From: a virus
Taxonomy: Duplodnaviria > Caudoviricetes
Reading direction: 5' to 3' (one strand)
IMG/VR virus record: IMGVR_UViG_3300032325_000820
Location: 1-53,937 of that record
Length of the DNA: 53,937 nucleotides
Each line of letters opens with the position of its first letter. Positions within the stretch are counted from its first letter, which is position 1. A model generated the notes under the pieces. The model was not told where the DNA came from. It did no database searches and saw nothing but the letters and a program-made list of their open reading frames with translations. Shown here piece by piece: positions 1 to 53,937 of the stretch. The translations under genes were made by a program, and so were the position numbers.

Positions 1-123
1 AGGGGCGGCCGCTGCTGCTAGCGGTTCGGCTACTGCAGCGGGTTTATCGGCAGCAGGAGCTCTTGCTTCAGCCGGTGCAGCAGCGCTTTCAGCGGGTAGT
101 GCTTCAAGCTCGGCGTCCGATGC
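1..123. repeat. Terminal direct repeat, copy 1 (circular overlap)
   Basis: 1-123 identical to 53815-53937 (aggggcggcc...cgtccgatgc); unit length 53814 bp. Confidence 0.95.
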
Positions 124-418
124 TTCCTCTAGTGCTTCTGATGCCAGTCATTCTGCTAGCAGTGCCTCTACTTCAGCAACTAATGCAGCAAACAGTGCCA
201 CTGCGGCTCAAGACTACTTAAATACTCTTTTAAATACCGGATTAACTCTGCAAGGAGATGTAACCGGTAGCGGATTATTAAGTACGCCGATTGTTACCAC
301 ATTTAAACCTAATCCGGTATTTACCGGTAACGGCTCAATGACTATGCCTTCAGGTAATAATACTCAAAGACCTACTACCCTAATCCCCGGAATGATAAGG
401 TTTAACACTTCAGTTTAA
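2..418 (+). CDS. C-terminal part of tail fibre protein 1 (gene starts at 52667 and crosses the circular join; about 521 aa)
   Basis: Frame 2 open from base 2 to TAA 416-418; Ala/Ser heptads, then ...PSGNNTQRPTTLIPGMIRFNTSV*; in frame with ATG 52667 across the overlap. Confidence 0.85.
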   Translation, partial: GAAAAASGSATAAGLSAAGALASAGAAALSAGSASSSASDASSSASDASHSASSASTSATNAANSATAAQDYLNTLLNTGLTLQGDVTGSGLLSTPIVTTFKPNPVFTGNGSMTMPSGNNTQRPTTLIPGMIRFNTSV

Positions 419-459
419 CTTTATGATAAAATTTATTAATTAATTATAGGAGACTTAAA

Positions 460-1170
460 ATGACCGATAACTTAAATGACAAGAATCTAAAAGCACCACT
501 ACCGACATCTACCGGAAAACCGGAAGTTACTGACGGCACAAACTGGTTTACTCTTGCTACTGAAAACTGGGTTTTAAACACCTTAGGTAGCGTGCCTGCA
601 ACTTTGGCAGCAACGACTAGCAATTTAACGGCTACTTATGCAAATGGTACTAGTGGGACGGGAGCTACTTTAACTAATTCGGGAACTCAAAGCACGCTTG
701 TTATTGATGGAGTTACTTTAGCTGCAGGTAACAGGGTGCTAGTTAAAGATCAGACAGCTGCTTTGCAAAACGGAATATATACGGTAACTAATATCGGTTC
801 TACTACAACTAACTGGGTATTAACAAGAGCTACCGACTTTGATTCCCCGTCCCAAATGGTCAGAGGTAAGACTATTGATGTAATTAGCGGGACAGTAAAT
901 GCCGTAACATCATGGATGCTTACCGGAGCCGTTGCAACTGTCGGTACGGATAGCATTAGCTTTGCAAGACTTGCAAAAAGTGGACTAGATAGTGTGTTAG
1001 GCACGACCAATCAAATTACGGTAACGGTTACTAATAATGTCGCAACCGTTAGTATTAGTTCTAATCCTGTATTACCCGGCACTGCATCAGTTACTATTCC
1101 AACCGGAACAACGCTGCAGAGACCATCTACTCTAACTGCCGGAATGCTCAGATTTAACACCAGTCTCTAG
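460..1170 (+). CDS. Tail fibre / virion structural protein 2
   Basis: Thr/Gly-rich; IDGVTL..G.RVLVKDQT...QNGIY.V...W.LTRATDFD phage fibre domain; AGGAG RBS. Confidence 0.8.
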   Translation: MTDNLNDKNLKAPLPTSTGKPEVTDGTNWFTLATENWVLNTLGSVPATLAATTSNLTATYANGTSGTGATLTNSGTQSTLVIDGVTLAAGNRVLVKDQTAALQNGIYTVTNIGSTTTNWVLTRATDFDSPSQMVRGKTIDVISGTVNAVTSWMLTGAVATVGTDSISFARLAKSGLDSVLGTTNQITVTVTNNVATVSISSNPVLPGTASVTIPTGTTLQRPSTLTAGMLRFNTSL

Positions 1171-1195
1171 GAGAGAAATCAAATAGGTTTAAATA

Positions 1196-2404
1196 ATGAA
1201 GCTTGAGTTTTTTGATGGGACTAGCTGGTATAGTGTTGCAAGTGAAAACTTTGTTAATACTAAGGTATTTGATATCAACTCAAATACTAGCGGTCAATTA
1301 AATATCAATCGTTTAAACGGTTATCCGGCCAGTAGCTCTGTTTATCTAAGAGGAGACGGTACTTGGGCTACTCCGGCGGGAAGCGGGACGGTAACCTCGG
1401 TAAACATTGCAGTCGGAAGCGGCCTAACTGTTAGCGGTAGCCCCATTACTACTAGCGGTACTATAACAGTTAATATTGGCAGTATAGCAATAACACAGAT
1501 AGCCGGCTATAGCGCTGCTCCTACCGATACTTTTGTCAGAGGCAATAATACCTGGAGTAAGATATATTCAAGTATTATTAATTTTGATACGGAACTAAAT
1601 AGCGCAGGGCAAAATATTAATGCTCAAACCGGAACATTAATTGCCAATAACCTTGCTGCTTATAATTCAGGGGTAATTGTTTGTGGACATGCTCTTAGTA
1701 TCCAAGACACCGGGACTTATAAACCTTATAACGGTAGTTACGGTTATTTAAGTTCTTCCGGAGGAACCGGAACGTCTACGGGTCAGAATCCATACTCCAT
1801 TAACTGCAACAATAGAGTCAAGGCTTCCGAGTTTAATGCCGTTTCTTCCATTAAAACCAAAAATATTGAATCTTCAGGCAAGTCCATAGAAGAGGAAGCG
1901 TTAAAGAGATTTAATAAAATACCTTTCTTTAAATATAGTTATAAAGATAAAATTAAAAATGGCCAAGGAGTAACTTTTGGCATTGTTGCCGAACCTTTAA
2001 AGGAAGTTTTACCTGATTATGTTTTGGAGGACAAAAGTTTTGTCCCTAATATATTGCAGTCCTGTTTAATTAAACCGATAACGGAATATAGTTACCACTT
2101 AGTATTTAAAGAAAAATTAACCAATATTGAAGGGAGTAAACTACAGTTAATTTTACTTAATAAATCAATTGAAGTAGAGATTTTAAAAACTACCTCAAAG
2201 CGGTTAATCATTTCCTGCTCTGAAAAACTACCAAACAATGGATTTGCCTACGGCACTTTTGAAACCTGTCCTTCAGTTACCAAAAATAAACTTTTTGAAT
2301 TATCCATGGTGGTATTAAAAAACACCTTAAAACGTGTAGATATGCTTGAGAATAAACTCCAATATCTACGATTCATTAACAACAATTTAGGAGAATTAAA
2401 ATGA
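1196..2404 (+). CDS. Tail fibre 3 with C-terminal intramolecular chaperone (peptidase S74-like) domain
   Basis: YLRGDGTW and GTVTSV fibre motifs; SSIKTKNI...Y.Y...FGIVAE.LKEVLPDYV S74-like region and terminal coiled coil. Confidence 0.75.
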   Translation: MKLEFFDGTSWYSVASENFVNTKVFDINSNTSGQLNINRLNGYPASSSVYLRGDGTWATPAGSGTVTSVNIAVGSGLTVSGSPITTSGTITVNIGSIAITQIAGYSAAPTDTFVRGNNTWSKIYSSIINFDTELNSAGQNINAQTGTLIANNLAAYNSGVIVCGHALSIQDTGTYKPYNGSYGYLSSSGGTGTSTGQNPYSINCNNRVKASEFNAVSSIKTKNIESSGKSIEEEALKRFNKIPFFKYSYKDKIKNGQGVTFGIVAEPLKEVLPDYVLEDKSFVPNILQSCLIKPITEYSYHLVFKEKLTNIEGSKLQLILLNKSIEVEILKTTSKRLIISCSEKLPNNGFAYGTFETCPSVTKNKLFELSMVVLKNTLKRVDMLENKLQYLRFINNNLGELK

Positions 2405-2823
2405 GTACGGCTCTAAAAGACATAAGCACCAATTTAAATGATTTAAAATTAATTACTAGCACCCAAGTCGATCTATCCTATTTTAACAGTCTTGCAAGTA
2501 ACGTCTTTAGTGATCCAAGCATATATGCTAATATACAATCGGATGTTCAGTTCATTAACCAGATTGGGGGACAGCTTTTTAACTATTTTAGTGCGTCAGA
2601 TCCAAATACTCAAAAAATATGGTATGTAGCATTAAAATCAGGTTTAACTCAGTCAATTAATGATGCCAATAACTTAATTGGTAAGATTCCGCAAGACAAC
2701 CCAAAAGGCACTGATTTAACAGTAATCCTGAATGTGTTTATCGCGGACTGTCAGGCTATTTGTAAAATCATACCGCTTGATCAAAATCAGGTAGCAGAGA
2801 CAGTACCGGAAGAATTGAATTAA
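2401..2823 (+). CDS. Hypothetical protein
   Basis: ATG overlaps previous stop; AGGAG RBS; 140 aa. Confidence 0.6.
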   Translation: MSTALKDISTNLNDLKLITSTQVDLSYFNSLASNVFSDPSIYANIQSDVQFINQIGGQLFNYFSASDPNTQKIWYVALKSGLTQSINDANNLIGKIPQDNPKGTDLTVILNVFIADCQAICKIIPLDQNQVAETVPEELN

Positions 2824-2846
2824 TTAACAGAAATTAAAAAAGAAAT

Positions 2847-3251
2847 ATGAATTTTGTAAATTATCTTCCTGCTTCTTTTTCCAATCTTGATTATTCCAAA
2901 CAGGTAATTTTAGAATCAACTATTAACACTATATATGTTAATTCTATAACTATATGTAATACAAGCAATAATGATATCAGAATTAATTTATTAAAAAATA
3001 TCATTGGAACTGATAGCAGCTCAAATCAGACCTTTTTAACAAAAAATCTAGAAATTTCTGCTCCTGGAGCTAATAAAATCAGTACAATTAATCTGGTGTC
3101 TTATTTTGGATTAAACGAATTTCTGTCTGTATATATCAATAATAATATTACCTATACATGTCAGTTAATTATTTATTCTGGAGGAGTTAACCAGAACTTT
3201 GATTGTACTGTTAATTATAGTATATTTGTAGAAACACCAATTACATCTTAA
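2847..3251 (+). CDS. Hypothetical beta-rich virion protein
   Basis: 134 aa; SITICNTSN pattern seen in small phage structural proteins; very AT-rich. Confidence 0.5.
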   Translation: MNFVNYLPASFSNLDYSKQVILESTINTIYVNSITICNTSNNDIRINLLKNIIGTDSSSNQTFLTKNLEISAPGANKISTINLVSYFGLNEFLSVYINNNITYTCQLIIYSGGVNQNFDCTVNYSIFVETPITS

Positions 3252-3255
3252 AAAA

Positions 3256-4386
3256 ATGAAAGATAGATATATTAACGACCTTTTAGCTAAACAAGCTTAC
3301 ATCTCAGATAATTTGGCTCGCAAAGACCCATTTGACAAGGCTATTAGAAAGGCTGTCGAATCGGCTAAGAAATCTATAAAAATGGATGAGGATCAGGAAG
3401 ATAAGGCACTTCGTAATAGCCTTTTAACTTGGTCTGAGGAAATGCACAAAATGCCGAGAACAAAAGGATTATTGGCTAATTTTGCTCAAGCCGGCAGAGC
3501 GTTGCTACCTGCATTAAAAACTCATGATATTTATGAAGATGCTGCCGAGGAAGAAAATTTAAAAATGCTGCAACATGCACAGCAGCAAAGAGCAGCAGAA
3601 GAGGCAAAAGCGGCTCAGTTAGAAGCAGCAGCTTACCAAAGAGAAATGGCAGATAAACAAATGGCTCACCAAGGGGCTATGCTAGAAGAGCAGAAGAGAT
3701 ATCATGACCAGTCTTTATTTGCAAAGCTTGCAAAAGCTGCGCAGAAAAAAGAGGGGGATTTCAAAGAATACGAAGGAAAAACTTATAGAACTTTGAATAA
3801 AGCTGACCAAAGTAAAGCCGGAGATGCTAAGGCTATTGCTAATGCTGCAGCTATAAAAGACCAGGATATGAATAAAAGTTTTGAAGATTTAGAGAAACTT
3901 GGAAAAGAGAATTGGTTTCATCCTTTAGGGCGAGGTTCTAGCATTATTAACCCTATAAAAGATACTATAGGTAATGTATTTGGGGTAGAAGATCTTCAAA
4001 AAGAAACGGCTTTAAGAAATTTGTTTATTGCCGAGCTTGGGCAATTAAGGACCATAGCCGAAAGATTAAATACCGGTACTAACGGTATAACTCAAGGAAT
4101 GTATGATCGATTGTCCCCGTATTTTGCCGATCCTAAGAATGATAGTCTTCCGACTTTAAAAATGAAAATAGATCATCTTTCAAAAGAAATTCAAGACATA
4201 CAAAAAGCAGCGACTATAAAACATGAGCAAGGCATTCATTTTGATGTCGGTGATTTAGAGACACCAACTATAGAATCAGATTTTGTTTTGATGCTTGACC
4301 CCAAAACAGGTAAAAAAGATTCTATTCATAAAAGCTGGGTGCAGGATGCTATAAATAAAGATGGTCTGCAGGTAGTAAATGAGTAA
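3256..4386 (+). CDS. Putative internal virion (DNA ejection) protein
   Basis: Helical, Ala/Gln/Lys-rich, no Cys; at the end of the tail operon. Confidence 0.5.
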   Translation: MKDRYINDLLAKQAYISDNLARKDPFDKAIRKAVESAKKSIKMDEDQEDKALRNSLLTWSEEMHKMPRTKGLLANFAQAGRALLPALKTHDIYEDAAEEENLKMLQHAQQQRAAEEAKAAQLEAAAYQREMADKQMAHQGAMLEEQKRYHDQSLFAKLAKAAQKKEGDFKEYEGKTYRTLNKADQSKAGDAKAIANAAAIKDQDMNKSFEDLEKLGKENWFHPLGRGSSIINPIKDTIGNVFGVEDLQKETALRNLFIAELGQLRTIAERLNTGTNGITQGMYDRLSPYFADPKNDSLPTLKMKIDHLSKEIQDIQKAATIKHEQGIHFDVGDLETPTIESDFVLMLDPKTGKKDSIHKSWVQDAINKDGLQVVNE

Positions 4387-6193
4387 ATTTGATAAATATA
4401 AAACTCCTAAAAATATAAATACAGATTATTCTTCTGATGAAAGAAGTAGTGTATTTGATAAATATCAGAGTCCCAAATCCATACCTAAAGAAGTATCGCC
4501 GAGACCGGATAGATGGTGGGGAGAAAAAGCAGCATTAAAAGGAGCAATGGATTTAGTTGATGCTCCGACTAATTTAGCTAACTTAGGAGAAACAGGAATT
4601 AAAACCTATTTAAATAAAACCGGTAATATGCTAAGAAAAGCTGCCGGCAGAGAAGCTATATCATATAATAATCCTAATTTCTTCAGTGAAGAAAACATGC
4701 CGAGAATATCTACTCATATAAAATCATTTGCCAAAAACAAAGGTATTGATTTAGAACCTAGATATAATACAAATTCAGAGCAATTTGTCGGTGAATTAAT
4801 AGGAAATGCTACAAGCGGTGGATTATTTGGAAAATTAAGCCAAGGAGCAAAAGCTTTGGAAGGAGCAAAAACGGCTGTTAAATTAGATTTAGGAAGTAAA
4901 GCTTTACAACAGAGCGGACTTGATCCTTTATATGCAGATATAGCGGTTAATTTTTCACCAAACGTTGCAAGTAAAGCAGCAAATATAATAAAACATCCCA
5001 AAGAAAAGATATATTACCCTTTGGGCAGAAAAATTTTAGGATTAACTCCCGATAAATTAGATAGTAAGGCATTAAAAGCTGCAAGAGATTTAGGCATAGA
5101 TTTACCTGCTGCGGCAGTTACCGATTCCAATTTAACGGGTCTTGCCGATCAATGGCTACAAAAAACTCCTGTTTTGGGTCATAAATTAAAAAATAAATAT
5201 ATTACTACTCAAGAACAAACAAAAAGAGCTTTAGAAGATATTTTTAACAAAACCGGTCCATCAAGAACTCCGGAAATAGAAGCTCAAATTGCGGGTTTAT
5301 ATGATAGAGCCGAAAAATCACTACCTCTTGATGCAAAGGTATTACCAGCTAATCTTAAAAAGGCTATTGATGATATTAAAATCAATACGGCTATTCTTTC
5401 TCCTGATGAAAAAAGCCTCCTGCAGTCACTTGAAACTATTAAAAACGAGATAGAGCCGGCATCAAAAATAATAAGTCAGTACGGACCTATAAAGTTACCG
5501 CTACAAGCGTATGACGTTAATAAACTCGTCGGTACTAAAAAAAGCCTAAATTCAATTATAAAATGGGATACGGACGCAGGGGTTAAAAAGCAGCTTAAAA
5601 AAATACAAAAAGCGATTTCGCAGGATATTAAAGAGTACGGCAACAGTAACCCGGAGTGGTATCAGACTTTTAAGGGTGCTGATAAATTATACGGCAATGT
5701 GGCAAAAAGAGAAAAACTCGAAAATATACTCGGGCATAAAGGAACAAACTGGACTTTTGAAGATTTAAAATATAATGCACTTGCCAAGGCAATAAATGAT
5801 CCTAAAAATTTTAAGATTATAAAGAAACAACTTACTCCGGAAGCTAACGAGCAAGTACAAAAATTAGGCACTGTAGCAAAAGCTATGGCATTAAAGAACG
5901 CTCGTATTCCCAACCCCTCAGGAACGGCAATAACTGCAAGTACTTTAGGGCTTATAGGAGGAGTTTATGCTAATCCTCTGCTAGCATTAAGCGGTTCGGG
6001 ACTTGGAACGGTAGGAGGGGGTTTAATAGCACGTGATTTATTAACTAATAAAAAGTTTTTAGACTTAAGCCTGCAAAATGCTGAGAAACAAGCAACTAAA
6101 TTACCTTTTAAACAACGTTATTATAACGAAATAACAGATAATTTACGCAAGCATTCTCCTCTCATTTTAACTAGGGAAGCTAACAGATTTTGA
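4379..6193 (+). CDS. Putative DNA ejection/transfer protein
   Basis: 604 aa, helical, no Cys; ALKAARDLGIDLP and NPSGTA motifs with Gly-rich hydrophobic C-terminal segment, as in podovirus ejection proteins. Confidence 0.6.
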   Translation: MSKFDKYKTPKNINTDYSSDERSSVFDKYQSPKSIPKEVSPRPDRWWGEKAALKGAMDLVDAPTNLANLGETGIKTYLNKTGNMLRKAAGREAISYNNPNFFSEENMPRISTHIKSFAKNKGIDLEPRYNTNSEQFVGELIGNATSGGLFGKLSQGAKALEGAKTAVKLDLGSKALQQSGLDPLYADIAVNFSPNVASKAANIIKHPKEKIYYPLGRKILGLTPDKLDSKALKAARDLGIDLPAAAVTDSNLTGLADQWLQKTPVLGHKLKNKYITTQEQTKRALEDIFNKTGPSRTPEIEAQIAGLYDRAEKSLPLDAKVLPANLKKAIDDIKINTAILSPDEKSLLQSLETIKNEIEPASKIISQYGPIKLPLQAYDVNKLVGTKKSLNSIIKWDTDAGVKKQLKKIQKAISQDIKEYGNSNPEWYQTFKGADKLYGNVAKREKLENILGHKGTNWTFEDLKYNALAKAINDPKNFKIIKKQLTPEANEQVQKLGTVAKAMALKNARIPNPSGTAITASTLGLIGGVYANPLLALSGSGLGTVGGGLIARDLLTNKKFLDLSLQNAEKQATKLPFKQRYYNEITDNLRKHSPLILTREANRF

Positions 6194-6305
6194 TAATGGG
6201 ATTTGAGTTTAATCAAAGGATAAATCCTTAGCGTAGGATATTTTCCGAATTCTATCGTGATCCCTTATCGTGTATTTACGGCCAATTATTCCTGATGCCC
6301 TTAAT

Positions 6306-8219
6306 CTATCCATAAAACTTTTTTTGCTTAAATTCAAAAGCTGGAACAATATCTATTCCATATCCGCGAATTGGTTGGTTTGCAGTATAATTCGGATTTC
6401 TTATATATTCCATTGGATCATAACCGAAATTATTATACCAAGTTCCTTCTATTTCACTATATGGTTTATTTGCTGCTTTCATATTTGCAAAATAATTATT
6501 GTAATATTTTTGTTTTTCTTCTGTTAATCTCAAGTTTTCAGATTGTATATGCTTTTCAAGCATCTTTTGTCTTTGTCGCTCTTTCATTAATTGAGCTTCT
6601 TTAGTAGCATCCTGGTTTACTAATTCTTCTTGCCTTGTTTTATAATCTTCTGTAGATTTTATAGCATCATTTCTAGAAGCTAGCTCTTTTTCAAGCTCGC
6701 TATATCTATTTTTTAGATCAGATATGGAGGATAAATCTATACCTTGATTATTAAAATGATTAAATACCGTGTTAATGCCTCCTTCTGCACCTGAAGCGTA
6801 TCCTGTCCCTCTAGCATTATTAAGTAACATTGGTTGCTGAAAGTTTTTTTCGTTTTGATATGCCCTATATAATTGTTCGTTGTTTTCTTGGTCATTCTTC
6901 CATTTTTCCAATCCTTTTAAATTGGTGTTTTTTATATCCCCGAGAGTATTACTAAATTCTGTATTAGCTAATTGATCATACTGCCCGAGTTTACCTATTT
7001 TATTTATGTCTTCATGGTGTTTAGAGGCTATATTTTTTAGTAAATCATTTTTAACAAGATTGCCTCTTGAGGTAAGAGTTGCATCACTTAACTCTCTCAT
7101 TCTATTGCTAACGGATTTTAAATGAGCACCACTTCCATAAGTACCCTGTCTGATATATTTTGCATTTAGAGCGTTTAAATCAGCTTCTAATTTTTTTTGT
7201 CCCTCATAATCAAGAGCTTCAAATTTAGCTTTTAATTGCTCAGGCAAATTCCCTACGACTTGATTTATTGAATTTGGTGTATTTTCTATACCCTTGCGGA
7301 CTAATTTACGATCAAGATAGTTCTTATCTTTATAAGACGGACTTAATTCTTCAGCTAGTTTATATGATCTATCCATTGTTGGATTAATTGGTTCTACCAG
7401 CTTTCCTTGGTAGACAGGCATATTAATTCTATTAGAACTTTCCCATTGATTAACCGGTTTATTAGTATCTATTCCATAAGCTTGTAGAGCTTTTACAAGT
7501 TGTTGTGCATTCACTTGTGCTAAATCAGGATGGATTTCTTCTCCACTGCCAATAGTATCTAGTACCTGCTGCAAATTCTGTAATCTTACGTAAGGATCAT
7601 CTTTTTCAGCTTCAAACCTAGCTTTCTCTGCCGTAAGTCCCTTGTTTATTATGCCGTGTTTTTGTTCTCCGTAGCCATAAAGATCACTGATTAATCCTTT
7701 TTTTCTTGCTTCTTTAGCTTTTGCAGATTGAGAGAGTGCCGTAAAAGCTGAGCGGTTTTTCTTACCTTCTAATTCTCTTATTGGAGCATTTAAATTCTCT
7801 ATATCAGAACCGAGTTCATTAAGCTTAATACCACTATCTTGAGCCATTTTTTCTTTTAATTTGTCAGAATAGGGGGCAAAATTGGCTCCATACTGCCTAT
7901 TTAATTTATCAAAAACTATTCCGTTATTAAATGAACTATGTTTTTCGTTAAGGTTTCTTAAAATCTCTCCTATATTTTCTTTTGTCAGTCCTTCTGCACT
8001 TGCATTTGCTAATGATTGAAGGCCGCCCTGATATGGCATACCTTTAGATAGACGCCTTTGTTCTAAGGCTTGTGCTCTTTGTGTTAGAGCAGACATAGGA
8101 GCAATAGTTTTACCGGGGTAAGGGGTATAATTAGTACCTGATAGTTTACTACTATCCCTAAGTAATATTCCCCTTGCTTTATTCCTTAATTCATCAAAAG
8201 ATAAGCTATTTTTTGACAT
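6306..8219 (-). CDS. Putative internal virion/ejection protein with internal duplication
   Basis: 637 aa; PYPGKTIAPMS motif recurs as VYQGKLVEPIN; coiled coil. Confidence 0.55.
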   Translation of the reverse strand: MSKNSLSFDELRNKARGILLRDSSKLSGTNYTPYPGKTIAPMSALTQRAQALEQRRLSKGMPYQGGLQSLANASAEGLTKENIGEILRNLNEKHSSFNNGIVFDKLNRQYGANFAPYSDKLKEKMAQDSGIKLNELGSDIENLNAPIRELEGKKNRSAFTALSQSAKAKEARKKGLISDLYGYGEQKHGIINKGLTAEKARFEAEKDDPYVRLQNLQQVLDTIGSGEEIHPDLAQVNAQQLVKALQAYGIDTNKPVNQWESSNRINMPVYQGKLVEPINPTMDRSYKLAEELSPSYKDKNYLDRKLVRKGIENTPNSINQVVGNLPEQLKAKFEALDYEGQKKLEADLNALNAKYIRQGTYGSGAHLKSVSNRMRELSDATLTSRGNLVKNDLLKNIASKHHEDINKIGKLGQYDQLANTEFSNTLGDIKNTNLKGLEKWKNDQENNEQLYRAYQNEKNFQQPMLLNNARGTGYASGAEGGINTVFNHFNNQGIDLSSISDLKNRYSELEKELASRNDAIKSTEDYKTRQEELVNQDATKEAQLMKERQRQKMLEKHIQSENLRLTEEKQKYYNNYFANMKAANKPYSEIEGTWYNNFGYDPMEYIRNPNYTANQPIRGYGIDIVPAFEFKQKKFYG

Positions 8220-8222
8220 GAT

Positions 8223-9326
8223 TTAAAACCTTATGGGAGTTCCTGAAAATTGTGGGTTGTTATAATAATTTAACCATCTACCAGTACGTGCGTATTCATC
8301 GGGATTACTAACTCTGCTATAAATAGGTTCAATATCTATTTTCTCTTCCGGTAAGAATTTTTTGCGGGCATTTCGGCGTCTTGCTTGCTCCAATTGAAGT
8401 TCGTATTGCTCCTGTGCTGCCATTTCTTCCGGAGTTAGTCGTTGAGCCAGCATTTTTTCTTTTAGTTCCTTACCTTCTTGTGCTGCAGTCTTTGGTTTTG
8501 GTTGATTAAATCTATCATATAAACTAAGACCTGTACTCCCAAGAGCTAATAGGTTCTTAGGTTTACTTAAAAAGTTCATACTATTATCTTGTAGTTTATC
8601 AAGAAAACTCATGTTGTCCTTTTCCTTCTCTTTAGCAAGTAGATACTGTAAATAACTCTCAGTATCGTCACCGGCAGATACACCTACACCTTTTTGACTG
8701 CTGCCTCCTGACATAGAAGATAGGGTACTTCCGCCTGTTAAATAATCTGATACTCCAAGTGATTTTTCAGCTCCGGTAAAGGGTAAGCCAAGTCCCCTAA
8801 CTCCTCTGCCGAGTTGAGCTATATTACCCATCCAACTGCCCATATTATTACTGCCGTAATTTTGAAGAGCCTGCCCGATAGAATTAGCACCGAGTTTAGT
8901 TAAACCTTGTCCCGCTAAGTTACCTACCATCGGTAATGCCGTTCCATACCCGGCGCCTTTTAAAGCTCCGTAAAGGGGGTTTTCTCCATCACCGCGTATA
9001 GCAGACCTCGCAGCTCCACCTAAAGCTCCTCCAAGCGGTCCACCAAAAATAGCAGCTGCCGTACCGATTGTATCGGCTATGGTACGTTTTGGGTTTTTTA
9101 AAGTTTTACTTATTGTTTTAGCAGGATTCTTTAAAAAGTTTCTTACACCTCTAAAAAAGAATTCAGGAAGCCCAGTATCAGGGTTAATGCTGCCGCTACC
9201 GCCCATCTTTTTAAGCATTATAGCCTCAAGTGGATTAACGTGAGCAAGCTCAGTGTCCCCGTTACGGCCTTTCTTCTTGATTTGCTCTAAAAGGCAATTA
9301 ATATCTTTTTTGTTATATTTTTTCAT
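8223..9326 (-). CDS. Putative ejection/pilot protein
   Basis: GRNGDTELAHVNP.E..LK..GGSG.INP.TGLPEF podovirus motif followed by Gly/Ala amphipathic segments. Confidence 0.6.
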   Translation of the reverse strand: MKKYNKKDINCLLEQIKKKGRNGDTELAHVNPLEAIMLKKMGGSGSINPDTGLPEFFFRGVRNFLKNPAKTISKTLKNPKRTIADTIGTAAAIFGGPLGGALGGAARSAIRGDGENPLYGALKGAGYGTALPMVGNLAGQGLTKLGANSIGQALQNYGSNNMGSWMGNIAQLGRGVRGLGLPFTGAEKSLGVSDYLTGGSTLSSMSGGSSQKGVGVSAGDDTESYLQYLLAKEKEKDNMSFLDKLQDNSMNFLSKPKNLLALGSTGLSLYDRFNQPKPKTAAQEGKELKEKMLAQRLTPEEMAAQEQYELQLEQARRRNARKKFLPEEKIDIEPIYSRVSNPDEYARTGRWLNYYNNPQFSGTPIRF

Positions 9327-9601
9327 TGTTTATCCTTACTTGTAATCATGATAATGTATACGGCTCTTGCCCAATCTTCCCAGCTTTTAAATAAATCAGC
9401 TTTTTTACTTCCTTTAGCCGTAGTTGCTGCCGGAATAGCATTCTTTCTAAACACTCCGATCCCGGCAATTTTATTAGCCCATTCCTGCCATTCTTCAGTT
9501 TCTCTCGGTACCGGTAATCTTTCGTTTCTATATATTTTAATTAGCTCTGCTGCCCACCCGTTAAAACTTATATATTTAGGAAAAGGAAGATTACTGATCA
9601 T
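9323..9601 (-). CDS. Small Trp-rich phage protein
   Basis: WQEWA/WEDWA motifs; overlaps both neighbours. Confidence 0.6.
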   Translation of the reverse strand: MISNLPFPKYISFNGWAAELIKIYRNERLPVPRETEEWQEWANKIAGIGVFRKNAIPAATTAKGSKKADLFKSWEDWARAVYIIMITSKDKQ

Positions 9602-11169
9602 TGATTATCCCCCTCCTTAAAATTAATTAAAATATTCCCTACATTATAAGGGTACTCAGAGGCGAAAGTAATAGTCATGAACCTTCCCGAAACTCTCAAA
9701 TCTATTTTACCGGGACTACCGGCAGCATTTAAATTAAAATTAACCGGCTCAATAGACGTTTTTGAAGTAGTCGCATATTTTCTATAACTTACTCCTATAA
9801 CTAGGGTATCATCTACACTTCTAGTATATCCTTCCGGAGCAGGAAAATCAGGTTCTATTTGATCAAGTACGATATATTTATCAATTACGCTACCGTTTTT
9901 AGCCGGGTTAAAGGCAACAAAACCAAAGTAAGGCGTTGTAAAAAATGAAGGGATATTATAGTGTAACCCGTCTCTTCTAACTTCATCGTATCCCGTTTCC
10001 TGTTTCCATATAGCTTTGTAGGCATTATCAGGATTATATAGGTAGTTTCTGCAAGTGTCGCCAAAACTGAATATATCCCCGCTTGCTTCATATACGGTAG
10101 CGCAGTCTCTTTGAACCGTAGTATCATACCAGCTATTTTCTCTAACATTATAAACAAGCTCTCTAGTACAACCGATATCGGCTCTATTTCTATAACGCTT
10201 TTCCGGATAAGCCCATCTGATCTCACCGTACCGGGCTACTTTATAACCATAAATCTTTTGTCTTTTTGTTAGATCAACATTTTCTAAGAAAAACTGAAAA
10301 TTAACGTCATTCTTTATACTATCGACTATCCCGTTGTAAACAAAAGCACGATCCGTTCCAAGCCAAAAGAATAAACTATCGTACTGCACTATACACCTTG
10401 AAGACATTACCGATGAATTGTTTGTTACTACTTCTCTCTGAAAATCAAAGAGAACCTGTGCGTCGTTACCTGCAACATTGGTTAAATATATTACCGAGTT
10501 TTCAGTCCAGAATAAAAAACTAGGTGCATTCGTACCGCCTCTAATACTTGCTCCAAAAATAAGTTTATTTTCAGATATGGCTTCCTTCCCTGCGTCATCC
10601 CCCTCAAAATTAAGTGGATCGCTTGTTCTGCTCCAAAGCAAAGTACCGTTATTACCGTATAAAAACAAACATGGATTAGAGTACAATATACCCCCAGAAG
10701 CAGGAACTTCCTGCGGAACTTCAAAAGGGTCATCTTCATCTAAATATTGCCAAGATAAAGTACCGTTAACATTACTTAACATGTTACTTCCATTAGAGGT
10801 AATAAGTAAGCCGTATGCAGCTCTACCGTCCTTGATAAACTTTACACCTTGCCATGTTCTGCTCAGGTTGTTATCAAGTCCCCCAAGAACTTGTGTATCG
10901 TCACTAATATTAGTTAAGCTATCATTAACAATACAGCGATGTACAGCATTAGTAGTAGCGTAAATTAGAATAGGATTTGTCCCGTTAAAATACATATCTA
11001 AAAACGTTATACCCTCTAGAGGTTCAGGAGCTACTAATTCTTGTTGTCCTTTCATCTTTCTTATTTTACCGCCGACAAATCTTATCCACTGACCGTCTAT
11101 GCAGTATTCATCTTGAAAATCTCCTCCGTCTCGTTGAATACCCGGTTTATAAACAAACGGTACACGCAT
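9598..11169 (-). CDS. Tail nozzle / packaged-DNA stabilisation protein (P22 gp10/T7 gp12-like)
   Basis: N-terminal KPGIQRDG...WIRF motif; beta-propeller-like W/Y pattern; 523 aa. Confidence 0.65.
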   Translation of the reverse strand: MRVPFVYKPGIQRDGGDFQDEYCIDGQWIRFVGGKIRKMKGQQELVAPEPLEGITFLDMYFNGTNPILIYATTNAVHRCIVNDSLTNISDDTQVLGGLDNNLSRTWQGVKFIKDGRAAYGLLITSNGSNMLSNVNGTLSWQYLDEDDPFEVPQEVPASGGILYSNPCLFLYGNNGTLLWSRTSDPLNFEGDDAGKEAISENKLIFGASIRGGTNAPSFLFWTENSVIYLTNVAGNDAQVLFDFQREVVTNNSSVMSSRCIVQYDSLFFWLGTDRAFVYNGIVDSIKNDVNFQFFLENVDLTKRQKIYGYKVARYGEIRWAYPEKRYRNRADIGCTRELVYNVRENSWYDTTVQRDCATVYEASGDIFSFGDTCRNYLYNPDNAYKAIWKQETGYDEVRRDGLHYNIPSFFTTPYFGFVAFNPAKNGSVIDKYIVLDQIEPDFPAPEGYTRSVDDTLVIGVSYRKYATTSKTSIEPVNFNLNAAGSPGKIDLRVSGRFMTITFASEYPYNVGNILINFKEGDNQ

Positions 11170-11837
11170 TAGTTATTTTCCCTTATTACTGTTCTATCGG
11201 CACTTCGATTTGTATTTATATTATTTATAGTTGTCAGCTCCTGATCAAACATGGATTGATACTTTGCTCTTTTTTCTTCGTTATCAAGAAACAAACAAGC
11301 TTCAATTAAGCATGAATATAATAGCAATTGCGGATATCGCTGGGTTAAGAAGTTAGTAGGGTTGTCTGCATTAAATAACGGAATACCGAGGTAAATTATG
11401 TCAAAATTATATTCTACATCCATAGTAGGCGCGATAAACCAGTAACCGTTACCGTAAGTGTTTGCTAAATTAGCATTAGCAACATTATTTATACTATCAC
11501 AATAATATTTAGGGCGTCCTCTACTTACACCGGAGTAATCAGGCCAATAAGTAATACAAAACTCACGGCTTCTCGGTAATAAATAACTACTAGTATTAGT
11601 AGGAGTATCAAACATTAAGATACTAACGGTTTCTCTCCAGTTACCGGGTTTTTGCAGAGTAGATTGACCGGCAGCAATGTTTCTAAATTGTTGTGTTATC
11701 TCAAAACCCAAATCCTTGGCGTTATTATATACTCTGATTGTACCTTGCTGGGTAAGATCCGGTATCTTAGTTACGTAAGGAGCATCGCTACGTAACATGT
11801 AAGTTTGCATATCCGAGGTTAAACTATTGTAATCCAT
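11169..11837 (-). CDS. Head-tail adaptor / tail tubular protein
   Basis: MDYNSL...Y; G.PKYY; APT; NFLT..YP.LLLY..L.EA..FL signature. Confidence 0.7.
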   Translation of the reverse strand: MDYNSLTSDMQTYMLRSDAPYVTKIPDLTQQGTIRVYNNAKDLGFEITQQFRNIAAGQSTLQKPGNWRETVSILMFDTPTNTSSYLLPRSREFCITYWPDYSGVSRGRPKYYCDSINNVANANLANTYGNGYWFIAPTMDVEYNFDIIYLGIPLFNADNPTNFLTQRYPQLLLYSCLIEACLFLDNEEKRAKYQSMFDQELTTINNINTNRSADRTVIRENN

Positions 11838-11843
11838 TATCGT

Positions 11844-12152
11844 TTAAATCTCTGTAATTCTAATTGGATAAATTGCTTCTACTATTTTCTTTTTTGTTAA
11901 ATACAGCGGAGTTTTATAACCTTTTACGTCTTCATAAGTATCATCGCCATTCGCCCATTTTACTTGAAAATCAAGTACGTATTTTACTCCTCCCGGTAAG
12001 TGCCATGGGGTTTGTCTTTGAAAGAATTTAACTTCTCCTGTTTGCTGGAGTATTTTAAGTTCATTATATCTTTTGAGTTCTTTTTTAGAGGCAAAGTTAA
12101 AACCGTCCTGCTGGCAACGTTTAGCTTTAAATTTATGTCTTAAAATCGTCAT
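11844..12152 (-). CDS. DUF1064 family PD-(D/E)xK endonuclease
   Basis: DG..F.SKKE..RY..L, Y..DF, EDVKG motifs; start MTILRHK at 12152 preferred over 12230. Confidence 0.75.
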   Translation of the reverse strand: MTILRHKFKAKRCQQDGFNFASKKELKRYNELKILQQTGEVKFFQRQTPWHLPGGVKYVLDFQVKWANGDDTYEDVKGYKTPLYLTKKKIVEAIYPIRITEI

Positions 12153-12309
12153 GATTTCTAATTTAGCTTCAAGTATTTTAATATACTTATTATAACCAAA
12201 AATTGCCGTAATCTCTAGTAGCAACGACATTTTTTATTTGGTAAGAATCATAAATATCCTGAATACAAAGTCCAAAAGGTTAAAAACTAATGGATTTGAT
12301 GGTGTTATT

Positions 12310-12476
12310 TATAAAAATACATAATTATATAAATAAGAATATTATTTTATTTTTAGATAAATTATTATATTTATAATAAACTATATAGTTATATAAATAA
12401 TAATGTTCTTTTATTTAAAAATAAAATAGTATATATATAACTAATTATATTTATAATGAACTATATAATTATATAT
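12310..12476. repeat. AT-rich direct repeats upstream of parA (candidate centromere/operator)
   Basis: attatatttataat(a/g)aactatata(g/a)ttatata at about 12364 and 12444 (80 bp apart), plus a degenerate copy at about 12310. Confidence 0.5.
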
Positions 12477-12478
12477 TA

Positions 12479-13093
12479 ATGATCAAATTAGCAATTATTT
12501 CTCAAAAAGGTGGAGCCGGCAAAACTACTCTTGCAATTAATTTAGCTGTAGAAGCTGAGAGAAATAATTATCAGTCTCTATTAATTGATCTAGACCCTCA
12601 AAGTTCTGCTACGGAGTGGTACGATAGCAGAGAGCAGAATACCCCCCTTGTGCTGTCCTTACATGCCTCAAGACTGAATAAAACTATTCAAGAAGCAGAA
12701 GAAAATAGCGCAGACTTCATTTTTATTGATACAGCTCCTCATTCTGAAAATGCTGCCTTAGAAGCAGCAAAAATAGCTGACCTTGTATTAATTCCATGTA
12801 GAGCCGGTATTCTTGATATTAAGGCTATTCAGTCAAGTTTAAATATTTGTCGTCTTGCAAATAGCGAGTCATTAGTAATATTAAATGCACTACCTACACA
12901 GCAAACAGTAGTAAATGAAGCCAAAATAGCTATAGAAACAATAGGTGGCAAGGTATGCCAGTATAATATCGGTCAAAGAATAGCTTTTAACTATGCCATG
13001 ACCGCTGGACTAGGAGTGGTGGAATTTGATTTTAAAAGTAAAGCCTCTCAGGAAATACAATCTATTTTTAAAATAATTAAGAGCAAACTATGA
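12479..13093 (+). CDS. parA: ParA family partition ATPase (short, type Ib)
   Basis: SQKGGAGKTT deviant Walker A; IDLDPQ; IDTAP. Confidence 0.92.
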   Translation: MIKLAIISQKGGAGKTTLAINLAVEAERNNYQSLLIDLDPQSSATEWYDSREQNTPLVLSLHASRLNKTIQEAEENSADFIFIDTAPHSENAALEAAKIADLVLIPCRAGILDIKAIQSSLNICRLANSESLVILNALPTQQTVVNEAKIAIETIGGKVCQYNIGQRIAFNYAMTAGLGVVEFDFKSKASQEIQSIFKIIKSKL

Positions 13094-13335
13094 TGAAAAA
13101 TAAGACCAGTTTAGTTGAGGCTATGTCTAAGAGTAAAAGCAAGCAGCATGTAAATATTGATTCTACTAAAACCCCTAAAACTGATATTTCAAAAAAGATT
13201 ATTACCAGTGTTTCTCCTGAGGCTCATTATCAACTTAAAAGATTATCGGTTGAACAACGTTCTCAAATACAGACCTTAGTAAAAGAGGCATTAAATGACT
13301 TATTTACCAAATATAAATTACCTCCTATAGTTTGA
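13090..13335 (+). CDS. Ribbon-helix-helix partition protein (ParG-like)
   Basis: 81 aa, overlaps parA; C-terminal LKRLS.E....Q.LV.EALNDLF.KY. Confidence 0.75.
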   Translation: MMKNKTSLVEAMSKSKSKQHVNIDSTKTPKTDISKKIITSVSPEAHYQLKRLSVEQRSQIQTLVKEALNDLFTKYKLPPIV

Positions 13336-13457
13336 GCTTTACTATCTACAAAAATCTTAATAATTAACTGAAATACAAAACTTCAAGTAACTTTTAACTG
13401 GGTTCAAGTGATACCAATTAAATAATATTGATTCTTCTGTAAATCTCATATCTTTTT

Positions 13458-15923
13458 TTATTTTATAGCTGTCGGTATTGACTGTGAAAGCTTAATTTGA
13501 ACTGGTGTATAAATGTCTACTGTATTAGAGGGAGTGGATATTGATACTATTAAAGAATATCTTGTTTTTTCATTATATTTTTTTAAGTTTTTTCTTTCTC
13601 TCCACCATCCTATACGCGGCGAGATAGCAATAAGATTGGAACTAGCTAATGCCGCTGCTGTTCCTTGCCAAATATCGGAATGAATAGATCCCTTCTTTCT
13701 ATTTCTAGAACCGATTAGCCAACAGTCAGAAGATGTACCGGTTTTTGCATTGATTTCGTTTTCTTCACGTGCACTCTTATTTATTCGTTTTACAAACGAA
13801 TTTTTATCTTCTTCAGGAAAGTTTAGGTCAAAGCAAAGTAAATGTGAAGCATAACGATATCTATCTTTCCACCCAATCTCACCTGGTCCAGGTTCAATAA
13901 AGTATGATAAGGTAACCCTCATCTCAACATCTGCCTCACCTAGTTCTTCTAAAATCTCCTTAGGCCAAGGTAATTCATAAAGGTGCATTTCTTTAGTTGA
14001 GTATGAAGTTCCCTTCTTCTCGAACGGTTGAATCAGAGATTCAACAATAAGAGTGAGGCTATTTGAGGCACAGTATAACGCCCGTGTTAAATCTGGTACT
14101 CCATAGCCACAAGCACGCAAAACTTGCTTTAATTCTGCTTTATTATCTTTTTCTGCAAATTGGTTTTTCAAAGCTTCTGTCCATCGAGCAGAATGGACAA
14201 CCAATCCTCTTACAGTTTCTGGCCAGTAATCAGGATACTGTATTTGTATTTGAGCAGCAAAATGAGCTGCTTGTGCTGCAGCTGCACTGGTCATATTGAA
14301 TTCACAAAAAGATTTTTCATGAGGTTTATAGTATATAGATAATAAGGACAGATCACTGCATTCAGTGACAAATTTACTATTATCAATAGCTAAATTACCA
14401 CCTTCAAATACTACATCTGGCTTGAAGGGCCACTTATCTTCCCATGCGGTAGATGTAGTGGAAAACGGCGAAAGTTCTCCTCTTTTTGCTAATACTTGAT
14501 ATTCCTTATATGTTTTATCCTGTATCTCTTCCAAATCTGTGTATGCTCCTACGGTTAGGGCATTCCATGATTGAGCAGGATCATGTACAGAATCAGTAAT
14601 ATTAGAATCTGGATATTTTCTCCAATTACTTGGGTCAGTATTTCCAGCAGCTATTACTATAAGTCTTCTTTCTCCATCTTCTGTTCCAGAGATTATTTGG
14701 TCAAGCGATGCTGACCATGATGATGGCCTTCCTCTATCTCTTGTCTCTATGGCAGAAGTAGCAATGCAAATAATACGTCTACGATCTATTGCCTGAATTT
14801 CTACTCTACTAATTGCCTGCTTAGTAATATCTCCCCATAGCTCAACAGCATTTTTCTCTCCTGAACTTCGAGGCAACATCTTTACCGACTCTAAGCAGTG
14901 ACCCACTATAATAGAATTAGAAGACTCTAATTTATCCTGTAAATTTCCATAAACAAGAAGTCCTGACATTAAAGTACCATGCCCGTTATGATCATCAGTA
15001 CCCCATTCAGGATTCACAGAGTGGCAATCGCTATCTTTGATTATAGGAGCAACCAAAGGATGGCCATTATTTACCCCAGTATCAAGCAAGCAGATGGAGA
15101 CCTTAGATTGAGTATTAACCACCAGTCTATTTAGTACACTATCTACCCATTCACTCTGCTCTACAGGCTTTTGTAAAAGAAAAAAATCTGCTGTAGCCTG
15201 CGATTTTCTATACTCTGCAATATCATCAGAGTTTTTTGATATATCAGCTAGATCACTCCATGAAGTATAAACTAACTTGACAACTCTCTCAGGAAACTTA
15301 ATCTCACCTTCTTTTTTCTCTAACTTTAAACTATCTAAGATTCTGTTAAAGCGAGCAACGATTTCTTCATCAGTACCCCGTAACCATACCTCACACCATT
15401 CTTTGTCATTACCAGGGATCAAACTCTTGTCATCCGTCCAAAAAGACTCAATTAATTGAGCTTTTCTAAGATCTTCAATTCCTTCTATTAGTTGTTTATT
15501 TTTGGGTTTACCATTTTTTGTCTCTTCAGTTAAGTATTTTTCTATTTTATCAAAATAGATGTGCTTCTGGTTATTAGGAATAAAAACCGTAATGAAATCA
15601 GTAGATTTTTGCTCTTCATTAACTTCTTTTCGGACGTTGCAAAGACGAATACCTTTTTTAATATCTTCTAGGCTTTTTATTGCTATGTCACAATCAAGAG
15701 CACTCTGAAATTCTATATATGCACCTGCTCTTTGAGAGTGTATTGTTGCTAACTCATTATCACTATCTTGCCAAGCCTGCTTGAGCTTCTCTGTTATATG
15801 CCTGCCATGAGTAAGTCTATTTCTCTCACTACTCCGAAAATTGGTGCTACCAGACTGTGGAGTAGTAAATTTAATTATCGCTGTGGGATTAGGTATCTTG
15901 ATGTGAGGAAGATTTCTTTCCAT
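13458..15923 (-). CDS. ietS: S8 family serine protease (IetS/Y4bN-like)
   Basis: Catalytic LLDTG, GHGT.M.G and MTS.AA; AAGN; YGVP; 821 aa; follows an AAA ATPase. Confidence 0.88.
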   Translation of the reverse strand: MERNLPHIKIPNPTAIIKFTTPQSGSTNFRSSERNRLTHGRHITEKLKQAWQDSDNELATIHSQRAGAYIEFQSALDCDIAIKSLEDIKKGIRLCNVRKEVNEEQKSTDFITVFIPNNQKHIYFDKIEKYLTEETKNGKPKNKQLIEGIEDLRKAQLIESFWTDDKSLIPGNDKEWCEVWLRGTDEEIVARFNRILDSLKLEKKEGEIKFPERVVKLVYTSWSDLADISKNSDDIAEYRKSQATADFFLLQKPVEQSEWVDSVLNRLVVNTQSKVSICLLDTGVNNGHPLVAPIIKDSDCHSVNPEWGTDDHNGHGTLMSGLLVYGNLQDKLESSNSIIVGHCLESVKMLPRSSGEKNAVELWGDITKQAISRVEIQAIDRRRIICIATSAIETRDRGRPSSWSASLDQIISGTEDGERRLIVIAAGNTDPSNWRKYPDSNITDSVHDPAQSWNALTVGAYTDLEEIQDKTYKEYQVLAKRGELSPFSTTSTAWEDKWPFKPDVVFEGGNLAIDNSKFVTECSDLSLLSIYYKPHEKSFCEFNMTSAAAAQAAHFAAQIQIQYPDYWPETVRGLVVHSARWTEALKNQFAEKDNKAELKQVLRACGYGVPDLTRALYCASNSLTLIVESLIQPFEKKGTSYSTKEMHLYELPWPKEILEELGEADVEMRVTLSYFIEPGPGEIGWKDRYRYASHLLCFDLNFPEEDKNSFVKRINKSAREENEINAKTGTSSDCWLIGSRNRKKGSIHSDIWQGTAAALASSNLIAISPRIGWWRERKNLKKYNEKTRYSLIVSISTPSNTVDIYTPVQIKLSQSIPTAIK

Positions 15924-15925
15924 TC

Positions 15926-16894
15926 TTAATTATTAACTCCTTGATGAGCAGCCTTACGATTAAAGATCATTTCACATAAATCAGTAGCAGTTATTTTTTT
16001 CTTGTTAGCTAAAATTGCTATTTTTATTGAATCATTACAAGCTAAAGCAAGTTCCGCATGGCTTAATCCCGAAGACTCTTCTAAAATAGTTTTCCAGTTA
16101 AAATTTTCAGATCTAAATCCGCCGAGCTTATTAGCTATAAGTTGCTTTCTTTCTTTATTTGTTGGATTCTCATAATATAAGACATCATCGAATCTTCTAA
16201 ATAATGCTTGATCCAACAATTTAGGATTATTCGTTGCAGCAACCACTAAGCTATCAGATGTATCTTGTTCAATAAATTGTAGGAATGAGTTCAAAACCCG
16301 CCGCATCTCCCCAACATCGTTATCCTTTGAACGTTCCCCACCGATCGCATCAAATTCATCAAAAAAATAAACTCCCTGACTTTCTTGCATAAGATCAAAT
16401 ATCTGCCTTAATTTTGCACTAGTTTCTCCCATAAATTTTGTGACAAGGCGGTCTACTTGCACAGTATTCAAAGGAATGTGTAATTCATGGGCTAAAACCT
16501 TAGCAGTCATAGTCTTTCCAGTGCCTGGAGGGCCAATAAGCAATATTTTTCTACGGTGCGACAGACCGTGGGATTTTAATTTTTCTTGCTGCCGATACTC
16601 ATGAATAATTTGATCAATCCTCTTTAGAAGAGCTTCGCTTATTACTAGTACTTGTTTAGAAGTTTCCGGTTGTTCAGCAATGACTAAACCCTTAAAATCT
16701 CTTGGAAAAGCTAGAATTCTGGGTCCAGATTTTCTTTTTTCCATGTCAATTAGACTACGAATATCATGTGCCAATGCACCATGACCTTGCTTCGCCTCGT
16801 GGGCAGCGACTTGTAAAGCAATAGTATAAAAGCGCTCAGCCTCGCCAGAAAAATGCGATCGTATAAGTGACTTGATTTGATCTGCTGTTGCCAT
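15926..16894 (-). CDS. ietA: AAA+ ATPase (IetA-like)
   Basis: GPPGTGKT, FFDEFD, AATN, LD.ALFRRFD; N-terminal MATADQIKSLIRSH. Confidence 0.88.
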   Translation of the reverse strand: MATADQIKSLIRSHFSGEAERFYTIALQVAAHEAKQGHGALAHDIRSLIDMEKRKSGPRILAFPRDFKGLVIAEQPETSKQVLVISEALLKRIDQIIHEYRQQEKLKSHGLSHRRKILLIGPPGTGKTMTAKVLAHELHIPLNTVQVDRLVTKFMGETSAKLRQIFDLMQESQGVYFFDEFDAIGGERSKDNDVGEMRRVLNSFLQFIEQDTSDSLVVAATNNPKLLDQALFRRFDDVLYYENPTNKERKQLIANKLGGFRSENFNWKTILEESSGLSHAELALACNDSIKIAILANKKKITATDLCEMIFNRKAAHQGVNN

Positions 16895-17081
16895 AATCTC
16901 CTAACTAAGTTTGCAAAATTATTATTATAACTCTCAAAAGCTCGGTTCTACCCTACTAAATAAGTTATACTTCATTTCAATTCTGGGCTAGTATAATTTA
17001 TATTGCTTACTATAATTAATTGTCAACTAGAGCTAAAACTATTTTGAATTGATTTACAGACTACCCTCTAATTTTTGTTTA

Positions 17082-17621
17082 TTAATTATCTTTACTCCAT
17101 TTTTTAGAAAATTCTTCTACGACATGCTCATCGGTAAAGTTCAGATATATAGAAGTGGTAGCTAGCCTATCATGACCTAGTATTTTCTGCACCGAAGCTA
17201 GAGAGATGTTTTTTTGCAAGGCTAACGTTGCAAATGTGTGCCTCAAAATATGAGGAGTTACTGTTTTTGATATTTGAGCTCTATTGGCAATTTCTTTGAC
17301 TACCTTTTGAACTTGTCTAGGACCAATTGGGAATTTATCGGTTATGGCAAAATAATGTTCCAGAAGAGATTGCACTCGGTTAGACATCGGTACAACCCTT
17401 TTCTTTGTCTGTTTTCCATATGGTCCGCCTTTGCCACTAATACGAATAGATTTTTGCTGCCAGAGGATATTTTGCGGGGTAAGGCTATAAAGTTCGGAAA
17501 CTCTTAAGCCCGTATCTAGTAGAATCCAAATAATAAGTTTTTCTTGAACGGAGTTACAAGCTTGATAAAGTTTATCGGCTTCTACTGGGGTAAGCGGTTC
17601 TCTTTTAAACTGGTAAGCCAT
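17082..17621 (-). CDS. Tyrosine recombinase, catalytic domain only (probable multimer resolvase)
   Basis: TGLRVSE, GKG, HILRH, LGH and catalytic Tyr (TSIY) present; only 179 aa. Confidence 0.88.
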   Translation of the reverse strand: MAYQFKREPLTPVEADKLYQACNSVQEKLIIWILLDTGLRVSELYSLTPQNILWQQKSIRISGKGGPYGKQTKKRVVPMSNRVQSLLEHYFAITDKFPIGPRQVQKVVKEIANRAQISKTVTPHILRHTFATLALQKNISLASVQKILGHDRLATTSIYLNFTDEHVVEEFSKKWSKDN

Positions 17622-17850
17622 ATTAGTTAATTTTTTCTAAATTTTGCTATTGTTGTTGCATTAATTCGCTTTATACTAAAATATACGCATTATATTCGTA
17701 AATTATGTATTCGGCATAATATTAGCAATTTAGCCTAAAGACAAGCAATTAATTGGCTTAATGGTAGGTTTATTAAATTTCTTATTGCTTATTAGAAATT
17801 TTAACTATTCGCAAAACCTGACGGATGACGAACTCGAACTCACAGAAACA

Positions 17851-17882
17851 AAGGCTCTATCCAATCAAATAAATAGAGCCTT
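17851..17882 (-). terminator. Rho-independent terminator
   Basis: aaggctctat/atagagcctt 10-bp stem followed by a T-rich run on the minus strand, downstream of ORF 17907-18848. Confidence 0.65.
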
Positions 17883-17906
17883 GACTCTAAATTATCACAA
17901 AGTGAT

Positions 17907-18848
17907 TTAATCTTCTTGAATATTATCTGATCCTATTAAAGTAGAGGATTGATCTTCTGATTCTATTATAGGATTGAGTGATATTCCAGATTCATCACTC
18001 AACTTAAAATTCACTCCTTTAGATTCTAGAAATGCCCGATATTCAGGTTCATTTATACGGTCGATATCTACTCCTTGTAATTTTAGAGCCAGTTTATATT
18101 CAAAAAGATCAAGATGTGTTAATTCTATCTCATTATTAAACTTACTCAAGTTTAGCTCTTTTGCTACTTCTGTGGAATTTAAGCATTTTTCATTCGACAT
18201 ATCTTCCGTTAAAAACTTTATTCCCTTAGATTCTAAAAATGATCGATATTCAGGTTCATTTATTATAAGTTCGGGATCTATTCCCTCTGATACTAGATAA
18301 TTTCGATATGCAGGATTATTGATATATATTAATTCTATCTCTTTTACTTCTGTTATAAACTCCCCTAAATTTTTGGCTTGTTCTTGCGTATGTTGTTCTT
18401 GCTTTAATTTTCGTACTTCTATTCTTTCCTTTGACACATCTTCCGTTATAAAATTTACTCCCTTAGATTCTAAAAATGACCGATACTCAGGCTCATTTAT
18501 ATGGTCGGTATCTACTCCGCTAACTCTTAGTATAGTTTGATATGCAGGATCATCAAGATACATTAATTCTATCTCACTTTCAAACCCACCTATGTCCAGC
18601 TCTTTGCCTACTTTTGTTATAAATTCTTTCTTAACCTGTAATTTTTCGGTCTGTTCTTGTTCGTGTTTTAATATCGAAGCTTTTAAATTTTCTGTCTCTT
18701 TTTCTTTTTCCATTATTAAAAGATCATACTTTTTTTCTATTTCTGCTTTTTCTATTTCAAATTCTTCTTCTACAGCTTTTATTTTTTCTTTAATTTTTAA
18801 AATTTCTAACTCTTTTTCTTCGATCTTTTTCTTCATAATAATATCCAT
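17907..18848 (-). CDS. Coiled-coil protein with three internal repeats (candidate secreted effector)
   Basis: 3x EL.Y/H...Y...L...G.D...INEPEYR.FLESKG..F; acidic C-terminal tail. Confidence 0.7.
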   Translation of the reverse strand: MDIIMKKKIEEKELEILKIKEKIKAVEEEFEIEKAEIEKKYDLLIMEKEKETENLKASILKHEQEQTEKLQVKKEFITKVGKELDIGGFESEIELMYLDDPAYQTILRVSGVDTDHINEPEYRSFLESKGVNFITEDVSKERIEVRKLKQEQHTQEQAKNLGEFITEVKEIELIYINNPAYRNYLVSEGIDPELIINEPEYRSFLESKGIKFLTEDMSNEKCLNSTEVAKELNLSKFNNEIELTHLDLFEYKLALKLQGVDIDRINEPEYRAFLESKGVNFKLSDESGISLNPIIESEDQSSTLIGSDNIQED

Positions 18849-18869
18849 TTCTCTTAAAATAATAATATT

Positions 18870-18894
18870 CCTCGTAGCAAAATAAGCTACGAGG
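18870..18894. terminator. Intergenic stem-loop
   Basis: cctcgtagc-aaaataa-gctacgagg perfect 9-bp stem between two co-oriented genes. Confidence 0.5.
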
Positions 18895-18932
18895 GGTATA
18901 AATTTATTAGCAATCTGATTTAAACTTTTTGC

Positions 18933-20417
18933 TTAAATGATTTCATAAGACTCCGAGACTTCTCCACTTGGGTAGACAGAATGGGTAGTATTAATATGAT
19001 TAATATCAAAATTATTAATAACGGCTAAAGGATTTTGTATATGGTTTTCTTCGCCATGAACAACAGGACTTAAATTATTTAATAATTCTGAAATGTCCAA
19101 AGATTCGTCTTTTTCAATAGGGTTTTTCATCAACTCACTCAAGTATTTTGAAAGTTCTTTCATTTCATCTATATTACCCTTTGAAATACTTTCTTCAACT
19201 TTAAAATGGATTACACTTAATTCAAGTTGTAACGTCTCATCGTGTTTACTTAAATCTTTGAAAGCTAATAATTTTCCTTGTAACTCATTAATAACATGAG
19301 CATCGGCTAGTTCTTTTTCTTTTAACTTACTAATAATTTTATTTTGCTTTCCGATTTTTAATGCATCCTCTAAAGCTTTATCTTTAAACTCTGATTCCTT
19401 CTTGTGAAATTCTACCTGTTTCATTAAAGATTCAATTTTTAAGTTTAAAGCATCTTTCTCTTTTAAACCAATATCCTCTTGTAGTTCACCAATAACCTGA
19501 TTTTTAGCAAGACTTTTATTGTGTACTTCCTCTTCTTTCTGAATTAATAATTTTTGATTTTCCAATTCTTTAGCTAAAAGTAATTGGTCTTTCTGAACTA
19601 ATAACTGGTCTTTTTCTAGGTTCTCTTCTTTTAACTTTTTAGCTTCTTCTAGCTCTTTATTTTTATTTTTCTTTATTTCTGATTTGTAATACAGAATATT
19701 CTTTACCATTACTTGAATATTATTAGTATCATAATGAACTTTCATCGGAAGAGGACCTCTTCCGTCCTTATAAAACCATTCGTTAGGATCGGTTGAATAA
19801 CTATCAGGATATAATTCATTTAAACTTTTAACAAATTTTTTCTTTATGGTTTCTTTTTCTTTCTCCTCTATCAATGGCTTGTAAATGGCAGTATTTTTTT
19901 CCATTACGTACACATTATTATTAACGACATGCTTCTTCATTGGAAGCGTATCAGGCCATTCCTCAACTTTTGCAGAATAAGAATCAGGATATAACTTATG
20001 CAAGCTATCTGCAAAAACAGTTTTTTGTAACTCTCCTACTTTTTGCTCTTTTTGAACAAGTATTTGGTCTTTTTGGGCTAAAAGATTCTCTTTGCTTTGA
20101 AGCTCAACTGTTTTAGTTGTAATAATCTGTTGAAATTGATTTAATTGGTTATCTTTCTGACCTAATAACTGTTCCTTTTGTACTAAAAGGCTATTTTTGT
20201 TTTGTACCTCAACTGTTTTTTGGTTTATAACATTATCTTTCTGTACTATAACCTGGTCTTTTTGAGTAATAAGGTTGTCCATGACCTCTACCCCTTCAAG
20301 TACATTGGTTATTTTAGCGACCATATCTGGATGAATACGACCATCATTTGCTCGATCATGTATATAATCGCTTATATCTTTAACAGCAGGATTGTAATTT
20401 GATTCATAACGCTTCAT
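18933..20417 (-). CDS. Coiled-coil repeat protein (candidate secreted effector)
   Basis: QKD/QKE heptads; duplicated SL..LYPDSYS....EW...LPMK.H...NN..VM.KN...YK..I module. Confidence 0.7.
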   Translation of the reverse strand: MKRYESNYNPAVKDISDYIHDRANDGRIHPDMVAKITNVLEGVEVMDNLITQKDQVIVQKDNVINQKTVEVQNKNSLLVQKEQLLGQKDNQLNQFQQIITTKTVELQSKENLLAQKDQILVQKEQKVGELQKTVFADSLHKLYPDSYSAKVEEWPDTLPMKKHVVNNNVYVMEKNTAIYKPLIEEKEKETIKKKFVKSLNELYPDSYSTDPNEWFYKDGRGPLPMKVHYDTNNIQVMVKNILYYKSEIKKNKNKELEEAKKLKEENLEKDQLLVQKDQLLLAKELENQKLLIQKEEEVHNKSLAKNQVIGELQEDIGLKEKDALNLKIESLMKQVEFHKKESEFKDKALEDALKIGKQNKIISKLKEKELADAHVINELQGKLLAFKDLSKHDETLQLELSVIHFKVEESISKGNIDEMKELSKYLSELMKNPIEKDESLDISELLNNLSPVVHGEENHIQNPLAVINNFDINHINTTHSVYPSGEVSESYEII

Positions 20418-20565
20418 GATATTACCTATCTTAATTTTATTTATAAAAATATTAATACTTCAATCTCAAGTGTATATAAAACCAATGGTTATAAAAAATA
20501 GAATTATTAATAACTCTAGATGAAAAATTGGTTAACTGTTTCTAAAAAGACACATCTATAAATCA

Positions 20566-21528
20566 CTACAGTTTATACTTAAGACCAACATTAATTGAAG
20601 AAGACCTTAAGCTTAAATCAATTAATTCTTTAGTAGTAACTCCTTCACCGCCAAAGGCAAGAGAATTAAGAAACATTTTTTGTTTTCCTTTTTTCATTTT
20701 AAAGCTTTTAGTCTCTAGGTTGAGCGTAAAGTCTAAATTATTGGTATATTTATAGATAAAATCTAGGTCAAAACCTATCCCCTTTCCATTAGCAGTGTTT
20801 TTTAAACTAGGATCTTGTTTTAAATCACCTCGGTGCAACCAATAACCTTTTCCAATATGTTTAAAAGAATAGAATTTTATTGTTGGAACAACTTGAAATC
20901 TATTGGTTATAGGAGCGTTAACCGATAAACCAAGCCATGGAGATTGTGTTTTAAAATTATATTTTTGAAATAGTTCATCTATAGGAGATAAGAAGTTTGT
21001 TTTGTAAGCTAATTGTTTATCACCATAATTTTTATTTCTATAATCAGAGTAATCATAACCAATATAAAAAGTGAGCAAATTGTTATTGAAAAAATTTAGC
21101 GAATACCCAACAGCTCCTGATAAATCAAGAATATTACCGGTAGCTTGAGATTTAGTAGTTGATATTAGTTTTGATATAACACTACCTGTTATATCTCTTG
21201 TATGATCCCAATCATGATCCCAAGATTTACTTTGATTTTTTAAGATATGACCATATTTAACCTGTCCTAAAATAGTAAATTGGTTTACTTTAGGTTCTAC
21301 TTCTATTTTAATACTAGGTTGTAGGATACGATTTTTCCAAACAAGTTCTGATATTTTTTTGTCTAAAAAACGATTGGAAGATATAGAATATTTAAACACA
21401 TCATATCTGTAAGCTACAGAGGGAGTAACGATGAAATTAGTGTTTTGTTCTTTTGAATAATTATCTGCCCAAGCCGTATTAGCTAGAAGTAAAGTTGCTA
21501 AAACAAGAGCTACTTTCTTTATTATCAT
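20566..21528 (-). CDS. Omptin-like outer-membrane beta-barrel protein
   Basis: Signal peptide (...NTAWA); ISELVW and WDHDW match omptin SQLDW and DxDW; C-terminal beta-signal GLKYKL. Confidence 0.65.
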   Translation of the reverse strand: MIIKKVALVLATLLLANTAWADNYSKEQNTNFIVTPSVAYRYDVFKYSISSNRFLDKKISELVWKNRILQPSIKIEVEPKVNQFTILGQVKYGHILKNQSKSWDHDWDHTRDITGSVISKLISTTKSQATGNILDLSGAVGYSLNFFNNNLLTFYIGYDYSDYRNKNYGDKQLAYKTNFLSPIDELFQKYNFKTQSPWLGLSVNAPITNRFQVVPTIKFYSFKHIGKGYWLHRGDLKQDPSLKNTANGKGIGFDLDFIYKYTNNLDFTLNLETKSFKMKKGKQKMFLNSLAFGGEGVTTKELIDLSLRSSSINVGLKYKL

Positions 21529-21704
21529 ATTCCAAAACTATATATTAGTGCATATTTTAAAATGTTAAACTAATTGTCTAACATATAACCCTTTAAAATT
21601 GAACCTAAAAAAACACGAGAAAATCAAAATTAGAACACAGTGTGTTATAATTATTTTAAATAGAAAATATTTTAGGCCAAACTCAATGAATCAAAACCAC
21701 AAGC

Positions 21705-22049
21705 CTATTTATGCTTTTTAGTCTCCCCGTGAGTCAACCGAAGATTTTGGATACATCTATGGTAATCTTCTACGGCTTTTAACCTGTCCTTTTCTGGTAA
21801 TTCTGATAATTCAGCAAGTAAGAGTAGCTCAATCTTCTCATTAAATCCAACACCTAGTTTGGCATTAGTTGGAACAGCTACGTGAAGATTTGTTAGATGA
21901 GTATTAAGAGACTCTGAAAGACCGATACCACCCCCACAGGCTTTAACTTTATCGTTTAAATCGGTATTTTTTATTTCTAGTTGTTTTGTATTACAACCGA
22001 TTAAAGTTACAGAGAACAATAAGAGAAACATCGAACTTTTTTGCATCAT
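21705..22049 (-). CDS. Lipoprotein
   Basis: Hydrophobic N-terminus with LIGC lipobox. Confidence 0.65.
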   Translation of the reverse strand: MMQKSSMFLLLFSVTLIGCNTKQLEIKNTDLNDKVKACGGGIGLSESLNTHLTNLHVAVPTNAKLGVGFNEKIELLLLAELSELPEKDRLKAVEDYHRCIQNLRLTHGETKKHK

Positions 22050-22462
22050 TTGCTATTTTTGCTAGTTGCCTCCTGTACTTTCAAAAAAGCAACTTCTTTC
22101 TCGATAACAGTGCTTCTTAGATTACCTTCTAAGTCCACTCTTTCTGCTCCAACGACAAGTGCCTGTTTATATTGGTCTTTCCAACAATATCTTTTAAAAA
22201 ATTGCTGTAACTGTCCTCTTGTAATCTCAAGCGCTTGGCGCTCAGCTAATACGTCCTTTAAAATACCGATTGCTAAAGGTTTTGGGGGCTTACTAAAACA
22301 TTTGGGATACTTCTCTTGCAAGTGTCTTAGTACTTTAAGATAAAGCTCAAAGGATAACATCTGTTTTCTTGGTGGTTCTATCCTTTCTTTCTTAGTCTTG
22401 GTCGGATTAACTCCACTCTTATTCTGTAGCTTTTTGTCTTTATTAGGTTTTATTTCAGTCAT
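22046..22462 (-). CDS. ProQ/FinO family RNA chaperone
   Basis: YPKCF...PKPLAIGI..D, Y...L..GA.RVDLEG. Confidence 0.88.
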   Translation of the reverse strand: MTEIKPNKDKKLQNKSGVNPTKTKKERIEPPRKQMLSFELYLKVLRHLQEKYPKCFSKPPKPLAIGILKDVLAERQALEITRGQLQQFFKRYCWKDQYKQALVVGAERVDLEGNLRSTVIEKEVAFLKVQEATSKNSK

Positions 22463-22492
22463 TTGAGTTTTTTAATTTAACAAAATTTATTT

Positions 22493-23377
22493 TTAAGCAG
22501 CTTCTTCCATATCTTGCGAATAATTATATTGCTTATTAATATACTCTATACAAGCTAGTTGCCTCTCTTCCCCTAAATCGGCAATACTCTCAACACCTGC
22601 TTTGCTACACCACTTGTTTATTATCTCGCTTGATACATTATGCAATTTTATAAGTTCTAGCAACTCTAAAAGTGTTTCGCTCGGCTCTAGGTCTTTGATC
22701 TCCTCTGCCTGATGAGATAATACAGAATCAAGCTTGCTACTTATACTTTGAGATTTTGGTGTTATATTTTTCACTTCCATTTCAAACTCATTAAAATGCT
22801 TGCCTTCCATTTCTTCAGCAGTCGGATGCTGGCTGACTATTTCAGGAAAAGCTTTACGCAAGGCTTGTGCCTCAGAACATTTGGCAAGCTGTCCATATGG
22901 TCTTTTTTGCCACATAGTATTAGGTGTAGCTGTATCTTTTTTAGAAGCATAGTTTTCTAACCAATATTCTTTAGCAGTAAATTCAACAATAGTATTATTT
23001 ACCAGTTTTTTAACTGTTACCTTACACCATTTTGGATAGGTAATCTCTACCCCGCCTAAATTACATGTTACATCTTCGCCAAATTCAGGCTCGCTTACAC
23101 CCGCATATTGATTACTACGTGCCGCCTGTATTCTATATAAGCCAACACCTGCCATAACCACATCCTTGTACTCGTATTTGCCTGTAACGGCATTTCTTAC
23201 GCTCATTGGGACAATATGTACTGGTTTTTGCATAGGGTCTAATTTTGCCGCTTTACAATATTCAAGAACCATTTTTATACTTTCATCTCTTGCACCAGTA
23301 TATAAGCTGTTTTTTAGTGCTGACCATATATGCTGGTCAATTTCATTGCTGGTATTTATTGCTGTTATGTTACTCAT
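22493..23377 (-). CDS. bet: Phage single-strand annealing recombinase (Bet/RecT family)
   Basis: CKAAKLDPMQK..H.V; W.KRP.GQL.KC.EAQALRKAFP; EEMEG. Confidence 0.88.
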   Translation of the reverse strand: MSNITAINTSNEIDQHIWSALKNSLYTGARDESIKMVLEYCKAAKLDPMQKPVHIVPMSVRNAVTGKYEYKDVVMAGVGLYRIQAARSNQYAGVSEPEFGEDVTCNLGGVEITYPKWCKVTVKKLVNNTIVEFTAKEYWLENYASKKDTATPNTMWQKRPYGQLAKCSEAQALRKAFPEIVSQHPTAEEMEGKHFNEFEMEVKNITPKSQSISSKLDSVLSHQAEEIKDLEPSETLLELLELIKLHNVSSEIINKWCSKAGVESIADLGEERQLACIEYINKQYNYSQDMEEAA

Positions 23378-23462
23378 TTTTTTCTATTTCCTCCTCTTCT
23401 ATTTTCTTGTTAAAATTTCTATACAAATTCAACACTTCTTTTACGGCTTCTATTATATTCAT
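23370..23462 (-). CDS. Small ORF, 30 aa (MNIIEAVKEVLNLYRNFNKKIEEEEIEKNE)
   Basis: GAGGGG RBS; fills the gap and overlaps the bet start. Confidence 0.5.
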   Translation of the reverse strand: MNIIEAVKEVLNLYRNFNKKIEEEEIEKNE

Positions 23463-23474
23463 GTTTAATCCCCT

Positions 23475-23687
23475 CTACGCATTATATTGTATGATTAATT
23501 TGTAGCGTTTTTTTAATTTTTCTATCAAATCAGGATTAGTCCCTCTTTTGCAGTTTTCATACTCGCTAATCCTTGCTTGATTAGTATGTAAAGCTTCGGC
23601 CACTTGAGGGATGGTCATACCTGCCTCTTGCCTTAATCTTCTAAGTTCTTCTGCTTCTTCCTTAGTCGGTAGCGGATACTTTCTCAT
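23475..23687 (-). CDS. XRE-family HTH regulator
   Basis: LRRLRQEAGMT..QVAEAL......ISEYEN.KR. Confidence 0.85.
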   Translation of the reverse strand: MRKYPLPTKEEAEELRRLRQEAGMTIPQVAEALHTNQARISEYENCKRGTNPDLIEKLKKRYKLIIQYNA

Positions 23688-24613
23688 TTAATTAAAAACA
23701 TTCTTGATTGCTTACCAGTGTTTAGACATTGTTCGTATGCGTCCTTAAACATTTCCTTTAATTTATTAACGTTAACAAGAGACTTCGGAGCTGTATTCTT
23801 CCATGTAGCTATCACATTGCCATTAACATCCATTAGTACATCATAATCCCGCATAAACTCTTGAATTTCAACTTTTAACTTTTCAATAGTAGTCTGTATC
23901 CTACTTTCCTCTTCTCTAGCTGCCTTAAGCTCTTCCCACTTTTCTAAAATATTATCTTCCGCTACTATTTCGTGATGATGCGACTCGGGAAACAAATTAA
24001 ACGTATCCCTAGTATTTACACATTTAGGCGGTATCCTTTTTTCTATATGGTTATGCCAAAAATTAACGCCAATTTTAATAATTTTATCCTCTAAATCCTT
24101 ATTTCTGTTATAAGTATAAATTCTAAAATCCTGTCCTGCAATTAGCACTGCTATATCAACCTTTGGTACATCGCATATACTTGCATAATATGCACACTGG
24201 ATAAGATAGGACTCGGGGATCTGGTCAGTCCCAACCTCTCCCCATTCTTTGCCCTTATTAAAGCCAGCTGTTTTGCACTCTAGAATATGTTTTGTTTTTT
24301 CTCTACCTTCTCTGAGTTCAGACACCCACCCATCAATATTAGCTCCTAAAAACTTATACTCATGGTGATATATGGTAGGTGGCGACATAGTTATAGCGTA
24401 GCCAGTATCTTCTGCATAAGCCTTTGCAACAACATCCTCTAAAAGATTACCCCACCTCATTGCAGGGCTAGTCTCGCACCTAATGTCATCGCTGGTTTTG
24501 TCCAAATATACGTCAAGAGCCGTGCGGTATGGATTAAGTCCTGCTATAGCACCCAGATCACTTCCTCCCAGATAATTCTTGCGTTCCCTTAACCATTTTT
24601 GCTTATTTTCCAT
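23684..24613 (-). CDS. YqaJ/lambda-exonuclease family
   Basis: W...RK..LGGSD; G..LE; ANIDG; LECKT; Y..Q. Confidence 0.9.
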   Translation of the reverse strand: MENKQKWLRERKNYLGGSDLGAIAGLNPYRTALDVYLDKTSDDIRCETSPAMRWGNLLEDVVAKAYAEDTGYAITMSPPTIYHHEYKFLGANIDGWVSELREGREKTKHILECKTAGFNKGKEWGEVGTDQIPESYLIQCAYYASICDVPKVDIAVLIAGQDFRIYTYNRNKDLEDKIIKIGVNFWHNHIEKRIPPKCVNTRDTFNLFPESHHHEIVAEDNILEKWEELKAAREEESRIQTTIEKLKVEIQEFMRDYDVLMDVNGNVIATWKNTAPKSLVNVNKLKEMFKDAYEQCLNTGKQSRMFLIK

Positions 24614-24670
24614 ACTAATAACTTTATTTCTTTATACCTTTATTTTATAGCTTTATAACTTTGTATGTTT

Positions 24671-24928
24671 TTATAAATAATTCCTTATAGTTGCTAAGTC
24701 CTTCAACATTTCCTCTGAATGAGGTAACCTGTTTTTATACTTTTCTGCATTTACTTCAAAAAATAACACCGTCATATAAACAAACTCTCTTGGTACAACT
24801 ACAAATTCATTGTCAGTTTTCGATTTTAACCACATTGACAAGCTGTGCGTGGAAATATCACCAACCATACCCCAGAGTAAATTTGATATTTCTTCACGTG
24901 AGATAAAACGATCTTTAATTAATGTCAT
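24671..24928 (-). CDS. Hypothetical protein
   Basis: 85 aa in the early operon; GGAGG RBS. Confidence 0.55.
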   Translation of the reverse strand: MTLIKDRFISREEISNLLWGMVGDISTHSLSMWLKSKTDNEFVVVPREFVYMTVLFFEVNAEKYKNRLPHSEEMLKDLATIRNYL

Positions 24929-24929
24929 T

Positions 24930-25589
24930 TTATACCTCCACTCCTCTAGTTAGCGAAAAGTAAGAGCGTAATTCCTGATCGGCCGTGTAAGCATTATGTT
25001 CTGCTTCTTCTATTGCCTGCTCTAATGCTAGCAGGTCATATTCGTTAGTATCCCAGTCAACGCAGTAATCCTTTGCCTGCCCGAGTAAATACTCATATTT
25101 ATCAATATCAATCATTAATTGGTAATAATTATCACCGTAGGTTTCATAAGGGATATTATAAAGGGTAGCCCTCTCTATCTGCTCCTCTATAAATGCTTCT
25201 CTTGCTCTTTCGCCGATTCTAGCAAATGTTTCTTTAGCAGAAGCAGATAATTCTACAGGTTCACTTTTTGCCTCATGAAACTTAGGAGTTTCAGTTATGT
25301 TAGCTGGCAATTGCTCTTTAGGTTTACGCTCATTAAAGATTTTTACTGCTGCTCTTGCTTGCTCAAGATTGGAAAATACCTGCACGGCTTCTTTTGAAGG
25401 CAGTAGCATTTTTCTTAACGCTTCCTTAGCCTTTGTAACGCTGATTTCTTCTAAGCTTGGCATGGTAGATTCCGATAACTGATAGCTTCTATCAATTATA
25501 CCATAACTGATTCGATTATTGATATTTTCGTGATTTTTTTTGTAAGAATTTCTATCTTGACATAATGGTAGCGTTAAGATATTTTTCAT
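24930..25589 (-). CDS. Hypothetical early protein
   Basis: ATG 25589 preceded by GGAGG; 219 aa; acidic C-terminal half. Confidence 0.6.
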   Translation of the reverse strand: MKNILTLPLCQDRNSYKKNHENINNRISYGIIDRSYQLSESTMPSLEEISVTKAKEALRKMLLPSKEAVQVFSNLEQARAAVKIFNERKPKEQLPANITETPKFHEAKSEPVELSASAKETFARIGERAREAFIEEQIERATLYNIPYETYGDNYYQLMIDIDKYEYLLGQAKDYCVDWDTNEYDLLALEQAIEEAEHNAYTADQELRSYFSLTRGVEV

Positions 25590-25674
25590 ATATCCTCCAT
25601 TGATGGATAAAGTGATTAAAAGTAAGAATTGCTGGTTTCTCAAACAAAAAATTCTTACGACATATAAGGTTCTT

Positions 25675-25710
25675 AAAACGTCTTAAGCTAGTAACTTAAG
25701 GCGTTTTTTT
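25675..25710. terminator. Terminator-like hairpin in the early-operon leader
   Basis: aaaacgtcttaag-ctagtaa-cttaaggcgtttt with T-runs on both strands. Confidence 0.6.
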
Positions 25711-25725
25711 ATGCCTTATGAGATG

Positions 25726-25754
25726 AGTATAGAGGGATAAAATAATAAAGTCAA
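25726..25754 (-). promoter_or_regulatory. Sigma70 promoter of the leftward early operon
   Basis: TTGACT-17 bp-TATACT on the minus strand. Confidence 0.65.
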
Positions 25755-25776
25755 TTATTTTTTATTTATTTTAAAA

Positions 25777-26085
25777 TTATTTTTTAATATGATAATGCAT
25801 TAGTATTTCATGCAGCTTACTTGAAACTATTTCACAACCAGTGAATCTGTTTCCTTTTTGTTCTTTTACAACAATGAAGCCTTTCTTGCTTAAAAATGAT
25901 AAAGTACTCGAAATAGTAGCTTTGGTAATTTTGGTTTCCTGATGGATATAATTAATAGTTACTTTAGCAGCATTATTAATAGCCACTTTTAACAAAAGTA
26001 TTAATATTACTTTTTGTTTAGGAGAAAATTCACTGTAATCATTGATAGCCTCAATAAATTCCTCTTGTGTATACATTCTATTCAT
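25777..26085 (-). CDS. Winged-helix (MarR-like) transcriptional regulator
   Basis: FSPKQK.IL..L; I...T.I.KATISSTL..L.KKGFI; divergent from rep. Confidence 0.65.
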   Translation of the reverse strand: MNRMYTQEEFIEAINDYSEFSPKQKVILILLLKVAINNAAKVTINYIHQETKITKATISSTLSFLSKKGFIVVKEQKGNRFTGCEIVSSKLHEILMHYHIKK

Positions 26086-26293
26086 TACTTTTATTCATTA
26101 ATCTTAGGTAGTAAAAAATTTATATAATTATTTTTAAATTATTTTATTCCAAAATATCACTTTCTTTTTTAATTTCAATAAAAATCTTGATTTTAATAAA
26201 ATAGTTAATATCCTTGTTTGTTATGTAAGTAAAAATTAGGAGGTTAGGAAGAGAATTTGTAGGAAATAAGAATTAAACATCAGAAACAATAAC

Positions 26294-26351
26294 GAAAAAA
26301 AGAAAGAGTGCCAACCCACAAGAGAAAGCACCCTAAACTCCACATATAACA
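26294..26351 (-). ncRNA. Candidate counter-transcribed antisense RNA (about 60 nt) in the rep leader
   Basis: Own promoter (26358-26386) and terminator agggtgc...gcactct-ttcttttttt; ends are inferred. Confidence 0.55.
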
Positions 26352-26357
26352 ATTTGG

Positions 26358-26386
26358 AGTATAAGGGTATATTGTCTCTTCGTCAA
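26358..26386 (-). promoter_or_regulatory. Antisense sigma70 promoter
   Basis: TTGACG-17 bp-TATACT on the minus strand. Confidence 0.6.
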
Positions 26387-26432
26387 GGCACTTTTTCTAA
26401 AAAATTAGAAATTATTAAAATTTTTAGAGAAT

Positions 26433-27512
26433 ATGGCAAAACAACAAGAGCAAAAATTAACCTTTACGGAATCATACCCAGACCAGCTGTGTAAACTCTA
26501 TTCTTTTGAGAAAGAAAAAGCCCACTATCGTAAAACGTATATTGATTGGGATAAAATCAAAAGAGCTAACAACAAAGCTATTCGCCAAAAAGCAAAATAT
26601 TTAAGCAAAGATGCACAAGCTATTCTTGCCCCAGTTATACAGAGCTTAAAAAAAGGCAAGCGTGTATTCTTTAATCATAAGTATATATCCTCAATTACCT
26701 TATGCAAAAGAAGGCAAAATCAGAATATCATAAAACAGTTAGAATCTGTCCTAGATATTACCTACCATAATTCTATTACTTATAATGGTAAAAAATATCG
26801 GTTTAGTTATGAGTTTTCTTATAAACTTACAAAGCTAGAAAATATAGGTTACTTGGAGCATTCTATCGAGCAATTTTCTGCTCAACAAAACGACCATCTC
26901 TATATATATAAAGAAAATAATAATATTGAAGATATAGATCTAGAATCTAATTTTTTACAAAATTCTGAAAGTAGTAAACTAGAGGAAAATACAGAGCCTA
27001 AAATTAGAGAATTTTCACCTACCCCCCCCCATAAACTCAAAAAAAAACCCTCTAATAAGCGGAAAAAGCCTACTATGGCACAGGCAAAGGCAAGAATTTA
27101 TCGTTTTAACCAATACAAAGAGCCGCAAGACCTAAAGCACCATTACCCATTAAACAAGGAGGATGGAAGCAAATTACAAAGCCTTTCAGGGCGTGGTTTT
27201 ACCTTAAATACGATGAACGAAATACTCCTTGATATGTCAAAAAGGCTAGATAACAGGTTTTGCTCAAAGGCTCAATTTATGGCGTATTTCGGTAAATGCC
27301 TGCGTTTTGAGATGCGCGATAGCGTAAAAACTGGCAATGATAATTTCCGCATAAAAGCTAATATTCCCAAAGAAAACACAATAAAATCTAAGATAATAGG
27401 TGGAATAGAGGAGGTAGCATATGATTTAAAAAACAGAACTACCGACGGTTTTCAGATGTTATCAATTGCTGTTGAAAATTTGTTAGCAAAAGGTAAGGCA
27501 AATATGGAATAA
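26433..27512 (+). CDS. Rickettsial plasmid-type replication initiator (DnaA-N-like family, HTH part)
   Basis: YPL..ED..KLQSLSGR.F.LN.MNEILLDMSKR...F.SKAQFMAYFGKCLR.EMRD.VKT.N.NF.IKAN recalled from Rickettsia plasmid Rep proteins. Confidence 0.65.
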   Translation: MAKQQEQKLTFTESYPDQLCKLYSFEKEKAHYRKTYIDWDKIKRANNKAIRQKAKYLSKDAQAILAPVIQSLKKGKRVFFNHKYISSITLCKRRQNQNIIKQLESVLDITYHNSITYNGKKYRFSYEFSYKLTKLENIGYLEHSIEQFSAQQNDHLYIYKENNNIEDIDLESNFLQNSESSKLEENTEPKIREFSPTPPHKLKKKPSNKRKKPTMAQAKARIYRFNQYKEPQDLKHHYPLNKEDGSKLQSLSGRGFTLNTMNEILLDMSKRLDNRFCSKAQFMAYFGKCLRFEMRDSVKTGNDNFRIKANIPKENTIKSKIIGGIEEVAYDLKNRTTDGFQMLSIAVENLLAKGKANME

Positions 27513-27523
27513 TTGCCTTACCT
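27491..27523. terminator. Hairpin between convergent genes
   Basis: aggtaaggcaa/ttgccttacct perfect 11-bp stem spanning the rep stop codon. Confidence 0.55.
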
Positions 27524-27625
27524 AAAAAGTCATCTAACCAAATCATGGGATTTTTAATGTAACATGATTTTTAAATTTCACAAACAAAAAAGTGATCGTT
27601 ACAGAGATATTTAATAAACTACAAA

Positions 27626-27970
27626 TTATTTAAAGAGTGCAATTAAAATAGCGATGTTGCTTATTAAAACAGTTAAAATAAGGGGTATAAACCATTTCAA
27701 CAAGTCAATCTTAACTTCTTTCATTTCTTCTTTGAGCAAAGATATATCAGCTTTTAACTCGACCTTTACCTCAGTTATATCGGCTTTTAGTTCAGCTTTT
27801 AACTCGTTTAGGTCGCCTTTTATCTCAGTTTTAAGCATAGCTAGATCGTTTTTAGTAGCTAATTGATCGCTTTGATTATTGATAGCATCTACAATTAGCT
27901 CGGCATGCTCTTCTGTAAAGCCGTGTTGCGTGAACTTTTTTACTACTGCATGTGTATTCAATATAGCCAT
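27626..27970 (-). CDS. DUF1640/CCDC90-like coiled-coil membrane-anchored protein
   Basis: NTHA.VK.....GFTEE.AE, LATK.DL, 11-residue K.E.K.DI repeats, C-terminal TM helix. Confidence 0.8.
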   Translation of the reverse strand: MAILNTHAVVKKFTQHGFTEEHAELIVDAINNQSDQLATKNDLAMLKTEIKGDLNELKAELKADITEVKVELKADISLLKEEMKEVKIDLLKWFIPLILTVLISNIAILIALFK

Positions 27971-28060
27971 ATATCACTAACTTAAAAGATTGTTCCCACT
28001 CACCATAACACCAAACAAAGCTTAATTCTACTAGGTTTTTTAGATTAAAGTTAAAACCAA

Positions 28061-28306
28061 TTATGTCACTATTAAAGCGATGTTATAAGCATTTTTCAAT
28101 TTATCCTGAATATCATGTTCCTTATTATCAACTTTAACAAACGTACCTTGATCATTTAAGAGATAGAGTTCTTCTTCTTGTACTTTGACAAATAATATTC
28201 CATCTCTATAAATACCTACAAAATTGTCATGCATGCGATATTCTACTTGGCCTAGAGATACCATTACCGCAAGTACTGTTCTGACTAAATGTAAATACAA
28301 TTCCAT
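28061..28306 (-). CDS. TfoX N-terminal-like small protein
   Basis: LG.V.YRM.....GIYRDGILF..V....LYL resembles TfoX_N. Confidence 0.45.
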   Translation of the reverse strand: MELYLHLVRTVLAVMVSLGQVEYRMHDNFVGIYRDGILFVKVQEEELYLLNDQGTFVKVDNKEHDIQDKLKNAYNIALIVT

Positions 28307-28458
28307 TTATTGCCTTACTTTCAAAAATCAAATTTTGCATTATAGATAGAAAACCCATAATGTATATAAAAAAACCTTTTGGTAAATCCAAAAAAATAAT
28401 TTAAACTAGAATTAGTTAGAAGTTATTGTAAAACAATATTATTAATTAAATCTTAATT

Positions 28459-29124
28459 ATGGATTATTCTGAACCTTGTCAATATTCAATCAGATTAATA
28501 GAAAAACTGAAGTCTTTAGATACTAAAAATGTACTGGATTTAGAGTTAATAAATAAGGCTATTTATTGGGCTAAAAAGTATCATGGTGATCAGAAAAGAA
28601 AGAGTGGTGAGGCTTATTACACCCATCCTCTAGAAGTTGCTTATATGATTTCTGAACATAAGCTAAAAACCGACGTAATAGTAGCTAGTATACTGCACGA
28701 TATTATTGAGGATACGCCAGTAACCGCAGAAATGATACTTGATAATTTTGGGCAAAGAATAGCTGAGATGGTTGACAGACTTACTCGTGATAGACCAGAT
28801 GGTACTAAATTAAGTGTGGAGGAAATTTTAGAAAATGCTTATAAGCACAAAGACAAAGAAGTACTATTGATTAAATTTATTGATAGGTTACATAATATGG
28901 AAACTTTAGATTCAATGTCTGATAGTAAAAAACAGAAAATTGCTTTAGAAACTGCAACTGTCATAATACCTTTTAGTGAGGATATAAATTTAGAAAAATT
29001 ACTTAATATTTTATCAGTAAAAATTCTTTCTCCTGAAAGTGTTAATTATTTAAATAAACTATATTCCATGAAGTTTTCTTTGGATAATTACCAACTTCCT
29101 GCTCTAATTGAACAAAAGTATTAA
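28459..29124 (+). CDS. spoT: Stand-alone (p)ppGpp hydrolase (RelA/SpoT HD domain)
   Basis: H.DQKRKSGE.Y..HPLEVA; ILHDIIEDT; IK..DRLHNM.TL. Confidence 0.9.
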   Translation: MDYSEPCQYSIRLIEKLKSLDTKNVLDLELINKAIYWAKKYHGDQKRKSGEAYYTHPLEVAYMISEHKLKTDVIVASILHDIIEDTPVTAEMILDNFGQRIAEMVDRLTRDRPDGTKLSVEEILENAYKHKDKEVLLIKFIDRLHNMETLDSMSDSKKQKIALETATVIIPFSEDINLEKLLNILSVKILSPESVNYLNKLYSMKFSLDNYQLPALIEQKY

Positions 29125-30346
29125 GACCGTACAGATAACATATAACTATAGGTGTTATTATAATTAACAAACCATATATACCAAACCATAGTGTAAAATA
29201 TAATGTACCAAATGAAGTAATAAAATATATTACAATTCTTGATATAGCATACAACATTGAAGTGGCAAAAAATCTTTTTAATACTGGAAAATGCTTAAAA
29301 ATAATAGGATCTCCCGGTACAGTTGTTGGGTGAAATATTATCATAAAGTATTGTAAGATTACTATATTAGTAATGGTGTAATTATTAGCTAGGAAATAAA
29401 TTATAAGCGGAAAAAATATAATGAATATATTAATTGTGAATTTCATTATTTGTATAGGATGGATTTTTTTTGCAAAATAGATGATTATTAGACAACTTAG
29501 CAAACCCGCTAAAGAAATTTGTAAATTATGTTCTATAATTTCAGAACTAGAAAAACCGAAATCATTTTTTAAAGCGTTAGCACAATATATATATACTATA
29601 TAAACCCATAAAGGCCATGTACATTCGAGAAAAAAATAAGAAAAAGCTAATTTTTTATCAATTTTTTGTAATTTTATTGTAGTTTTTCCTGTTATTAATC
29701 GTTTTTTAGCATCTACAAAATCTGGAGTTTCTCTAAGAGCTGATCTAGCTACAGATCCAACAAGTGCTACTAAAGCACCTATGAGAAAAGCAAATCTCCA
29801 GTTTAAACCATACTTAACAGAAATTACCCCTACACCTAAAGCAGTAAAAGTTGATAATGCCGGTAATACTCTTATCAAAGCTACGGGTACGTAATTTTTA
29901 GGTTCTTTTATTGATTCTGTTAAGTATAACACAGCTCCTATAATTTCTCCCATAGATGACATGCCTTGAACCATTCTACATATTGTAACTAACCAAGAAG
30001 CTGTAATACCTATTTGTGCATATGTAGGAAGAAAAAACATGGTTAAAGAAGATAAAGCCATTAAAAATGTTGTTATTATAACAGTGTATTTTCTTCCAAT
30101 ATTGTCCCCTATATAGCCAAATATAAATGCACCGACAGGACGCATTAAATAAGTTGAAAAGAAAGCAAAGGAAGCAAGTAAAGAAGATACGTAAGGGTCA
30201 TGTTCAGGAAAAAATAATTCATTAAGAATTACTGCCATATGAACAAACAACATAAGGTCGAAGTACTCCAAAAATGTGCCTATAGATAGTAATCCTATGG
30301 CTTCTTTTTGCTCTCTTGTAAGGCTTCGTTCTTCTTTTACTTCCAT
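29042..30346 (-). CDS. proP: MFS proline/betaine transporter (rickettsial ProP family)
   Basis: LTREQKEAIGLLSIGTFLEYFDLML; RP.GA.IFG.IGD.IGRK; LRETPDF. Confidence 0.88.
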   Translation of the reverse strand: MEVKEERSLTREQKEAIGLLSIGTFLEYFDLMLFVHMAVILNELFFPEHDPYVSSLLASFAFFSTYLMRPVGAFIFGYIGDNIGRKYTVIITTFLMALSSLTMFFLPTYAQIGITASWLVTICRMVQGMSSMGEIIGAVLYLTESIKEPKNYVPVALIRVLPALSTFTALGVGVISVKYGLNWRFAFLIGALVALVGSVARSALRETPDFVDAKKRLITGKTTIKLQKIDKKLAFSYFFLECTWPLWVYIVYIYCANALKNDFGFSSSEIIEHNLQISLAGLLSCLIIIYFAKKIHPIQIMKFTINIFIIFFPLIIYFLANNYTITNIVILQYFMIIFHPTTVPGDPIIFKHFPVLKRFFATSMLYAISRIVIYFITSFGTLYFTLWFGIYGLLIIITPIVICYLYGLNTFVQLEQEVGNYPKKTSWNIVYLNN

Positions 30347-30447
30347 ATGGACAGATAATTAATTGTGATAATCAATCAAAGCTCAATAGCTGACATATTA
30401 CAACTAAGTGCAGTTAAAATTATGATATATTTTTTACTTATTGATTT

Positions 30448-31872
30448 TTATGCCATAGTTTTTTTTAACTTACTTTTAATACCGAAGCATTTTAACAATT
30501 CCCATTTTTCTACAATGTAGTGTCCAGTGATTAATAAAATAGCATTCAATATCATTCCTATGAAATTGATATCAGTATCAATAGGGACTATAAATCTAAA
30601 TATTATTACAAAGCAAAAACATGTAATAATAGTGAACAAACAGACTCTTGAAGTTGTTGTCCATTGAAAAATTATCCCCAGTAACGGTACGCTAATAATT
30701 GGTAAATAAAAACTAGCACTTAACAATATAAATTTAAACAAACTATCTTCTTTAAATCCCCAAATAATAGAGATTAAACCTATAAATAAAGTTATATAAC
30801 GGGCTAATAATACTTTTTGCAAAGAATTTTTTTTACTAAATATAAAAAAATCATTTGCTATTAAAATTGAGGAAATATTTAAGTTAGAGTCGGCTGTAGA
30901 CATACACATAGCGATGATTCCTATAATCAATATAGCTTTTGTTCCGGGTATAGAATACATATTTAACAAAAACGGTAAAATTTGCTTACCTGTTATTTCA
31001 GGATTTTTTAAGAAAATCAAATAACTGACGTAACAAGATAAACATAAAACAATAAATAGACATATAGAAGAGTAAAAATAAGATTTTTTTACTTGTTCTA
31101 AATCTTTTCCCATTGATACACGCTGGATTACTTGTGGTTTTAATCCTGGTATTAAAAAATATCCAGTCAGTAAAATTAAATCTAAAAGTTCACTACTAGT
31201 TATTTTTAACAAACTTTTAAACTTAAATCGTTCTACAGATTCTTCAGATATATTTTGTGCTATATCTAGTATATTGTCCATTGTATCAAAAGTTACAATA
31301 GCTATAATTAATGCGACAGAAAAACATATTGCTTGAACTATATCAGTTCTTACTACTGCCCGTATACCACCGCTACAAGTATAAAGAGTGGTGAATGCTC
31401 CTCCTAAAAATATACTTGTATATAAAGATAAATCCGGGAATAGATAATTAATCACATTGCCCATGATTTTAAATTGAATAGCTATACCACCACATGTTGT
31501 TATAACACCAAGTATAGTAGTAATGTTTCTGATAATTTCTCCATAATGTTGATTCATTATTGAGGATACTGATGTTTTTCCTAAAAATGCTTCCATTCTA
31601 GGAACTAGCCATATAGCCATTATAGTTAGATTGAGACACATACCTATAGAGGCTAAAAAGTATTTCATCCCATCTCGATTAAACTCTTCTAAATCAAGGA
31701 TAAATCCACTACCACTAACCCAAGTTGCAGTAATAGTAGATCCTAGAGCGAAAGTAGAAAATACCCTGTTACCAATAGCGTAACTATTGATAGTTTCATT
31801 TTTATTAAAACTCTTAAATATTTCTTTTATTAAATATCCAAAAAAGATAGCAATTAAAAAATAATCTATCAT
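30448..31872 (-). CDS. Sodium:solute symporter family (PutP/PanF-like)
   Basis: YAIG.R; TITATW.SG; YT..GGI.AV..TD..Q; AM.MSTADS. Confidence 0.88.
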   Translation of the reverse strand: MIDYFLIAIFFGYLIKEIFKSFNKNETINSYAIGNRVFSTFALGSTITATWVSGSGFILDLEEFNRDGMKYFLASIGMCLNLTIMAIWLVPRMEAFLGKTSVSSIMNQHYGEIIRNITTILGVITTCGGIAIQFKIMGNVINYLFPDLSLYTSIFLGGAFTTLYTCSGGIRAVVRTDIVQAICFSVALIIAIVTFDTMDNILDIAQNISEESVERFKFKSLLKITSSELLDLILLTGYFLIPGLKPQVIQRVSMGKDLEQVKKSYFYSSICLFIVLCLSCYVSYLIFLKNPEITGKQILPFLLNMYSIPGTKAILIIGIIAMCMSTADSNLNISSILIANDFFIFSKKNSLQKVLLARYITLFIGLISIIWGFKEDSLFKFILLSASFYLPIISVPLLGIIFQWTTTSRVCLFTIITCFCFVIIFRFIVPIDTDINFIGMILNAILLITGHYIVEKWELLKCFGIKSKLKKTMA

Positions 31873-31897
31873 AACTCAACCTCATTTTTTACCTATT

Positions 31898-31920
31898 TTA
31901 CCTGTAAATATTACAGGTAA
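31898..31920. promoter_or_regulatory. Palindromic operator candidate between divergent genes
   Basis: ttacctgtaa-ata-ttacaggtaa perfect 10-bp inverted repeat. Confidence 0.5.
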
Positions 31921-31981
31921 TTCTGTTTGGTTAAATATTTTTCTACAGTTAATATTTATAAGTTTTATTTATAAAATTTTT

Positions 31982-32296
31982 ATGACACACAAAAAGTTAT
32001 TGTGCGATACAACTGTTTTATATCCAAGGCTAAGAAATTTAGGAGTAAGAAAACCTATCTATTTATGGGCATTCCAAGAATTAATAATCAATTTAAAAAG
32101 TGATGAAGGCATAGTACGTGACAGTGATTTAGTATTGTGGTGGCCTAATATTAGTGAATCCACAAGATATCAAATACTAAGAATTTTAGTTTTTTACAAG
32201 ATAATTAACATCGAAAAAGACTCAGATGATAGAAGACAGCGACACATTGTTATCATTGTAAAATACCAAGATACTTTATACTCAGTAAATAATTAA
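31982..32296 (+). CDS. Winged-helix regulator
   Basis: ISEST.Y..L..LV...II......DDRR MarR-like wing. Confidence 0.6.
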   Translation: MTHKKLLCDTTVLYPRLRNLGVRKPIYLWAFQELIINLKSDEGIVRDSDLVLWWPNISESTRYQILRILVFYKIINIEKDSDDRRQRHIVIIVKYQDTLYSVNN

Positions 32297-32310
32297 AAAT
32301 TATCTATTTT

Positions 32311-32457
32311 ATGACCTCTCTCTTTTTCTACATTCTCTCTAAAATCCGCCAATTACTAGCATCAAGAGCTGAACATACACGAATTCGAGTAATAAAGGAA
32401 GCCTTACAAATTTACGCAGCAAGGCGGGGAATTAACCTAAATAAACAAAACAACTAA
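32311..32457 (+). CDS. Small ORF, 48 aa (MTSLFFYILSKIRQLL...KQNN)
   Basis: Open frame filling the gap and ending 5 nt before the next ATG; no clear RBS. Confidence 0.35.
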   Translation: MTSLFFYILSKIRQLLASRAEHTRIRVIKEALQIYAARRGINLNKQNN

Positions 32458-32462
32458 GGAAT

Positions 32463-32741
32463 ATGAATAAAGCACAAGAGATCAAGGTAGTAGCTTCAAG
32501 AATGAGGATGGTTTTAAGGCAAACTGAAGAGATGCCCATGGAGGCAATGTTTTGGCAAGATTTAAAGACTTTGCTTAACTTAATTCTAGAGGTAGGAGTC
32601 AATAGTGCAGACATTAAAACGATAGCCGAGAGATTAAGAAGAATGACTAAAGCAGGAGACCAAGCACTACTCCACGGCGTTTTCTGGGATGATCTAAATA
32701 CATTGTTGAATTTAATTTTAGAAGAGGGAAAGGATGAGTAA
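32463..32741 (+). CDS. Small protein made of two tandem ~43-aa repeats
   Basis: 2x IK..A.R.R...FW.DL.TLLNLILE.G. Confidence 0.65.
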   Translation: MNKAQEIKVVASRMRMVLRQTEEMPMEAMFWQDLKTLLNLILEVGVNSADIKTIAERLRRMTKAGDQALLHGVFWDDLNTLLNLILEEGKDE

Positions 32742-33042
32742 GGAGAAAGAGAGATTATATAAAATCATACTTACCCCAAGTCAGAGACGAGATTATCTGG
32801 CCATTGAGTTGTACTTGGATATAAAAGATAATTTAAAAAAAAATAAACAATCTATTTTTAAAACCAGTTATTCATATTTTACTAAAAAATATAAATGTTC
32901 CAATGAAAACATAAGAAAGAAGTTTGTTCTTCTAGAAAATCTTGGATTAATTAAAAGAAGTTTTACAGATGAGATTTCACCATCTGGTTATACAGCTAAT
33001 AATGTACTAAATCTAACTTTGTTAAGTGGAGGTAGAGCATGA
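32734..33042 (+). CDS. Winged-helix protein resembling the N-terminal module of rickettsial DnaA-N-like Rep
   Basis: TSY.YF..KY....E.IR..FV.LE.LGLIKR.F. Confidence 0.55.
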   Translation: MSKEKERLYKIILTPSQRRDYLAIELYLDIKDNLKKNKQSIFKTSYSYFTKKYKCSNENIRKKFVLLENLGLIKRSFTDEISPSGYTANNVLNLTLLSGGRA

Positions 33043-34454
33043 AAGCTGCCTCTAATGTATCCTACGTAGATTTTCAGAAAAAGAATCTTAGTGAAAAGGA
33101 TATTTATAATACGTGTTATGATAAATGGCTTGATATAAAAAGAGCTTGTGATCCATCAAAGACAATAGCATGTGAAGCTATTACATTTATCGCAGCTATA
33201 GAATTTCTTTTTTCAAAGAATCCTGATGAAGTTATTTTTAATAGTAAATTTCTTCAATCAAAATGTAAACAAGGAGCAAGACAGCGTAGTAGGTTTTTAG
33301 CTCAATTAGCTGATTTATACGAGATAACATCGCACACTTCATATAATTATAAAGAAAAAGAATATCATTTTGTCTACTCTGCAAAACGTACTAAAGATTC
33401 ATTAGAAATTTTAAAAAATCCAAAAGAATTTTATAGAAAAAGTGCAATAAAATTAGTTAAAACCTCTGACAAAAATGACTTGCATACAAGTCAAAAATGT
33501 CTGGTATCCCCGACAAATTTGTCCGCCATACATATCGCTAACCCAGCTTCTTCTCAAGGTTTGCAGGAACATAGAAACTCAGTAGAAACAGTAGTAGAAG
33601 ATAAACCCCTTAGCTACGCTAAAGGGGGTTTATCTTCGTATAAGTCTAGTATCTTAGAAACGGATACTAATACGCGCGCACGCGACCCTATCCAACAAAA
33701 GCACGCAACTTTTGCTCCTTGCTTGCTTACGCAGCTGGAGCAAGTTGCTCTTGTATCAGAAAATCAAAATAAACCAAACCGGTCTGTTACAAATTGTGAC
33801 AGGCTTCAACCAGCAAAGGAAACCCCAAGAATGAAACAAGACGATATTACGCTACTTGCGGATGAACAAACAAGAAAAATGCTACTCTCTCAAGCTCTAT
33901 GGAAGGCTTTAGGAGAAGAGCGAGCAGGTCAAATACAGGATGGTTGCATATTTAAGGAACTTGAGCCTGATAAGGTCGGTATTTACACAGGGGATACGCT
34001 TTTAAGCGATGTTGAAAAAGATAAAATCCCCAAAGCTATTAAGTCGGTTTATGGCCAAAACGTTAAAATTACGGGATTGAGGCTTGCCTCTAAGGCTAAG
34101 GAGCAGGAACACCCGAGTAACGATAATGCACAAGTTGATATAACCCCCAAACCAAGACCCGAGAAGCAAAATTGGTTAAAATTCAAATCCCTCATCATAA
34201 CCAGTAATCTGACCAACATGCTAAACAATCCCATGCTAAAAATTATTGAAATACCGGGCAAGGTGATTATAGAAACCGTACCTTTCCTGATTGAGCGACT
34301 AACAGCTCCGGGGCATATAGACGAACTTGAGAGAGTTATTTTAGAGACAGGTTTAACATTGGAATTATCACCTAGTAATCCTCATCCTGAATATAAGAAT
34401 TTTCACAAAGACCCGATAGTTCTAAGTCCTGAAAAGATATTGAGAGATCAGTAA
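33039..34454 (+). CDS. Second replication initiator paralogue
   Basis: N-terminus aligns by eye with 26433 (W..IKRA; V.FN.K; QL....I..H.S..Y..K.Y.F.Y); internal iterons. Confidence 0.6.
   Translation: MKAASNVSYVDFQKKNLSEKDIYNTCYDKWLDIKRACDPSKTIACEAITFIAAIEFLFSKNPDEVIFNSKFLQSKCKQGARQRSRFLAQLADLYEITSHTSYNYKEKEYHFVYSAKRTKDSLEILKNPKEFYRKSAIKLVKTSDKNDLHTSQKCLVSPTNLSAIHIANPASSQGLQEHRNSVETVVEDKPLSYAKGGLSSYKSSILETDTNTRARDPIQQKHATFAPCLLTQLEQVALVSENQNKPNRSVTNCDRLQPAKETPRMKQDDITLLADEQTRKMLLSQALWKALGEERAGQIQDGCIFKELEPDKVGIYTGDTLLSDVEKDKIPKAIKSVYGQNVKITGLRLASKAKEQEHPSNDNAQVDITPKPRPEKQNWLKFKSLIITSNLTNMLNNPMLKIIEIPGKVIIETVPFLIERLTAPGHIDELERVILETGLTLELSPSNPHPEYKNFHKDPIVLSPEKILRDQ
33468..33523. repeat. Three 12-bp iterons at 22-bp period (candidate origin)
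   Basis: gacaaaaatgac 33468, gtcaaaaatgtc 33490, gacaaatttgtc 33512. Confidence 0.6.
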
Positions 34455-34525
34455 TTTAGAGCAAATTACAAACCGATGGTTTTAAGCGAAATACTTGAAG
34501 AAGCAAAAAGGAATAAGGAGGAAAA

Positions 34526-35545
34526 ATGAATGTATTTGATATTTTCTCAGGCGTAGGCGGTTTTTCAGTAGGCTTGGAAGCTGCAAGCATGCAGACGGTT
34601 GCCTTTTGTGAGATTAATCCATTTTGCCGGAAAATATTAAAAAAACACTGGCCGTCCGTACCGATATTTCCTGATATTACTACCATACATAAGGAAGACT
34701 TAAAAACGCTCCCAACAATTGACGTAATTGCAGGAGGATTTCCGTGTCAGGATATATCGGTAGCAGGCAAGCAGAAAGGAATAGAGGCTAAACGCTCGGG
34801 ACTATGGAAAGAATTTGCGAGGTTAATCAATGAAATCAGACCCAAATATGCAATTATCGAAAACGTGGCAAATCTTCGCAGTAAAGGACTTATCAACGTC
34901 CTGCAAGATTTATGGGCGATCGGGTATGATGCGGAGTGGCATTGCATACCGGCTTCCGCCTTTGGTGCACCTCACAGACGGGATAGAATCTGGATTATTG
35001 CCCACACCTCTTGCATCGGCAAAGTCGGATTGTCCGTCGGAAAGAAGGAGGCAGAGTCCGCACTTGGAGACGGTTGTAAAAATGCTCCCGACCCCGACTG
35101 CAAGCGATGGGGCAGTAGGGCATATAATAAGCAAAGAGGATACTTACCTGATAACGAAAACCGGCAACATTCGGAAATACAACAGGAATGGAATATCGGG
35201 GAGTCTAGGATTAGCCAGATATGTAAGGTTCTTCCCGACCCCGACCAGCAGGGATTACAAAGATGTAGGGGATTTGAAGAAATTAGCCCAATATGCACAC
35301 AAGAGCAGATTGGCATGTACTATTGCAGCAGAGGAATTAAGCAATGGGGGAAAGAGCCTTTAGAAGTACCAAGATTAAAAGATGAGAGATTAAATCCCGA
35401 TTGGGTAGAATGGCTTATGGGCTATCCTATTAGCTGGACGGAGGGAGGAAGTCGTAGAGAGCGCCTTATGGCACTCGGTAATAGCGTTGTACCTTTGATT
35501 CCTGAGTTTTTAGGAGAAGCAATTATAAATCAGCAGTTAGTTTAA
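34526..35545 (+). CDS. DNA (cytosine-5)-methyltransferase, large (alpha) polypeptide
   Basis: FSGVGG (I), GFPCQ (IV), ENV (VI), HRRDR (VIII), LNP.WVEWLMGYP (IX), LGNSV (X). Confidence 0.92.
   Translation: MNVFDIFSGVGGFSVGLEAASMQTVAFCEINPFCRKILKKHWPSVPIFPDITTIHKEDLKTLPTIDVIAGGFPCQDISVAGKQKGIEAKRSGLWKEFARLINEIRPKYAIIENVANLRSKGLINVLQDLWAIGYDAEWHCIPASAFGAPHRRDRIWIIAHTSCIGKVGLSVGKKEAESALGDGCKNAPDPDCKRWGSRAYNKQRGYLPDNENRQHSEIQQEWNIGESRISQICKVLPDPDQQGLQRCRGFEEISPICTQEQIGMYYCSRGIKQWGKEPLEVPRLKDERLNPDWVEWLMGYPISWTEGGSRRERLMALGNSVVPLIPEFLGEAIINQQLV
34830..35363 (+). CDS. Nested +1-frame methyltransferase small (beta/TRD) polypeptide
   Basis: 177 aa open frame inside the MTase; RSGMMRSG..Y.LP and three LPTP.AS/PTPT..D repeats typical of M.EcoHK31I-type beta chains. 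Confidence 0.7.
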   Translation: MKSDPNMQLSKTWQIFAVKDLSTSCKIYGRSGMMRSGIAYRLPPLVHLTDGIESGLLPTPLASAKSDCPSERRRQSPHLETVVKMLPTPTASDGAVGHIISKEDTYLITKTGNIRKYNRNGISGSLGLARYVRFFPTPTSRDYKDVGDLKKLAQYAHKSRLACTIAAEELSNGGKSL

Positions 35546-35567
35546 TAATAAAACAAGGAGCAAATAG

Positions 35568-35888
35568 ATGAGTATAAATACAAACAATAAAAAATTAACA
35601 GTTAAAGCATTAGAAAAAATGCGAACAACTTTAGAGGAATTAACTAACGAATATGATTTAAAAAATACAGTTATCTTATCAAGTGAAGAGGGACTTTTGA
35701 CATGTAATCGTGATCTACCTAGTGATCTTATTATAAGACTGCTTTATGGTTCTTTGGGTCAAATATATCATTTCACTTTTAAAGAAAATAATAGAGAAGA
35801 AGAGGCTAAAAAATGGATAAATAAAAGTATAGAAGTAGCCACTGATGAAATGCGTAAATATATATTTGAGGAGCAAAACAATGAGTAA
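35568..35888 (+). CDS. Hypothetical protein
   Basis: AAGGAG RBS; 106 aa. Confidence 0.6.
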   Translation: MSINTNNKKLTVKALEKMRTTLEELTNEYDLKNTVILSSEEGLLTCNRDLPSDLIIRLLYGSLGQIYHFTFKENNREEEAKKWINKSIEVATDEMRKYIFEEQNNE

Positions 35889-36465
35889 ATGGAATAACTT
35901 TAACGATGCCGAGGATCAAATGTCTTATGAGCTAATACCGCATAAAACCATAGCAAAGGTCAGGTTATTACTTAAAAAAGGCAACCACGTTACAAAAGAG
36001 TGGCCGGAAGGCTATGCTACTAAGAGTAAAGCCGGTACTTGCGTATATCTTGCCTGTGAGTTTGTCGTTTTAAGTGGAGAGTACGAGAATAGGAAAGTAT
36101 GGAGCAACATCGGGCTTCATAGCGATAATTCTGAGAAATATGGCGAAATCGGAAGGAGTATGATCAAAGCCATTCTTAACTCTGCTCGCGGTTTGCATTC
36201 CAAGGATAAATCACCAGAAGCAGAAAAGCAGAGACAGATTAAGAGCTTTGCTGATCTTGATAACCTTATATGTGTAGCTGAAATTACCATTAATGATCAA
36301 GGCGATAAGCCCCGTAATGAGATCAAGACTATTATTACCTCTGATCATGCCAGATATAACGAATTTATGGACGAGAGAAGCGGAAAGTTTCCGATTAACT
36401 ATAAAAAGGTCGGTGATAAACAAACTGATGATGCTTTTGAAGAAGATAAATTACCGTGGGTATAA
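35881..36465 (+). CDS. Phage ssDNA-binding protein-like (DUF669-type)
   Basis: FNDAE..; YL.CEFVV..GEY..RKVW; acidic tail DDAFEEDKLPWV; GAGGAG before ATG 35881. Confidence 0.6.
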   Translation: MSKWNNFNDAEDQMSYELIPHKTIAKVRLLLKKGNHVTKEWPEGYATKSKAGTCVYLACEFVVLSGEYENRKVWSNIGLHSDNSEKYGEIGRSMIKAILNSARGLHSKDKSPEAEKQRQIKSFADLDNLICVAEITINDQGDKPRNEIKTIITSDHARYNEFMDERSGKFPINYKKVGDKQTDDAFEEDKLPWV

Positions 36466-36467
36466 TA

Positions 36468-36806
36468 ATGAGCCAAGAGATACAAAGACATATTACCGGC
36501 ATCTACAATGAGTTAGACCAATATCATGATAACAGGGGTTTAACTGAAATTTGTTATTGGCATTCTTGTAAGCATTTTAAGTATAACGAGGCTTTTCAGG
36601 TAGCTTTTTTTCAAATGGAGAGGCAGATAAAACTGGTTACTAAAAATTTAGCTCAGTTATCGGAGTCAATAGATGATTTAGAGATACATGTTAATCGGTG
36701 TAAGCAGTTGGTTTTGTTAGAAAAAGAGAAGGATACCGAATTTGCAGAAGTTTATAATGAGTATCACGCAAAATTAAATGGAGTAGCAGATGAAGGGAAA
36801 ATGTGA
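36468..36806 (+). CDS. Hypothetical coiled-coil protein
   Basis: Operon position; ATG 36468. Confidence 0.55.
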   Translation: MSQEIQRHITGIYNELDQYHDNRGLTEICYWHSCKHFKYNEAFQVAFFQMERQIKLVTKNLAQLSESIDDLEIHVNRCKQLVLLEKEKDTEFAEVYNEYHAKLNGVADEGKM

Positions 36807-37086
36807 AGAGGTTGTAATAGACCGTTATTTAAGAGGTAATATTAGCAATGAGTTTAAAGATGAGCTTTTGTGGGTCATTAACCTAAGGCGTGATAACGGC
36901 CAATATTTAGAAATATTATTTAGATTGTTAGAAGATGAAAGCTCGGAAAAGCTTAAGATTCTGGAGACTATAGTAAATATGATAAAAAGACAAGTGGTTG
37001 CCGATAGTAGGGACGTTCAACTAAAAGATCCGAAAAAGTTTGTAAACAAGTTGATGGAGGAGTTAGAACATGAGCTATCTGAGTAA
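36790..37086 (+). CDS. Hypothetical protein
   Basis: Overlaps both neighbours; GGAG RBS. Confidence 0.55.
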   Translation: MKGKCEEVVIDRYLRGNISNEFKDELLWVINLRRDNGQYLEILFRLLEDESSEKLKILETIVNMIKRQVVADSRDVQLKDPKKFVNKLMEELEHELSE

Positions 37087-38308
37087 TCATGACACTATAA
37101 CATGGCAGGAGGCGAGCATTAAGTTATCGCAATTAAAAGAGTATACCAATAATCCAAGAAAAATAACGAAGGAAATGCTGGATAAACTAGCGTCTCATAT
37201 AAAAGAGGACGGGTATCATCAAAGAATAATAGTAGATAACGATTACACCATTATCGGCGGACATCAGCGCAAAAAAGCTTTATATATGGCAGGTTATGAT
37301 GATGAAACTAAAATTGAGGTGTTAATGCCAAATAGGAAACTAACACCAGCAGAAATAGACAGGTTAAATATTAGAGATAATCTAGCGTTCGGGGAATATG
37401 ATTTTGATGTGCTAACGGAGCGGTTTAATCAGGAGGAGCTATTATCTTTTGGCATGGATAAGGAAATGCTCGCGCCTATATTTGATAAAACCATATTAGA
37501 AGAAATAGGGGAAGAAGAGGAAATAGAACTCCCAGAAGAAGCTACTGCCAAGCTAGGTGATATTTACCTGCTTGGGTCTCATCGTTTAATGTGCGGAGAT
37601 AGTACTAACCCGCGGCATGTTGAAAAACTACTGGATGGAGCAAAACCAATTTTAATGGTAACTGATCCGCCGTACGGTGTGGAGTATGATCCTAAGTGGC
37701 GTGAGGGTGTTGATCTTCAGGTAGGCATGCGTTCTAAAGGTAAGGTACTAAATGATGATAGATATGATTGGTCTGAGGCTTACTCTCTGTTTACAGGTGA
37801 TATTGCTTATATTTGGCATTCATCTAAATATACGCACAAGTTTGCAGAGAATATAGAGAATAGCGGTTTTGAATTGATTTGTCTCATAATCTGGACAAAG
37901 CAGCAGTTTGCATTAAGCAGGGGTGATTATCATCATCAGCATGAGCCTCTATGGTACGGAGTACGGAAAGGGAAGAAGCATAACTGGCAGGGCAAACGTG
38001 ATCAATCTACCGTATGGGAAATTACGAATAATAATCCATTTGGTAATAGTTCTCATAATATAGAAGAAACGTGGGGACACGGCACACAAAAACCGATGGA
38101 GTGCATGCTTCGGCCTATACTTAATAACTCCGCGCAAGGTGAGAGTGTATACGACCCGTTTGGCGGTAGCGGTACTACGTTAATTGCCTGCGAGAGGTCA
38201 AAGCGTAATTGTTACATGATGGAATTATCTCCGGCTTATGTTGATGTTATAATAAAGAGGTGGGAAAAAGAAACCGGATTAAAAGCGGTACTGGAAGGTG
38301 GCAAGTAA
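37070..38308 (+). CDS. ParB-like domain + N6A/N4C DNA methyltransferase
   Basis: NPR.I...IIGGHQR; HRLMCGDS; TDPPY; H.TQKP; DPFGGSGTT. Confidence 0.9.
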   Translation: MSYLSNHDTITWQEASIKLSQLKEYTNNPRKITKEMLDKLASHIKEDGYHQRIIVDNDYTIIGGHQRKKALYMAGYDDETKIEVLMPNRKLTPAEIDRLNIRDNLAFGEYDFDVLTERFNQEELLSFGMDKEMLAPIFDKTILEEIGEEEEIELPEEATAKLGDIYLLGSHRLMCGDSTNPRHVEKLLDGAKPILMVTDPPYGVEYDPKWREGVDLQVGMRSKGKVLNDDRYDWSEAYSLFTGDIAYIWHSSKYTHKFAENIENSGFELICLIIWTKQQFALSRGDYHHQHEPLWYGVRKGKKHNWQGKRDQSTVWEITNNNPFGNSSHNIEETWGHGTQKPMECMLRPILNNSAQGESVYDPFGGSGTTLIACERSKRNCYMMELSPAYVDVIIKRWEKETGLKAVLEGGK

Positions 38309-38756
38309 AGTTTTATTAGAAGAGGAAAAAAATCCAAGAGGACATCCCCTTATTGTTCTTACTGATGAACAAAAAAACATGGTACAGCAGATGGCTAAGG
38401 TTTCAACTGTACAACAAATAGCTGATTATCTTGGTATAAGTAGGAGCGGTTTTTTTAAGCTTATAGAACGTGATGAAGGAATAAATGGACTCTATAAAAA
38501 AGGGAGAGCGGAAGGGCATTATTTTGTAGCAGGACACTTGATGAAGAAAATTAAAGGGGGTGATACTACTGCCACGATTTTTTACCTTAAAACTCAATCT
38601 AGATGGAAAGAGCCTACGGAAGAGAGAGAAGAAGAGCCTGCTAACATAGAAACTCCGGAAGAAATAGAGGCTAAAATGGAAGAAATTAGACTTTATATCC
38701 AGTGGAAAGAAGAACGAAAATTAGCGTTAGAGAAAGAAAATAATAAGAAAGAGTAA
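38298..38756 (+). CDS. Terminase small subunit (HTH)
   Basis: QIADYLGISRS; G.T.A.IFYLK...RWKE; directly before TerL. Confidence 0.7.
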   Translation: MASKVLLEEEKNPRGHPLIVLTDEQKNMVQQMAKVSTVQQIADYLGISRSGFFKLIERDEGINGLYKKGRAEGHYFVAGHLMKKIKGGDTTATIFYLKTQSRWKEPTEEREEEPANIETPEEIEAKMEEIRLYIQWKEERKLALEKENNKKE

Positions 38757-40265
38757 ATGTTATATTCTAAAAAAGAACAAGCGGAAGCTTCTCTTTATGA
38801 ATTTTTTAAGCAATCCTGGCATGTACTAGAGGGAGGAACTCCTTTTGTAGATGAATGGTATCTTAAGAAAATAGCTGATAGTCTGCAAGATTGTTTAAAA
38901 GGAAAAATTAAAAGTTTATTAATAAATCTACCGCCTCGCAAAGGAAAAACTAATTTAATATCGATAGCATTTCCTGCGTGGGTATGGATTAACTACCCCG
39001 AAAAAAAGTTTATCTGTGCCTCTTATGCTAATTCACTTACATTGAAGATAGCCTATAAGAGTAGGTTACTTATTGAGAGCAAATGGTATCAGGAGAGGTG
39101 GGGAGATAGATTTAAATTACGGAAAGACCAAAATTCCAAGAGTTATTTTGTTAATGATAAGACGGGATATAGAATTTCAACGAGTGCAGGTTCTTTTATT
39201 ACCGGATCAGGAGGGGATATACAAATTACCGATGACCCGAATGACCCGAGCGGTGAATCAGAAGCAAGACTTGAAGCGGTAAATATATGGTGGTCTCAAA
39301 AATGGTTCAATCGGGTTAATGACGCAAGAACAGTTGTAAGGATTGTCGTACAACAAAGATCGCAAAGTGAGAATGATATATCAGGGAATATTATAAAGAA
39401 CGACGTAGATAATCAGTGGTTAAAATATATTCTGCCTATGGAATATGAGCGCGGCGTTAAATCTGATTTTAATGACGCCCGAACGGAAGAAGGACAGTTG
39501 CTTAGTAACAGAGATACCGCTGAAGTAGTAAAACAGATTAAGAGAGAAATGGGCTCTTACGGGTATGCTGCGCAGTATCAACAAAGACCTGCGCCGCTTG
39601 AGGGAGGAATAATTAAAAAACACTGGTTTAGACTTTATCCTTACGAATTACCGCACCTCGAATATATCCTGCAATCATGGGATACGGCATTAACTGCTAA
39701 AGATGAGTCCAGTTATTCTGCCTGTACTACGTGGGGAGTATTTAAGGATAACTACGATAATGAAAATGTCATATTACTCTCAAGCTGGCGGGATAGACTG
39801 GAGTATCCTGATCTTAGGGAAAGGATGAAGAGATTGGCAAATGATTATAGGGATACCGGTGTTACTCCCATGTCTTTTAATACTAGATATAGTCCTGATT
39901 TAATAGTGGTAGAAGCGAAAGCTTCGGGTGATCCGCTTATGTCCGAACTTAAAAGAATGGGGATATATGCCCGTCCTTTTATCCCCAACAAGTACGGCGA
40001 TAAATTGCAGAGAGTAAGGTTAATCAGTAGCTTAATTGAGAGCGGAGTTGTCTGGATACCTACCAGGAAGAATGATGTATCTAAACCTGCTGATTTTGCT
40101 GACGAGTTTATAACAAGTGTTAGTTATTTTCCAAACGTTAGTTCTAGAGATTTTGTCGATACGATGACTCAGGCATTAATAACGCTTAGGGACGGTAATA
40201 GGATTTCTCATCCTAAAGACTACGTAGAACCGGAAGAATATCAAGAAACAATAAGGGTATATTAA
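38757..40265 (+). CDS. terL: Terminase large subunit
   Basis: LINLPPRKGKT Walker A; ITDDP Walker B; YQQRP; SWDTA; VEAKASG; D.VD. Confidence 0.92.
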   Translation: MLYSKKEQAEASLYEFFKQSWHVLEGGTPFVDEWYLKKIADSLQDCLKGKIKSLLINLPPRKGKTNLISIAFPAWVWINYPEKKFICASYANSLTLKIAYKSRLLIESKWYQERWGDRFKLRKDQNSKSYFVNDKTGYRISTSAGSFITGSGGDIQITDDPNDPSGESEARLEAVNIWWSQKWFNRVNDARTVVRIVVQQRSQSENDISGNIIKNDVDNQWLKYILPMEYERGVKSDFNDARTEEGQLLSNRDTAEVVKQIKREMGSYGYAAQYQQRPAPLEGGIIKKHWFRLYPYELPHLEYILQSWDTALTAKDESSYSACTTWGVFKDNYDNENVILLSSWRDRLEYPDLRERMKRLANDYRDTGVTPMSFNTRYSPDLIVVEAKASGDPLMSELKRMGIYARPFIPNKYGDKLQRVRLISSLIESGVVWIPTRKNDVSKPADFADEFITSVSYFPNVSSRDFVDTMTQALITLRDGNRISHPKDYVEPEEYQETIRVY

Positions 40266-40269
40266 AAAT

Positions 40270-40614
40270 ATGTCTAATAAGAAAGGAATTAAATACAATT
40301 CAAAATCTGCGTTAATTTTAAAACAATATACTCCCGAAGGTATACAGAAATTGTTAAATAGCGGAGAGTTTAAGTCGGTCGTTATTCGCAGGCTTGGAGT
40401 ACATGTGAAAGCTTTTAACGATTATATGAGGGAGCATAATTTAACTTACCAAGTTCCGGATAAACCAAAGTTTAGCAGTAGCGAGATGAGTAATGCTAAG
40501 GGAGAACAAAAGGGCTCTAGCTCTGATGAAGAACCGCTAGAGAGATTTCAAAGATTGTTTAAAGAGAGAAAGCAAAAAAGAACCTTACAGGAGCTAAAAG
40601 ACGCTTATTACTAA
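40270..40614 (+). CDS. Hypothetical protein (possible HTH)
   Basis: 114 aa between TerL and portal. Confidence 0.5.
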   Translation: MSNKKGIKYNSKSALILKQYTPEGIQKLLNSGEFKSVVIRRLGVHVKAFNDYMREHNLTYQVPDKPKFSSSEMSNAKGEQKGSSSDEEPLERFQRLFKERKQKRTLQELKDAYY

Positions 40615-40643
40615 AAATTAACTTATTTACCAAGATATATCAC

Positions 40644-42998
40644 ATGAAAGGAAGAAAAAAAATAGAATTACCGGATATGTTTGACTCAACGGAATTGATC
40701 CAGGATATAGATAATGCCGAGATTAATAAGGTTGAAGATTTAGAAGACGGCTCATCTGTTTATGAAATAGGCAAGCCGGAGGAAGATAACCTTAACAATG
40801 ATAAGTTTGATGCTAACCTTGCTCTTACAATGAAAGAGGAAACGCTGGAGAAAATATCGACTTATATTTTAGATGCTATTGATGACGATATTAAAGTAAG
40901 GCAACCATGGCTTGATATACATAACAGGGTCAAAAAGTATCTAGGACATAACCTTGAGGACTTGGAGAAGCAACCTTTTGATCAAGCATGTAGAACATTT
41001 GATACTACACTTAGTACGGCATTAATTCGTTTTTGCGCTACCTCAAGAGCCGAATTATTACCCGATAGCGGTCCGTGCGGTGCTAAGATATTCGGACAAG
41101 ATACTGAAGAACTTGAAGAAATAGGAAAGGTAAGGAGTCAGTGGCTTAATTACTTTTTAACCATAAAAGATTCGGCTTATTATAAAGACTTTGAAAGGTC
41201 TTTATATTATATAGGTTTTTATGGGACTATTATTAAAAAGGTTTATTACGACGATATTTTAAAACAACCTATATCCAGATTTATTGTCCCCGAGGATTTT
41301 TTAATTAATATTGATTGCACTTCTATACTTGAGTCAAGCAGGCTTACTCATATTTTAAAATTATCTGCCCGTGAGGTTTTAATTAATCAGAAGAGCGGGA
41401 TTTATAGAGACGTTGAACTCCCTTATTTAAAAGTTGTCGGGGGTGATAGTAATAATAATTCTAATAATCAAGAAGCCGATTCCGGCAAGATAAATAATCT
41501 TATTAATCTTGATAGTTATAAACAAAGAACCCTGCATGATATATATGAGAGTCATATCTATTTGAATTTAGAGACTTTTGAAGACGGTTATTCTTCTGAA
41601 GAAATAAAGGAAGTTGCCAAGCCTTATATTGTTACTATTGATAAAGAAAGTAAGGAAATATTAAGTATCAAACGCAACTGGAGGGAAGAAGACGCGGAAT
41701 TTAAAAGAAGAAAATATTTTGTAGCCTATCATTTTTTCACCGGTTTTGATATATGGGGTCTTGGGATGGCAAGGATGTCAGGGACAAATGCCATCGCAGT
41801 TACCAATATGTTAAGACAGACTGTTGATGCTGCTACTTATCAGAATTTGCCTGCCGGTTTTATTGACCAGGGAGCTACAAAGCAGCAAGTAACGGATATA
41901 GTACTTGGTGCCGGTCAGTGGAAAATCATGAATACCCAAGGCTCAAAAAGCATAAGAGATTTATTTGCTCCTTTGCCTGCAAACGGTCCTTCTCAAAGCC
42001 TGATGCAATTACGCGGGGAAATCATAGCCCAGATGCAGGATCAGTTATCTACTACGGAACTCGGCATGATGGATAGTAAGGAAGATATCCCGACTGGTAC
42101 GGCAATAGCTTTTTTAAAAGAGAAAAACAAAATTGAATCTTCTGTTTTAAAATCCTTACATGTTTCATTCTCGGAAGAACTAAGGTTACTCGATGATATT
42201 TTTAAAGAAGTTGTTGATAGAGAAGAATTTTTTATTAACGGCGAGCAGTTTATTATTACCAAAGAACATTTTGTTGACAGCGTGCAGGTAGTGCCTGTAT
42301 CAGACCCGTCCGTTAATTCTACCATTGAGCGAATAATGAAAGCTGAGGCGATATTCCAAACAGCAATGCAATTACCGGATAAAGTTAATACGATAGAGGC
42401 ATTAAAAATGGTATTTCAGGCTCAAGGGTTAGATGAGAATCTTATAGACAACTTAATTATCAAAGGTCAAGAAGTAGAGCCTGCCGATCCTATTACCGAG
42501 AATATGAACATGATGCAGGGAAAAGCCGTCAAAGCGGGAATAGAGCAGAATCACGATGCACATATTATAGTACACTCTGCTCTTGAGGATAATGATGCTG
42601 CCAAGGCTCACATACAGGAGCATATGGCACTTAAATTCATGTTAGAGATGGAAGAGGCTATGGGTATTGATTTAAGCCAAATTGATCAAAGTAACCTAGA
42701 AGTACAAAATATAATTGCTTTAAAAGCGGCAAGAGCCGTAGAAGAACTGGGCTTAAACAAACATACCGTCGATAACGAACCTATAGACCCGAATGAGTTA
42801 CTTGCTGCGGAAATAGAGCAGAAACGGGAAGAGAATATCATTAAGAAAGAGATTGCCGATCAAAATCTTGAAAAAGAAATTTTTAAAAGTCAGCTTCACT
42901 TTGAAGAAATGAAAGAAAAACTAAAAGCCGAAAAAGAAATGGCACTTTTGGAAGCGAGAGTTGAGATGGAAAAATTAAGAAACAGATTAGGAGAATAA
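40644..42998 (+). CDS. Portal protein (P22-like podovirus type)
   Basis: 784 aa after TerL; KKVYYD; NLPAGF; P.GT..A; VPVSDP; Q.H.AHI; C-terminal coiled coil. Confidence 0.85.
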   Translation: MKGRKKIELPDMFDSTELIQDIDNAEINKVEDLEDGSSVYEIGKPEEDNLNNDKFDANLALTMKEETLEKISTYILDAIDDDIKVRQPWLDIHNRVKKYLGHNLEDLEKQPFDQACRTFDTTLSTALIRFCATSRAELLPDSGPCGAKIFGQDTEELEEIGKVRSQWLNYFLTIKDSAYYKDFERSLYYIGFYGTIIKKVYYDDILKQPISRFIVPEDFLINIDCTSILESSRLTHILKLSAREVLINQKSGIYRDVELPYLKVVGGDSNNNSNNQEADSGKINNLINLDSYKQRTLHDIYESHIYLNLETFEDGYSSEEIKEVAKPYIVTIDKESKEILSIKRNWREEDAEFKRRKYFVAYHFFTGFDIWGLGMARMSGTNAIAVTNMLRQTVDAATYQNLPAGFIDQGATKQQVTDIVLGAGQWKIMNTQGSKSIRDLFAPLPANGPSQSLMQLRGEIIAQMQDQLSTTELGMMDSKEDIPTGTAIAFLKEKNKIESSVLKSLHVSFSEELRLLDDIFKEVVDREEFFINGEQFIITKEHFVDSVQVVPVSDPSVNSTIERIMKAEAIFQTAMQLPDKVNTIEALKMVFQAQGLDENLIDNLIIKGQEVEPADPITENMNMMQGKAVKAGIEQNHDAHIIVHSALEDNDAAKAHIQEHMALKFMLEMEEAMGIDLSQIDQSNLEVQNIIALKAARAVEELGLNKHTVDNEPIDPNELLAAEIEQKREENIIKKEIADQNLEKEIFKSQLHFEEMKEKLKAEKEMALLEARVEMEKLRNRLGE

Positions 42999-42999
42999 T

Positions 43000-43218
43000 A
43001 TGAAAGATCATGAATATATTTTAATTAAAACCATAGATTTAATAAAAGATAATCTGGAGGTAGTAGAAGATAAATTAATCGGTGGCGGTTTATCTTCTAT
43101 GGAGGATTATAAGTATCACTGCGGGCTTAGATATGCTTTTGACGCAATACTTTGTCATATTAAAGAAGCTATAAAAGAAGAGAGTAATATTGTTGATAAG
43201 GTAGAGAATAATTTTTGA
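43000..43218 (+). CDS. Small conserved phage protein
   Basis: L..G...MEDYKY.CG motif; usual position between portal and GroES. Confidence 0.65.
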   Translation: MKDHEYILIKTIDLIKDNLEVVEDKLIGGGLSSMEDYKYHCGLRYAFDAILCHIKEAIKEESNIVDKVENNF

Positions 43219-43232
43219 AAAGGAGTAAAAAC

Positions 43233-43625
43233 ATGATGGAAATGGGATTATTTGAGGAAGAAGAGATAGCTATTAACTATGATAATTTTAATATAAATGA
43301 AGAGTTAAAATTATTTGAAGATTGTATCTCTCATCCGACCAAAATACTAATCAGATTATATATAAAGCCTAATAAGGTCGGCTCGCTTTATGTACCTAAT
43401 AGTAAATCCGTTTACGAGGAAATGGTAGGGTATGTAGCTAAAATAGGTAAGTGTGCCTTTACGGGTGAACGCTACAAGGAATGGGGAGAGTGGTATAAGA
43501 TAGGGGACTGGGTAGCTTTTCCAAGGCATGCCGGCATTAGATATACCTATAAGAAATTACCGGTATTTTCAATAATGGATGATGCACCTCTTCTGGTAGT
43601 AAATGATCCAAGAGACGTTAAATAA
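43233..43625 (+). CDS. GroES-like co-chaperonin
   Basis: G.V.K.G..A....W.K.GDWV.F.R.AG....DD; AGGAG before ATG 43233. Confidence 0.75.
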   Translation: MMEMGLFEEEEIAINYDNFNINEELKLFEDCISHPTKILIRLYIKPNKVGSLYVPNSKSVYEEMVGYVAKIGKCAFTGERYKEWGEWYKIGDWVAFPRHAGIRYTYKKLPVFSIMDDAPLLVVNDPRDVK

Positions 43626-43647
43626 CTTTAAAAAGGGGTGATTATAA

Positions 43648-44589
43648 ATGAAAGAGAAGGAATTGGAATTTGATAATAAAATTAATGAAGTTTTATCCGG
43701 CGTACTTGATAACAACAAACCGGAAGAACAGGAAGGTTTAAGCGAGGATCAAGTTAATATCAATCTTGAGGCGACCGATGAGCAACCTTCCATAGAAGAA
43801 GCATCCGAGCAGCAGGCAGAGGAAGAACCTATTAACGCCGCTGATCTATTTAAGGATAAATATTATCAAGAGAAGAAAAAGAGAAAAACCATTTTAGCCG
43901 ATCGTCAAAAGTTAGAGCAGGAAAATCAGGAATTAAGACAGTTTCTTAATGGAACTATTGAAAATAATACTAAATTGTATGGCCAGAATTTATACAATGA
44001 TTTAGAGCGAATCAGGAATATAAAAAAACAGGCATTACTTGGCGATGATCCCGATTTGTTTTTAGAAGCCGACGAGCTTCATAAAAAAACAATGATGAAG
44101 ATTAATGAATTTGAGAATATGGCAAGCAACAGTGCTACTGATAAAACAAAGCAGGAAGAGCCTCCTGTATCTACTGAAGCCAATATTGATAATAGAATGG
44201 CCGAGCAGCAGCTTTCTAAAGCACAAGAGTGGTTAGATGATCATCCGGAATTAATAGATGGGTCTTCGCATTATAATCCAAAAATCCAGAAAGAAGTTGC
44301 GGCTTTTATTCAAGAGTTAGATAAAGACTTAAAAAAGAAAGGCAGAAGTAATGAGATATTAAGTGATCAATATCTAGACGCAATTGATGAATTTATTGAT
44401 AGCGTAAAAATAAAAAAGCCCAAAGACGGTTATACTACTTCAAATGTCGGAGGGGTTAGAAATAACTTTAGTAATCAGGGGTCTAATAAAATACGTATTA
44501 CCTTAACTGATTTTGATAAACAAATGGCTAGAGAACTGAAAATGAGTGAAGAGCAGTATTTAAAATATCAATATAAAAATAGAGCATAA
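43648..44589 (+). CDS. Capsid scaffolding protein
   Basis: Acidic N-terminus, coiled coil, A.EW...HP, C-terminal LT......A..L.MS.E.Y.KY. Confidence 0.7.
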   Translation: MKEKELEFDNKINEVLSGVLDNNKPEEQEGLSEDQVNINLEATDEQPSIEEASEQQAEEEPINAADLFKDKYYQEKKKRKTILADRQKLEQENQELRQFLNGTIENNTKLYGQNLYNDLERIRNIKKQALLGDDPDLFLEADELHKKTMMKINEFENMASNSATDKTKQEEPPVSTEANIDNRMAEQQLSKAQEWLDDHPELIDGSSHYNPKIQKEVAAFIQELDKDLKKKGRSNEILSDQYLDAIDEFIDSVKIKKPKDGYTTSNVGGVRNNFSNQGSNKIRITLTDFDKQMARELKMSEEQYLKYQYKNRA

Positions 44590-44594
44590 TTATT

Positions 44595-45038
44595 ATGAAA
44601 AATGAAAGAAGAACAAGAGATACCGAAAATAGAATGTTTGATAAAGACGAAAGTAGGACTTTCTATAATCATGATTATATTAGCCCTTTAACTATTCCGG
44701 AATATGTAATAAAACCCGGATTTGAATATTATTGGGAAAGGAGGAGTTTAAAAGGTCAAATGGATACGGCTTTAAGTATGGCCTATAAAAGGGGATGGAG
44801 ACCGGTAAAAGTTAGTGATGATCCAAATAGAATTCCAAGCGACCTTTTTGAATTAGATGAGGTGGCAAAAACTTACATATGTGAAGGAGATTGTATTTTA
44901 CTTGAGAGAGAAAAGAAACGCGGAGAAATAGAAAGAAAAAAACATAATGAATATTCATTAAGAATGGCTACTGAATCCAAAGCTTATAATTATAATGATA
45001 ATAAGCCGACCGAGAACGCTTTAAACGTAAAGATATAA
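44595..45038 (+). CDS. Conserved phage head-region protein
   Basis: PG..Y.W.R....G; GW.PV; ILL motif. Confidence 0.6.
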   Translation: MKNERRTRDTENRMFDKDESRTFYNHDYISPLTIPEYVIKPGFEYYWERRSLKGQMDTALSMAYKRGWRPVKVSDDPNRIPSDLFELDEVAKTYICEGDCILLEREKKRGEIERKKHNEYSLRMATESKAYNYNDNKPTENALNVKI

Positions 45039-45044
45039 AATATC

Positions 45045-46181
45045 ATGGCATTTTTTCCATCAATAGATACGGCGAAAGAAATAACTTTAACTGCCAATAT
45101 CCAGCTGGATTATCCGTATTCGGCAAATCTTGCTAATGTTACCGTAGCGGATATGATGGATGTTACGGCTACCATAGGCAACTTAAATATTTTCTTGCCG
45201 GACGCAACACAAACTACTCCGGGATTTTCCATTAGTTTTAATAATGTCGGAGCTAATAGTTTTAATATTGTTTTAAACGATCAACTAACACTATTTACGC
45301 CTGTTGCTGCCGGCAAAGTTTTGACAATATATTTATATGATACTACAACTCCTAACGGAAGCTGGAGAATAATTCCTTTCGGCGGTGGGGTAAACGGTAT
45401 ATCAGAATTAACTTTAACTAGCTCGGATGATTCAATTACGGTAACGGGTAGCCCGGTATCTCCTCCAAGCGGGACACTTGACATTAAGTTGCCTAGTCTT
45501 ATTTCAGCAATCACAGAGCTTGCAAACGGAACGCCCGGAATACTTGCTCTTGATCCGGAAACAAATAGTTGGTCATTAATATCGCTTGTAAACGGTAGTA
45601 ATATAGTAATTACCAACCCGAGCGGAGTAGGCGGTAATCCAACGATAAGTTTAGGTACTGTGATAGTTGTAAATCAGATTACGGCAGGGAATATAATTAT
45701 TAATAATGATTTAATTACCAACACCGATAGCGGGGGAGTACTCAGTATCGTTTCAAACGGGACTAATTCGGCTTTAAACCTAAATAGTGTTTTAGTCGAT
45801 ACTGAGGGGAATATTACGGGCATTAACAATCTAACCATAGAAGGTATATTCAAGTCAGTTAATACTGCTAAAGCCTGGTGCAGATTTAGTAATACTTCTG
45901 GAACAATTGCAGTTTCCTCTAGCTGTAACGTCTCAGGAGTAACTTATAATAGCAGTAATTCTCAATATGTCATTACATTTACAAGTCCGATGGGTAATTT
46001 GAATTATGGAGTATTTATAAGCTGTGCCAATAATAACAGCACGCCTCCTTTAGCGCCGCGAATAGGTTATGATATTGTAAGACAATTAAATTCCGTAACC
46101 ATAGTTTTAACGGATAGTTCAGGTGAAATGCTACCTGATATTCCCGAAGGTGTATCTGTTATGATATTTTCAACAAGTTAA
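45045..46181 (+). CDS. Virion structural/tail protein
   Basis: Thr/Ser/Asn beta-rich; GGNPTIS; C-terminal AKAW..F...NV..V.....Y.I.F...M...NY domain. Confidence 0.65.
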   Translation: MAFFPSIDTAKEITLTANIQLDYPYSANLANVTVADMMDVTATIGNLNIFLPDATQTTPGFSISFNNVGANSFNIVLNDQLTLFTPVAAGKVLTIYLYDTTTPNGSWRIIPFGGGVNGISELTLTSSDDSITVTGSPVSPPSGTLDIKLPSLISAITELANGTPGILALDPETNSWSLISLVNGSNIVITNPSGVGGNPTISLGTVIVVNQITAGNIIINNDLITNTDSGGVLSIVSNGTNSALNLNSVLVDTEGNITGINNLTIEGIFKSVNTAKAWCRFSNTSGTIAVSSSCNVSGVTYNSSNSQYVITFTSPMGNLNYGVFISCANNNSTPPLAPRIGYDIVRQLNSVTIVLTDSSGEMLPDIPEGVSVMIFSTS

Positions 46182-46192
46182 TTTCTATTAAC

Positions 46193-46570
46193 TTAAGCTA
46201 AAATATAAGGAACTTTATATTTAATAATTTTCTCATCTCTAGTAATTATGGTTAAATTTTCAATTATAGCTTGAGATATAAGAAGTCTATCAAAAGGGTC
46301 GTCATGATGTTTATCTAAATTTTCGATAAAAAGCGTATGTTTAATTGCTATAGGTAATACGTCAAAACCACATTGTAATATGATTTCTTCTAAGTTACTT
46401 GGAACATTAAGTTTACCCAAAGATTTTTTAATAGTAATCTCCCACGTATTAACAGAACTAATAAAAATAAGATTGTTAGGATTACTGATAATTTGTTTAG
46501 ATTGATAAGATAAATTTAAATTATCCTCTATCCACCAAATAAATGTATGGGTATCTAATAAATAACTCAT
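46193..46570 (-). CDS. vapC: VapC PIN-domain toxin
   Basis: LLDTH..IW; S.V..WEI.IK..LGKL; HDDPFDRLLI.QA. Confidence 0.92.
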   Translation of the reverse strand: MSYLLDTHTFIWWIEDNLNLSYQSKQIISNPNNLIFISSVNTWEITIKKSLGKLNVPSNLEEIILQCGFDVLPIAIKHTLFIENLDKHHDDPFDRLLISQAIIENLTIITRDEKIIKYKVPYILA

Positions 46571-46806
46571 TATATTTTATCATAAAATTTAGATAATAAT
46601 TCAGGAGATAATTCGTCAAAATCTTCGGACATTTTAACTTTACCTTTGCAAATACCGGGTCTGCGGGGTGATAATAATTTTTGATATTTAATCAATCTAA
46701 CAATAGGTTTTCCTGCTTTACAAATGATAACATCTTCCCCGTCTTCCACTTTTTTTATTAAATTGGATAAATGAGTTTTAGCCTTATGTATTGTTGAAAC
46801 TTGCAT
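46570..46806 (-). CDS. Phd/YefM family antitoxin
   Basis: IH.AKTHLS.L...VE.GE.VII.KAGKP..RL. Confidence 0.9.
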   Translation of the reverse strand: MQVSTIHKAKTHLSNLIKKVEDGEDVIICKAGKPIVRLIKYQKLLSPRRPGICKGKVKMSEDFDELSPELLSKFYDKI

Positions 46807-46883
46807 TTTAGTAATTAATTTAAGTTAGTTCAGTTTAGACTAAGTTTAAATTTAATTCAACATAAAATATAACCGATACCGTC

Positions 46884-46912
46884 TTGATATTTTAATTTTA
46901 ATTTATTAAAAT
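46884..46912 (+). promoter_or_regulatory. Candidate sigma70 promoter of the capsid/tail operon
   Basis: TTGATA-17 bp-TAAAAT; the region is AT-rich, so a chance match is possible. Confidence 0.45.
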
Positions 46913-47101
46913 TAACTTAAAGCAAAAGTTTGCCACAACTATAAGGGCGTCTTTGAGTTTGTAGTTTTATCTCTGCAAAAAACTAGGTTTTTTTCCGCTA
47001 TTAAAGTCGGGAAGCTTTAAGCTTCATGGGTTCATCTAGCCTTCTAATAGATTAAAAATTTCAAATACTATTTTTAATAATAAATATTTTTAGGTAAATA
47101 T

Positions 47102-48223
47102 ATGGCTTATGGCGTAAATTCACCTTTTGGTTTAGTACCTTACGGTCATTTAATCAGCGGTGTTGATAATATAAAAACAAATAGTAATTATAAAATAAAT
47201 GCTAATAGTTATAGTTTAAATAAAGGAGACCCGGTTGTATATGCTCCCTCAAGTGGCACATATAGTTACGCTCAATCTGCTGCCGAGATTATGTTATATA
47301 ATCCTACTCCGGTTTTTGCAGCAGCATGGGCGGCCGGTACTCCTCTTAACGTAACAACTATTACGCATAACTCTGCGGCTCCCGGCGCAGCTGCCGTAGC
47401 TACTCCAAAACCGGCTATTCTTGGGGTGTTTCAGGGATGTGCTTATTACGCTCCTGACGGTACTTATATTGAACAAGAATACTGGGTAGCAGGAACACAA
47501 GTAAAAGCCGGAACTTATCCAACAGCTACAATCATTGATGATCCTTTTGTTATCTGGGATATACAACTTAGTTGCTACAGCGGAGCTTTAACGGCGGCAA
47601 ACACTACATTTGCTTTATTACCGTGTTTGCAAGTGCAAGATGGTACTTGGCCTGATACGGGAAATGCAAGTAATGCTCCGACCATAGGAAACAGCGCCGT
47701 TATCGGTAGCGGTATTGAATTAATAACCGGAAGTGCTATAGGCGCGACTAATAACAGTGCTTCATCAATGGCTACTATTACATTAAACGGAGCTGTGGCA
47801 GGTTATGCTAATAATCCACTTATTGCTAACTACGGCACAGCAAACGGTAATCCGTGGGGAGTATCTACTTTTTATGCTTGTCCGTCTTTAGCCGTCATTG
47901 CCCGTGCTAATGCCGCAACTACTGCTGCGGACATAAGCGGTGCGAACGAATATAATAGAAATCCTTATGTAGCATTAAACGTGGCTGCTCCGGCTAACTA
48001 TACGCAGAACACTTATGCGAGTTCTACTTTAGGAACAGGATTCGGTGCTACTCTTAAAGTACTTGGTTTTACGCCAAATGCTAAGAATGTACCGGGCACT
48101 TACGGTCAACCGGGTAATGCTAGAGCCGGCACTTATTACAATACTCCGTTCTTAAACGTACTTGTAACTATTAATAATCACGCAAAACTTCCAGGATTAA
48201 TGCCTGTGACTGTTACTGCCTAA
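47102..48223 (+). CDS. Capsid decoration/minor capsid protein
   Basis: N.PFGL.P; GD.V; GVFQGC.Y; DDP...Q motifs; Ala-rich insertions; immediately before MCP. Confidence 0.6.
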   Translation: MAYGVNSPFGLVPYGHLISGVDNIKTNSNYKINANSYSLNKGDPVVYAPSSGTYSYAQSAAEIMLYNPTPVFAAAWAAGTPLNVTTITHNSAAPGAAAVATPKPAILGVFQGCAYYAPDGTYIEQEYWVAGTQVKAGTYPTATIIDDPFVIWDIQLSCYSGALTAANTTFALLPCLQVQDGTWPDTGNASNAPTIGNSAVIGSGIELITGSAIGATNNSASSMATITLNGAVAGYANNPLIANYGTANGNPWGVSTFYACPSLAVIARANAATTAADISGANEYNRNPYVALNVAAPANYTQNTYASSTLGTGFGATLKVLGFTPNAKNVPGTYGQPGNARAGTYYNTPFLNVLVTINNHAKLPGLMPVTVTA

Positions 48224-48244
48224 AATATAATGAGGTAATATAAA

Positions 48245-49159
48245 ATGGCTATTAATACTCAATCGATTTATAATCTACTCCGCCCCGGATTAAAGGCGGT
48301 TATAGGTTTATATGAAGATTATCCTGATTTATGGAAGGAAATGTTTGAAACTTATCCTTCTGAGCGTGCCTTTGAATTTGAAGACGAAATCAGAGCGCTC
48401 GCTCCTGCCGTTGAAAAACTTGAAGGGTCATCCATAGCTCAAGATACAATGACAGTTAAATACCAAACGATGTATAAGCATAAAACTTACGGTACTTCGT
48501 TTAGTATAACCGATGAGGCTATGAATGATAACCTGTATAAAAATCTGTTTCCAAAACAGGCTAAGGCACTTGCTCAAGCTCTTAGGGAAACAAAAAATCA
48601 GATTGCTGCTAATATTTTAAATCTCGGTAATGTTATTACTACTGCAGACGGCTATCCTTTGTTTTCTGCTCATCCAATAGATGGGGGTGCTACTTCCAGT
48701 AATACGACTAACGTTGCTTTAAGTGAAATCGGTATTCAAAATGCCGTAACTGCGATTTCTCAGCTCAAGCAAATAAGCGGTACTTATGCGCAGGTTAAAT
48801 CAAAGAAATTGGTAACCGGTTCTAGCAATTGGATGGTAGCAGGTATTCTAATTGGCAGCCAATTTAGAACCTCTGTCGGTAGTGCTAACAACAATGCTTA
48901 TGCCGGTGTTAACGATCTTAACATGATAAATCATGATAGCGTTTTCCCGCAAGGTTATATTATCAATCCTTTTATTACTTCTCCGACGGCATCGTACATT
49001 ATTACTGATGCAGAAAGAGGACTTATTCACTATGAACGTGAAAAAATCAAGGATTGGTCTTGGATGGATAATACTACCAGGAGCATATGGTTTGCAGCGC
49101 AAGAAAGATATTGTTTCGGCGTATCTAACTGGCGTGGTGTATTCCAAATCGGTCAATAG
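48245..49159 (+). CDS. Major capsid protein
   Basis: L.PGL....G; S.RAFE; K.EG; IT.EA..DNLY; DG..LFS.HP; ERY.FG.S.WRG. Confidence 0.88.
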   Translation: MAINTQSIYNLLRPGLKAVIGLYEDYPDLWKEMFETYPSERAFEFEDEIRALAPAVEKLEGSSIAQDTMTVKYQTMYKHKTYGTSFSITDEAMNDNLYKNLFPKQAKALAQALRETKNQIAANILNLGNVITTADGYPLFSAHPIDGGATSSNTTNVALSEIGIQNAVTAISQLKQISGTYAQVKSKKLVTGSSNWMVAGILIGSQFRTSVGSANNNAYAGVNDLNMINHDSVFPQGYIINPFITSPTASYIITDAERGLIHYEREKIKDWSWMDNTTRSIWFAAQERYCFGVSNWRGVFQIGQ

Positions 49160-49176
49160 TTAATAAAAGGTAAGTT

Positions 49177-49290
49177 ATGGCAGTTCACAGTAGAGGCTTA
49201 GCTAACATTCTTCTAAAAAACGCTCCTAAAAAGGGCGTTAAGAAGGATAGTTCTAAGGAAATAAAAAAATCTGATAATAAAAAGAAATAA
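49177..49290 (+). CDS. Small Lys-rich ORF, 37 aa
   Basis: MAVHSRGLANILLKNAPKKG...KKK*; stop abuts the next ATG. Confidence 0.5.
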   Translation: MAVHSRGLANILLKNAPKKGVKKDSSKEIKKSDNKKK

Positions 49291-50031
49291 ATGAGTATTT
49301 TTAGACAAGCAGTAAATATTCCGACAGTAGCAAGCAGCACTGCTAATATCGGTACGTATAACGGTTTAATCCCGCCTACGCCGGGCAATTCGATTAATTT
49401 GACTTTAAACGGATCACTTGTAGGAATCAACGGGCAAGTCTCGTTTATTAGTAATGGCTATGCTTCAGGTTTAAGTTTTACTAGCGGATTAAACGTAAGT
49501 GCATCTACTTTTACAATAGTGGGTACTTATAATGGATTAATTATTCAAGAAAGTTTAGCAGGACCTAATAATAACACTGTTTATACTAATAATTTGTTTC
49601 ACACTATTATTAGCATCAGTGCTACCGGTGGAGGTGTAGCAAATGCTTTTACCATAGGATCAAATTATAATATTGCCGTGGTACTACCTGACGGTAATAG
49701 CAAAGCCGGACTTACCCATCCTAATTATACTTATAGTGTATTATTAAATTCTCTTACGGCAGCAGGCCAGTGGGCAGCAGGGAATGCTATAATATACGGA
49801 GTTTCCAATATTGCTCCGGTATCGCTGCAGGCATCTAATCTTACTTACGCAAACAGACCTAGTAATTATTTTTCATTACCGGTTACAGGGGCAGCATTGG
49901 CAGCTATTACCCAAGTGCAATTACAAAATGGTCTTATTGTCCAAACTACTTACCATTATGCTGCCGTAATTGTTTATCTAGCAGCTGGGATAAATACCAC
50001 TCCCGTTTATATTGAAATTTCGCAGGGTTAA
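49291..50031 (+). CDS. Virion structural protein
   Basis: FTI.GT..G....E.LAGPN motif; beta-rich. Confidence 0.6.
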   Translation: MSIFRQAVNIPTVASSTANIGTYNGLIPPTPGNSINLTLNGSLVGINGQVSFISNGYASGLSFTSGLNVSASTFTIVGTYNGLIIQESLAGPNNNTVYTNNLFHTIISISATGGGVANAFTIGSNYNIAVVLPDGNSKAGLTHPNYTYSVLLNSLTAAGQWAAGNAIIYGVSNIAPVSLQASNLTYANRPSNYFSLPVTGAALAAITQVQLQNGLIVQTTYHYAAVIVYLAAGINTTPVYIEISQG

Positions 50032-50033
50032 TT

Positions 50034-50222
50034 ATGGATAAGAATTGGATAGAAAAAGCGACTAAGAATAAAGGTGCGTTACATAAAGCTCTAGGTGTAG
50101 CTAGTGATAAAAAGATACCTGAGAAGAAACTTGATAAAGCTCTTCATTCTAAAAACATGAAAATAAGAAAAGAAGCAAGCTTGGACAAAACTTTAAGGAG
50201 TTTTAGAACTAGAGGCAAATAA
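50034..50222 (+). CDS. Small basic phage protein
   Basis: NWI..A.K.KGALH..LGV....KIP..KL.KA motif. Confidence 0.7.
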   Translation: MDKNWIEKATKNKGALHKALGVASDKKIPEKKLDKALHSKNMKIRKEASLDKTLRSFRTRGK

Positions 50223-51322
50223 TGGCTAAAGTTTCGGGTACTTATAATTTTCAGTCGCTTGCGAATGATGATCTGATTCTTGATTGTTTTGAGCGAATTG
50301 GCTTCGCCGGTGATCAATTAGTACCCGTTCAAATGCAATCTGCACAAAGAAGTCTTAATTTTTTACTTTTAGATTGGATTAATAAAAATATTAATTTATG
50401 GACAGTACATAAATTATATTTGTCATTAAATACGGGGCAGGGCAGTTATACTTTAGATACAAGTATTACAGATGTACTTGAAGTATTACTACGCCAATTT
50501 ACACGTCCATTAAATGGAACACCGCAATCTAATGATGATAACTATGATGGTTTAGGTGGAGGTGATCCAACATTACCTTTTACAGATACGTTAAACGCCG
50601 GTTGTCAACAAGATGTTGTAAATGGAAATATATCGTATGATTATGGGCAAGTTAATGGACAACTAACAAATGTTACACAACAAATAAATTTCATAGGTAT
50701 AAGTTCTAACACTGAAACTTTATACACATTAGTATTTGAAAGTTCAAATGATACTGTTACATGGACAAATTTACTAACTATTCCTACTCAAACGTTTAAA
50801 ACTGATGTTGTAGTTTGGTTTGATATATTAATGCCAGTTTCAGCTAGATATTATAGGGTTAGAGAAACTGGAGGAGCAACTCTAAGTATTCAAAAGTTAT
50901 ATTTTACTAATAATATAACTGATTTAAAAATGAGTCCTGTAAGTCGGGAATCGTATTTGTCTATTCCTCAGAAGTTTCAGCAAGGAAAACCTTCAGTTTA
51001 TTATTTTGATAAATCTTTGACTCCTAAATTAAATATTTGGCTAACCCCAAGTAGTAGTTATCAAGTTCTGCAGTATTCCTTCATACAAACCATGTACGAT
51101 GCAGGTACTTTTTTCAATACTACTTCAGTTCCTGCCAAAATGTATCCTGCTCTAGCTGCCGGTCTTACTTGGATGCTCGCTGTGAAATACAAACCAGAGA
51201 TGGCTGATAGCCTTAAAGCTCAATATGAGGAAACGTTTGATATTGCAACAAGACGGGATAGTGAAAATGTTGATTTGAAAATAGATTACGATGTATCAAC
51301 TTTTTATACGGATGGTGATTGA
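50222..51322 (+). CDS. Head-tail adaptor with inserted discoidin-like beta-sandwich
   Basis: SGT.NF; A.RSLN.L...W.N..INLW; S.D..TW; ARYYRVR; G.P..YY; AGL...LA.K. Confidence 0.7.
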   Translation: MAKVSGTYNFQSLANDDLILDCFERIGFAGDQLVPVQMQSAQRSLNFLLLDWINKNINLWTVHKLYLSLNTGQGSYTLDTSITDVLEVLLRQFTRPLNGTPQSNDDNYDGLGGGDPTLPFTDTLNAGCQQDVVNGNISYDYGQVNGQLTNVTQQINFIGISSNTETLYTLVFESSNDTVTWTNLLTIPTQTFKTDVVVWFDILMPVSARYYRVRETGGATLSIQKLYFTNNITDLKMSPVSRESYLSIPQKFQQGKPSVYYFDKSLTPKLNIWLTPSSSYQVLQYSFIQTMYDAGTFFNTTSVPAKMYPALAAGLTWMLAVKYKPEMADSLKAQYEETFDIATRRDSENVDLKIDYDVSTFYTDGD

Positions 51323-51337
51323 ACATAGGAAATCATT

Positions 51338-51565
51338 ATGAGACTTGAGAAACGTATATATCAGTGTGATCGTAGCGGAGAGATGCACGAGAAATTATAT
51401 AAACAACTTGAATGGGCTGGTGATCAGAAAATATGGACTGGGTTATGGGTTGCAAAAGAATATCTTGATAAACCACAGGAACAATTTAGAGCTCCAATTG
51501 CAAAAGATGATCCAAAACCAGTGCCGAATCCTAGACCTTTTACTTTAAATATGGATGAGGAATAA
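51338..51565 (+). CDS. Small conserved phage protein
   Basis: CDRSG...EW.G..TGL.V.....DKPQ...DP.PV.NPRP. Confidence 0.7.
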   Translation: MRLEKRIYQCDRSGEMHEKLYKQLEWAGDQKIWTGLWVAKEYLDKPQEQFRAPIAKDDPKPVPNPRPFTLNMDEE

Positions 51566-51635
51566 AAGGGATATTTTAACTCGTTTTACTTGAATTATTT
51601 TTATCAACACTACCTATGTTTTTAGGGAGATAATC

Positions 51636-52670
51636 ATGGATATAAATACAATTAGAGTATTATCTCTTGATGGAGGAGGGGTTAGAGGGGTAATAACTTC
51701 TACTTTACTTGATCTTTTCTGTAATCAAGCAGGCATACCAGGTAATCAGATATATAAATATTTTGATATTATCGCCGGTACTTCTATAGGCGGGATTCAG
51801 GCCTTGGCATATGCTAAAGGACTAACACCGTCTTATATTAAGAATATGTTAATAAATAATGCCTCTAGTATTTTTAATTGTACTTATCCGATTCCCGGAG
51901 GAGGGCAGGCGGGTTATGGAACCTGGAGCGGTTATTTAACCGGTATCTATAGTTCTTTATATTCACAAACCCCTTTAGCTAATTTGATTAATAGCAATTT
52001 TGGCACGGATACTATTAGTAGTTATCAAACAAATGTATTAGTGCCGGCTTTTCAGCGTTCAAATGAAGCAGGAACTACCAATGTACCTGTTTATTTTTCG
52101 AATGTCTCAAGTTCAATTGTTCCTTATTTATCCGGTCAAACTGAATTATCGGCAAATGTTGCGCTGGCAACTAGTGCTGCTCCCGTTTATTTTCCGCCTG
52201 CCGTATTTAATGGATGTACTTATGTTGACGGCGGAATTTTTTTAAATAACGCCTCAGCAATGGCTTTATCGGTACAAAGGGCAATAAAACCGACCGTTAA
52301 TCGTTTTTGTGTTCTCTCTATCGGGACGGGACTTGGTAGTATCGGTTATATTCCAGGTGAACCTGCAGCGGATGGATTAATACTTAGAGGAGCAGTTGAT
52401 AATCTTAATACGATAAAAATGGTGATGGACGTTTCTATGAGCGTTCCACCGGAAGGAGTATCGATAGAGCAGCAAATCATAGCTAATTATACCGTCGGTA
52501 ATTCTTATTATTGCAGAATGCAGTATCCGATTGATTTAAGCAGGGAACCGGATAGTTCCTTGGATAATTCCGATCCGGAGTTTATAGAGTATATGCAGGA
52601 TTCGGCTACTGCATATTTTAATAATAACTTAAATAATATTAATAATTTTATAGGGCATTTATTGGTATGA
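51636..52670 (+). CDS. Patatin-like phospholipase
   Basis: LSLDGGGVRG, AGTSIGG (GxSxG), ATSAAP.YF, DGG. Confidence 0.92.
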   Translation: MDINTIRVLSLDGGGVRGVITSTLLDLFCNQAGIPGNQIYKYFDIIAGTSIGGIQALAYAKGLTPSYIKNMLINNASSIFNCTYPIPGGGQAGYGTWSGYLTGIYSSLYSQTPLANLINSNFGTDTISSYQTNVLVPAFQRSNEAGTTNVPVYFSNVSSSIVPYLSGQTELSANVALATSAAPVYFPPAVFNGCTYVDGGIFLNNASAMALSVQRAIKPTVNRFCVLSIGTGLGSIGYIPGEPAADGLILRGAVDNLNTIKMVMDVSMSVPPEGVSIEQQIIANYTVGNSYYCRMQYPIDLSREPDSSLDNSDPEFIEYMQDSATAYFNNNLNNINNFIGHLLV

Positions 52671-53937
52671 GAAATGATGTTTTATATAATTTTATCTCAC
52701 CTATAACAGGACGCCTTCCTCTTACTAATAATTATATTTTAATAGGAGCACCTGATAACTTTTCTATCATGTCGCCAAAGTTAATAGACATGCAGCTTGA
52801 TATTATAAATATCAGGCATTACGTAGATAATATAGCAAACTCCAGTTTTATTATCGGTTTTCCTAATAATGATTTACCTAAAGCCCAAGTTCTAAGTAAT
52901 TTAGATAATGGCTTTTTGTTTAATACGGACGGTATAATTAGTACTCAAGGAGTAGTACCTCTTCCTAGCCTAGCTTATAAAAACATATGGATAGGTGATA
53001 GTAATAATTTAGCAAAACCTCAACCAACCATTACCATTGATAACCTACCAAATTTAGGAACTACAAGCATTAACGTGCCTAATCCTCTTGATCCAACTAA
53101 TCCAATTGTTATTTCAGGAGGTAAAATCTGGCACGGCACAGATTCTAACAGACCGGAAGAATCTAATGCCTTGTTAGTGGTAGAAGGAGATATTGCCTTA
53201 ATTAATTTCAGGTTTTTTAGCGCTAATTTTATTCTTGGAAAAGGTAACAGTGTACTGCAAACATTAATGCCCGGCTCACAATTTCTCTCAAATCTACCGG
53301 CAGGCTCTTGGATGCAAACAAGTGGAGCAGGGACTGGAGCAGTAGTAAGTGCGACTATACCACAAGGAGAAATATTAATGGGCGGTTTAAATAACGTGCC
53401 GGAAGCACGTCAAACTATAGATATTGCAAACCTACCATCCTTAACTGATGGGAGGGTCTGGCAAGGGGACGCAGCAAATAGACCGGTTGAAGTCCAGTTA
53501 AACCTTGCTCCAACCGATGCTACTTACATCATAAAAACTCCGAATGTCAATTTACCTGAGGCACAGGTATTAGAGGAACTAGGGATAGGAATGGCCAAGA
53601 TTGTTGCCGGCGGGGCATTTGCTATTGCTATCGCCGGCGAGGATTACGCTACTGTCGCGCAGTTAGAAGAAATTAGAGATCAATGCCAGCAGTATGCAGA
53701 GCAGGCAGCTACTTCAGCGGAGGAAGCTGCAACCTCAGCAGGCGAGGCGTCAACTTCTGCTGGTGAAGCCACTGCATCGGCGGCAGAGGCTACGGGAGCA
53801 GCAGCGGAAGCAACAGGGGCGGCCGCTGCTGCTAGCGGTTCGGCTACTGCAGCGGGTTTATCGGCAGCAGGAGCTCTTGCTTCAGCCGGTGCAGCAGCGC
53901 TTTCAGCGGGTAGTGCTTCAAGCTCGGCGTCCGATGC
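52667..53937 (+). CDS. Tail fibre protein 1, N-terminal part (continues at 124-418)
   Basis: ATGA overlap with patatin; repeated LP.L...IW.G...N.P modules; stf-like Ala/Ser heptads; no stop before the window end. Confidence 0.8.
   Translation, partial: MRNDVLYNFISPITGRLPLTNNYILIGAPDNFSIMSPKLIDMQLDIINIRHYVDNIANSSFIIGFPNNDLPKAQVLSNLDNGFLFNTDGIISTQGVVPLPSLAYKNIWIGDSNNLAKPQPTITIDNLPNLGTTSINVPNPLDPTNPIVISGGKIWHGTDSNRPEESNALLVVEGDIALINFRFFSANFILGKGNSVLQTLMPGSQFLSNLPAGSWMQTSGAGTGAVVSATIPQGEILMGGLNNVPEARQTIDIANLPSLTDGRVWQGDAANRPVEVQLNLAPTDATYIIKTPNVNLPEAQVLEELGIGMAKIVAGGAFAIAIAGEDYATVAQLEEIRDQCQQYAEQAATSAEEAATSAGEASTSAGEATASAAEATGAAAEATGAAAAASGSATAAGLSAAGALASAGAAALSAGSASSSASD
53815..53937. repeat. 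Terminal direct repeat, copy 2
   Basis: Identical to 1-123. Confidence 0.95.

Follow-up and report, generated by a model that had tools for sequence, protein, structure and literature searches.

We identify the 53,937-nucleotide IMG/VR virus record IMGVR_UViG_3300032325_000820, analysed whole (hereafter the window), as the probable complete, circular-map genome of a podovirus-type temperate phage that has Candidatus Megaira as its host and is carried as a low-copy plasmid (probability about 0.68). This reading draws on gene content, circular map, host kinship, a family of relatives and selection on the virion genes, all of which are observed here. A podovirus-type module for the virion and its packaging fills approximately half of the element, from 38.3 kb over the map join to 11.8 kb, and the remaining half comprises plasmid functions and cargo. 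The original prediction of a podovirus virion module combined with a rickettsial plasmid replicon is supported by this gene content and by kinship to Megaira.

Circular map

The element is complete and maps as a circle of 53,814 unique bases. Its first and last 123 bases are identical (1-123 = 53815-53937), and the record is flagged 'direct terminal repeats' with CheckV at 100%, bearing out the circular overlap claimed beforehand. This terminal duplication is an overlap of the assembly and lies within a tail-fibre gene: when ORFs are walked on the circular map, the join falls inside a 521-codon fibre-like ORF. Independent contigs bridge it. Among the 13 IMG/VR contigs found via the major capsid protein (MCP), three align straight over the join, and in three more both sides of the join are linked around diverged fibre genes. 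Another assembly of the same run (Logan, run X1) opens the circle elsewhere, giving a contig of 53,844 bases (53,814 + 30) with the join near its middle, and a contig of run X2 also spans the join. As claimed, no flanking chromosome is present in the window, and Pfam scans of its ORFs found no IS elements. A lytic phage with circularly permuted, headful-packaged DNA would give a circular assembly just as readily, a possibility weighed below.

Virion and packaging genes

The podovirus-like morphogenesis genes that had been proposed are present, namely TerS, TerL, portal, MCP, an SU10-type adaptor and fibre-like genes. On the plus strand, the small terminase TerS (38298-38756; phrog_309, 1.3e-15) and large terminase TerL (38757-40265; phrog_38, 9.5e-70; 39% to Roseobacter phage CRP-901) are followed by the portal (40644-42998; phrog_1216, 2.4e-13; 30% to Pelagibacter phage HTVC023P), a GroES-like co-chaperonin (43215-43625; phrog_3188, 6.1e-5), a fibre-like protein (45045-46181; phrog_11355, 4.8e-9) and the MCP (48245-49159; PF25209, 8.4e-14; phrog_371). 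A patatin-like, CapV-like phospholipase lies inside this block (51636-52670, plus strand; PF01734, 8.6e-27; PADLOC phospholipase effector, 1.6e-50; PDB CapV chains, 1e-18 to 6e-15), and the plasmids CP113869.1 and pPCS109 likewise have a patatin gene within their virion blocks. The join-spanning fibre-like gene follows on the same strand, its 5' part at 52667-53937 (phrog_3279 tail fibre, 2.6e-5) and its 3' part, delimited by the circular ORF walk and comparison with CP113869.1, at 124-418; the 521-codon product has 78% amino acid identity to CP113869.1. Beyond it are a fibre or head-decoration-like protein (460-1170, plus; 14 PHROG families, best 6.3e-20), which shares 96.6% identity with a protein of a Megaira NDG2 plasmid, and a tail fibre whose C-terminus carries an intramolecular chaperone domain (1196-2404, plus; Peptidase_S74, PF13884, 1.3e-5, above cut-off).

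Two conserved proteins of 376 and 604 aa (3256-6193, plus strand) have no family match and no assigned function; they occur in 17 and 14 of the 52 loci that bear the element's Rep gene, beside the RecT-Rep core, and travel with the virion block across the family. Two large conserved proteins on the minus strand (637 and 367 aa; 6306-9326), likewise without a family match and found in 21 and 24 of the 52 loci, are candidate internal or ejection proteins. The module ends, on the minus strand, with a virion structural protein (9598-11169; phrog_3287, 3.1e-14) and the SU10 (podovirus) type head-to-tail adaptor (11169-11837; PF24175, 4.6e-14; phrog_2941, 1.6e-15), beside which lies a DUF1064 protein (11844-12230, minus; PF06356, 4e-13). 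Family scans of the window ORFs with Pfam (59 ORF queries) and PHROGs (30 queries) gave no match to tail tube, sheath or tape-measure families and recognised no endolysin, holin or spanin.

Purifying selection on the virion genes is strong, with dN/dS of 0.008-0.125 for MCP against 13 relatives, and of 0.075-0.096 for TerL and about 0.10 for the portal against relatives. None of the relatives' virion-gene copies compared (13 contigs from other samples) contains a stop codon.

Replication, partition and maintenance genes

A Rep-like winged-helix protein (26433-27512, plus strand; 84% to CP113869.1) is common to Megaira and Rickettsia plasmids, matching 27 plasmid records (16 Rickettsia and 11 Candidatus, the latter all Megaira among the matches listed). 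The earlier description of Rep as DnaA-N-like holds in part: a Rep is present and its homologues on these plasmids bear the annotation 'DnaA-like' or 'DnaA N-terminal domain', but Pfam DnaA_N matches none of 19 Rep homologues at E <= 0.1. Rep has no PDB sequence match, and its predicted model, a winged helix at residues 50-130 with the rest poor (mean pLDDT 49), has no fold match at E <= 0.001, such that homologue annotation and weak leads are what suggest its role. The sequence beside Rep contains weak two-copy repeats only and no iteron array. Divergent from Rep is a second winged-helix protein (25777-26085, minus; weak HTH_34, HTH_11 and MarR_2 matches, all below cut-off), which may be a regulator. 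Two genes without assigned function (24671-25643, minus; in 41 and 43 of 52 loci) accompany Rep more consistently than any others across the family, and nearby is a coiled-coil membrane protein (DUF1640/CCDC90-like; 27626-27970, minus; PF07798, 8e-12). A 471-aa protein (33039-34454, plus), present in 15 of the 52 loci, has an N-terminal region of ~100 aa paralogous to Rep (33% identity, E 3e-8), while its residues 192-465 show 68% identity to a hypothetical protein of AP017966.1. The element encodes neither polymerase nor primase nor helicase.

Both parts of the predicted ParA and ribbon-helix-helix (RHH) pair were found on the plus strand: a small ParA ATPase of 204 aa (12479-13093; AAA_31, 1.5e-18; CbiA, 7.4e-15) and an RHH partner (13090-13335; PF20605, 1.4e-11) whose start overlaps the parA end and which may play a ParG-like role. 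Directly upstream of parA, AT-rich tandem repeats (12306-12480; a 64-nt unit x2.1 and a 20-nt unit x4.4) form a candidate partition site; these repeats belong to repeat family D1.

The sole ORF with a Phage_integrase domain, in keeping with the claim that no full-length integrase is present, encodes a tyrosine recombinase of 179 aa (17082-17621, minus; PF00589, 1.3e-31, profile positions 3-171 of 172). It consists of the catalytic domain without an N-terminal core-binding domain, matches only positions 96-261 of 263 of XerA, and shows an 88.5% nucleotide match to the recombinase of pMegNEIS296, a 528-nt 'site-specific integrase' CDS. The 'short resolvase' of the original prediction is a short recombinase of the tyrosine and not the serine type (PF00589); a role in multimer resolution seems plausible. 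One of two predicted toxin-antitoxin-like systems was recovered, a Phd-PIN pair (46193-46806, minus) oriented against the flow of the virion genes, with a PIN toxin at 46193-46570 (6.4e-14) and a Phd/YefM antitoxin at 46570-46806 (phd_fam, 9.6e-10, above cut-off); the family scans run did not find the second. Two small ORFs at 31982-32296 and 32311-32457 received no assignment.

Recombination, methylation, defence and cargo genes

Recombination genes on the minus strand comprise a RecT single-strand annealing protein (22493-23377; PF03837, 6.5e-27; 92% to CP113869.1) and a YqaJ-type exonuclease (23684-24613; PF09588, 3.5e-32). The 70-aa ORF between them (23475-23687, minus) looks like a Cro/C1 (XRE)-type HTH protein, judged by eye and by position, and CP113869.1 has an annotated HTH gene in the same place; no repressor switch is demonstrated in the element. 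On the plus strand are a conserved phage protein with a weak SSB-like match (35845-36465; phrog_2300, 4.1e-33; phrog_7778, 0.0011), a C5 cytosine DNA methyltransferase (34526-35545; PF00145, 3e-52) and a ParB_N-fused N6/N4 DNA methyltransferase (37070-38308; PF01555, 1.2e-22; ParB_N, 4.8e-5).

A defence-like pair on the minus strand combines an IetS-like S8 subtilase (13458-15923; Peptidase_S8, 3.8e-61; PADLOC IetS, 1.4e-39; NCBIfam IteS 64.9 bits, below its 900-bit cut-off) with an IetA-like AAA ATPase (15926-16894; PADLOC IetA, 3.4e-77; NCBIfam IteA 221.9 bits, below its 510-bit cut-off). Further cargo includes a Pom-family outer-membrane porin (20566-21528, minus; PF17251, 3.1e-20), with homologues at 32-65% in 8 of 131 genomes of the GTDB family shared with a Rickettsiaceae MAG, a ProQ/FinO RNA-binding protein (22046-22462, minus; PF04352, 5.6e-21) and a sodium:solute symporter (SSF; 30448-31872, minus; PF00474, 6.5e-22). 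A stand-alone SpoT/RelA hydrolase (HD) domain (28459-29124, plus; HD_4, 1.7e-21; TIGR00691 positions 1-175 only) adjoins a ProP-like MFS metabolite/H+ symporter (29042-30346, minus; TIGR00883, 1.1e-47; ProP model, 1.3e-24; both below cut-off).

Host and family of relatives

Megaira, a relative of Rickettsia, is a Rickettsiaceae symbiont inside freshwater ciliates and algae. The predicted Rickettsiaceae host is upheld and sharpened: sequence matches support Candidatus Megaira (Megaera) polyxenophila or a bacterium very closely related to it. In the plasmid collection, nucleotide matches of 78-90% to window positions 1-25000 and 25001-50000 fall on Candidatus Megaera/Megaira in five of five and seven of seven records, respectively. 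The plasmids best matched by Rep are from Megaira and Rickettsia, and the MFS transporter has its best plasmid matches, at 48-50%, on Rickettsia and Megaira plasmids where the same HD/SpoT gene adjoins it. TerL and MCP searches of the same collection gave no Rickettsia record among the matches listed.

Forty IMG/VR loci and 12 genome loci carry Rep, and TerL is present in 13 of 17 Rep-bearing records. In the five virus records of 97% completeness or more, TerL and a ParA-like ORF of 208-231 aa are always present and a Phage_integrase domain never is; the sizes of complete relatives fall within a narrow range of 50-60 kb, as expected if capsid capacity limits them. The sole IMG/VR record classed as 'provirus' is colinear with its relatives and lacks a foreign flank. 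Neither it nor the five complete relatives show an integrated copy or junction. Distant chromosomal TerL copies (E <= 1e-20, mostly 28-36%) occur in 109 of 131 genomes of the GTDB family of a Rickettsiaceae MAG; three of the genomes have a close TerL (49-55%), which lies on contigs C2, C62, C126 and C236, never on contig 1.

Comparison with known systems

Candidatus Megaera polyxenophila NDG2 plasmid unnamed2 (CP113869.1; 64,423 bp), filed as a plasmid, is closed circular and has the same architecture; it derives from a hybrid Nanopore assembly (PMC10847448). It matches 40 of 60 query proteins (Rep 84%, RecT 92%, methyltransferases 84-92%, fibres 78-97%) and shares the HD/MFS pair, ParA and the patatin gene within the virion block, whereas its core virion genes are of a different lineage (TerL 49%, portal 36%, MCP 29%, adaptor 32%) and it has no match to the window's IetAS-like pair, Pom porin, ProQ, SSF or short recombinase. 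Unlike the window, it carries IS256 and three group II introns; pPCS109 also carries IS elements, and such insertions are as expected of resident replicons.

The best named-phage relatives are HTVC023P-type pelagiphages and CRP-901-type roseophages (TerL 31-39%, portal 28-31%), a group called Podoviridae (PMC9599517), which differ in having marine free-living hosts and their own replication modules. No record in the phage collection exceeds the 39% roseophage TerL match, and none matches Rep. On Rickettsia plasmids (such as those of R. felis, R. monacensis and R. asiatica), which also carry ProP-like MFS genes at about 50%, the Rep C-terminal region is shared at 28-35% over about 100 aa and bears a DnaA N-terminal domain annotation. 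A homologous virion block also occurs on pBealeia1 of Candidatus Bealeia paramacronuclearis (NZ_CP133271.1, Holosporales). Its MCP, at 37.5%, is nearer to that of the window than the MCP of Megaira NDG2 is, the portal stands at 31%, a GroES-like gene is shared and TerL matches in four pieces, but its replication genes differ (PriCT-2, RecD-like) and it has six RebB R-body genes. MAnkyphage of Megaira polyxenophila (George et al. 2023, Curr Biol), mentioned in PMC10925606 and PMC10847448, is the only phage of Megaira that we found named in print.

Alternative explanations

We consider it unlikely that the element is a strictly lytic or chronically shedding Megaira podovirus, circularly permuted and with Rep, ParA and toxin-antitoxin genes borrowed without stable plasmid carriage. 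Its nearest named phages by TerL and portal are of the CRP-901 and HTVC023P types, the former described by their authors as strictly lytic (PMC10149686), and the window has neither IS elements nor an identified repressor switch or lysis cassette; yet it lacks replication enzymes of its own, Rep, ParA and the absence of an integrase are constant in all five complete relatives, and relatives exist as closed, IS-laden plasmids in cultured symbiont lines.

Somewhat less probable again is a plasmid whose particle module has been domesticated or depends on a helper (gene-transfer-agent-like or defective), in place of an autonomous phage. The complete complement of TerS, TerL, portal, MCP, adaptor and fibre genes, their strong purifying selection, the lack of stops over 13 contigs and the 50-60 kb clustering of complete relatives all argue against this reading, although family scans found no lysis genes, pPCS109 and CP113870.1 show decayed or partial versions, and distant chromosomal TerL is common. 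There is very little to recommend an integrative temperate phage entering the chromosome through the 179-aa recombinase or the host Xer system: the tyrosine recombinase domain looks catalytically complete from its sequence and one relative is flagged 'provirus', but the enzyme lacks a DNA core-binding domain and is absent from all five complete relatives, the flagged record has no host flank, and close TerL copies lie off contig 1.

Proposed life cycle

As a temperate phage-plasmid, the element would lead a plasmid-prophage life, persisting at low copy instead of integrating. Its winged-helix Rep would recruit the host replisome, the small ParA and RHH partner would segregate copies via the AT-rich repeats upstream of parA, the Xer-like tyrosine recombinase would resolve multimers, and the Phd-PIN pair would penalise loss of the element. 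During lytic growth, RecT/YqaJ recombination may generate concatemers with which TerS/TerL fill HK97-type capsids, probably by headful, and the fibres, nearly identical to those on Megaira plasmids, would target Megaira. The cargo comprises the ProP-like MFS, SpoT HD domain, SSF symporter, porin, ProQ, two methyltransferases and the IetAS-like defence pair.

The P1, N15 and SSU5 phage-plasmids appear to follow the same logic of virion plus replication, partition and addiction genes with no integration (PMC7969092), a likeness of gene content. Phage-plasmids are a known kind, but apparently undescribed for Rickettsiaceae; Rickettsia and Megaira both go unmentioned in the main text of Pfeifer et al. 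2021 (PMC7969092). Close relatives of the element are already in GenBank, entered as Megaira 'plasmids', and the window belongs to a widespread family so far filed only as plasmids or unnamed viral contigs.

Circularity of the map

The IMG/VR record comprises 53,937 bases, is flagged as having 'direct terminal repeats' and has a CheckV completeness of 100%. Its two ends share 123 identical bases, which leaves 53,814 bases of unique sequence; the GC content stands at 34.9%, a gene set of 59 covers 92% of the window, and neither a tRNA nor an Rfam family was found in it. The circular overlap of the original prediction was borne out by other contigs that cross the join. Searching IMG/VR with the major capsid protein (MCP) returned 13 contigs at 79–100% amino acid identity: three (L007, L009 and L013) align directly over the step from 53937 to 1, three (L011, L012 and L018) link both sides of the join around diverged fibre genes, and seven stop short of it. 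A Logan contig from one sequencing run (X1), possibly that of the source sample, is 53,844 bases long, 30 more than 53,814 as a k-1 overlap would add, and carries the join near its middle, and a 924-base contig from a second run (X2) also spans it.

True direct terminal repeats with fixed physical ends were rejected as an explanation, as the repeat is intragenic (a 521-codon open reading frame extends from 52667 over the join to 418) and other assemblies either continue across it or break the circle at a different place. The 123-base repeat arose as an assembly overlap and marks no physical end; the resulting circular map is compatible with a circular plasmid and with a circularly permuted phage genome alike. 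Transcription arms run towards each other at about 6.2 kb (6194–6305) and away from each other at about 31.9 kb (31873–31981), and turning points in cumulative GC skew coincide with both of these switch points.

Virion and packaging genes

We scanned the predicted proteins against Pfam (59 ORF queries), PHROGs (30), PADLOC (10) and NCBIfam (10). One half of the map, which begins at 38.3 kb and crosses the join to reach 11.8 kb, forms a virion and packaging block holding a complete set of packaging and virion genes: small and large terminase (TerS and TerL), portal, MCP (Phage_capsid_4), an SU10-type adaptor and several fibre-like proteins, including one that bears a Peptidase_S74 chaperone domain, together with a virion structural protein and a GroES-like protein. 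The Pfam and PHROGs scans matched no family of tube, sheath or tape-measure proteins, which fits a short-tailed virion; the same two scans recognised no lysis genes. Between the window and its relatives, dN/dS is 0.008–0.125 for MCP, 0.075–0.096 for TerL and approximately 0.10 for portal, with no stops, by which measure the virion genes appear intact and constrained by purifying selection. Such selection suggests that the element may form infectious particles, which may be filled by headful packaging.

Of 131 genomes in the GTDB family built around a Rickettsiaceae metagenome-assembled genome (MAG), 109 hold distant homologues (E ≤ 1e-20) of TerL (38757–40265), which are mostly 28–36% identical and often lie on chromosome-sized contigs; close copies (49–55%) are present in only 3 of the 131. 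A gene-transfer-agent terminase has been reported for Rickettsiales, and the distant homologues are probably that terminase.

Embedded in the virion block is a gene for a CapV-like patatin phospholipase (51636–52670). CBASS, which this similarity might suggest, was rejected: Pfam found no cyclase family among the scanned ORFs, and the patatin gene is flanked by virion genes. It also lies inside the virion block of CP113869.1 (Candidatus Megaera polyxenophila NDG2 plasmid unnamed2) and of the 109-kb relative plasmid pPCS109, and its dN/dS of 0.05–0.10 against close relatives indicates purifying selection; a role in entry or release would be our guess. The block further contains, in opposite orientation to the virion genes, a toxin-antitoxin pair in a VapBC-type arrangement, in which a PIN toxin (6.4e-14) and a small Phd antitoxin (phd_fam, above cut-off) overlap by one base at 46570, and which may serve plasmid stability.

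Plasmid and cargo genes

The other half of the map (11.8–38.3 kb) holds plasmid functions and cargo. A 204-aa ParA and an overlapping ribbon-helix-helix (RHH) gene, with AT-rich tandem repeats upstream (12306–12480), have the make-up of a partition system and presumably act as one. The half also encodes a 179-aa tyrosine recombinase consisting of the catalytic domain alone (17082–17621, minus strand), which may resolve multimers, a DUF1064 protein, a Pom-family porin, ProQ/FinO, two DNA methyltransferases and an SSF symporter. RecT, a small HTH-like ORF and YqaJ also lie here, and between YqaJ and the Rep-like protein (Rep) are two conserved genes without family assignment and a winged-helix protein; a gene for a stand-alone SpoT HD domain overlaps a convergent gene for a ProP-like MFS transporter. 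Polymerase, primase and helicase families were not matched by Pfam among the 59 ORF queries, and PDB searches with the ORFs at 31982–32293 and 21705–22046 gave no match. A promoter scan found 50 candidates, below the 56.7 expected from shuffled sequence.

An IetA-like ATPase and an IetS-like S8 protease are encoded side by side at 13458–16894 (PADLOC 3.4e-77 and 1.4e-39, both below the NCBIfam equivalog cut-offs). This putative defence pair is carried as cargo; it was found at none of 52 Rep loci and is absent from CP113869.1, from its sister Megaira plasmid CP113870.1 and from a related Rickettsiales MAG contig.

The Rep-like protein

Homologues of Rep (26433–27512) occur on 27 plasmid records, 16 from Rickettsia and 11 from Candidatus taxa (all of those listed being Megaira), with the best plasmid match at 84% to CP113869.1; no match was found in the phage collection. 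The original prediction had described a DnaA-N-like Rep. The part of this that stands is the kinship with Rickettsia plasmids, where homologues 28–35% identical over approximately 100 aa bear the name 'DnaA N-terminal domain' protein in GenBank; the domain itself went unmatched, Pfam DnaA_N being found in 0 of 19 Rep homologues at E ≤ 0.1, and we rejected the assignment as a DnaA_N-type Rep. On those 19 homologues Pfam reported HTH_36 only (E 0.04–0.08). A PDB profile search gave no match, the AlphaFold model is poor (mean pLDDT 49), and Foldseek returned nothing at E ≤ 0.001, its weak winged-helix matches including plasmid initiators and DnaD. Few features were shared with Atlas look-alikes, which fell in HTH_36 and RepA_N clusters, and no iterons were found near the gene. 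These weak winged-helix, HTH_36 and RepA_N-type leads, combined with the annotation of homologues, suggest that Rep may be a plasmid-type replication initiator. Rep shares an N-terminal domain of approximately 100 aa (33% identity, E 3e-8) with a 471-aa protein encoded at 33039–34454, and this paralogue is present at 15 of the 52 family loci.

Host and Megaira plasmid relatives

Megablast of the two window halves against the plasmid collection matched Candidatus Megaera/Megaira only (5 of 5 and 7 of 7 records, 78–90% over segments), and NCBI taxonomy places Megaera within Rickettsiaceae. The rickettsial best hits expected for Rep and ProP were found, Rep matching Rickettsia and Candidatus plasmids exclusively and the MFS transporter having its best plasmid matches, at 48–50%, in Rickettsia, Megaira and Paracaedibacter, several with the same neighbouring HD/SpoT gene. 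Fibre proteins are 78–97% identical to those of CP113869.1, and receptor-binding proteins this alike point to the same host species. A Chlamydiae host, as suggested by the Pom porin, was rejected: homologues of the porin occur in 8 of the 131 genomes of the Rickettsiaceae-centred GTDB family, and all nucleotide-level relatives are Megaira. Searching the plasmid collection with the porin gave no match.

A hybrid Nanopore assembly of a Megaira strain in ciliate culture yielded CP113869.1 as a closed circular plasmid of 64.4 kb (PMC10847448). This plasmid matches 40 of 60 window query proteins in the same order, with plasmid, recombination, methylase and fibre genes at 65–97% and TerL, portal, MCP and adaptor at 29–49%, so that the match reads as mosaic. 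The mosaicism is sharp, with fibres (52667–2823) at 78–97% and head and packaging genes (38757–49159) at 29–49%, and is reversed in two relatives found through the MCP (L011 and L012), which have near-identical heads and fibre cassettes whose divergence is beyond the reach of blastn. IS elements and group II introns are present in CP113869.1, and many transposase and 'integrase' genes in pPCS109, a load which argues for long-term residence as replicons. CP113870.1 retains Rep, TerL and RecT/YqaJ, and no other window virion protein was matched there; at 9761–15803 and 36608–57076 it encodes a family-B DNA polymerase, a primase-helicase and two giant 'SecA-like domain' proteins.

A wider family of related elements

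Rep loci were recovered from IMG/VR (40, at 44–88% identity) and from genomes (12), the latter comprising Rickettsiales or Rickettsiaceae MAGs, plasmid p2 of Megaera SAG 25.80 and three contigs binned elsewhere. These three (L019, L024 and L025) sit in MAGs labelled Polaribacter, Flavobacterium and unclassified bacterium, probably through mis-binning. Gene order around Rep is kept, running from virion-linked unknowns through RecT, YqaJ, two unknowns, Rep and HD to MFS; TerL is present in 13 of 17 Rep-bearing records, and a window-type MCP and Rep occur together on one contig (L009, also recovered as L031). Five virus records are at least 97% complete and measure 50.4–58.9 kb; three are flagged with direct terminal repeats, all five have TerL and a ParA-like ORF, and none has a Phage_integrase domain. 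A Rickettsiales MAG contig of 62.7 kb matches 39 of 60 window query proteins, and a record that IMG/VR labels 'provirus' shows colinearity with the family from end to end. Parts of the element were found in runs of 16 studies labelled as freshwater, lake, drinking-water or wastewater metagenomes, and the family therefore looks ecologically common.

Named phages appear to be distant relatives. Podoviruses of the HTVC023P/CRP-901 type have pairwise identities to the window of 31–39% for TerL and 28–31% for portal, the TerL of Roseobacter phage CRP-901 reaching 39% and the portal of Pelagibacter phage HTVC023P 30%. That group has been called Podoviridae (PMC9599517), and the authors of the CRP-901 study regard it as lytic and as having replication genes of its own (PMC10149686). 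In Holosporales, the 57.5-kb plasmid pBealeia1 of Candidatus Bealeia paramacronuclearis (NZ_CP133271.1; regions 2344–4635 and 30825–39255) has a portal-GroES-MCP block homologous to that of the window (MCP 37.5%, portal 31%), with a TerL match in four pieces. It also has six RebB R-body genes, a mix that brings to mind the old association of R bodies with plasmids and phage-like particles (PMC11909080).

Interpretation and significance

We consider the window most likely to be a temperate phage-plasmid of Megaira, of podovirus type, given its circular map, its gene content, its host kinship, the breadth of its family and the selection on its virion genes. It would be carried as an extrachromosomal plasmid: the window has no full-length integrase, no chromosomal flank was seen in window-related IMG/VR contigs or in the 'provirus'-flagged relative, and the relative CP113869.1 is on record as a closed circular plasmid. 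No repressor switch was identified in the window. A broader proposal, which we think rather unlikely, is that these 50–60-kb elements form an active, widespread phage-plasmid lineage that is the main gene shuttle among Rickettsiaceae that live in protists, with Holosporales having a sister virion module, and that virion-less Rickettsia and Megaira plasmids sharing Rep, ParA, ProP-like and SpoT-HD genes would be its decayed descendants.

Rickettsiaceae are obligate intracellular bacteria that are genetically hard to manipulate and are thought to be poor in phages. Phage-plasmids are a known kind of element, and sequences of the relatives are already public, filed as plasmids or unnamed viral contigs. 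We found no description of phage-plasmids of Rickettsiaceae or Megaira in the literature; the main text of a phage-plasmid census mentions neither Rickettsia nor Megaira (PMC7969092), and a Megaira phage named in print is MAnkyphage (PMC10925606). If it is intact, as read from sequence alone, the element joins a Rickettsiaceae plasmid replicon to particle genes, and would interest researchers of Rickettsiales and of mobile elements. Several deposited 'plasmids' would then be reclassified, and Megaira studies would gain a natural replicon and packaging system. An intact phage-plasmid would also explain how plasmid cargo, including transporters, SpoT domains, porins and defence genes, moves between symbionts within one protist.

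Follow-up and report, generated by a model that had tools for sequence, protein, structure and literature searches.

A patatin-like gene overlapping a tail fibre gene in a podovirus-like phage, and its possible role at the membrane

The patatin gene and its setting in the genome

The window analysed here is an entire virus record of 53,937 nucleotides, the first 123 of which are repeated directly at its end (1-123 = 53815-53937). The repeat reflects overlapping ends in the assembly of a genome that is circular or terminally redundant, and this freshwater phage is complete at 53.8 kb. Toward its end lies an open reading frame that matches the Pfam Patatin family over profile positions 1-185 of 191 (E 8.6e-27; 95 bits, cut-off 27.7) and the PHROGs family phrog_25573 (E 8.4e-16), and that is followed directly by a tail fibre gene (Table 1).

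Table 1. Features of the patatin locus and of the structural genes around it; numbering follows the window
Feature	Position	Strand	Remarks
Tail fibre gene 1, end	1..418	+	matches tail fibre and minor tail PHROGs, E 2.7e-6
Second fibre-like or structural protein	460..1170	+	236 aa; best E 6.3e-20 among 16 matching PHROG families, some of them tail fibre or virion structural
Third fibre- or spike-like protein	1196..2404	+	endosialidase-chaperone (Peptidase_S74) domain, Pfam PF13884, E 1.3e-5
604-aa protein	4379..6193	+	482 aa align with MAnkyphage 24971-26941 at 31% identity
Upstream structural genes, co-directional with patatin	47102..51322	+	373 aa; major capsid 48245-49159; 246, 62 and 366 aa
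75-aa ORF upstream of patatin	51338..51565	+	backbone gene, not part of the cassette; no hydrophobic segment
Shine-Dalgarno-like AGGGAG	51624..51629	+	6 nt before the patatin ATG; direct sequence reading
Patatin-like phospholipase gene	51636..52670	+	344 aa, ATG start; Pfam PF01734, phrog_25573
ATGA, fibre start/patatin stop overlap	52667..52670	+	sequence reading; translational coupling inferred
Tail fibre gene 1, first 423 codons	52667..53937	+	runs on through the terminal repeat to 418; PHROG tail-fibre families, E 2.6e-5
Conserved fibre N-terminal domain	52667..52996	+	about 110 aa, motifs NFISPxTGR and SPxLIDxxLD; alignment A3; always accompanies patatin
Fibre residues 39-56 (LIDMQLDIINIRHYVDNI)	52781..52834	+	about 14 residues gone in six patatin-less related fibres

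Patatins are recognized by an oxyanion motif G-G-G-x-[RK]-G, a nucleophile elbow G-x-S-x-G and a catalytic Asp within D-G-[GA]. The corresponding segments of the phage protein are G13-G-G-V-R-G18, G48-T-S50-I-G52 and D198-G-G200, and residues D12, G13-15, G18, G48, S50, G52, D198 and G199 are unchanged across 35 relatives down to 38% identity (alignment A2). The catalytic Ser, the Asp and the GGGxRG motif are also retained at 30% identity in the patatin of the Megaira polyxenophila phage MAnkyphage_25.80 (GenBank OP381185, hereafter MAnkyphage). Purifying selection acts on the gene, with a dN/dS of 0.05-0.11 against six relatives. The protein contains no hydrophobic or transmembrane segment and no signal peptide, and its AlphaFold2 model (pLDDT 85.9, pTM 0.88) finds its best fold matches in CapV (TM 0.72-0.76), with plant patatin at TM 0.68-0.73. 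Judged by its catalytic motifs and the model, the ORF is predicted to encode an intact, catalytically competent, soluble, CapV-like phospholipase or acyl-hydrolase. In one metatranscriptome library, short contigs were 85-95% alike over parts of the capsid, patatin and fibre genes, although DNA carry-over is possible and the contigs give no timing.

The gene lies in a co-directional string of structural genes that includes the major capsid gene (Phage_capsid_4, E 8.4e-14; also phrog_371). The 75-aa ORF immediately before it matched neither Pfam nor PHROGs and is kept in relatives with the same backbone (G407, G410, G413, G414 and G417). Farther on, the 604-aa protein is a homologue of the large protein that precedes patatin in MAnkyphage-type genomes (compare the locus order of G001), and from its position is likely an internal or ejection protein. 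Counts of promoters and terminators across 46500-53937 equalled the shuffle expectation, with no excess. Positions 52665-52672 read GTATGAGA, in which the fibre ATG at 52667 overlaps the patatin TGA at 52668-52670, an arrangement that suggests translational coupling of the two genes. Followed across the repeat, from 52667 to 53937 and on to 418, the complete fibre 1 ORF encodes 521 aa and at its N-terminus shows homology to the MAnkyphage protein annotated 'tail Fiber'. A complex predicted from alignment A2 for the patatin and alignment A3 for residues 1-130 of the fibre scored 0.00 in two runs without controls and bears neither way on binding.

The original prediction had described an intact patatin in the late operon of a podovirus-like phage, joined to fibre 1 by an ATGA overlap, and each of these elements agrees with our results. 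The gene is intact and sits inside the structural string, and the overlap is read directly from the sequence. The window yielded no match to a tape measure, tube or sheath protein and carries an SU10-adaptor-like family (Pfam), as expected of the podovirus-like assignment.

Recurrence of the patatin-fibre pair

Patatin and fibre are paired in at least 194 viral contigs of IMG/VR. Among relatives in IMG/VR with at least 200 nt downstream of patatin, the fibre N-terminal domain follows patatin in all 76 assessable loci, in 72 of them within about 18 nt of the stop codon. Stop and start codons overlap as NTGA at 66 of 79 related loci, as well as in MAnkyphage, G001 and G354. Because the overlap recurs so often and the fibre domain follows without exception, the overlap is not due to chance. 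The genes on the other side of patatin belong to at least nine unrelated clusters (78 loci), and include a terminase in MAnkyphage, internal-protein genes in G001 and the 75-aa ORF in the window. The reverse comparison gave a similar picture, as a search with the fibre N-domain returned 79 loci, of which 73 had patatin upstream. The remaining six form one clade, and hence one evolutionary event, in which the fibre N-domain is shorter by about 14 residues as read from the printed N-termini; the patatin slot is there filled by a small protein that begins with a hydrophobic segment, and the slot might accordingly serve a membrane-related or holin-like function. Across 50,697 phage records, the fibre N-domain was found in MAnkyphage only.

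The patatin of the window lies inside a phage clade with 99% support, and the NFISPxTGR/SPxLIDxxLD domain begins at the overlapping ATG. The patatin gene and fibre gene 1 make up a conserved two-gene cassette that moves between unrelated phage backbones as a unit. The arrangement had been presented as an isolated case of convergence, and this is not borne out, as the pair is found with a 4-nt overlap in MAnkyphage and in every assessable IMG/VR relative.

The histories of the two genes are partly discordant, which counts against the fibre-coupled reading given below. Relatives L019-L023 are 63-76% identical to the window in patatin and 33-42% in the fibre N-domain, whereas L026-L036 are about 43% identical in patatin and 56-71% in the fibre N-domain. 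Recombination has thus separated the two genes at times, and tight co-adaptation between them does not hold.

The strictness of the linkage also bears on whether the protein acts on lipids at all. It might instead assist the assembly of the fibre, sequester the cyclic nucleotides of CBASS as a CapV-like decoy, or be the product of a moron gene hitch-hiking with the fibre. The modelled likeness to CapV over the full length of the protein would suit a decoy, phage counter-defences against cyclic-nucleotide signalling exist, and the neighbouring gene encodes a fibre, a type of gene that is frequently exchanged. Against these, the invariant Ser, Asp and oxyanion motif together with the low dN/dS argue for a working hydrolase, and a passenger would not be expected to show linkage in 76 of 76 loci over at least nine upstream contexts. 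The genes of known fibre chaperones usually come after the fibre gene rather than ahead of it, and no cyclase (SMODS) is found in the window. We consider a non-lipolytic or accessory function of any of these kinds highly improbable.

Lysis, entry and the identity of the host

The lack of a recognized lysozyme, amidase or holin in the original prediction was upheld by the HMM scan, in which no endolysin, holin or spanin family, including lysozyme, amidase, transglycosylase and peptidase-type lysins, was matched by Pfam in 70 ORFs (20 of them considered at E below about 3e-6 only) or by PHROGs in 60 ORFs. Six-frame searches of the window with PF00959, PF01510, PF01464, PF05838 and PF13539 gave no match; the same type of search overlooked PF24175 in the window although hmmscan matched it, and six-frame negatives, those for relatives included, accordingly mean 'not found' rather than 'absent'. 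HMMs made for GH24 and for three small membrane proteins, all taken from lysis cassettes in related phages, found nothing in the window below E 0.12, the best GH24 value being E 1.2. All small ORFs of the window are without a lipobox, and PDB sequence searches with ORFs 18933-20417, 17907-18848 and 2401-2823 returned nothing below E 0.048. A comparison of 16 genomes for a hidden lysin of complementary distribution yielded no protein cluster present in at least three lysin-less and at most one lysin-bearing genome.

The relatives give a different picture. A GH24 or GH108 lysin is encoded far from the patatin in at least 13 of 20 related phage records and in MAnkyphage, and the patatin is therefore not a general substitute for an endolysin. 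The three relatives G413, G414 and G417, which have the structural backbone of the window, all carry GH24, and in the two that were inspected (G413 and G417) its gene has as neighbours small ORFs whose N-termini carry hydrophobic segments. GH24 is also present in G403, whose patatin is 83% identical to that of the window, and a single patatin subclade includes both this GH24-bearing phage and the GH24-less window. The other 7 of the 20 relatives have no recognizable lysin, and five of these are at least 90% complete. Lysis of the host without a recognizable lysin would concern, besides the window phage, at least five relatives that seem to be complete.

The patatin could be a disruptor of membranes in the lysis phase. 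A late cytoplasmic enzyme would, once activated, degrade the phospholipids of the inner membrane and possibly those of the outer membrane afterwards, and thereby do the work of a holin, a spanin or both, or constitute the whole lysis system of this phage. CapV and CapE, the nearest relatives of solved structure, kill cells by degrading the membrane from inside. A lysis role would also account for the empty inventory of lysis genes, for the position of the gene within the late structural string and for the small protein with a hydrophobic N-terminus that fills the slot in six relatives, and exactly such a role has been proposed for phage WO (PMC9203015 and PMC3173496). Set against it are the canonical lysins that most relatives and MAnkyphage keep at a separate locus, two of them amid small ORFs with hydrophobic N-termini, and the subclade in which patatin occurs both with GH24 and without. 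A lysis role also leaves the invariant coupling to the fibre N-domain unexplained. Finally, release of virions through the peptidoglycan sacculus requires more than membrane destruction, which alone would free none. As an account of the patatin we regard lysis as rather unlikely, and in the window phage itself, where no lysin is recognizable, as in 7 of 20 relatives, the patatin may yet have a lysis role.

We favour a fibre-coupled, probably virion-associated phospholipase that acts on membranes at entry and is not a general endolysin replacement, and we give this reading about an even chance of being correct. The enzyme would be made late, the ATGA linking its translation to that of the fibre. 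It would then work together with the fibre, most likely carried on the virion by way of the conserved fibre N-terminal domain, and would hydrolyse membrane glycerolipids at the surface that the short-tailed virion must breach at infection. Of the phospholipase-based 'exit or entry' suggested originally, the part in which patatin replaces a lysin is thus weakened by the GH24 and GH108 genes of the relatives, and entry is favoured.

Which membrane the enzyme meets depends on the host, and a Rickettsiaceae-like host is indicated only indirectly. The host of MAnkyphage is Megaira as deposited, and contigs related to the phage cassette were found with the alignment A2 query in 2 of 31 sampled Rickettsiaceae genomes and in none of 400 other genomes of the phylum; the same scan of genome contigs with a single patatin as the query gave no match. 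About 13 further studies also contain the window lineage, in metagenomes from lakes, fresh water and drinking water. The intracellular host put forward originally is plausible on the strength of MAnkyphage and the two Rickettsiaceae genomes, through a link that is itself indirect.

Three other indications of the host were discarded. ORF 20566-21528 matches the Pfam family 'Protochlamydia outer membrane protein', which would point to a chlamydial host, and its nearest Atlas clusters are omptin/Pom barrels from many phyla. The best Rickettsiales match of a symporter is just 37% identical and does not decide the host. The major capsid protein gave one weak match (31% identity) in 401 Rickettsiales genomes.

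If the host lives in the cytoplasm of a protist, the target might be a eukaryotic membrane, in that a virion phospholipase would let the phage escape from the phagosome or endosome or exit the eukaryotic cell. Parallels for such an activity exist in Rickettsia Pat1/Pat2 and in the PLA2 domain of parvovirus VP1. All named relatives are tied to Rickettsiaceae, both through Megaira and through the genome scan, five proteins at 51-73% identity are common to the window and MAnkyphage, and fibre-like proteins in which patatin is fused to a carbohydrate-binding domain are described for polinton-like viruses (PMC12220804). These points are countered by the capsid protein, matched weakly in just one of 401 Rickettsiales genomes, and by the freshwater-type metagenomes, which suit abundant free-living hosts equally well. 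Moreover, the fold is nearest to bacterial CapV, with the eukaryote-directed ExoU and VipD at TM 0.31-0.43, and chromosomal patatins of Rickettsiaceae cluster elsewhere. We regard attack on a eukaryotic membrane as improbable. The same low expectation attaches to its more specific form, in which the patatin is the fibre-mounted structural phospholipase of a large uncultured group of freshwater phages that infect protist endosymbionts (Rickettsiaceae, e.g., Megaira) and is directed at the eukaryotic membrane between virion and bacterium.

Relation to WO and other patatin systems

Previous discussion of phage patatins has been confined almost entirely to Wolbachia phage WO, where the enzyme was a conjectured stand-in for missing lysis genes. 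The arrangement described here is different and much more widespread, in that patatin is locked to a specific fibre N-domain and usually occurs alongside an ordinary endolysin, which turns a vague idea of exit or entry into the testable claim that the enzyme is in the virion and bound to the fibre. If so, it would represent a new class among the enzymes of phage tails, one directed at lipids instead of polysaccharide or peptidoglycan. If, in addition, its target were eukaryotic, it would correspond in phages to the PLA2 of the parvovirus capsid and to Rickettsia Pat, and would be the first phage virion enzyme against a eukaryotic barrier. Since the only host links are to Rickettsiaceae endosymbionts of protists, the cassette may mark a hidden freshwater group of phages of intracellular bacteria.

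The closest named system is MAnkyphage, whose genes are annotated 'patatin' and 'tail Fiber' and whose patatin (30% identity, E 5e-34) falls in the same 99%-supported clade. The two phages have in common the 4-nt overlap of patatin and fibre, homology over the first 100-140 or so residues of the fibre and five further proteins at 51-73% identity. MAnkyphage differs in its 38-kb genome, its T7-like tail genes (gp11 and gp12 as annotated), a terminase directly upstream of patatin and a GH24 endolysin, whereas no lysin is recognizable in the window, whose structural backbone is another one. Our literature search found one review that names the phage and no paper that discusses its patatin-fibre pair.

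For WO, the published idea to which the original prediction appealed is real: a patatin-based lytic cassette, with exit or entry through membranes, is proposed in Bordenstein & Bordenstein 2022 (PMC9203015) and Kent et al. 2011 (PMC3173496). As described there, WO resembles the window in being a phage of an intracellular alphaproteobacterium, a kind of host that is suspected here too, with patatin at the edge of the tail genes and no conserved endolysin or holin. It is unlike the window in being a P2-like myovirus, with no fibre overlap and with patatin at the end of the tail module, where it comes after gpD, an ankyrin gene and a small ORF for a holin-like protein with a single TM segment. 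This layout is absent from the window, where no Ank_2 match was found, the upstream 75-aa ORF has no hydrophobic segment and patatin precedes the fibre. The patatins of WO and the window are 26-28% identical. In a maximum-likelihood tree, WO patatins lie among bacterial patatins and outside the fibre-linked phage clade (separating branches SH-aLRT 99), whereas a joint clade of WO and fibre-linked patatins was not rejected by the AU test (p 0.068). Position in the tree and gene context thus favour independent recruitment of the two without proving it, and the convergence originally claimed holds at most relative to WO.

By sequence profile (E 2.5e-39 to 8e-34) as well as by fold (TM 0.72-0.76 across the whole protein at 24% identity), no solved structures come closer to the window patatin than CapV and CapE of CBASS, which match it in size and catalytic dyad. 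They are patatin phospholipases activated by cyclic nucleotides, whereas the phage gene is coupled to a fibre in a virion structural operon. No cyclase accompanies it, as neither SMODS PF18144 in six frames of the window nor any cyclase family among the 70 ORFs (Pfam) was matched, and the neighbouring genes are structural. CapV and CapE act from the cytoplasm on the membrane of their own cell after ligand activation, a behaviour that suits the lysis phase at least as well as entry and to that extent counts against the entry model.

Secreted patatins of the Rickettsia Pat1/Pat2 type, ExoU and VipD have a role in breaching host membranes. All of these have the patatin catalytic core in common with the phage protein, yet the fold of ExoU and VipD is distant from it (TM 0.31-0.43). 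The patatin homologues on other contigs of Rickettsiaceae, assumed to be Pat1/Pat2, form a separate group in the tree. Among phage enzymes, mycobacteriophage LysB is a lipid esterase that attacks the outer membrane, is cutinase-like and is encoded in a lysis cassette beside LysA and holin. LysB and, by prediction, the window protein are both lipolytic enzymes of phages, and LysB is neither a patatin nor linked to a fibre.

In polinton-like viruses of protists, fibre-like proteins with patatin fused to a discoidin or carbohydrate-binding domain are described in PMC12220804, where entry or endosomal escape is suggested. These are viruses of eukaryotes, and theirs is a domain fusion as opposed to two genes that appear to be translationally coupled. 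Likened by that description, both systems would tie a lipolytic patatin domain to a receptor-binding or fibre protein, physically in the polinton-like viruses and through gene coupling in the phage.

The patatin gene and its fibre partner

The original prediction described an intact patatin whose stop codon overlaps the start of the first fibre gene, and both elements are confirmed by the Pfam match and the ATGA junction (see the table). The motifs G13GGVRG18, G48TSIG52 and D198GG200 can be read in the protein, its catalytic and oxyanion residues do not vary among 35 relatives at identities down to 38%, and the patatin of MAnkyphage, a phage of Megaira (Rickettsiaceae; GenBank OP381185), retains the catalytic Ser and Asp. 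The dN/dS was 0.05 to 0.11 against six relatives, with three more distant pairs saturated. The best fold matches of an AlphaFold2 model (pLDDT 85.9) were the CBASS effectors CapV (TM 0.72–0.76, 24% identity, full length) and CapE, followed by plant patatin, with the secreted effectors ExoU and VipD remote (TM 0.31–0.43); a PDB profile search agreed (CapV-type, E 2.5e-39 to 8e-34; plant patatin, 6.6e-25). Judged from sequence and modeled fold, the enzyme looks active. No hydrophobic segment is present in its 344 aa, and no cyclase gene was found in the window. We identify the following gene, which encodes a predicted 521-aa protein and wraps the terminal repeat, as a fibre because of weak PHROG tail-fibre matches and homology to the annotated MAnkyphage tail fibre, and because two more fibre-like genes lie downstream, one with an endosialidase-chaperone domain.

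Relatives of the patatin occur in only 8 of 50,697 phage records, namely MAnkyphage (30% identity, E 5e-34), six Wolbachia phage WO records (26–28%) and one 635-kb uncultured phage; the patatin and tail-fibre genes of MAnkyphage overlap by 4 nt. Of 4,177 patatin relatives from a protein search, the best are on phage-size metagenome contigs, and the Atlas clusters nearest the patatin were 87–88% viral. Scanning IMG/VR with a 35-sequence patatin alignment gave 194 relatives, the best 80 of which represent 79 distinct loci. Within these best 80, an NTGA start/stop overlap joins patatin to the downstream ORF at 66 of the 79 loci, and the conserved fibre N-domain, sought with an HMM of the first 130 residues of the fibre, lies downstream of patatin at all 76 loci with at least 200 nt of downstream sequence (three were too short), starting no more than about 18 nt from the patatin stop in 72 and 183–566 nt further in 4. 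Upstream neighbours in the same best 80 fall into at least nine unrelated clusters among 78 loci, such as terminase in MAnkyphage, large internal-type proteins on a Rickettsiaceae-MAG contig and a 75-aa ORF in the window. Contigs from two freshwater runs have a different 35–36-nt sequence in place of the 91-bp spacer before the patatin (51544–51636), so the backbone/cassette junction is variable.

Searching in reverse, from the fibre N-domain, gave 163 relatives; patatin lies directly upstream at 73 of the 79 assessable loci among the best 80. The other six (L239, L243, L244, L247, L248 and L252) are one clade with a window-type backbone, in which the patatin slot (contig positions ~2030–2500) holds a 72–155-aa protein with a hydrophobic, Cys-rich N-terminus and the fibre is without about 14 residues of the LIDxxLD stretch. 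Within the 50,697 phage records, the N-domain occurs in MAnkyphage only. As read from gene order and homology, the patatin–fibre pair is a conserved cassette.

We give an even chance to the patatin being a fibre-coupled, probably virion-associated phospholipase that would act jointly with the fibre. Such joint function would explain why, whatever the backbone, patatin is strictly linked to a single fibre N-domain, why the fibre start is coupled to it, why fibres with no patatin upstream have lost part of the N-domain, and why patatin occurs independently of lysins. Against this reading count the CapV-like fold, which suggests action from the cytoplasm, the small hydrophobic protein in the slot of six relatives, the window's want of a recognisable lysin, and the partly discordant patatin and fibre-N histories, with clear swaps (Spearman 0.35–0.39; 2,427–2,485 non-independent pairs, 71 loci, 9 dropped). 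Accessory or decoy roles for the patatin seem to us very improbable.

Lysis genes in the window and its relatives

The absence of a recognisable endolysin, holin or spanin, also claimed originally, holds at HMM sensitivity. Lysis families were unmatched in Pfam scans of 70 window ORFs (20 of them with matches displayed only below about E 3e-6) and in PHROG scans of 60 ORFs, a six-frame search of the window for five lysin families was negative, no window ORF has a lipobox, and HMMs from relatives' lysis cassettes gave nothing better than E 0.12. The GH24 endolysin of MAnkyphage is genuine, with PDB matches down to E 1.6e-24. The lysin family PF00959 matched 14 of 23 records (12 of 20 IMG/VR relatives, MAnkyphage and the Rickettsiaceae MAG, including its patatin-bearing contig), and with GH108 in one further relative a canonical lysin is present in at least 13 of 20, a lower bound because a six-frame search can miss families (in the window it missed PF24175, which hmmscan had found). 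One relative (G403), whose patatin is 83% identical to the window's, has GH24 30 kb from it. The window's structural backbone (terminase, portal, capsid and tail genes) is common, at 29–76% identity, to the related phages G407, G410, G413, G414 and G417; GH24 is present in the last three, and no lysin was found in G407 and G410. In G413 and G417, the GH24 gene and its neighbours lie directly past the last tail gene. N-terminal hydrophobic segments mark the 58-aa and 162-aa ORFs flanking it in G413, and a 70-aa ORF (opposite strand) and, one gene further, a 219-aa ORF in G417; none of these has a homologue in the window. Five apparently complete relatives (G404, G405, G407, G410 and G419) are without a recognisable lysin.

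Patatin presence is independent of lysin presence, which argues against the patatin as the family's endolysin replacement. The interpretation first offered, a phospholipase-based exit or entry, is partly supported. That the patatin disrupts membranes in the lysis phase we regard as doubtful; the want of a recognisable lysin in the window counts against its virion-associated competitor, but a lysis role explains none of the fibre linkage, coupled start, N-domain loss and lysin independence. A further candidate for lysis or membrane function is the conserved membrane-anchored CCDC90-like protein, with homologues in G403, G405, G407, G408, G410, G412 and the Rickettsiaceae-MAG contig.

Genome layout, cargo and host

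The record is complete, and since bases 1–123 duplicate the last 123, the genome size is 53,814 bp. ORFs 9598–11169 and 11169–11837 matched PHROG virion structural families and the pooled Pfam scan of window ORFs matched SU10_adaptor; as tape measure, tube and sheath families were all unmatched in the Pfam and PHROG scans, the earlier label of podovirus-like is fair. The tail block, of five genes, is inverted relative to G410 (28203–34339), in which it shares a strand with the internal-protein genes and comes after them; in the window it lies only 113 bp from the end of the plus-strand operon. In G413, the large terminase homologue is in two ORFs (4439–5203 and 5918–7108; 254 and 396 aa) about 700 bp apart, which could reflect an intron, intein or homing-endonuclease insertion. 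The PIN/Phd pair is kept at 92–100% identity in two close relatives (L003 and L005). ParA and the short integrase-family ORF point to a prophage maintained in plasmid-like form or to an integrase that has decayed.

Features of the window with their positions and supporting matches
Feature	Position	Strand	Basis or remark
Small and large terminase, portal, major capsid protein		+	Pfam/PHROG scans
Structural gene string	47102 to 6193, across repeat	+	Pfam/PHROG scans
Tail/virion gene block	6306–11837	-	PHROG virion structural families
ParA-like partition ATPase, then 81-aa ORF	12479–13335	+	
821-aa ORF	13458–15923	-	phrog_3964, weak protease PHROG match
322-aa ATPase ORF adjoining the 821-aa ORF	15926–16894	-	phrog_3757, several ATPase PHROGs
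Integrase-family ORF, 179 aa	17082–17621	-	Pfam/PHROG
313-aa ORF without family match	17907–18848	-	~76-nt repeat, three copies
Pom/omptin-type outer-membrane beta-barrel, 320 aa, N-terminal hydrophobic segment	20566–21528	-	PF17251, E 3.1e-20
ProQ/FinO-domain RNA-binding protein	22046–22462	-	E 5.6e-21
CCDC90-like coiled-coil protein, C-terminal hydrophobic anchor	27626–27970	-	61% identity to MAnkyphage protein
HD_4 (RelA/SpoT-type hydrolase-like) protein	28459–29124	+	E 1.7e-21
MFS/sugar-transporter-like and sodium:solute symporter genes, both multi-pass membrane	29042–30346, 30448–31872	-	
PIN toxin/Phd antitoxin pair	46193–46806	-	Opposite strand, mid structural gene string
Shine-Dalgarno-like AGGGAG	6 nt upstream of patatin		
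Patatin, intact, 344 aa	51636–52670	+	PF01734, E 8.6e-27
ATGA overlap, patatin TGA/fibre ATG	52667–52670	+	
RecE/RecT-type recombination proteins, DUF1064 resolvase-like protein, ParA	Rest of window		Pfam/PHROG
Two DNA methylases	Rest of window		Pfam/PHROG

Among the cargo, the MFS/sugar-transporter-like protein has 7 hydrophobic segments (phrog_2034) and the symporter matches SSF (E 6.5e-22); the related phages G404 and G410 hold homologues of these transporters, and Rickettsiales genomes have up to 10–12 symporter-domain paralogues, in open frames of ~580–970 aa, with a best identity of only 37%. The Atlas neighbours of ORF 20566–21528, which has a homologue in G405, are omptin proteases from many phyla, and its product is possibly an outer-membrane protein or protease encoded by the phage. 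Matches to Peptidase_S8 (E 3.8e-61), AAA (E 1.5e-32) and nSTAND3 in the pooled Pfam scan probably come from the adjoining 821-aa and 322-aa ORFs, a possible module for defence or exclusion, or else a processing protease. The repeat copies in ORF 17907–18848 are 207–237 nt apart and 67–88% identical, so the protein would have internal repeats of roughly 70–80 aa; its neighbour, ORF 18933–20417 (494 aa), had no match in any search made.

The intracellular host originally proposed is plausible, on indirect evidence. Proteins shared with MAnkyphage include a RecE-like exonuclease (73% identity), a phrog_2300 protein (70%), DUF1064 (64%), the CCDC90-like protein (61%) and ORF 24930–25643 (51%). A scan of 185,579 species, at one genome each, gave a single family-level patatin (34% identity, E 1e-54, against 1e-29 for the next best), carried by a MAnkyphage-like contig of 42.7 kb from a Rickettsiaceae MAG. 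A profile search found patatins of this type in 2 of 31 sampled Rickettsiaceae genomes versus 0 of 400 other genomes of the phylum; in the second, the contig is 57.8 kb long and encodes a ParB-methylase with 66% identity to that of the window. The G+C of related viral loci is 29–42%. A Rickettsiaceae-type host is thus indirectly suggested, but the capsid protein, with a weak match in only 1 of 401 Rickettsiales genomes, counts against it, and metagenomes from lakes, fresh water and drinking water in about 13 further studies contain the lineage (shares 0.22–0.28, three runs confirmed), a spread that fits a free-living host too. Placing the patatin in the virion and aiming it at eukaryotic membranes is a reading that we consider unlikely.

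Relation to phage WO and other patatins

Phage WO carries its patatin at the distal end of a P2-like tail module, following gpD, an ankyrin protein and a small ORF; unlike the window patatin, it does not overlap a fibre gene. We placed both in a tree (119 rows, 316 columns, LG+G4, quick search) containing the window, 31 of the 79 viral patatins (hand-chosen beforehand), three MAnkyphage-type, two WO and one jumbo phage sequence, five homologues from other contigs of Rickettsiaceae genomes, and the 76 bacterial loci, out of 79, whose ORF is 250–700 aa long. All fibre-linked patatins form one clade (SH-aLRT 99), with the MAnkyphage type nested within; WO is placed among the bacterial sequences, and the remaining Rickettsiaceae patatins group separately. 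Separate recruitment is favoured, in line with the convergence with WO proposed originally, although forcing WO and the fibre-linked clade together, at a cost of 46.4 log-likelihood units, gave a p-AU of 0.068, which falls short of showing it.

Proposals for the WO patatin appear in passages of PMC9203015, PMC3173496 and PMC4701759, and a passage of the review PMC10925606 merely names MAnkyphage. Two further papers list patatin among putative auxiliary genes of lake viromes (PMC9469726) and describe patatin-discoidin fibre-like proteins in polinton-like viruses (PMC12220804). A full-text literature search, whose reach did not extend to MAnkyphage's original description, found no description of a conserved patatin–fibre cassette in tailed phages. 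The cassette is a new, widespread variant of the theme of phage patatins near tail genes, and it yields a sharper, testable hypothesis for phage patatin.
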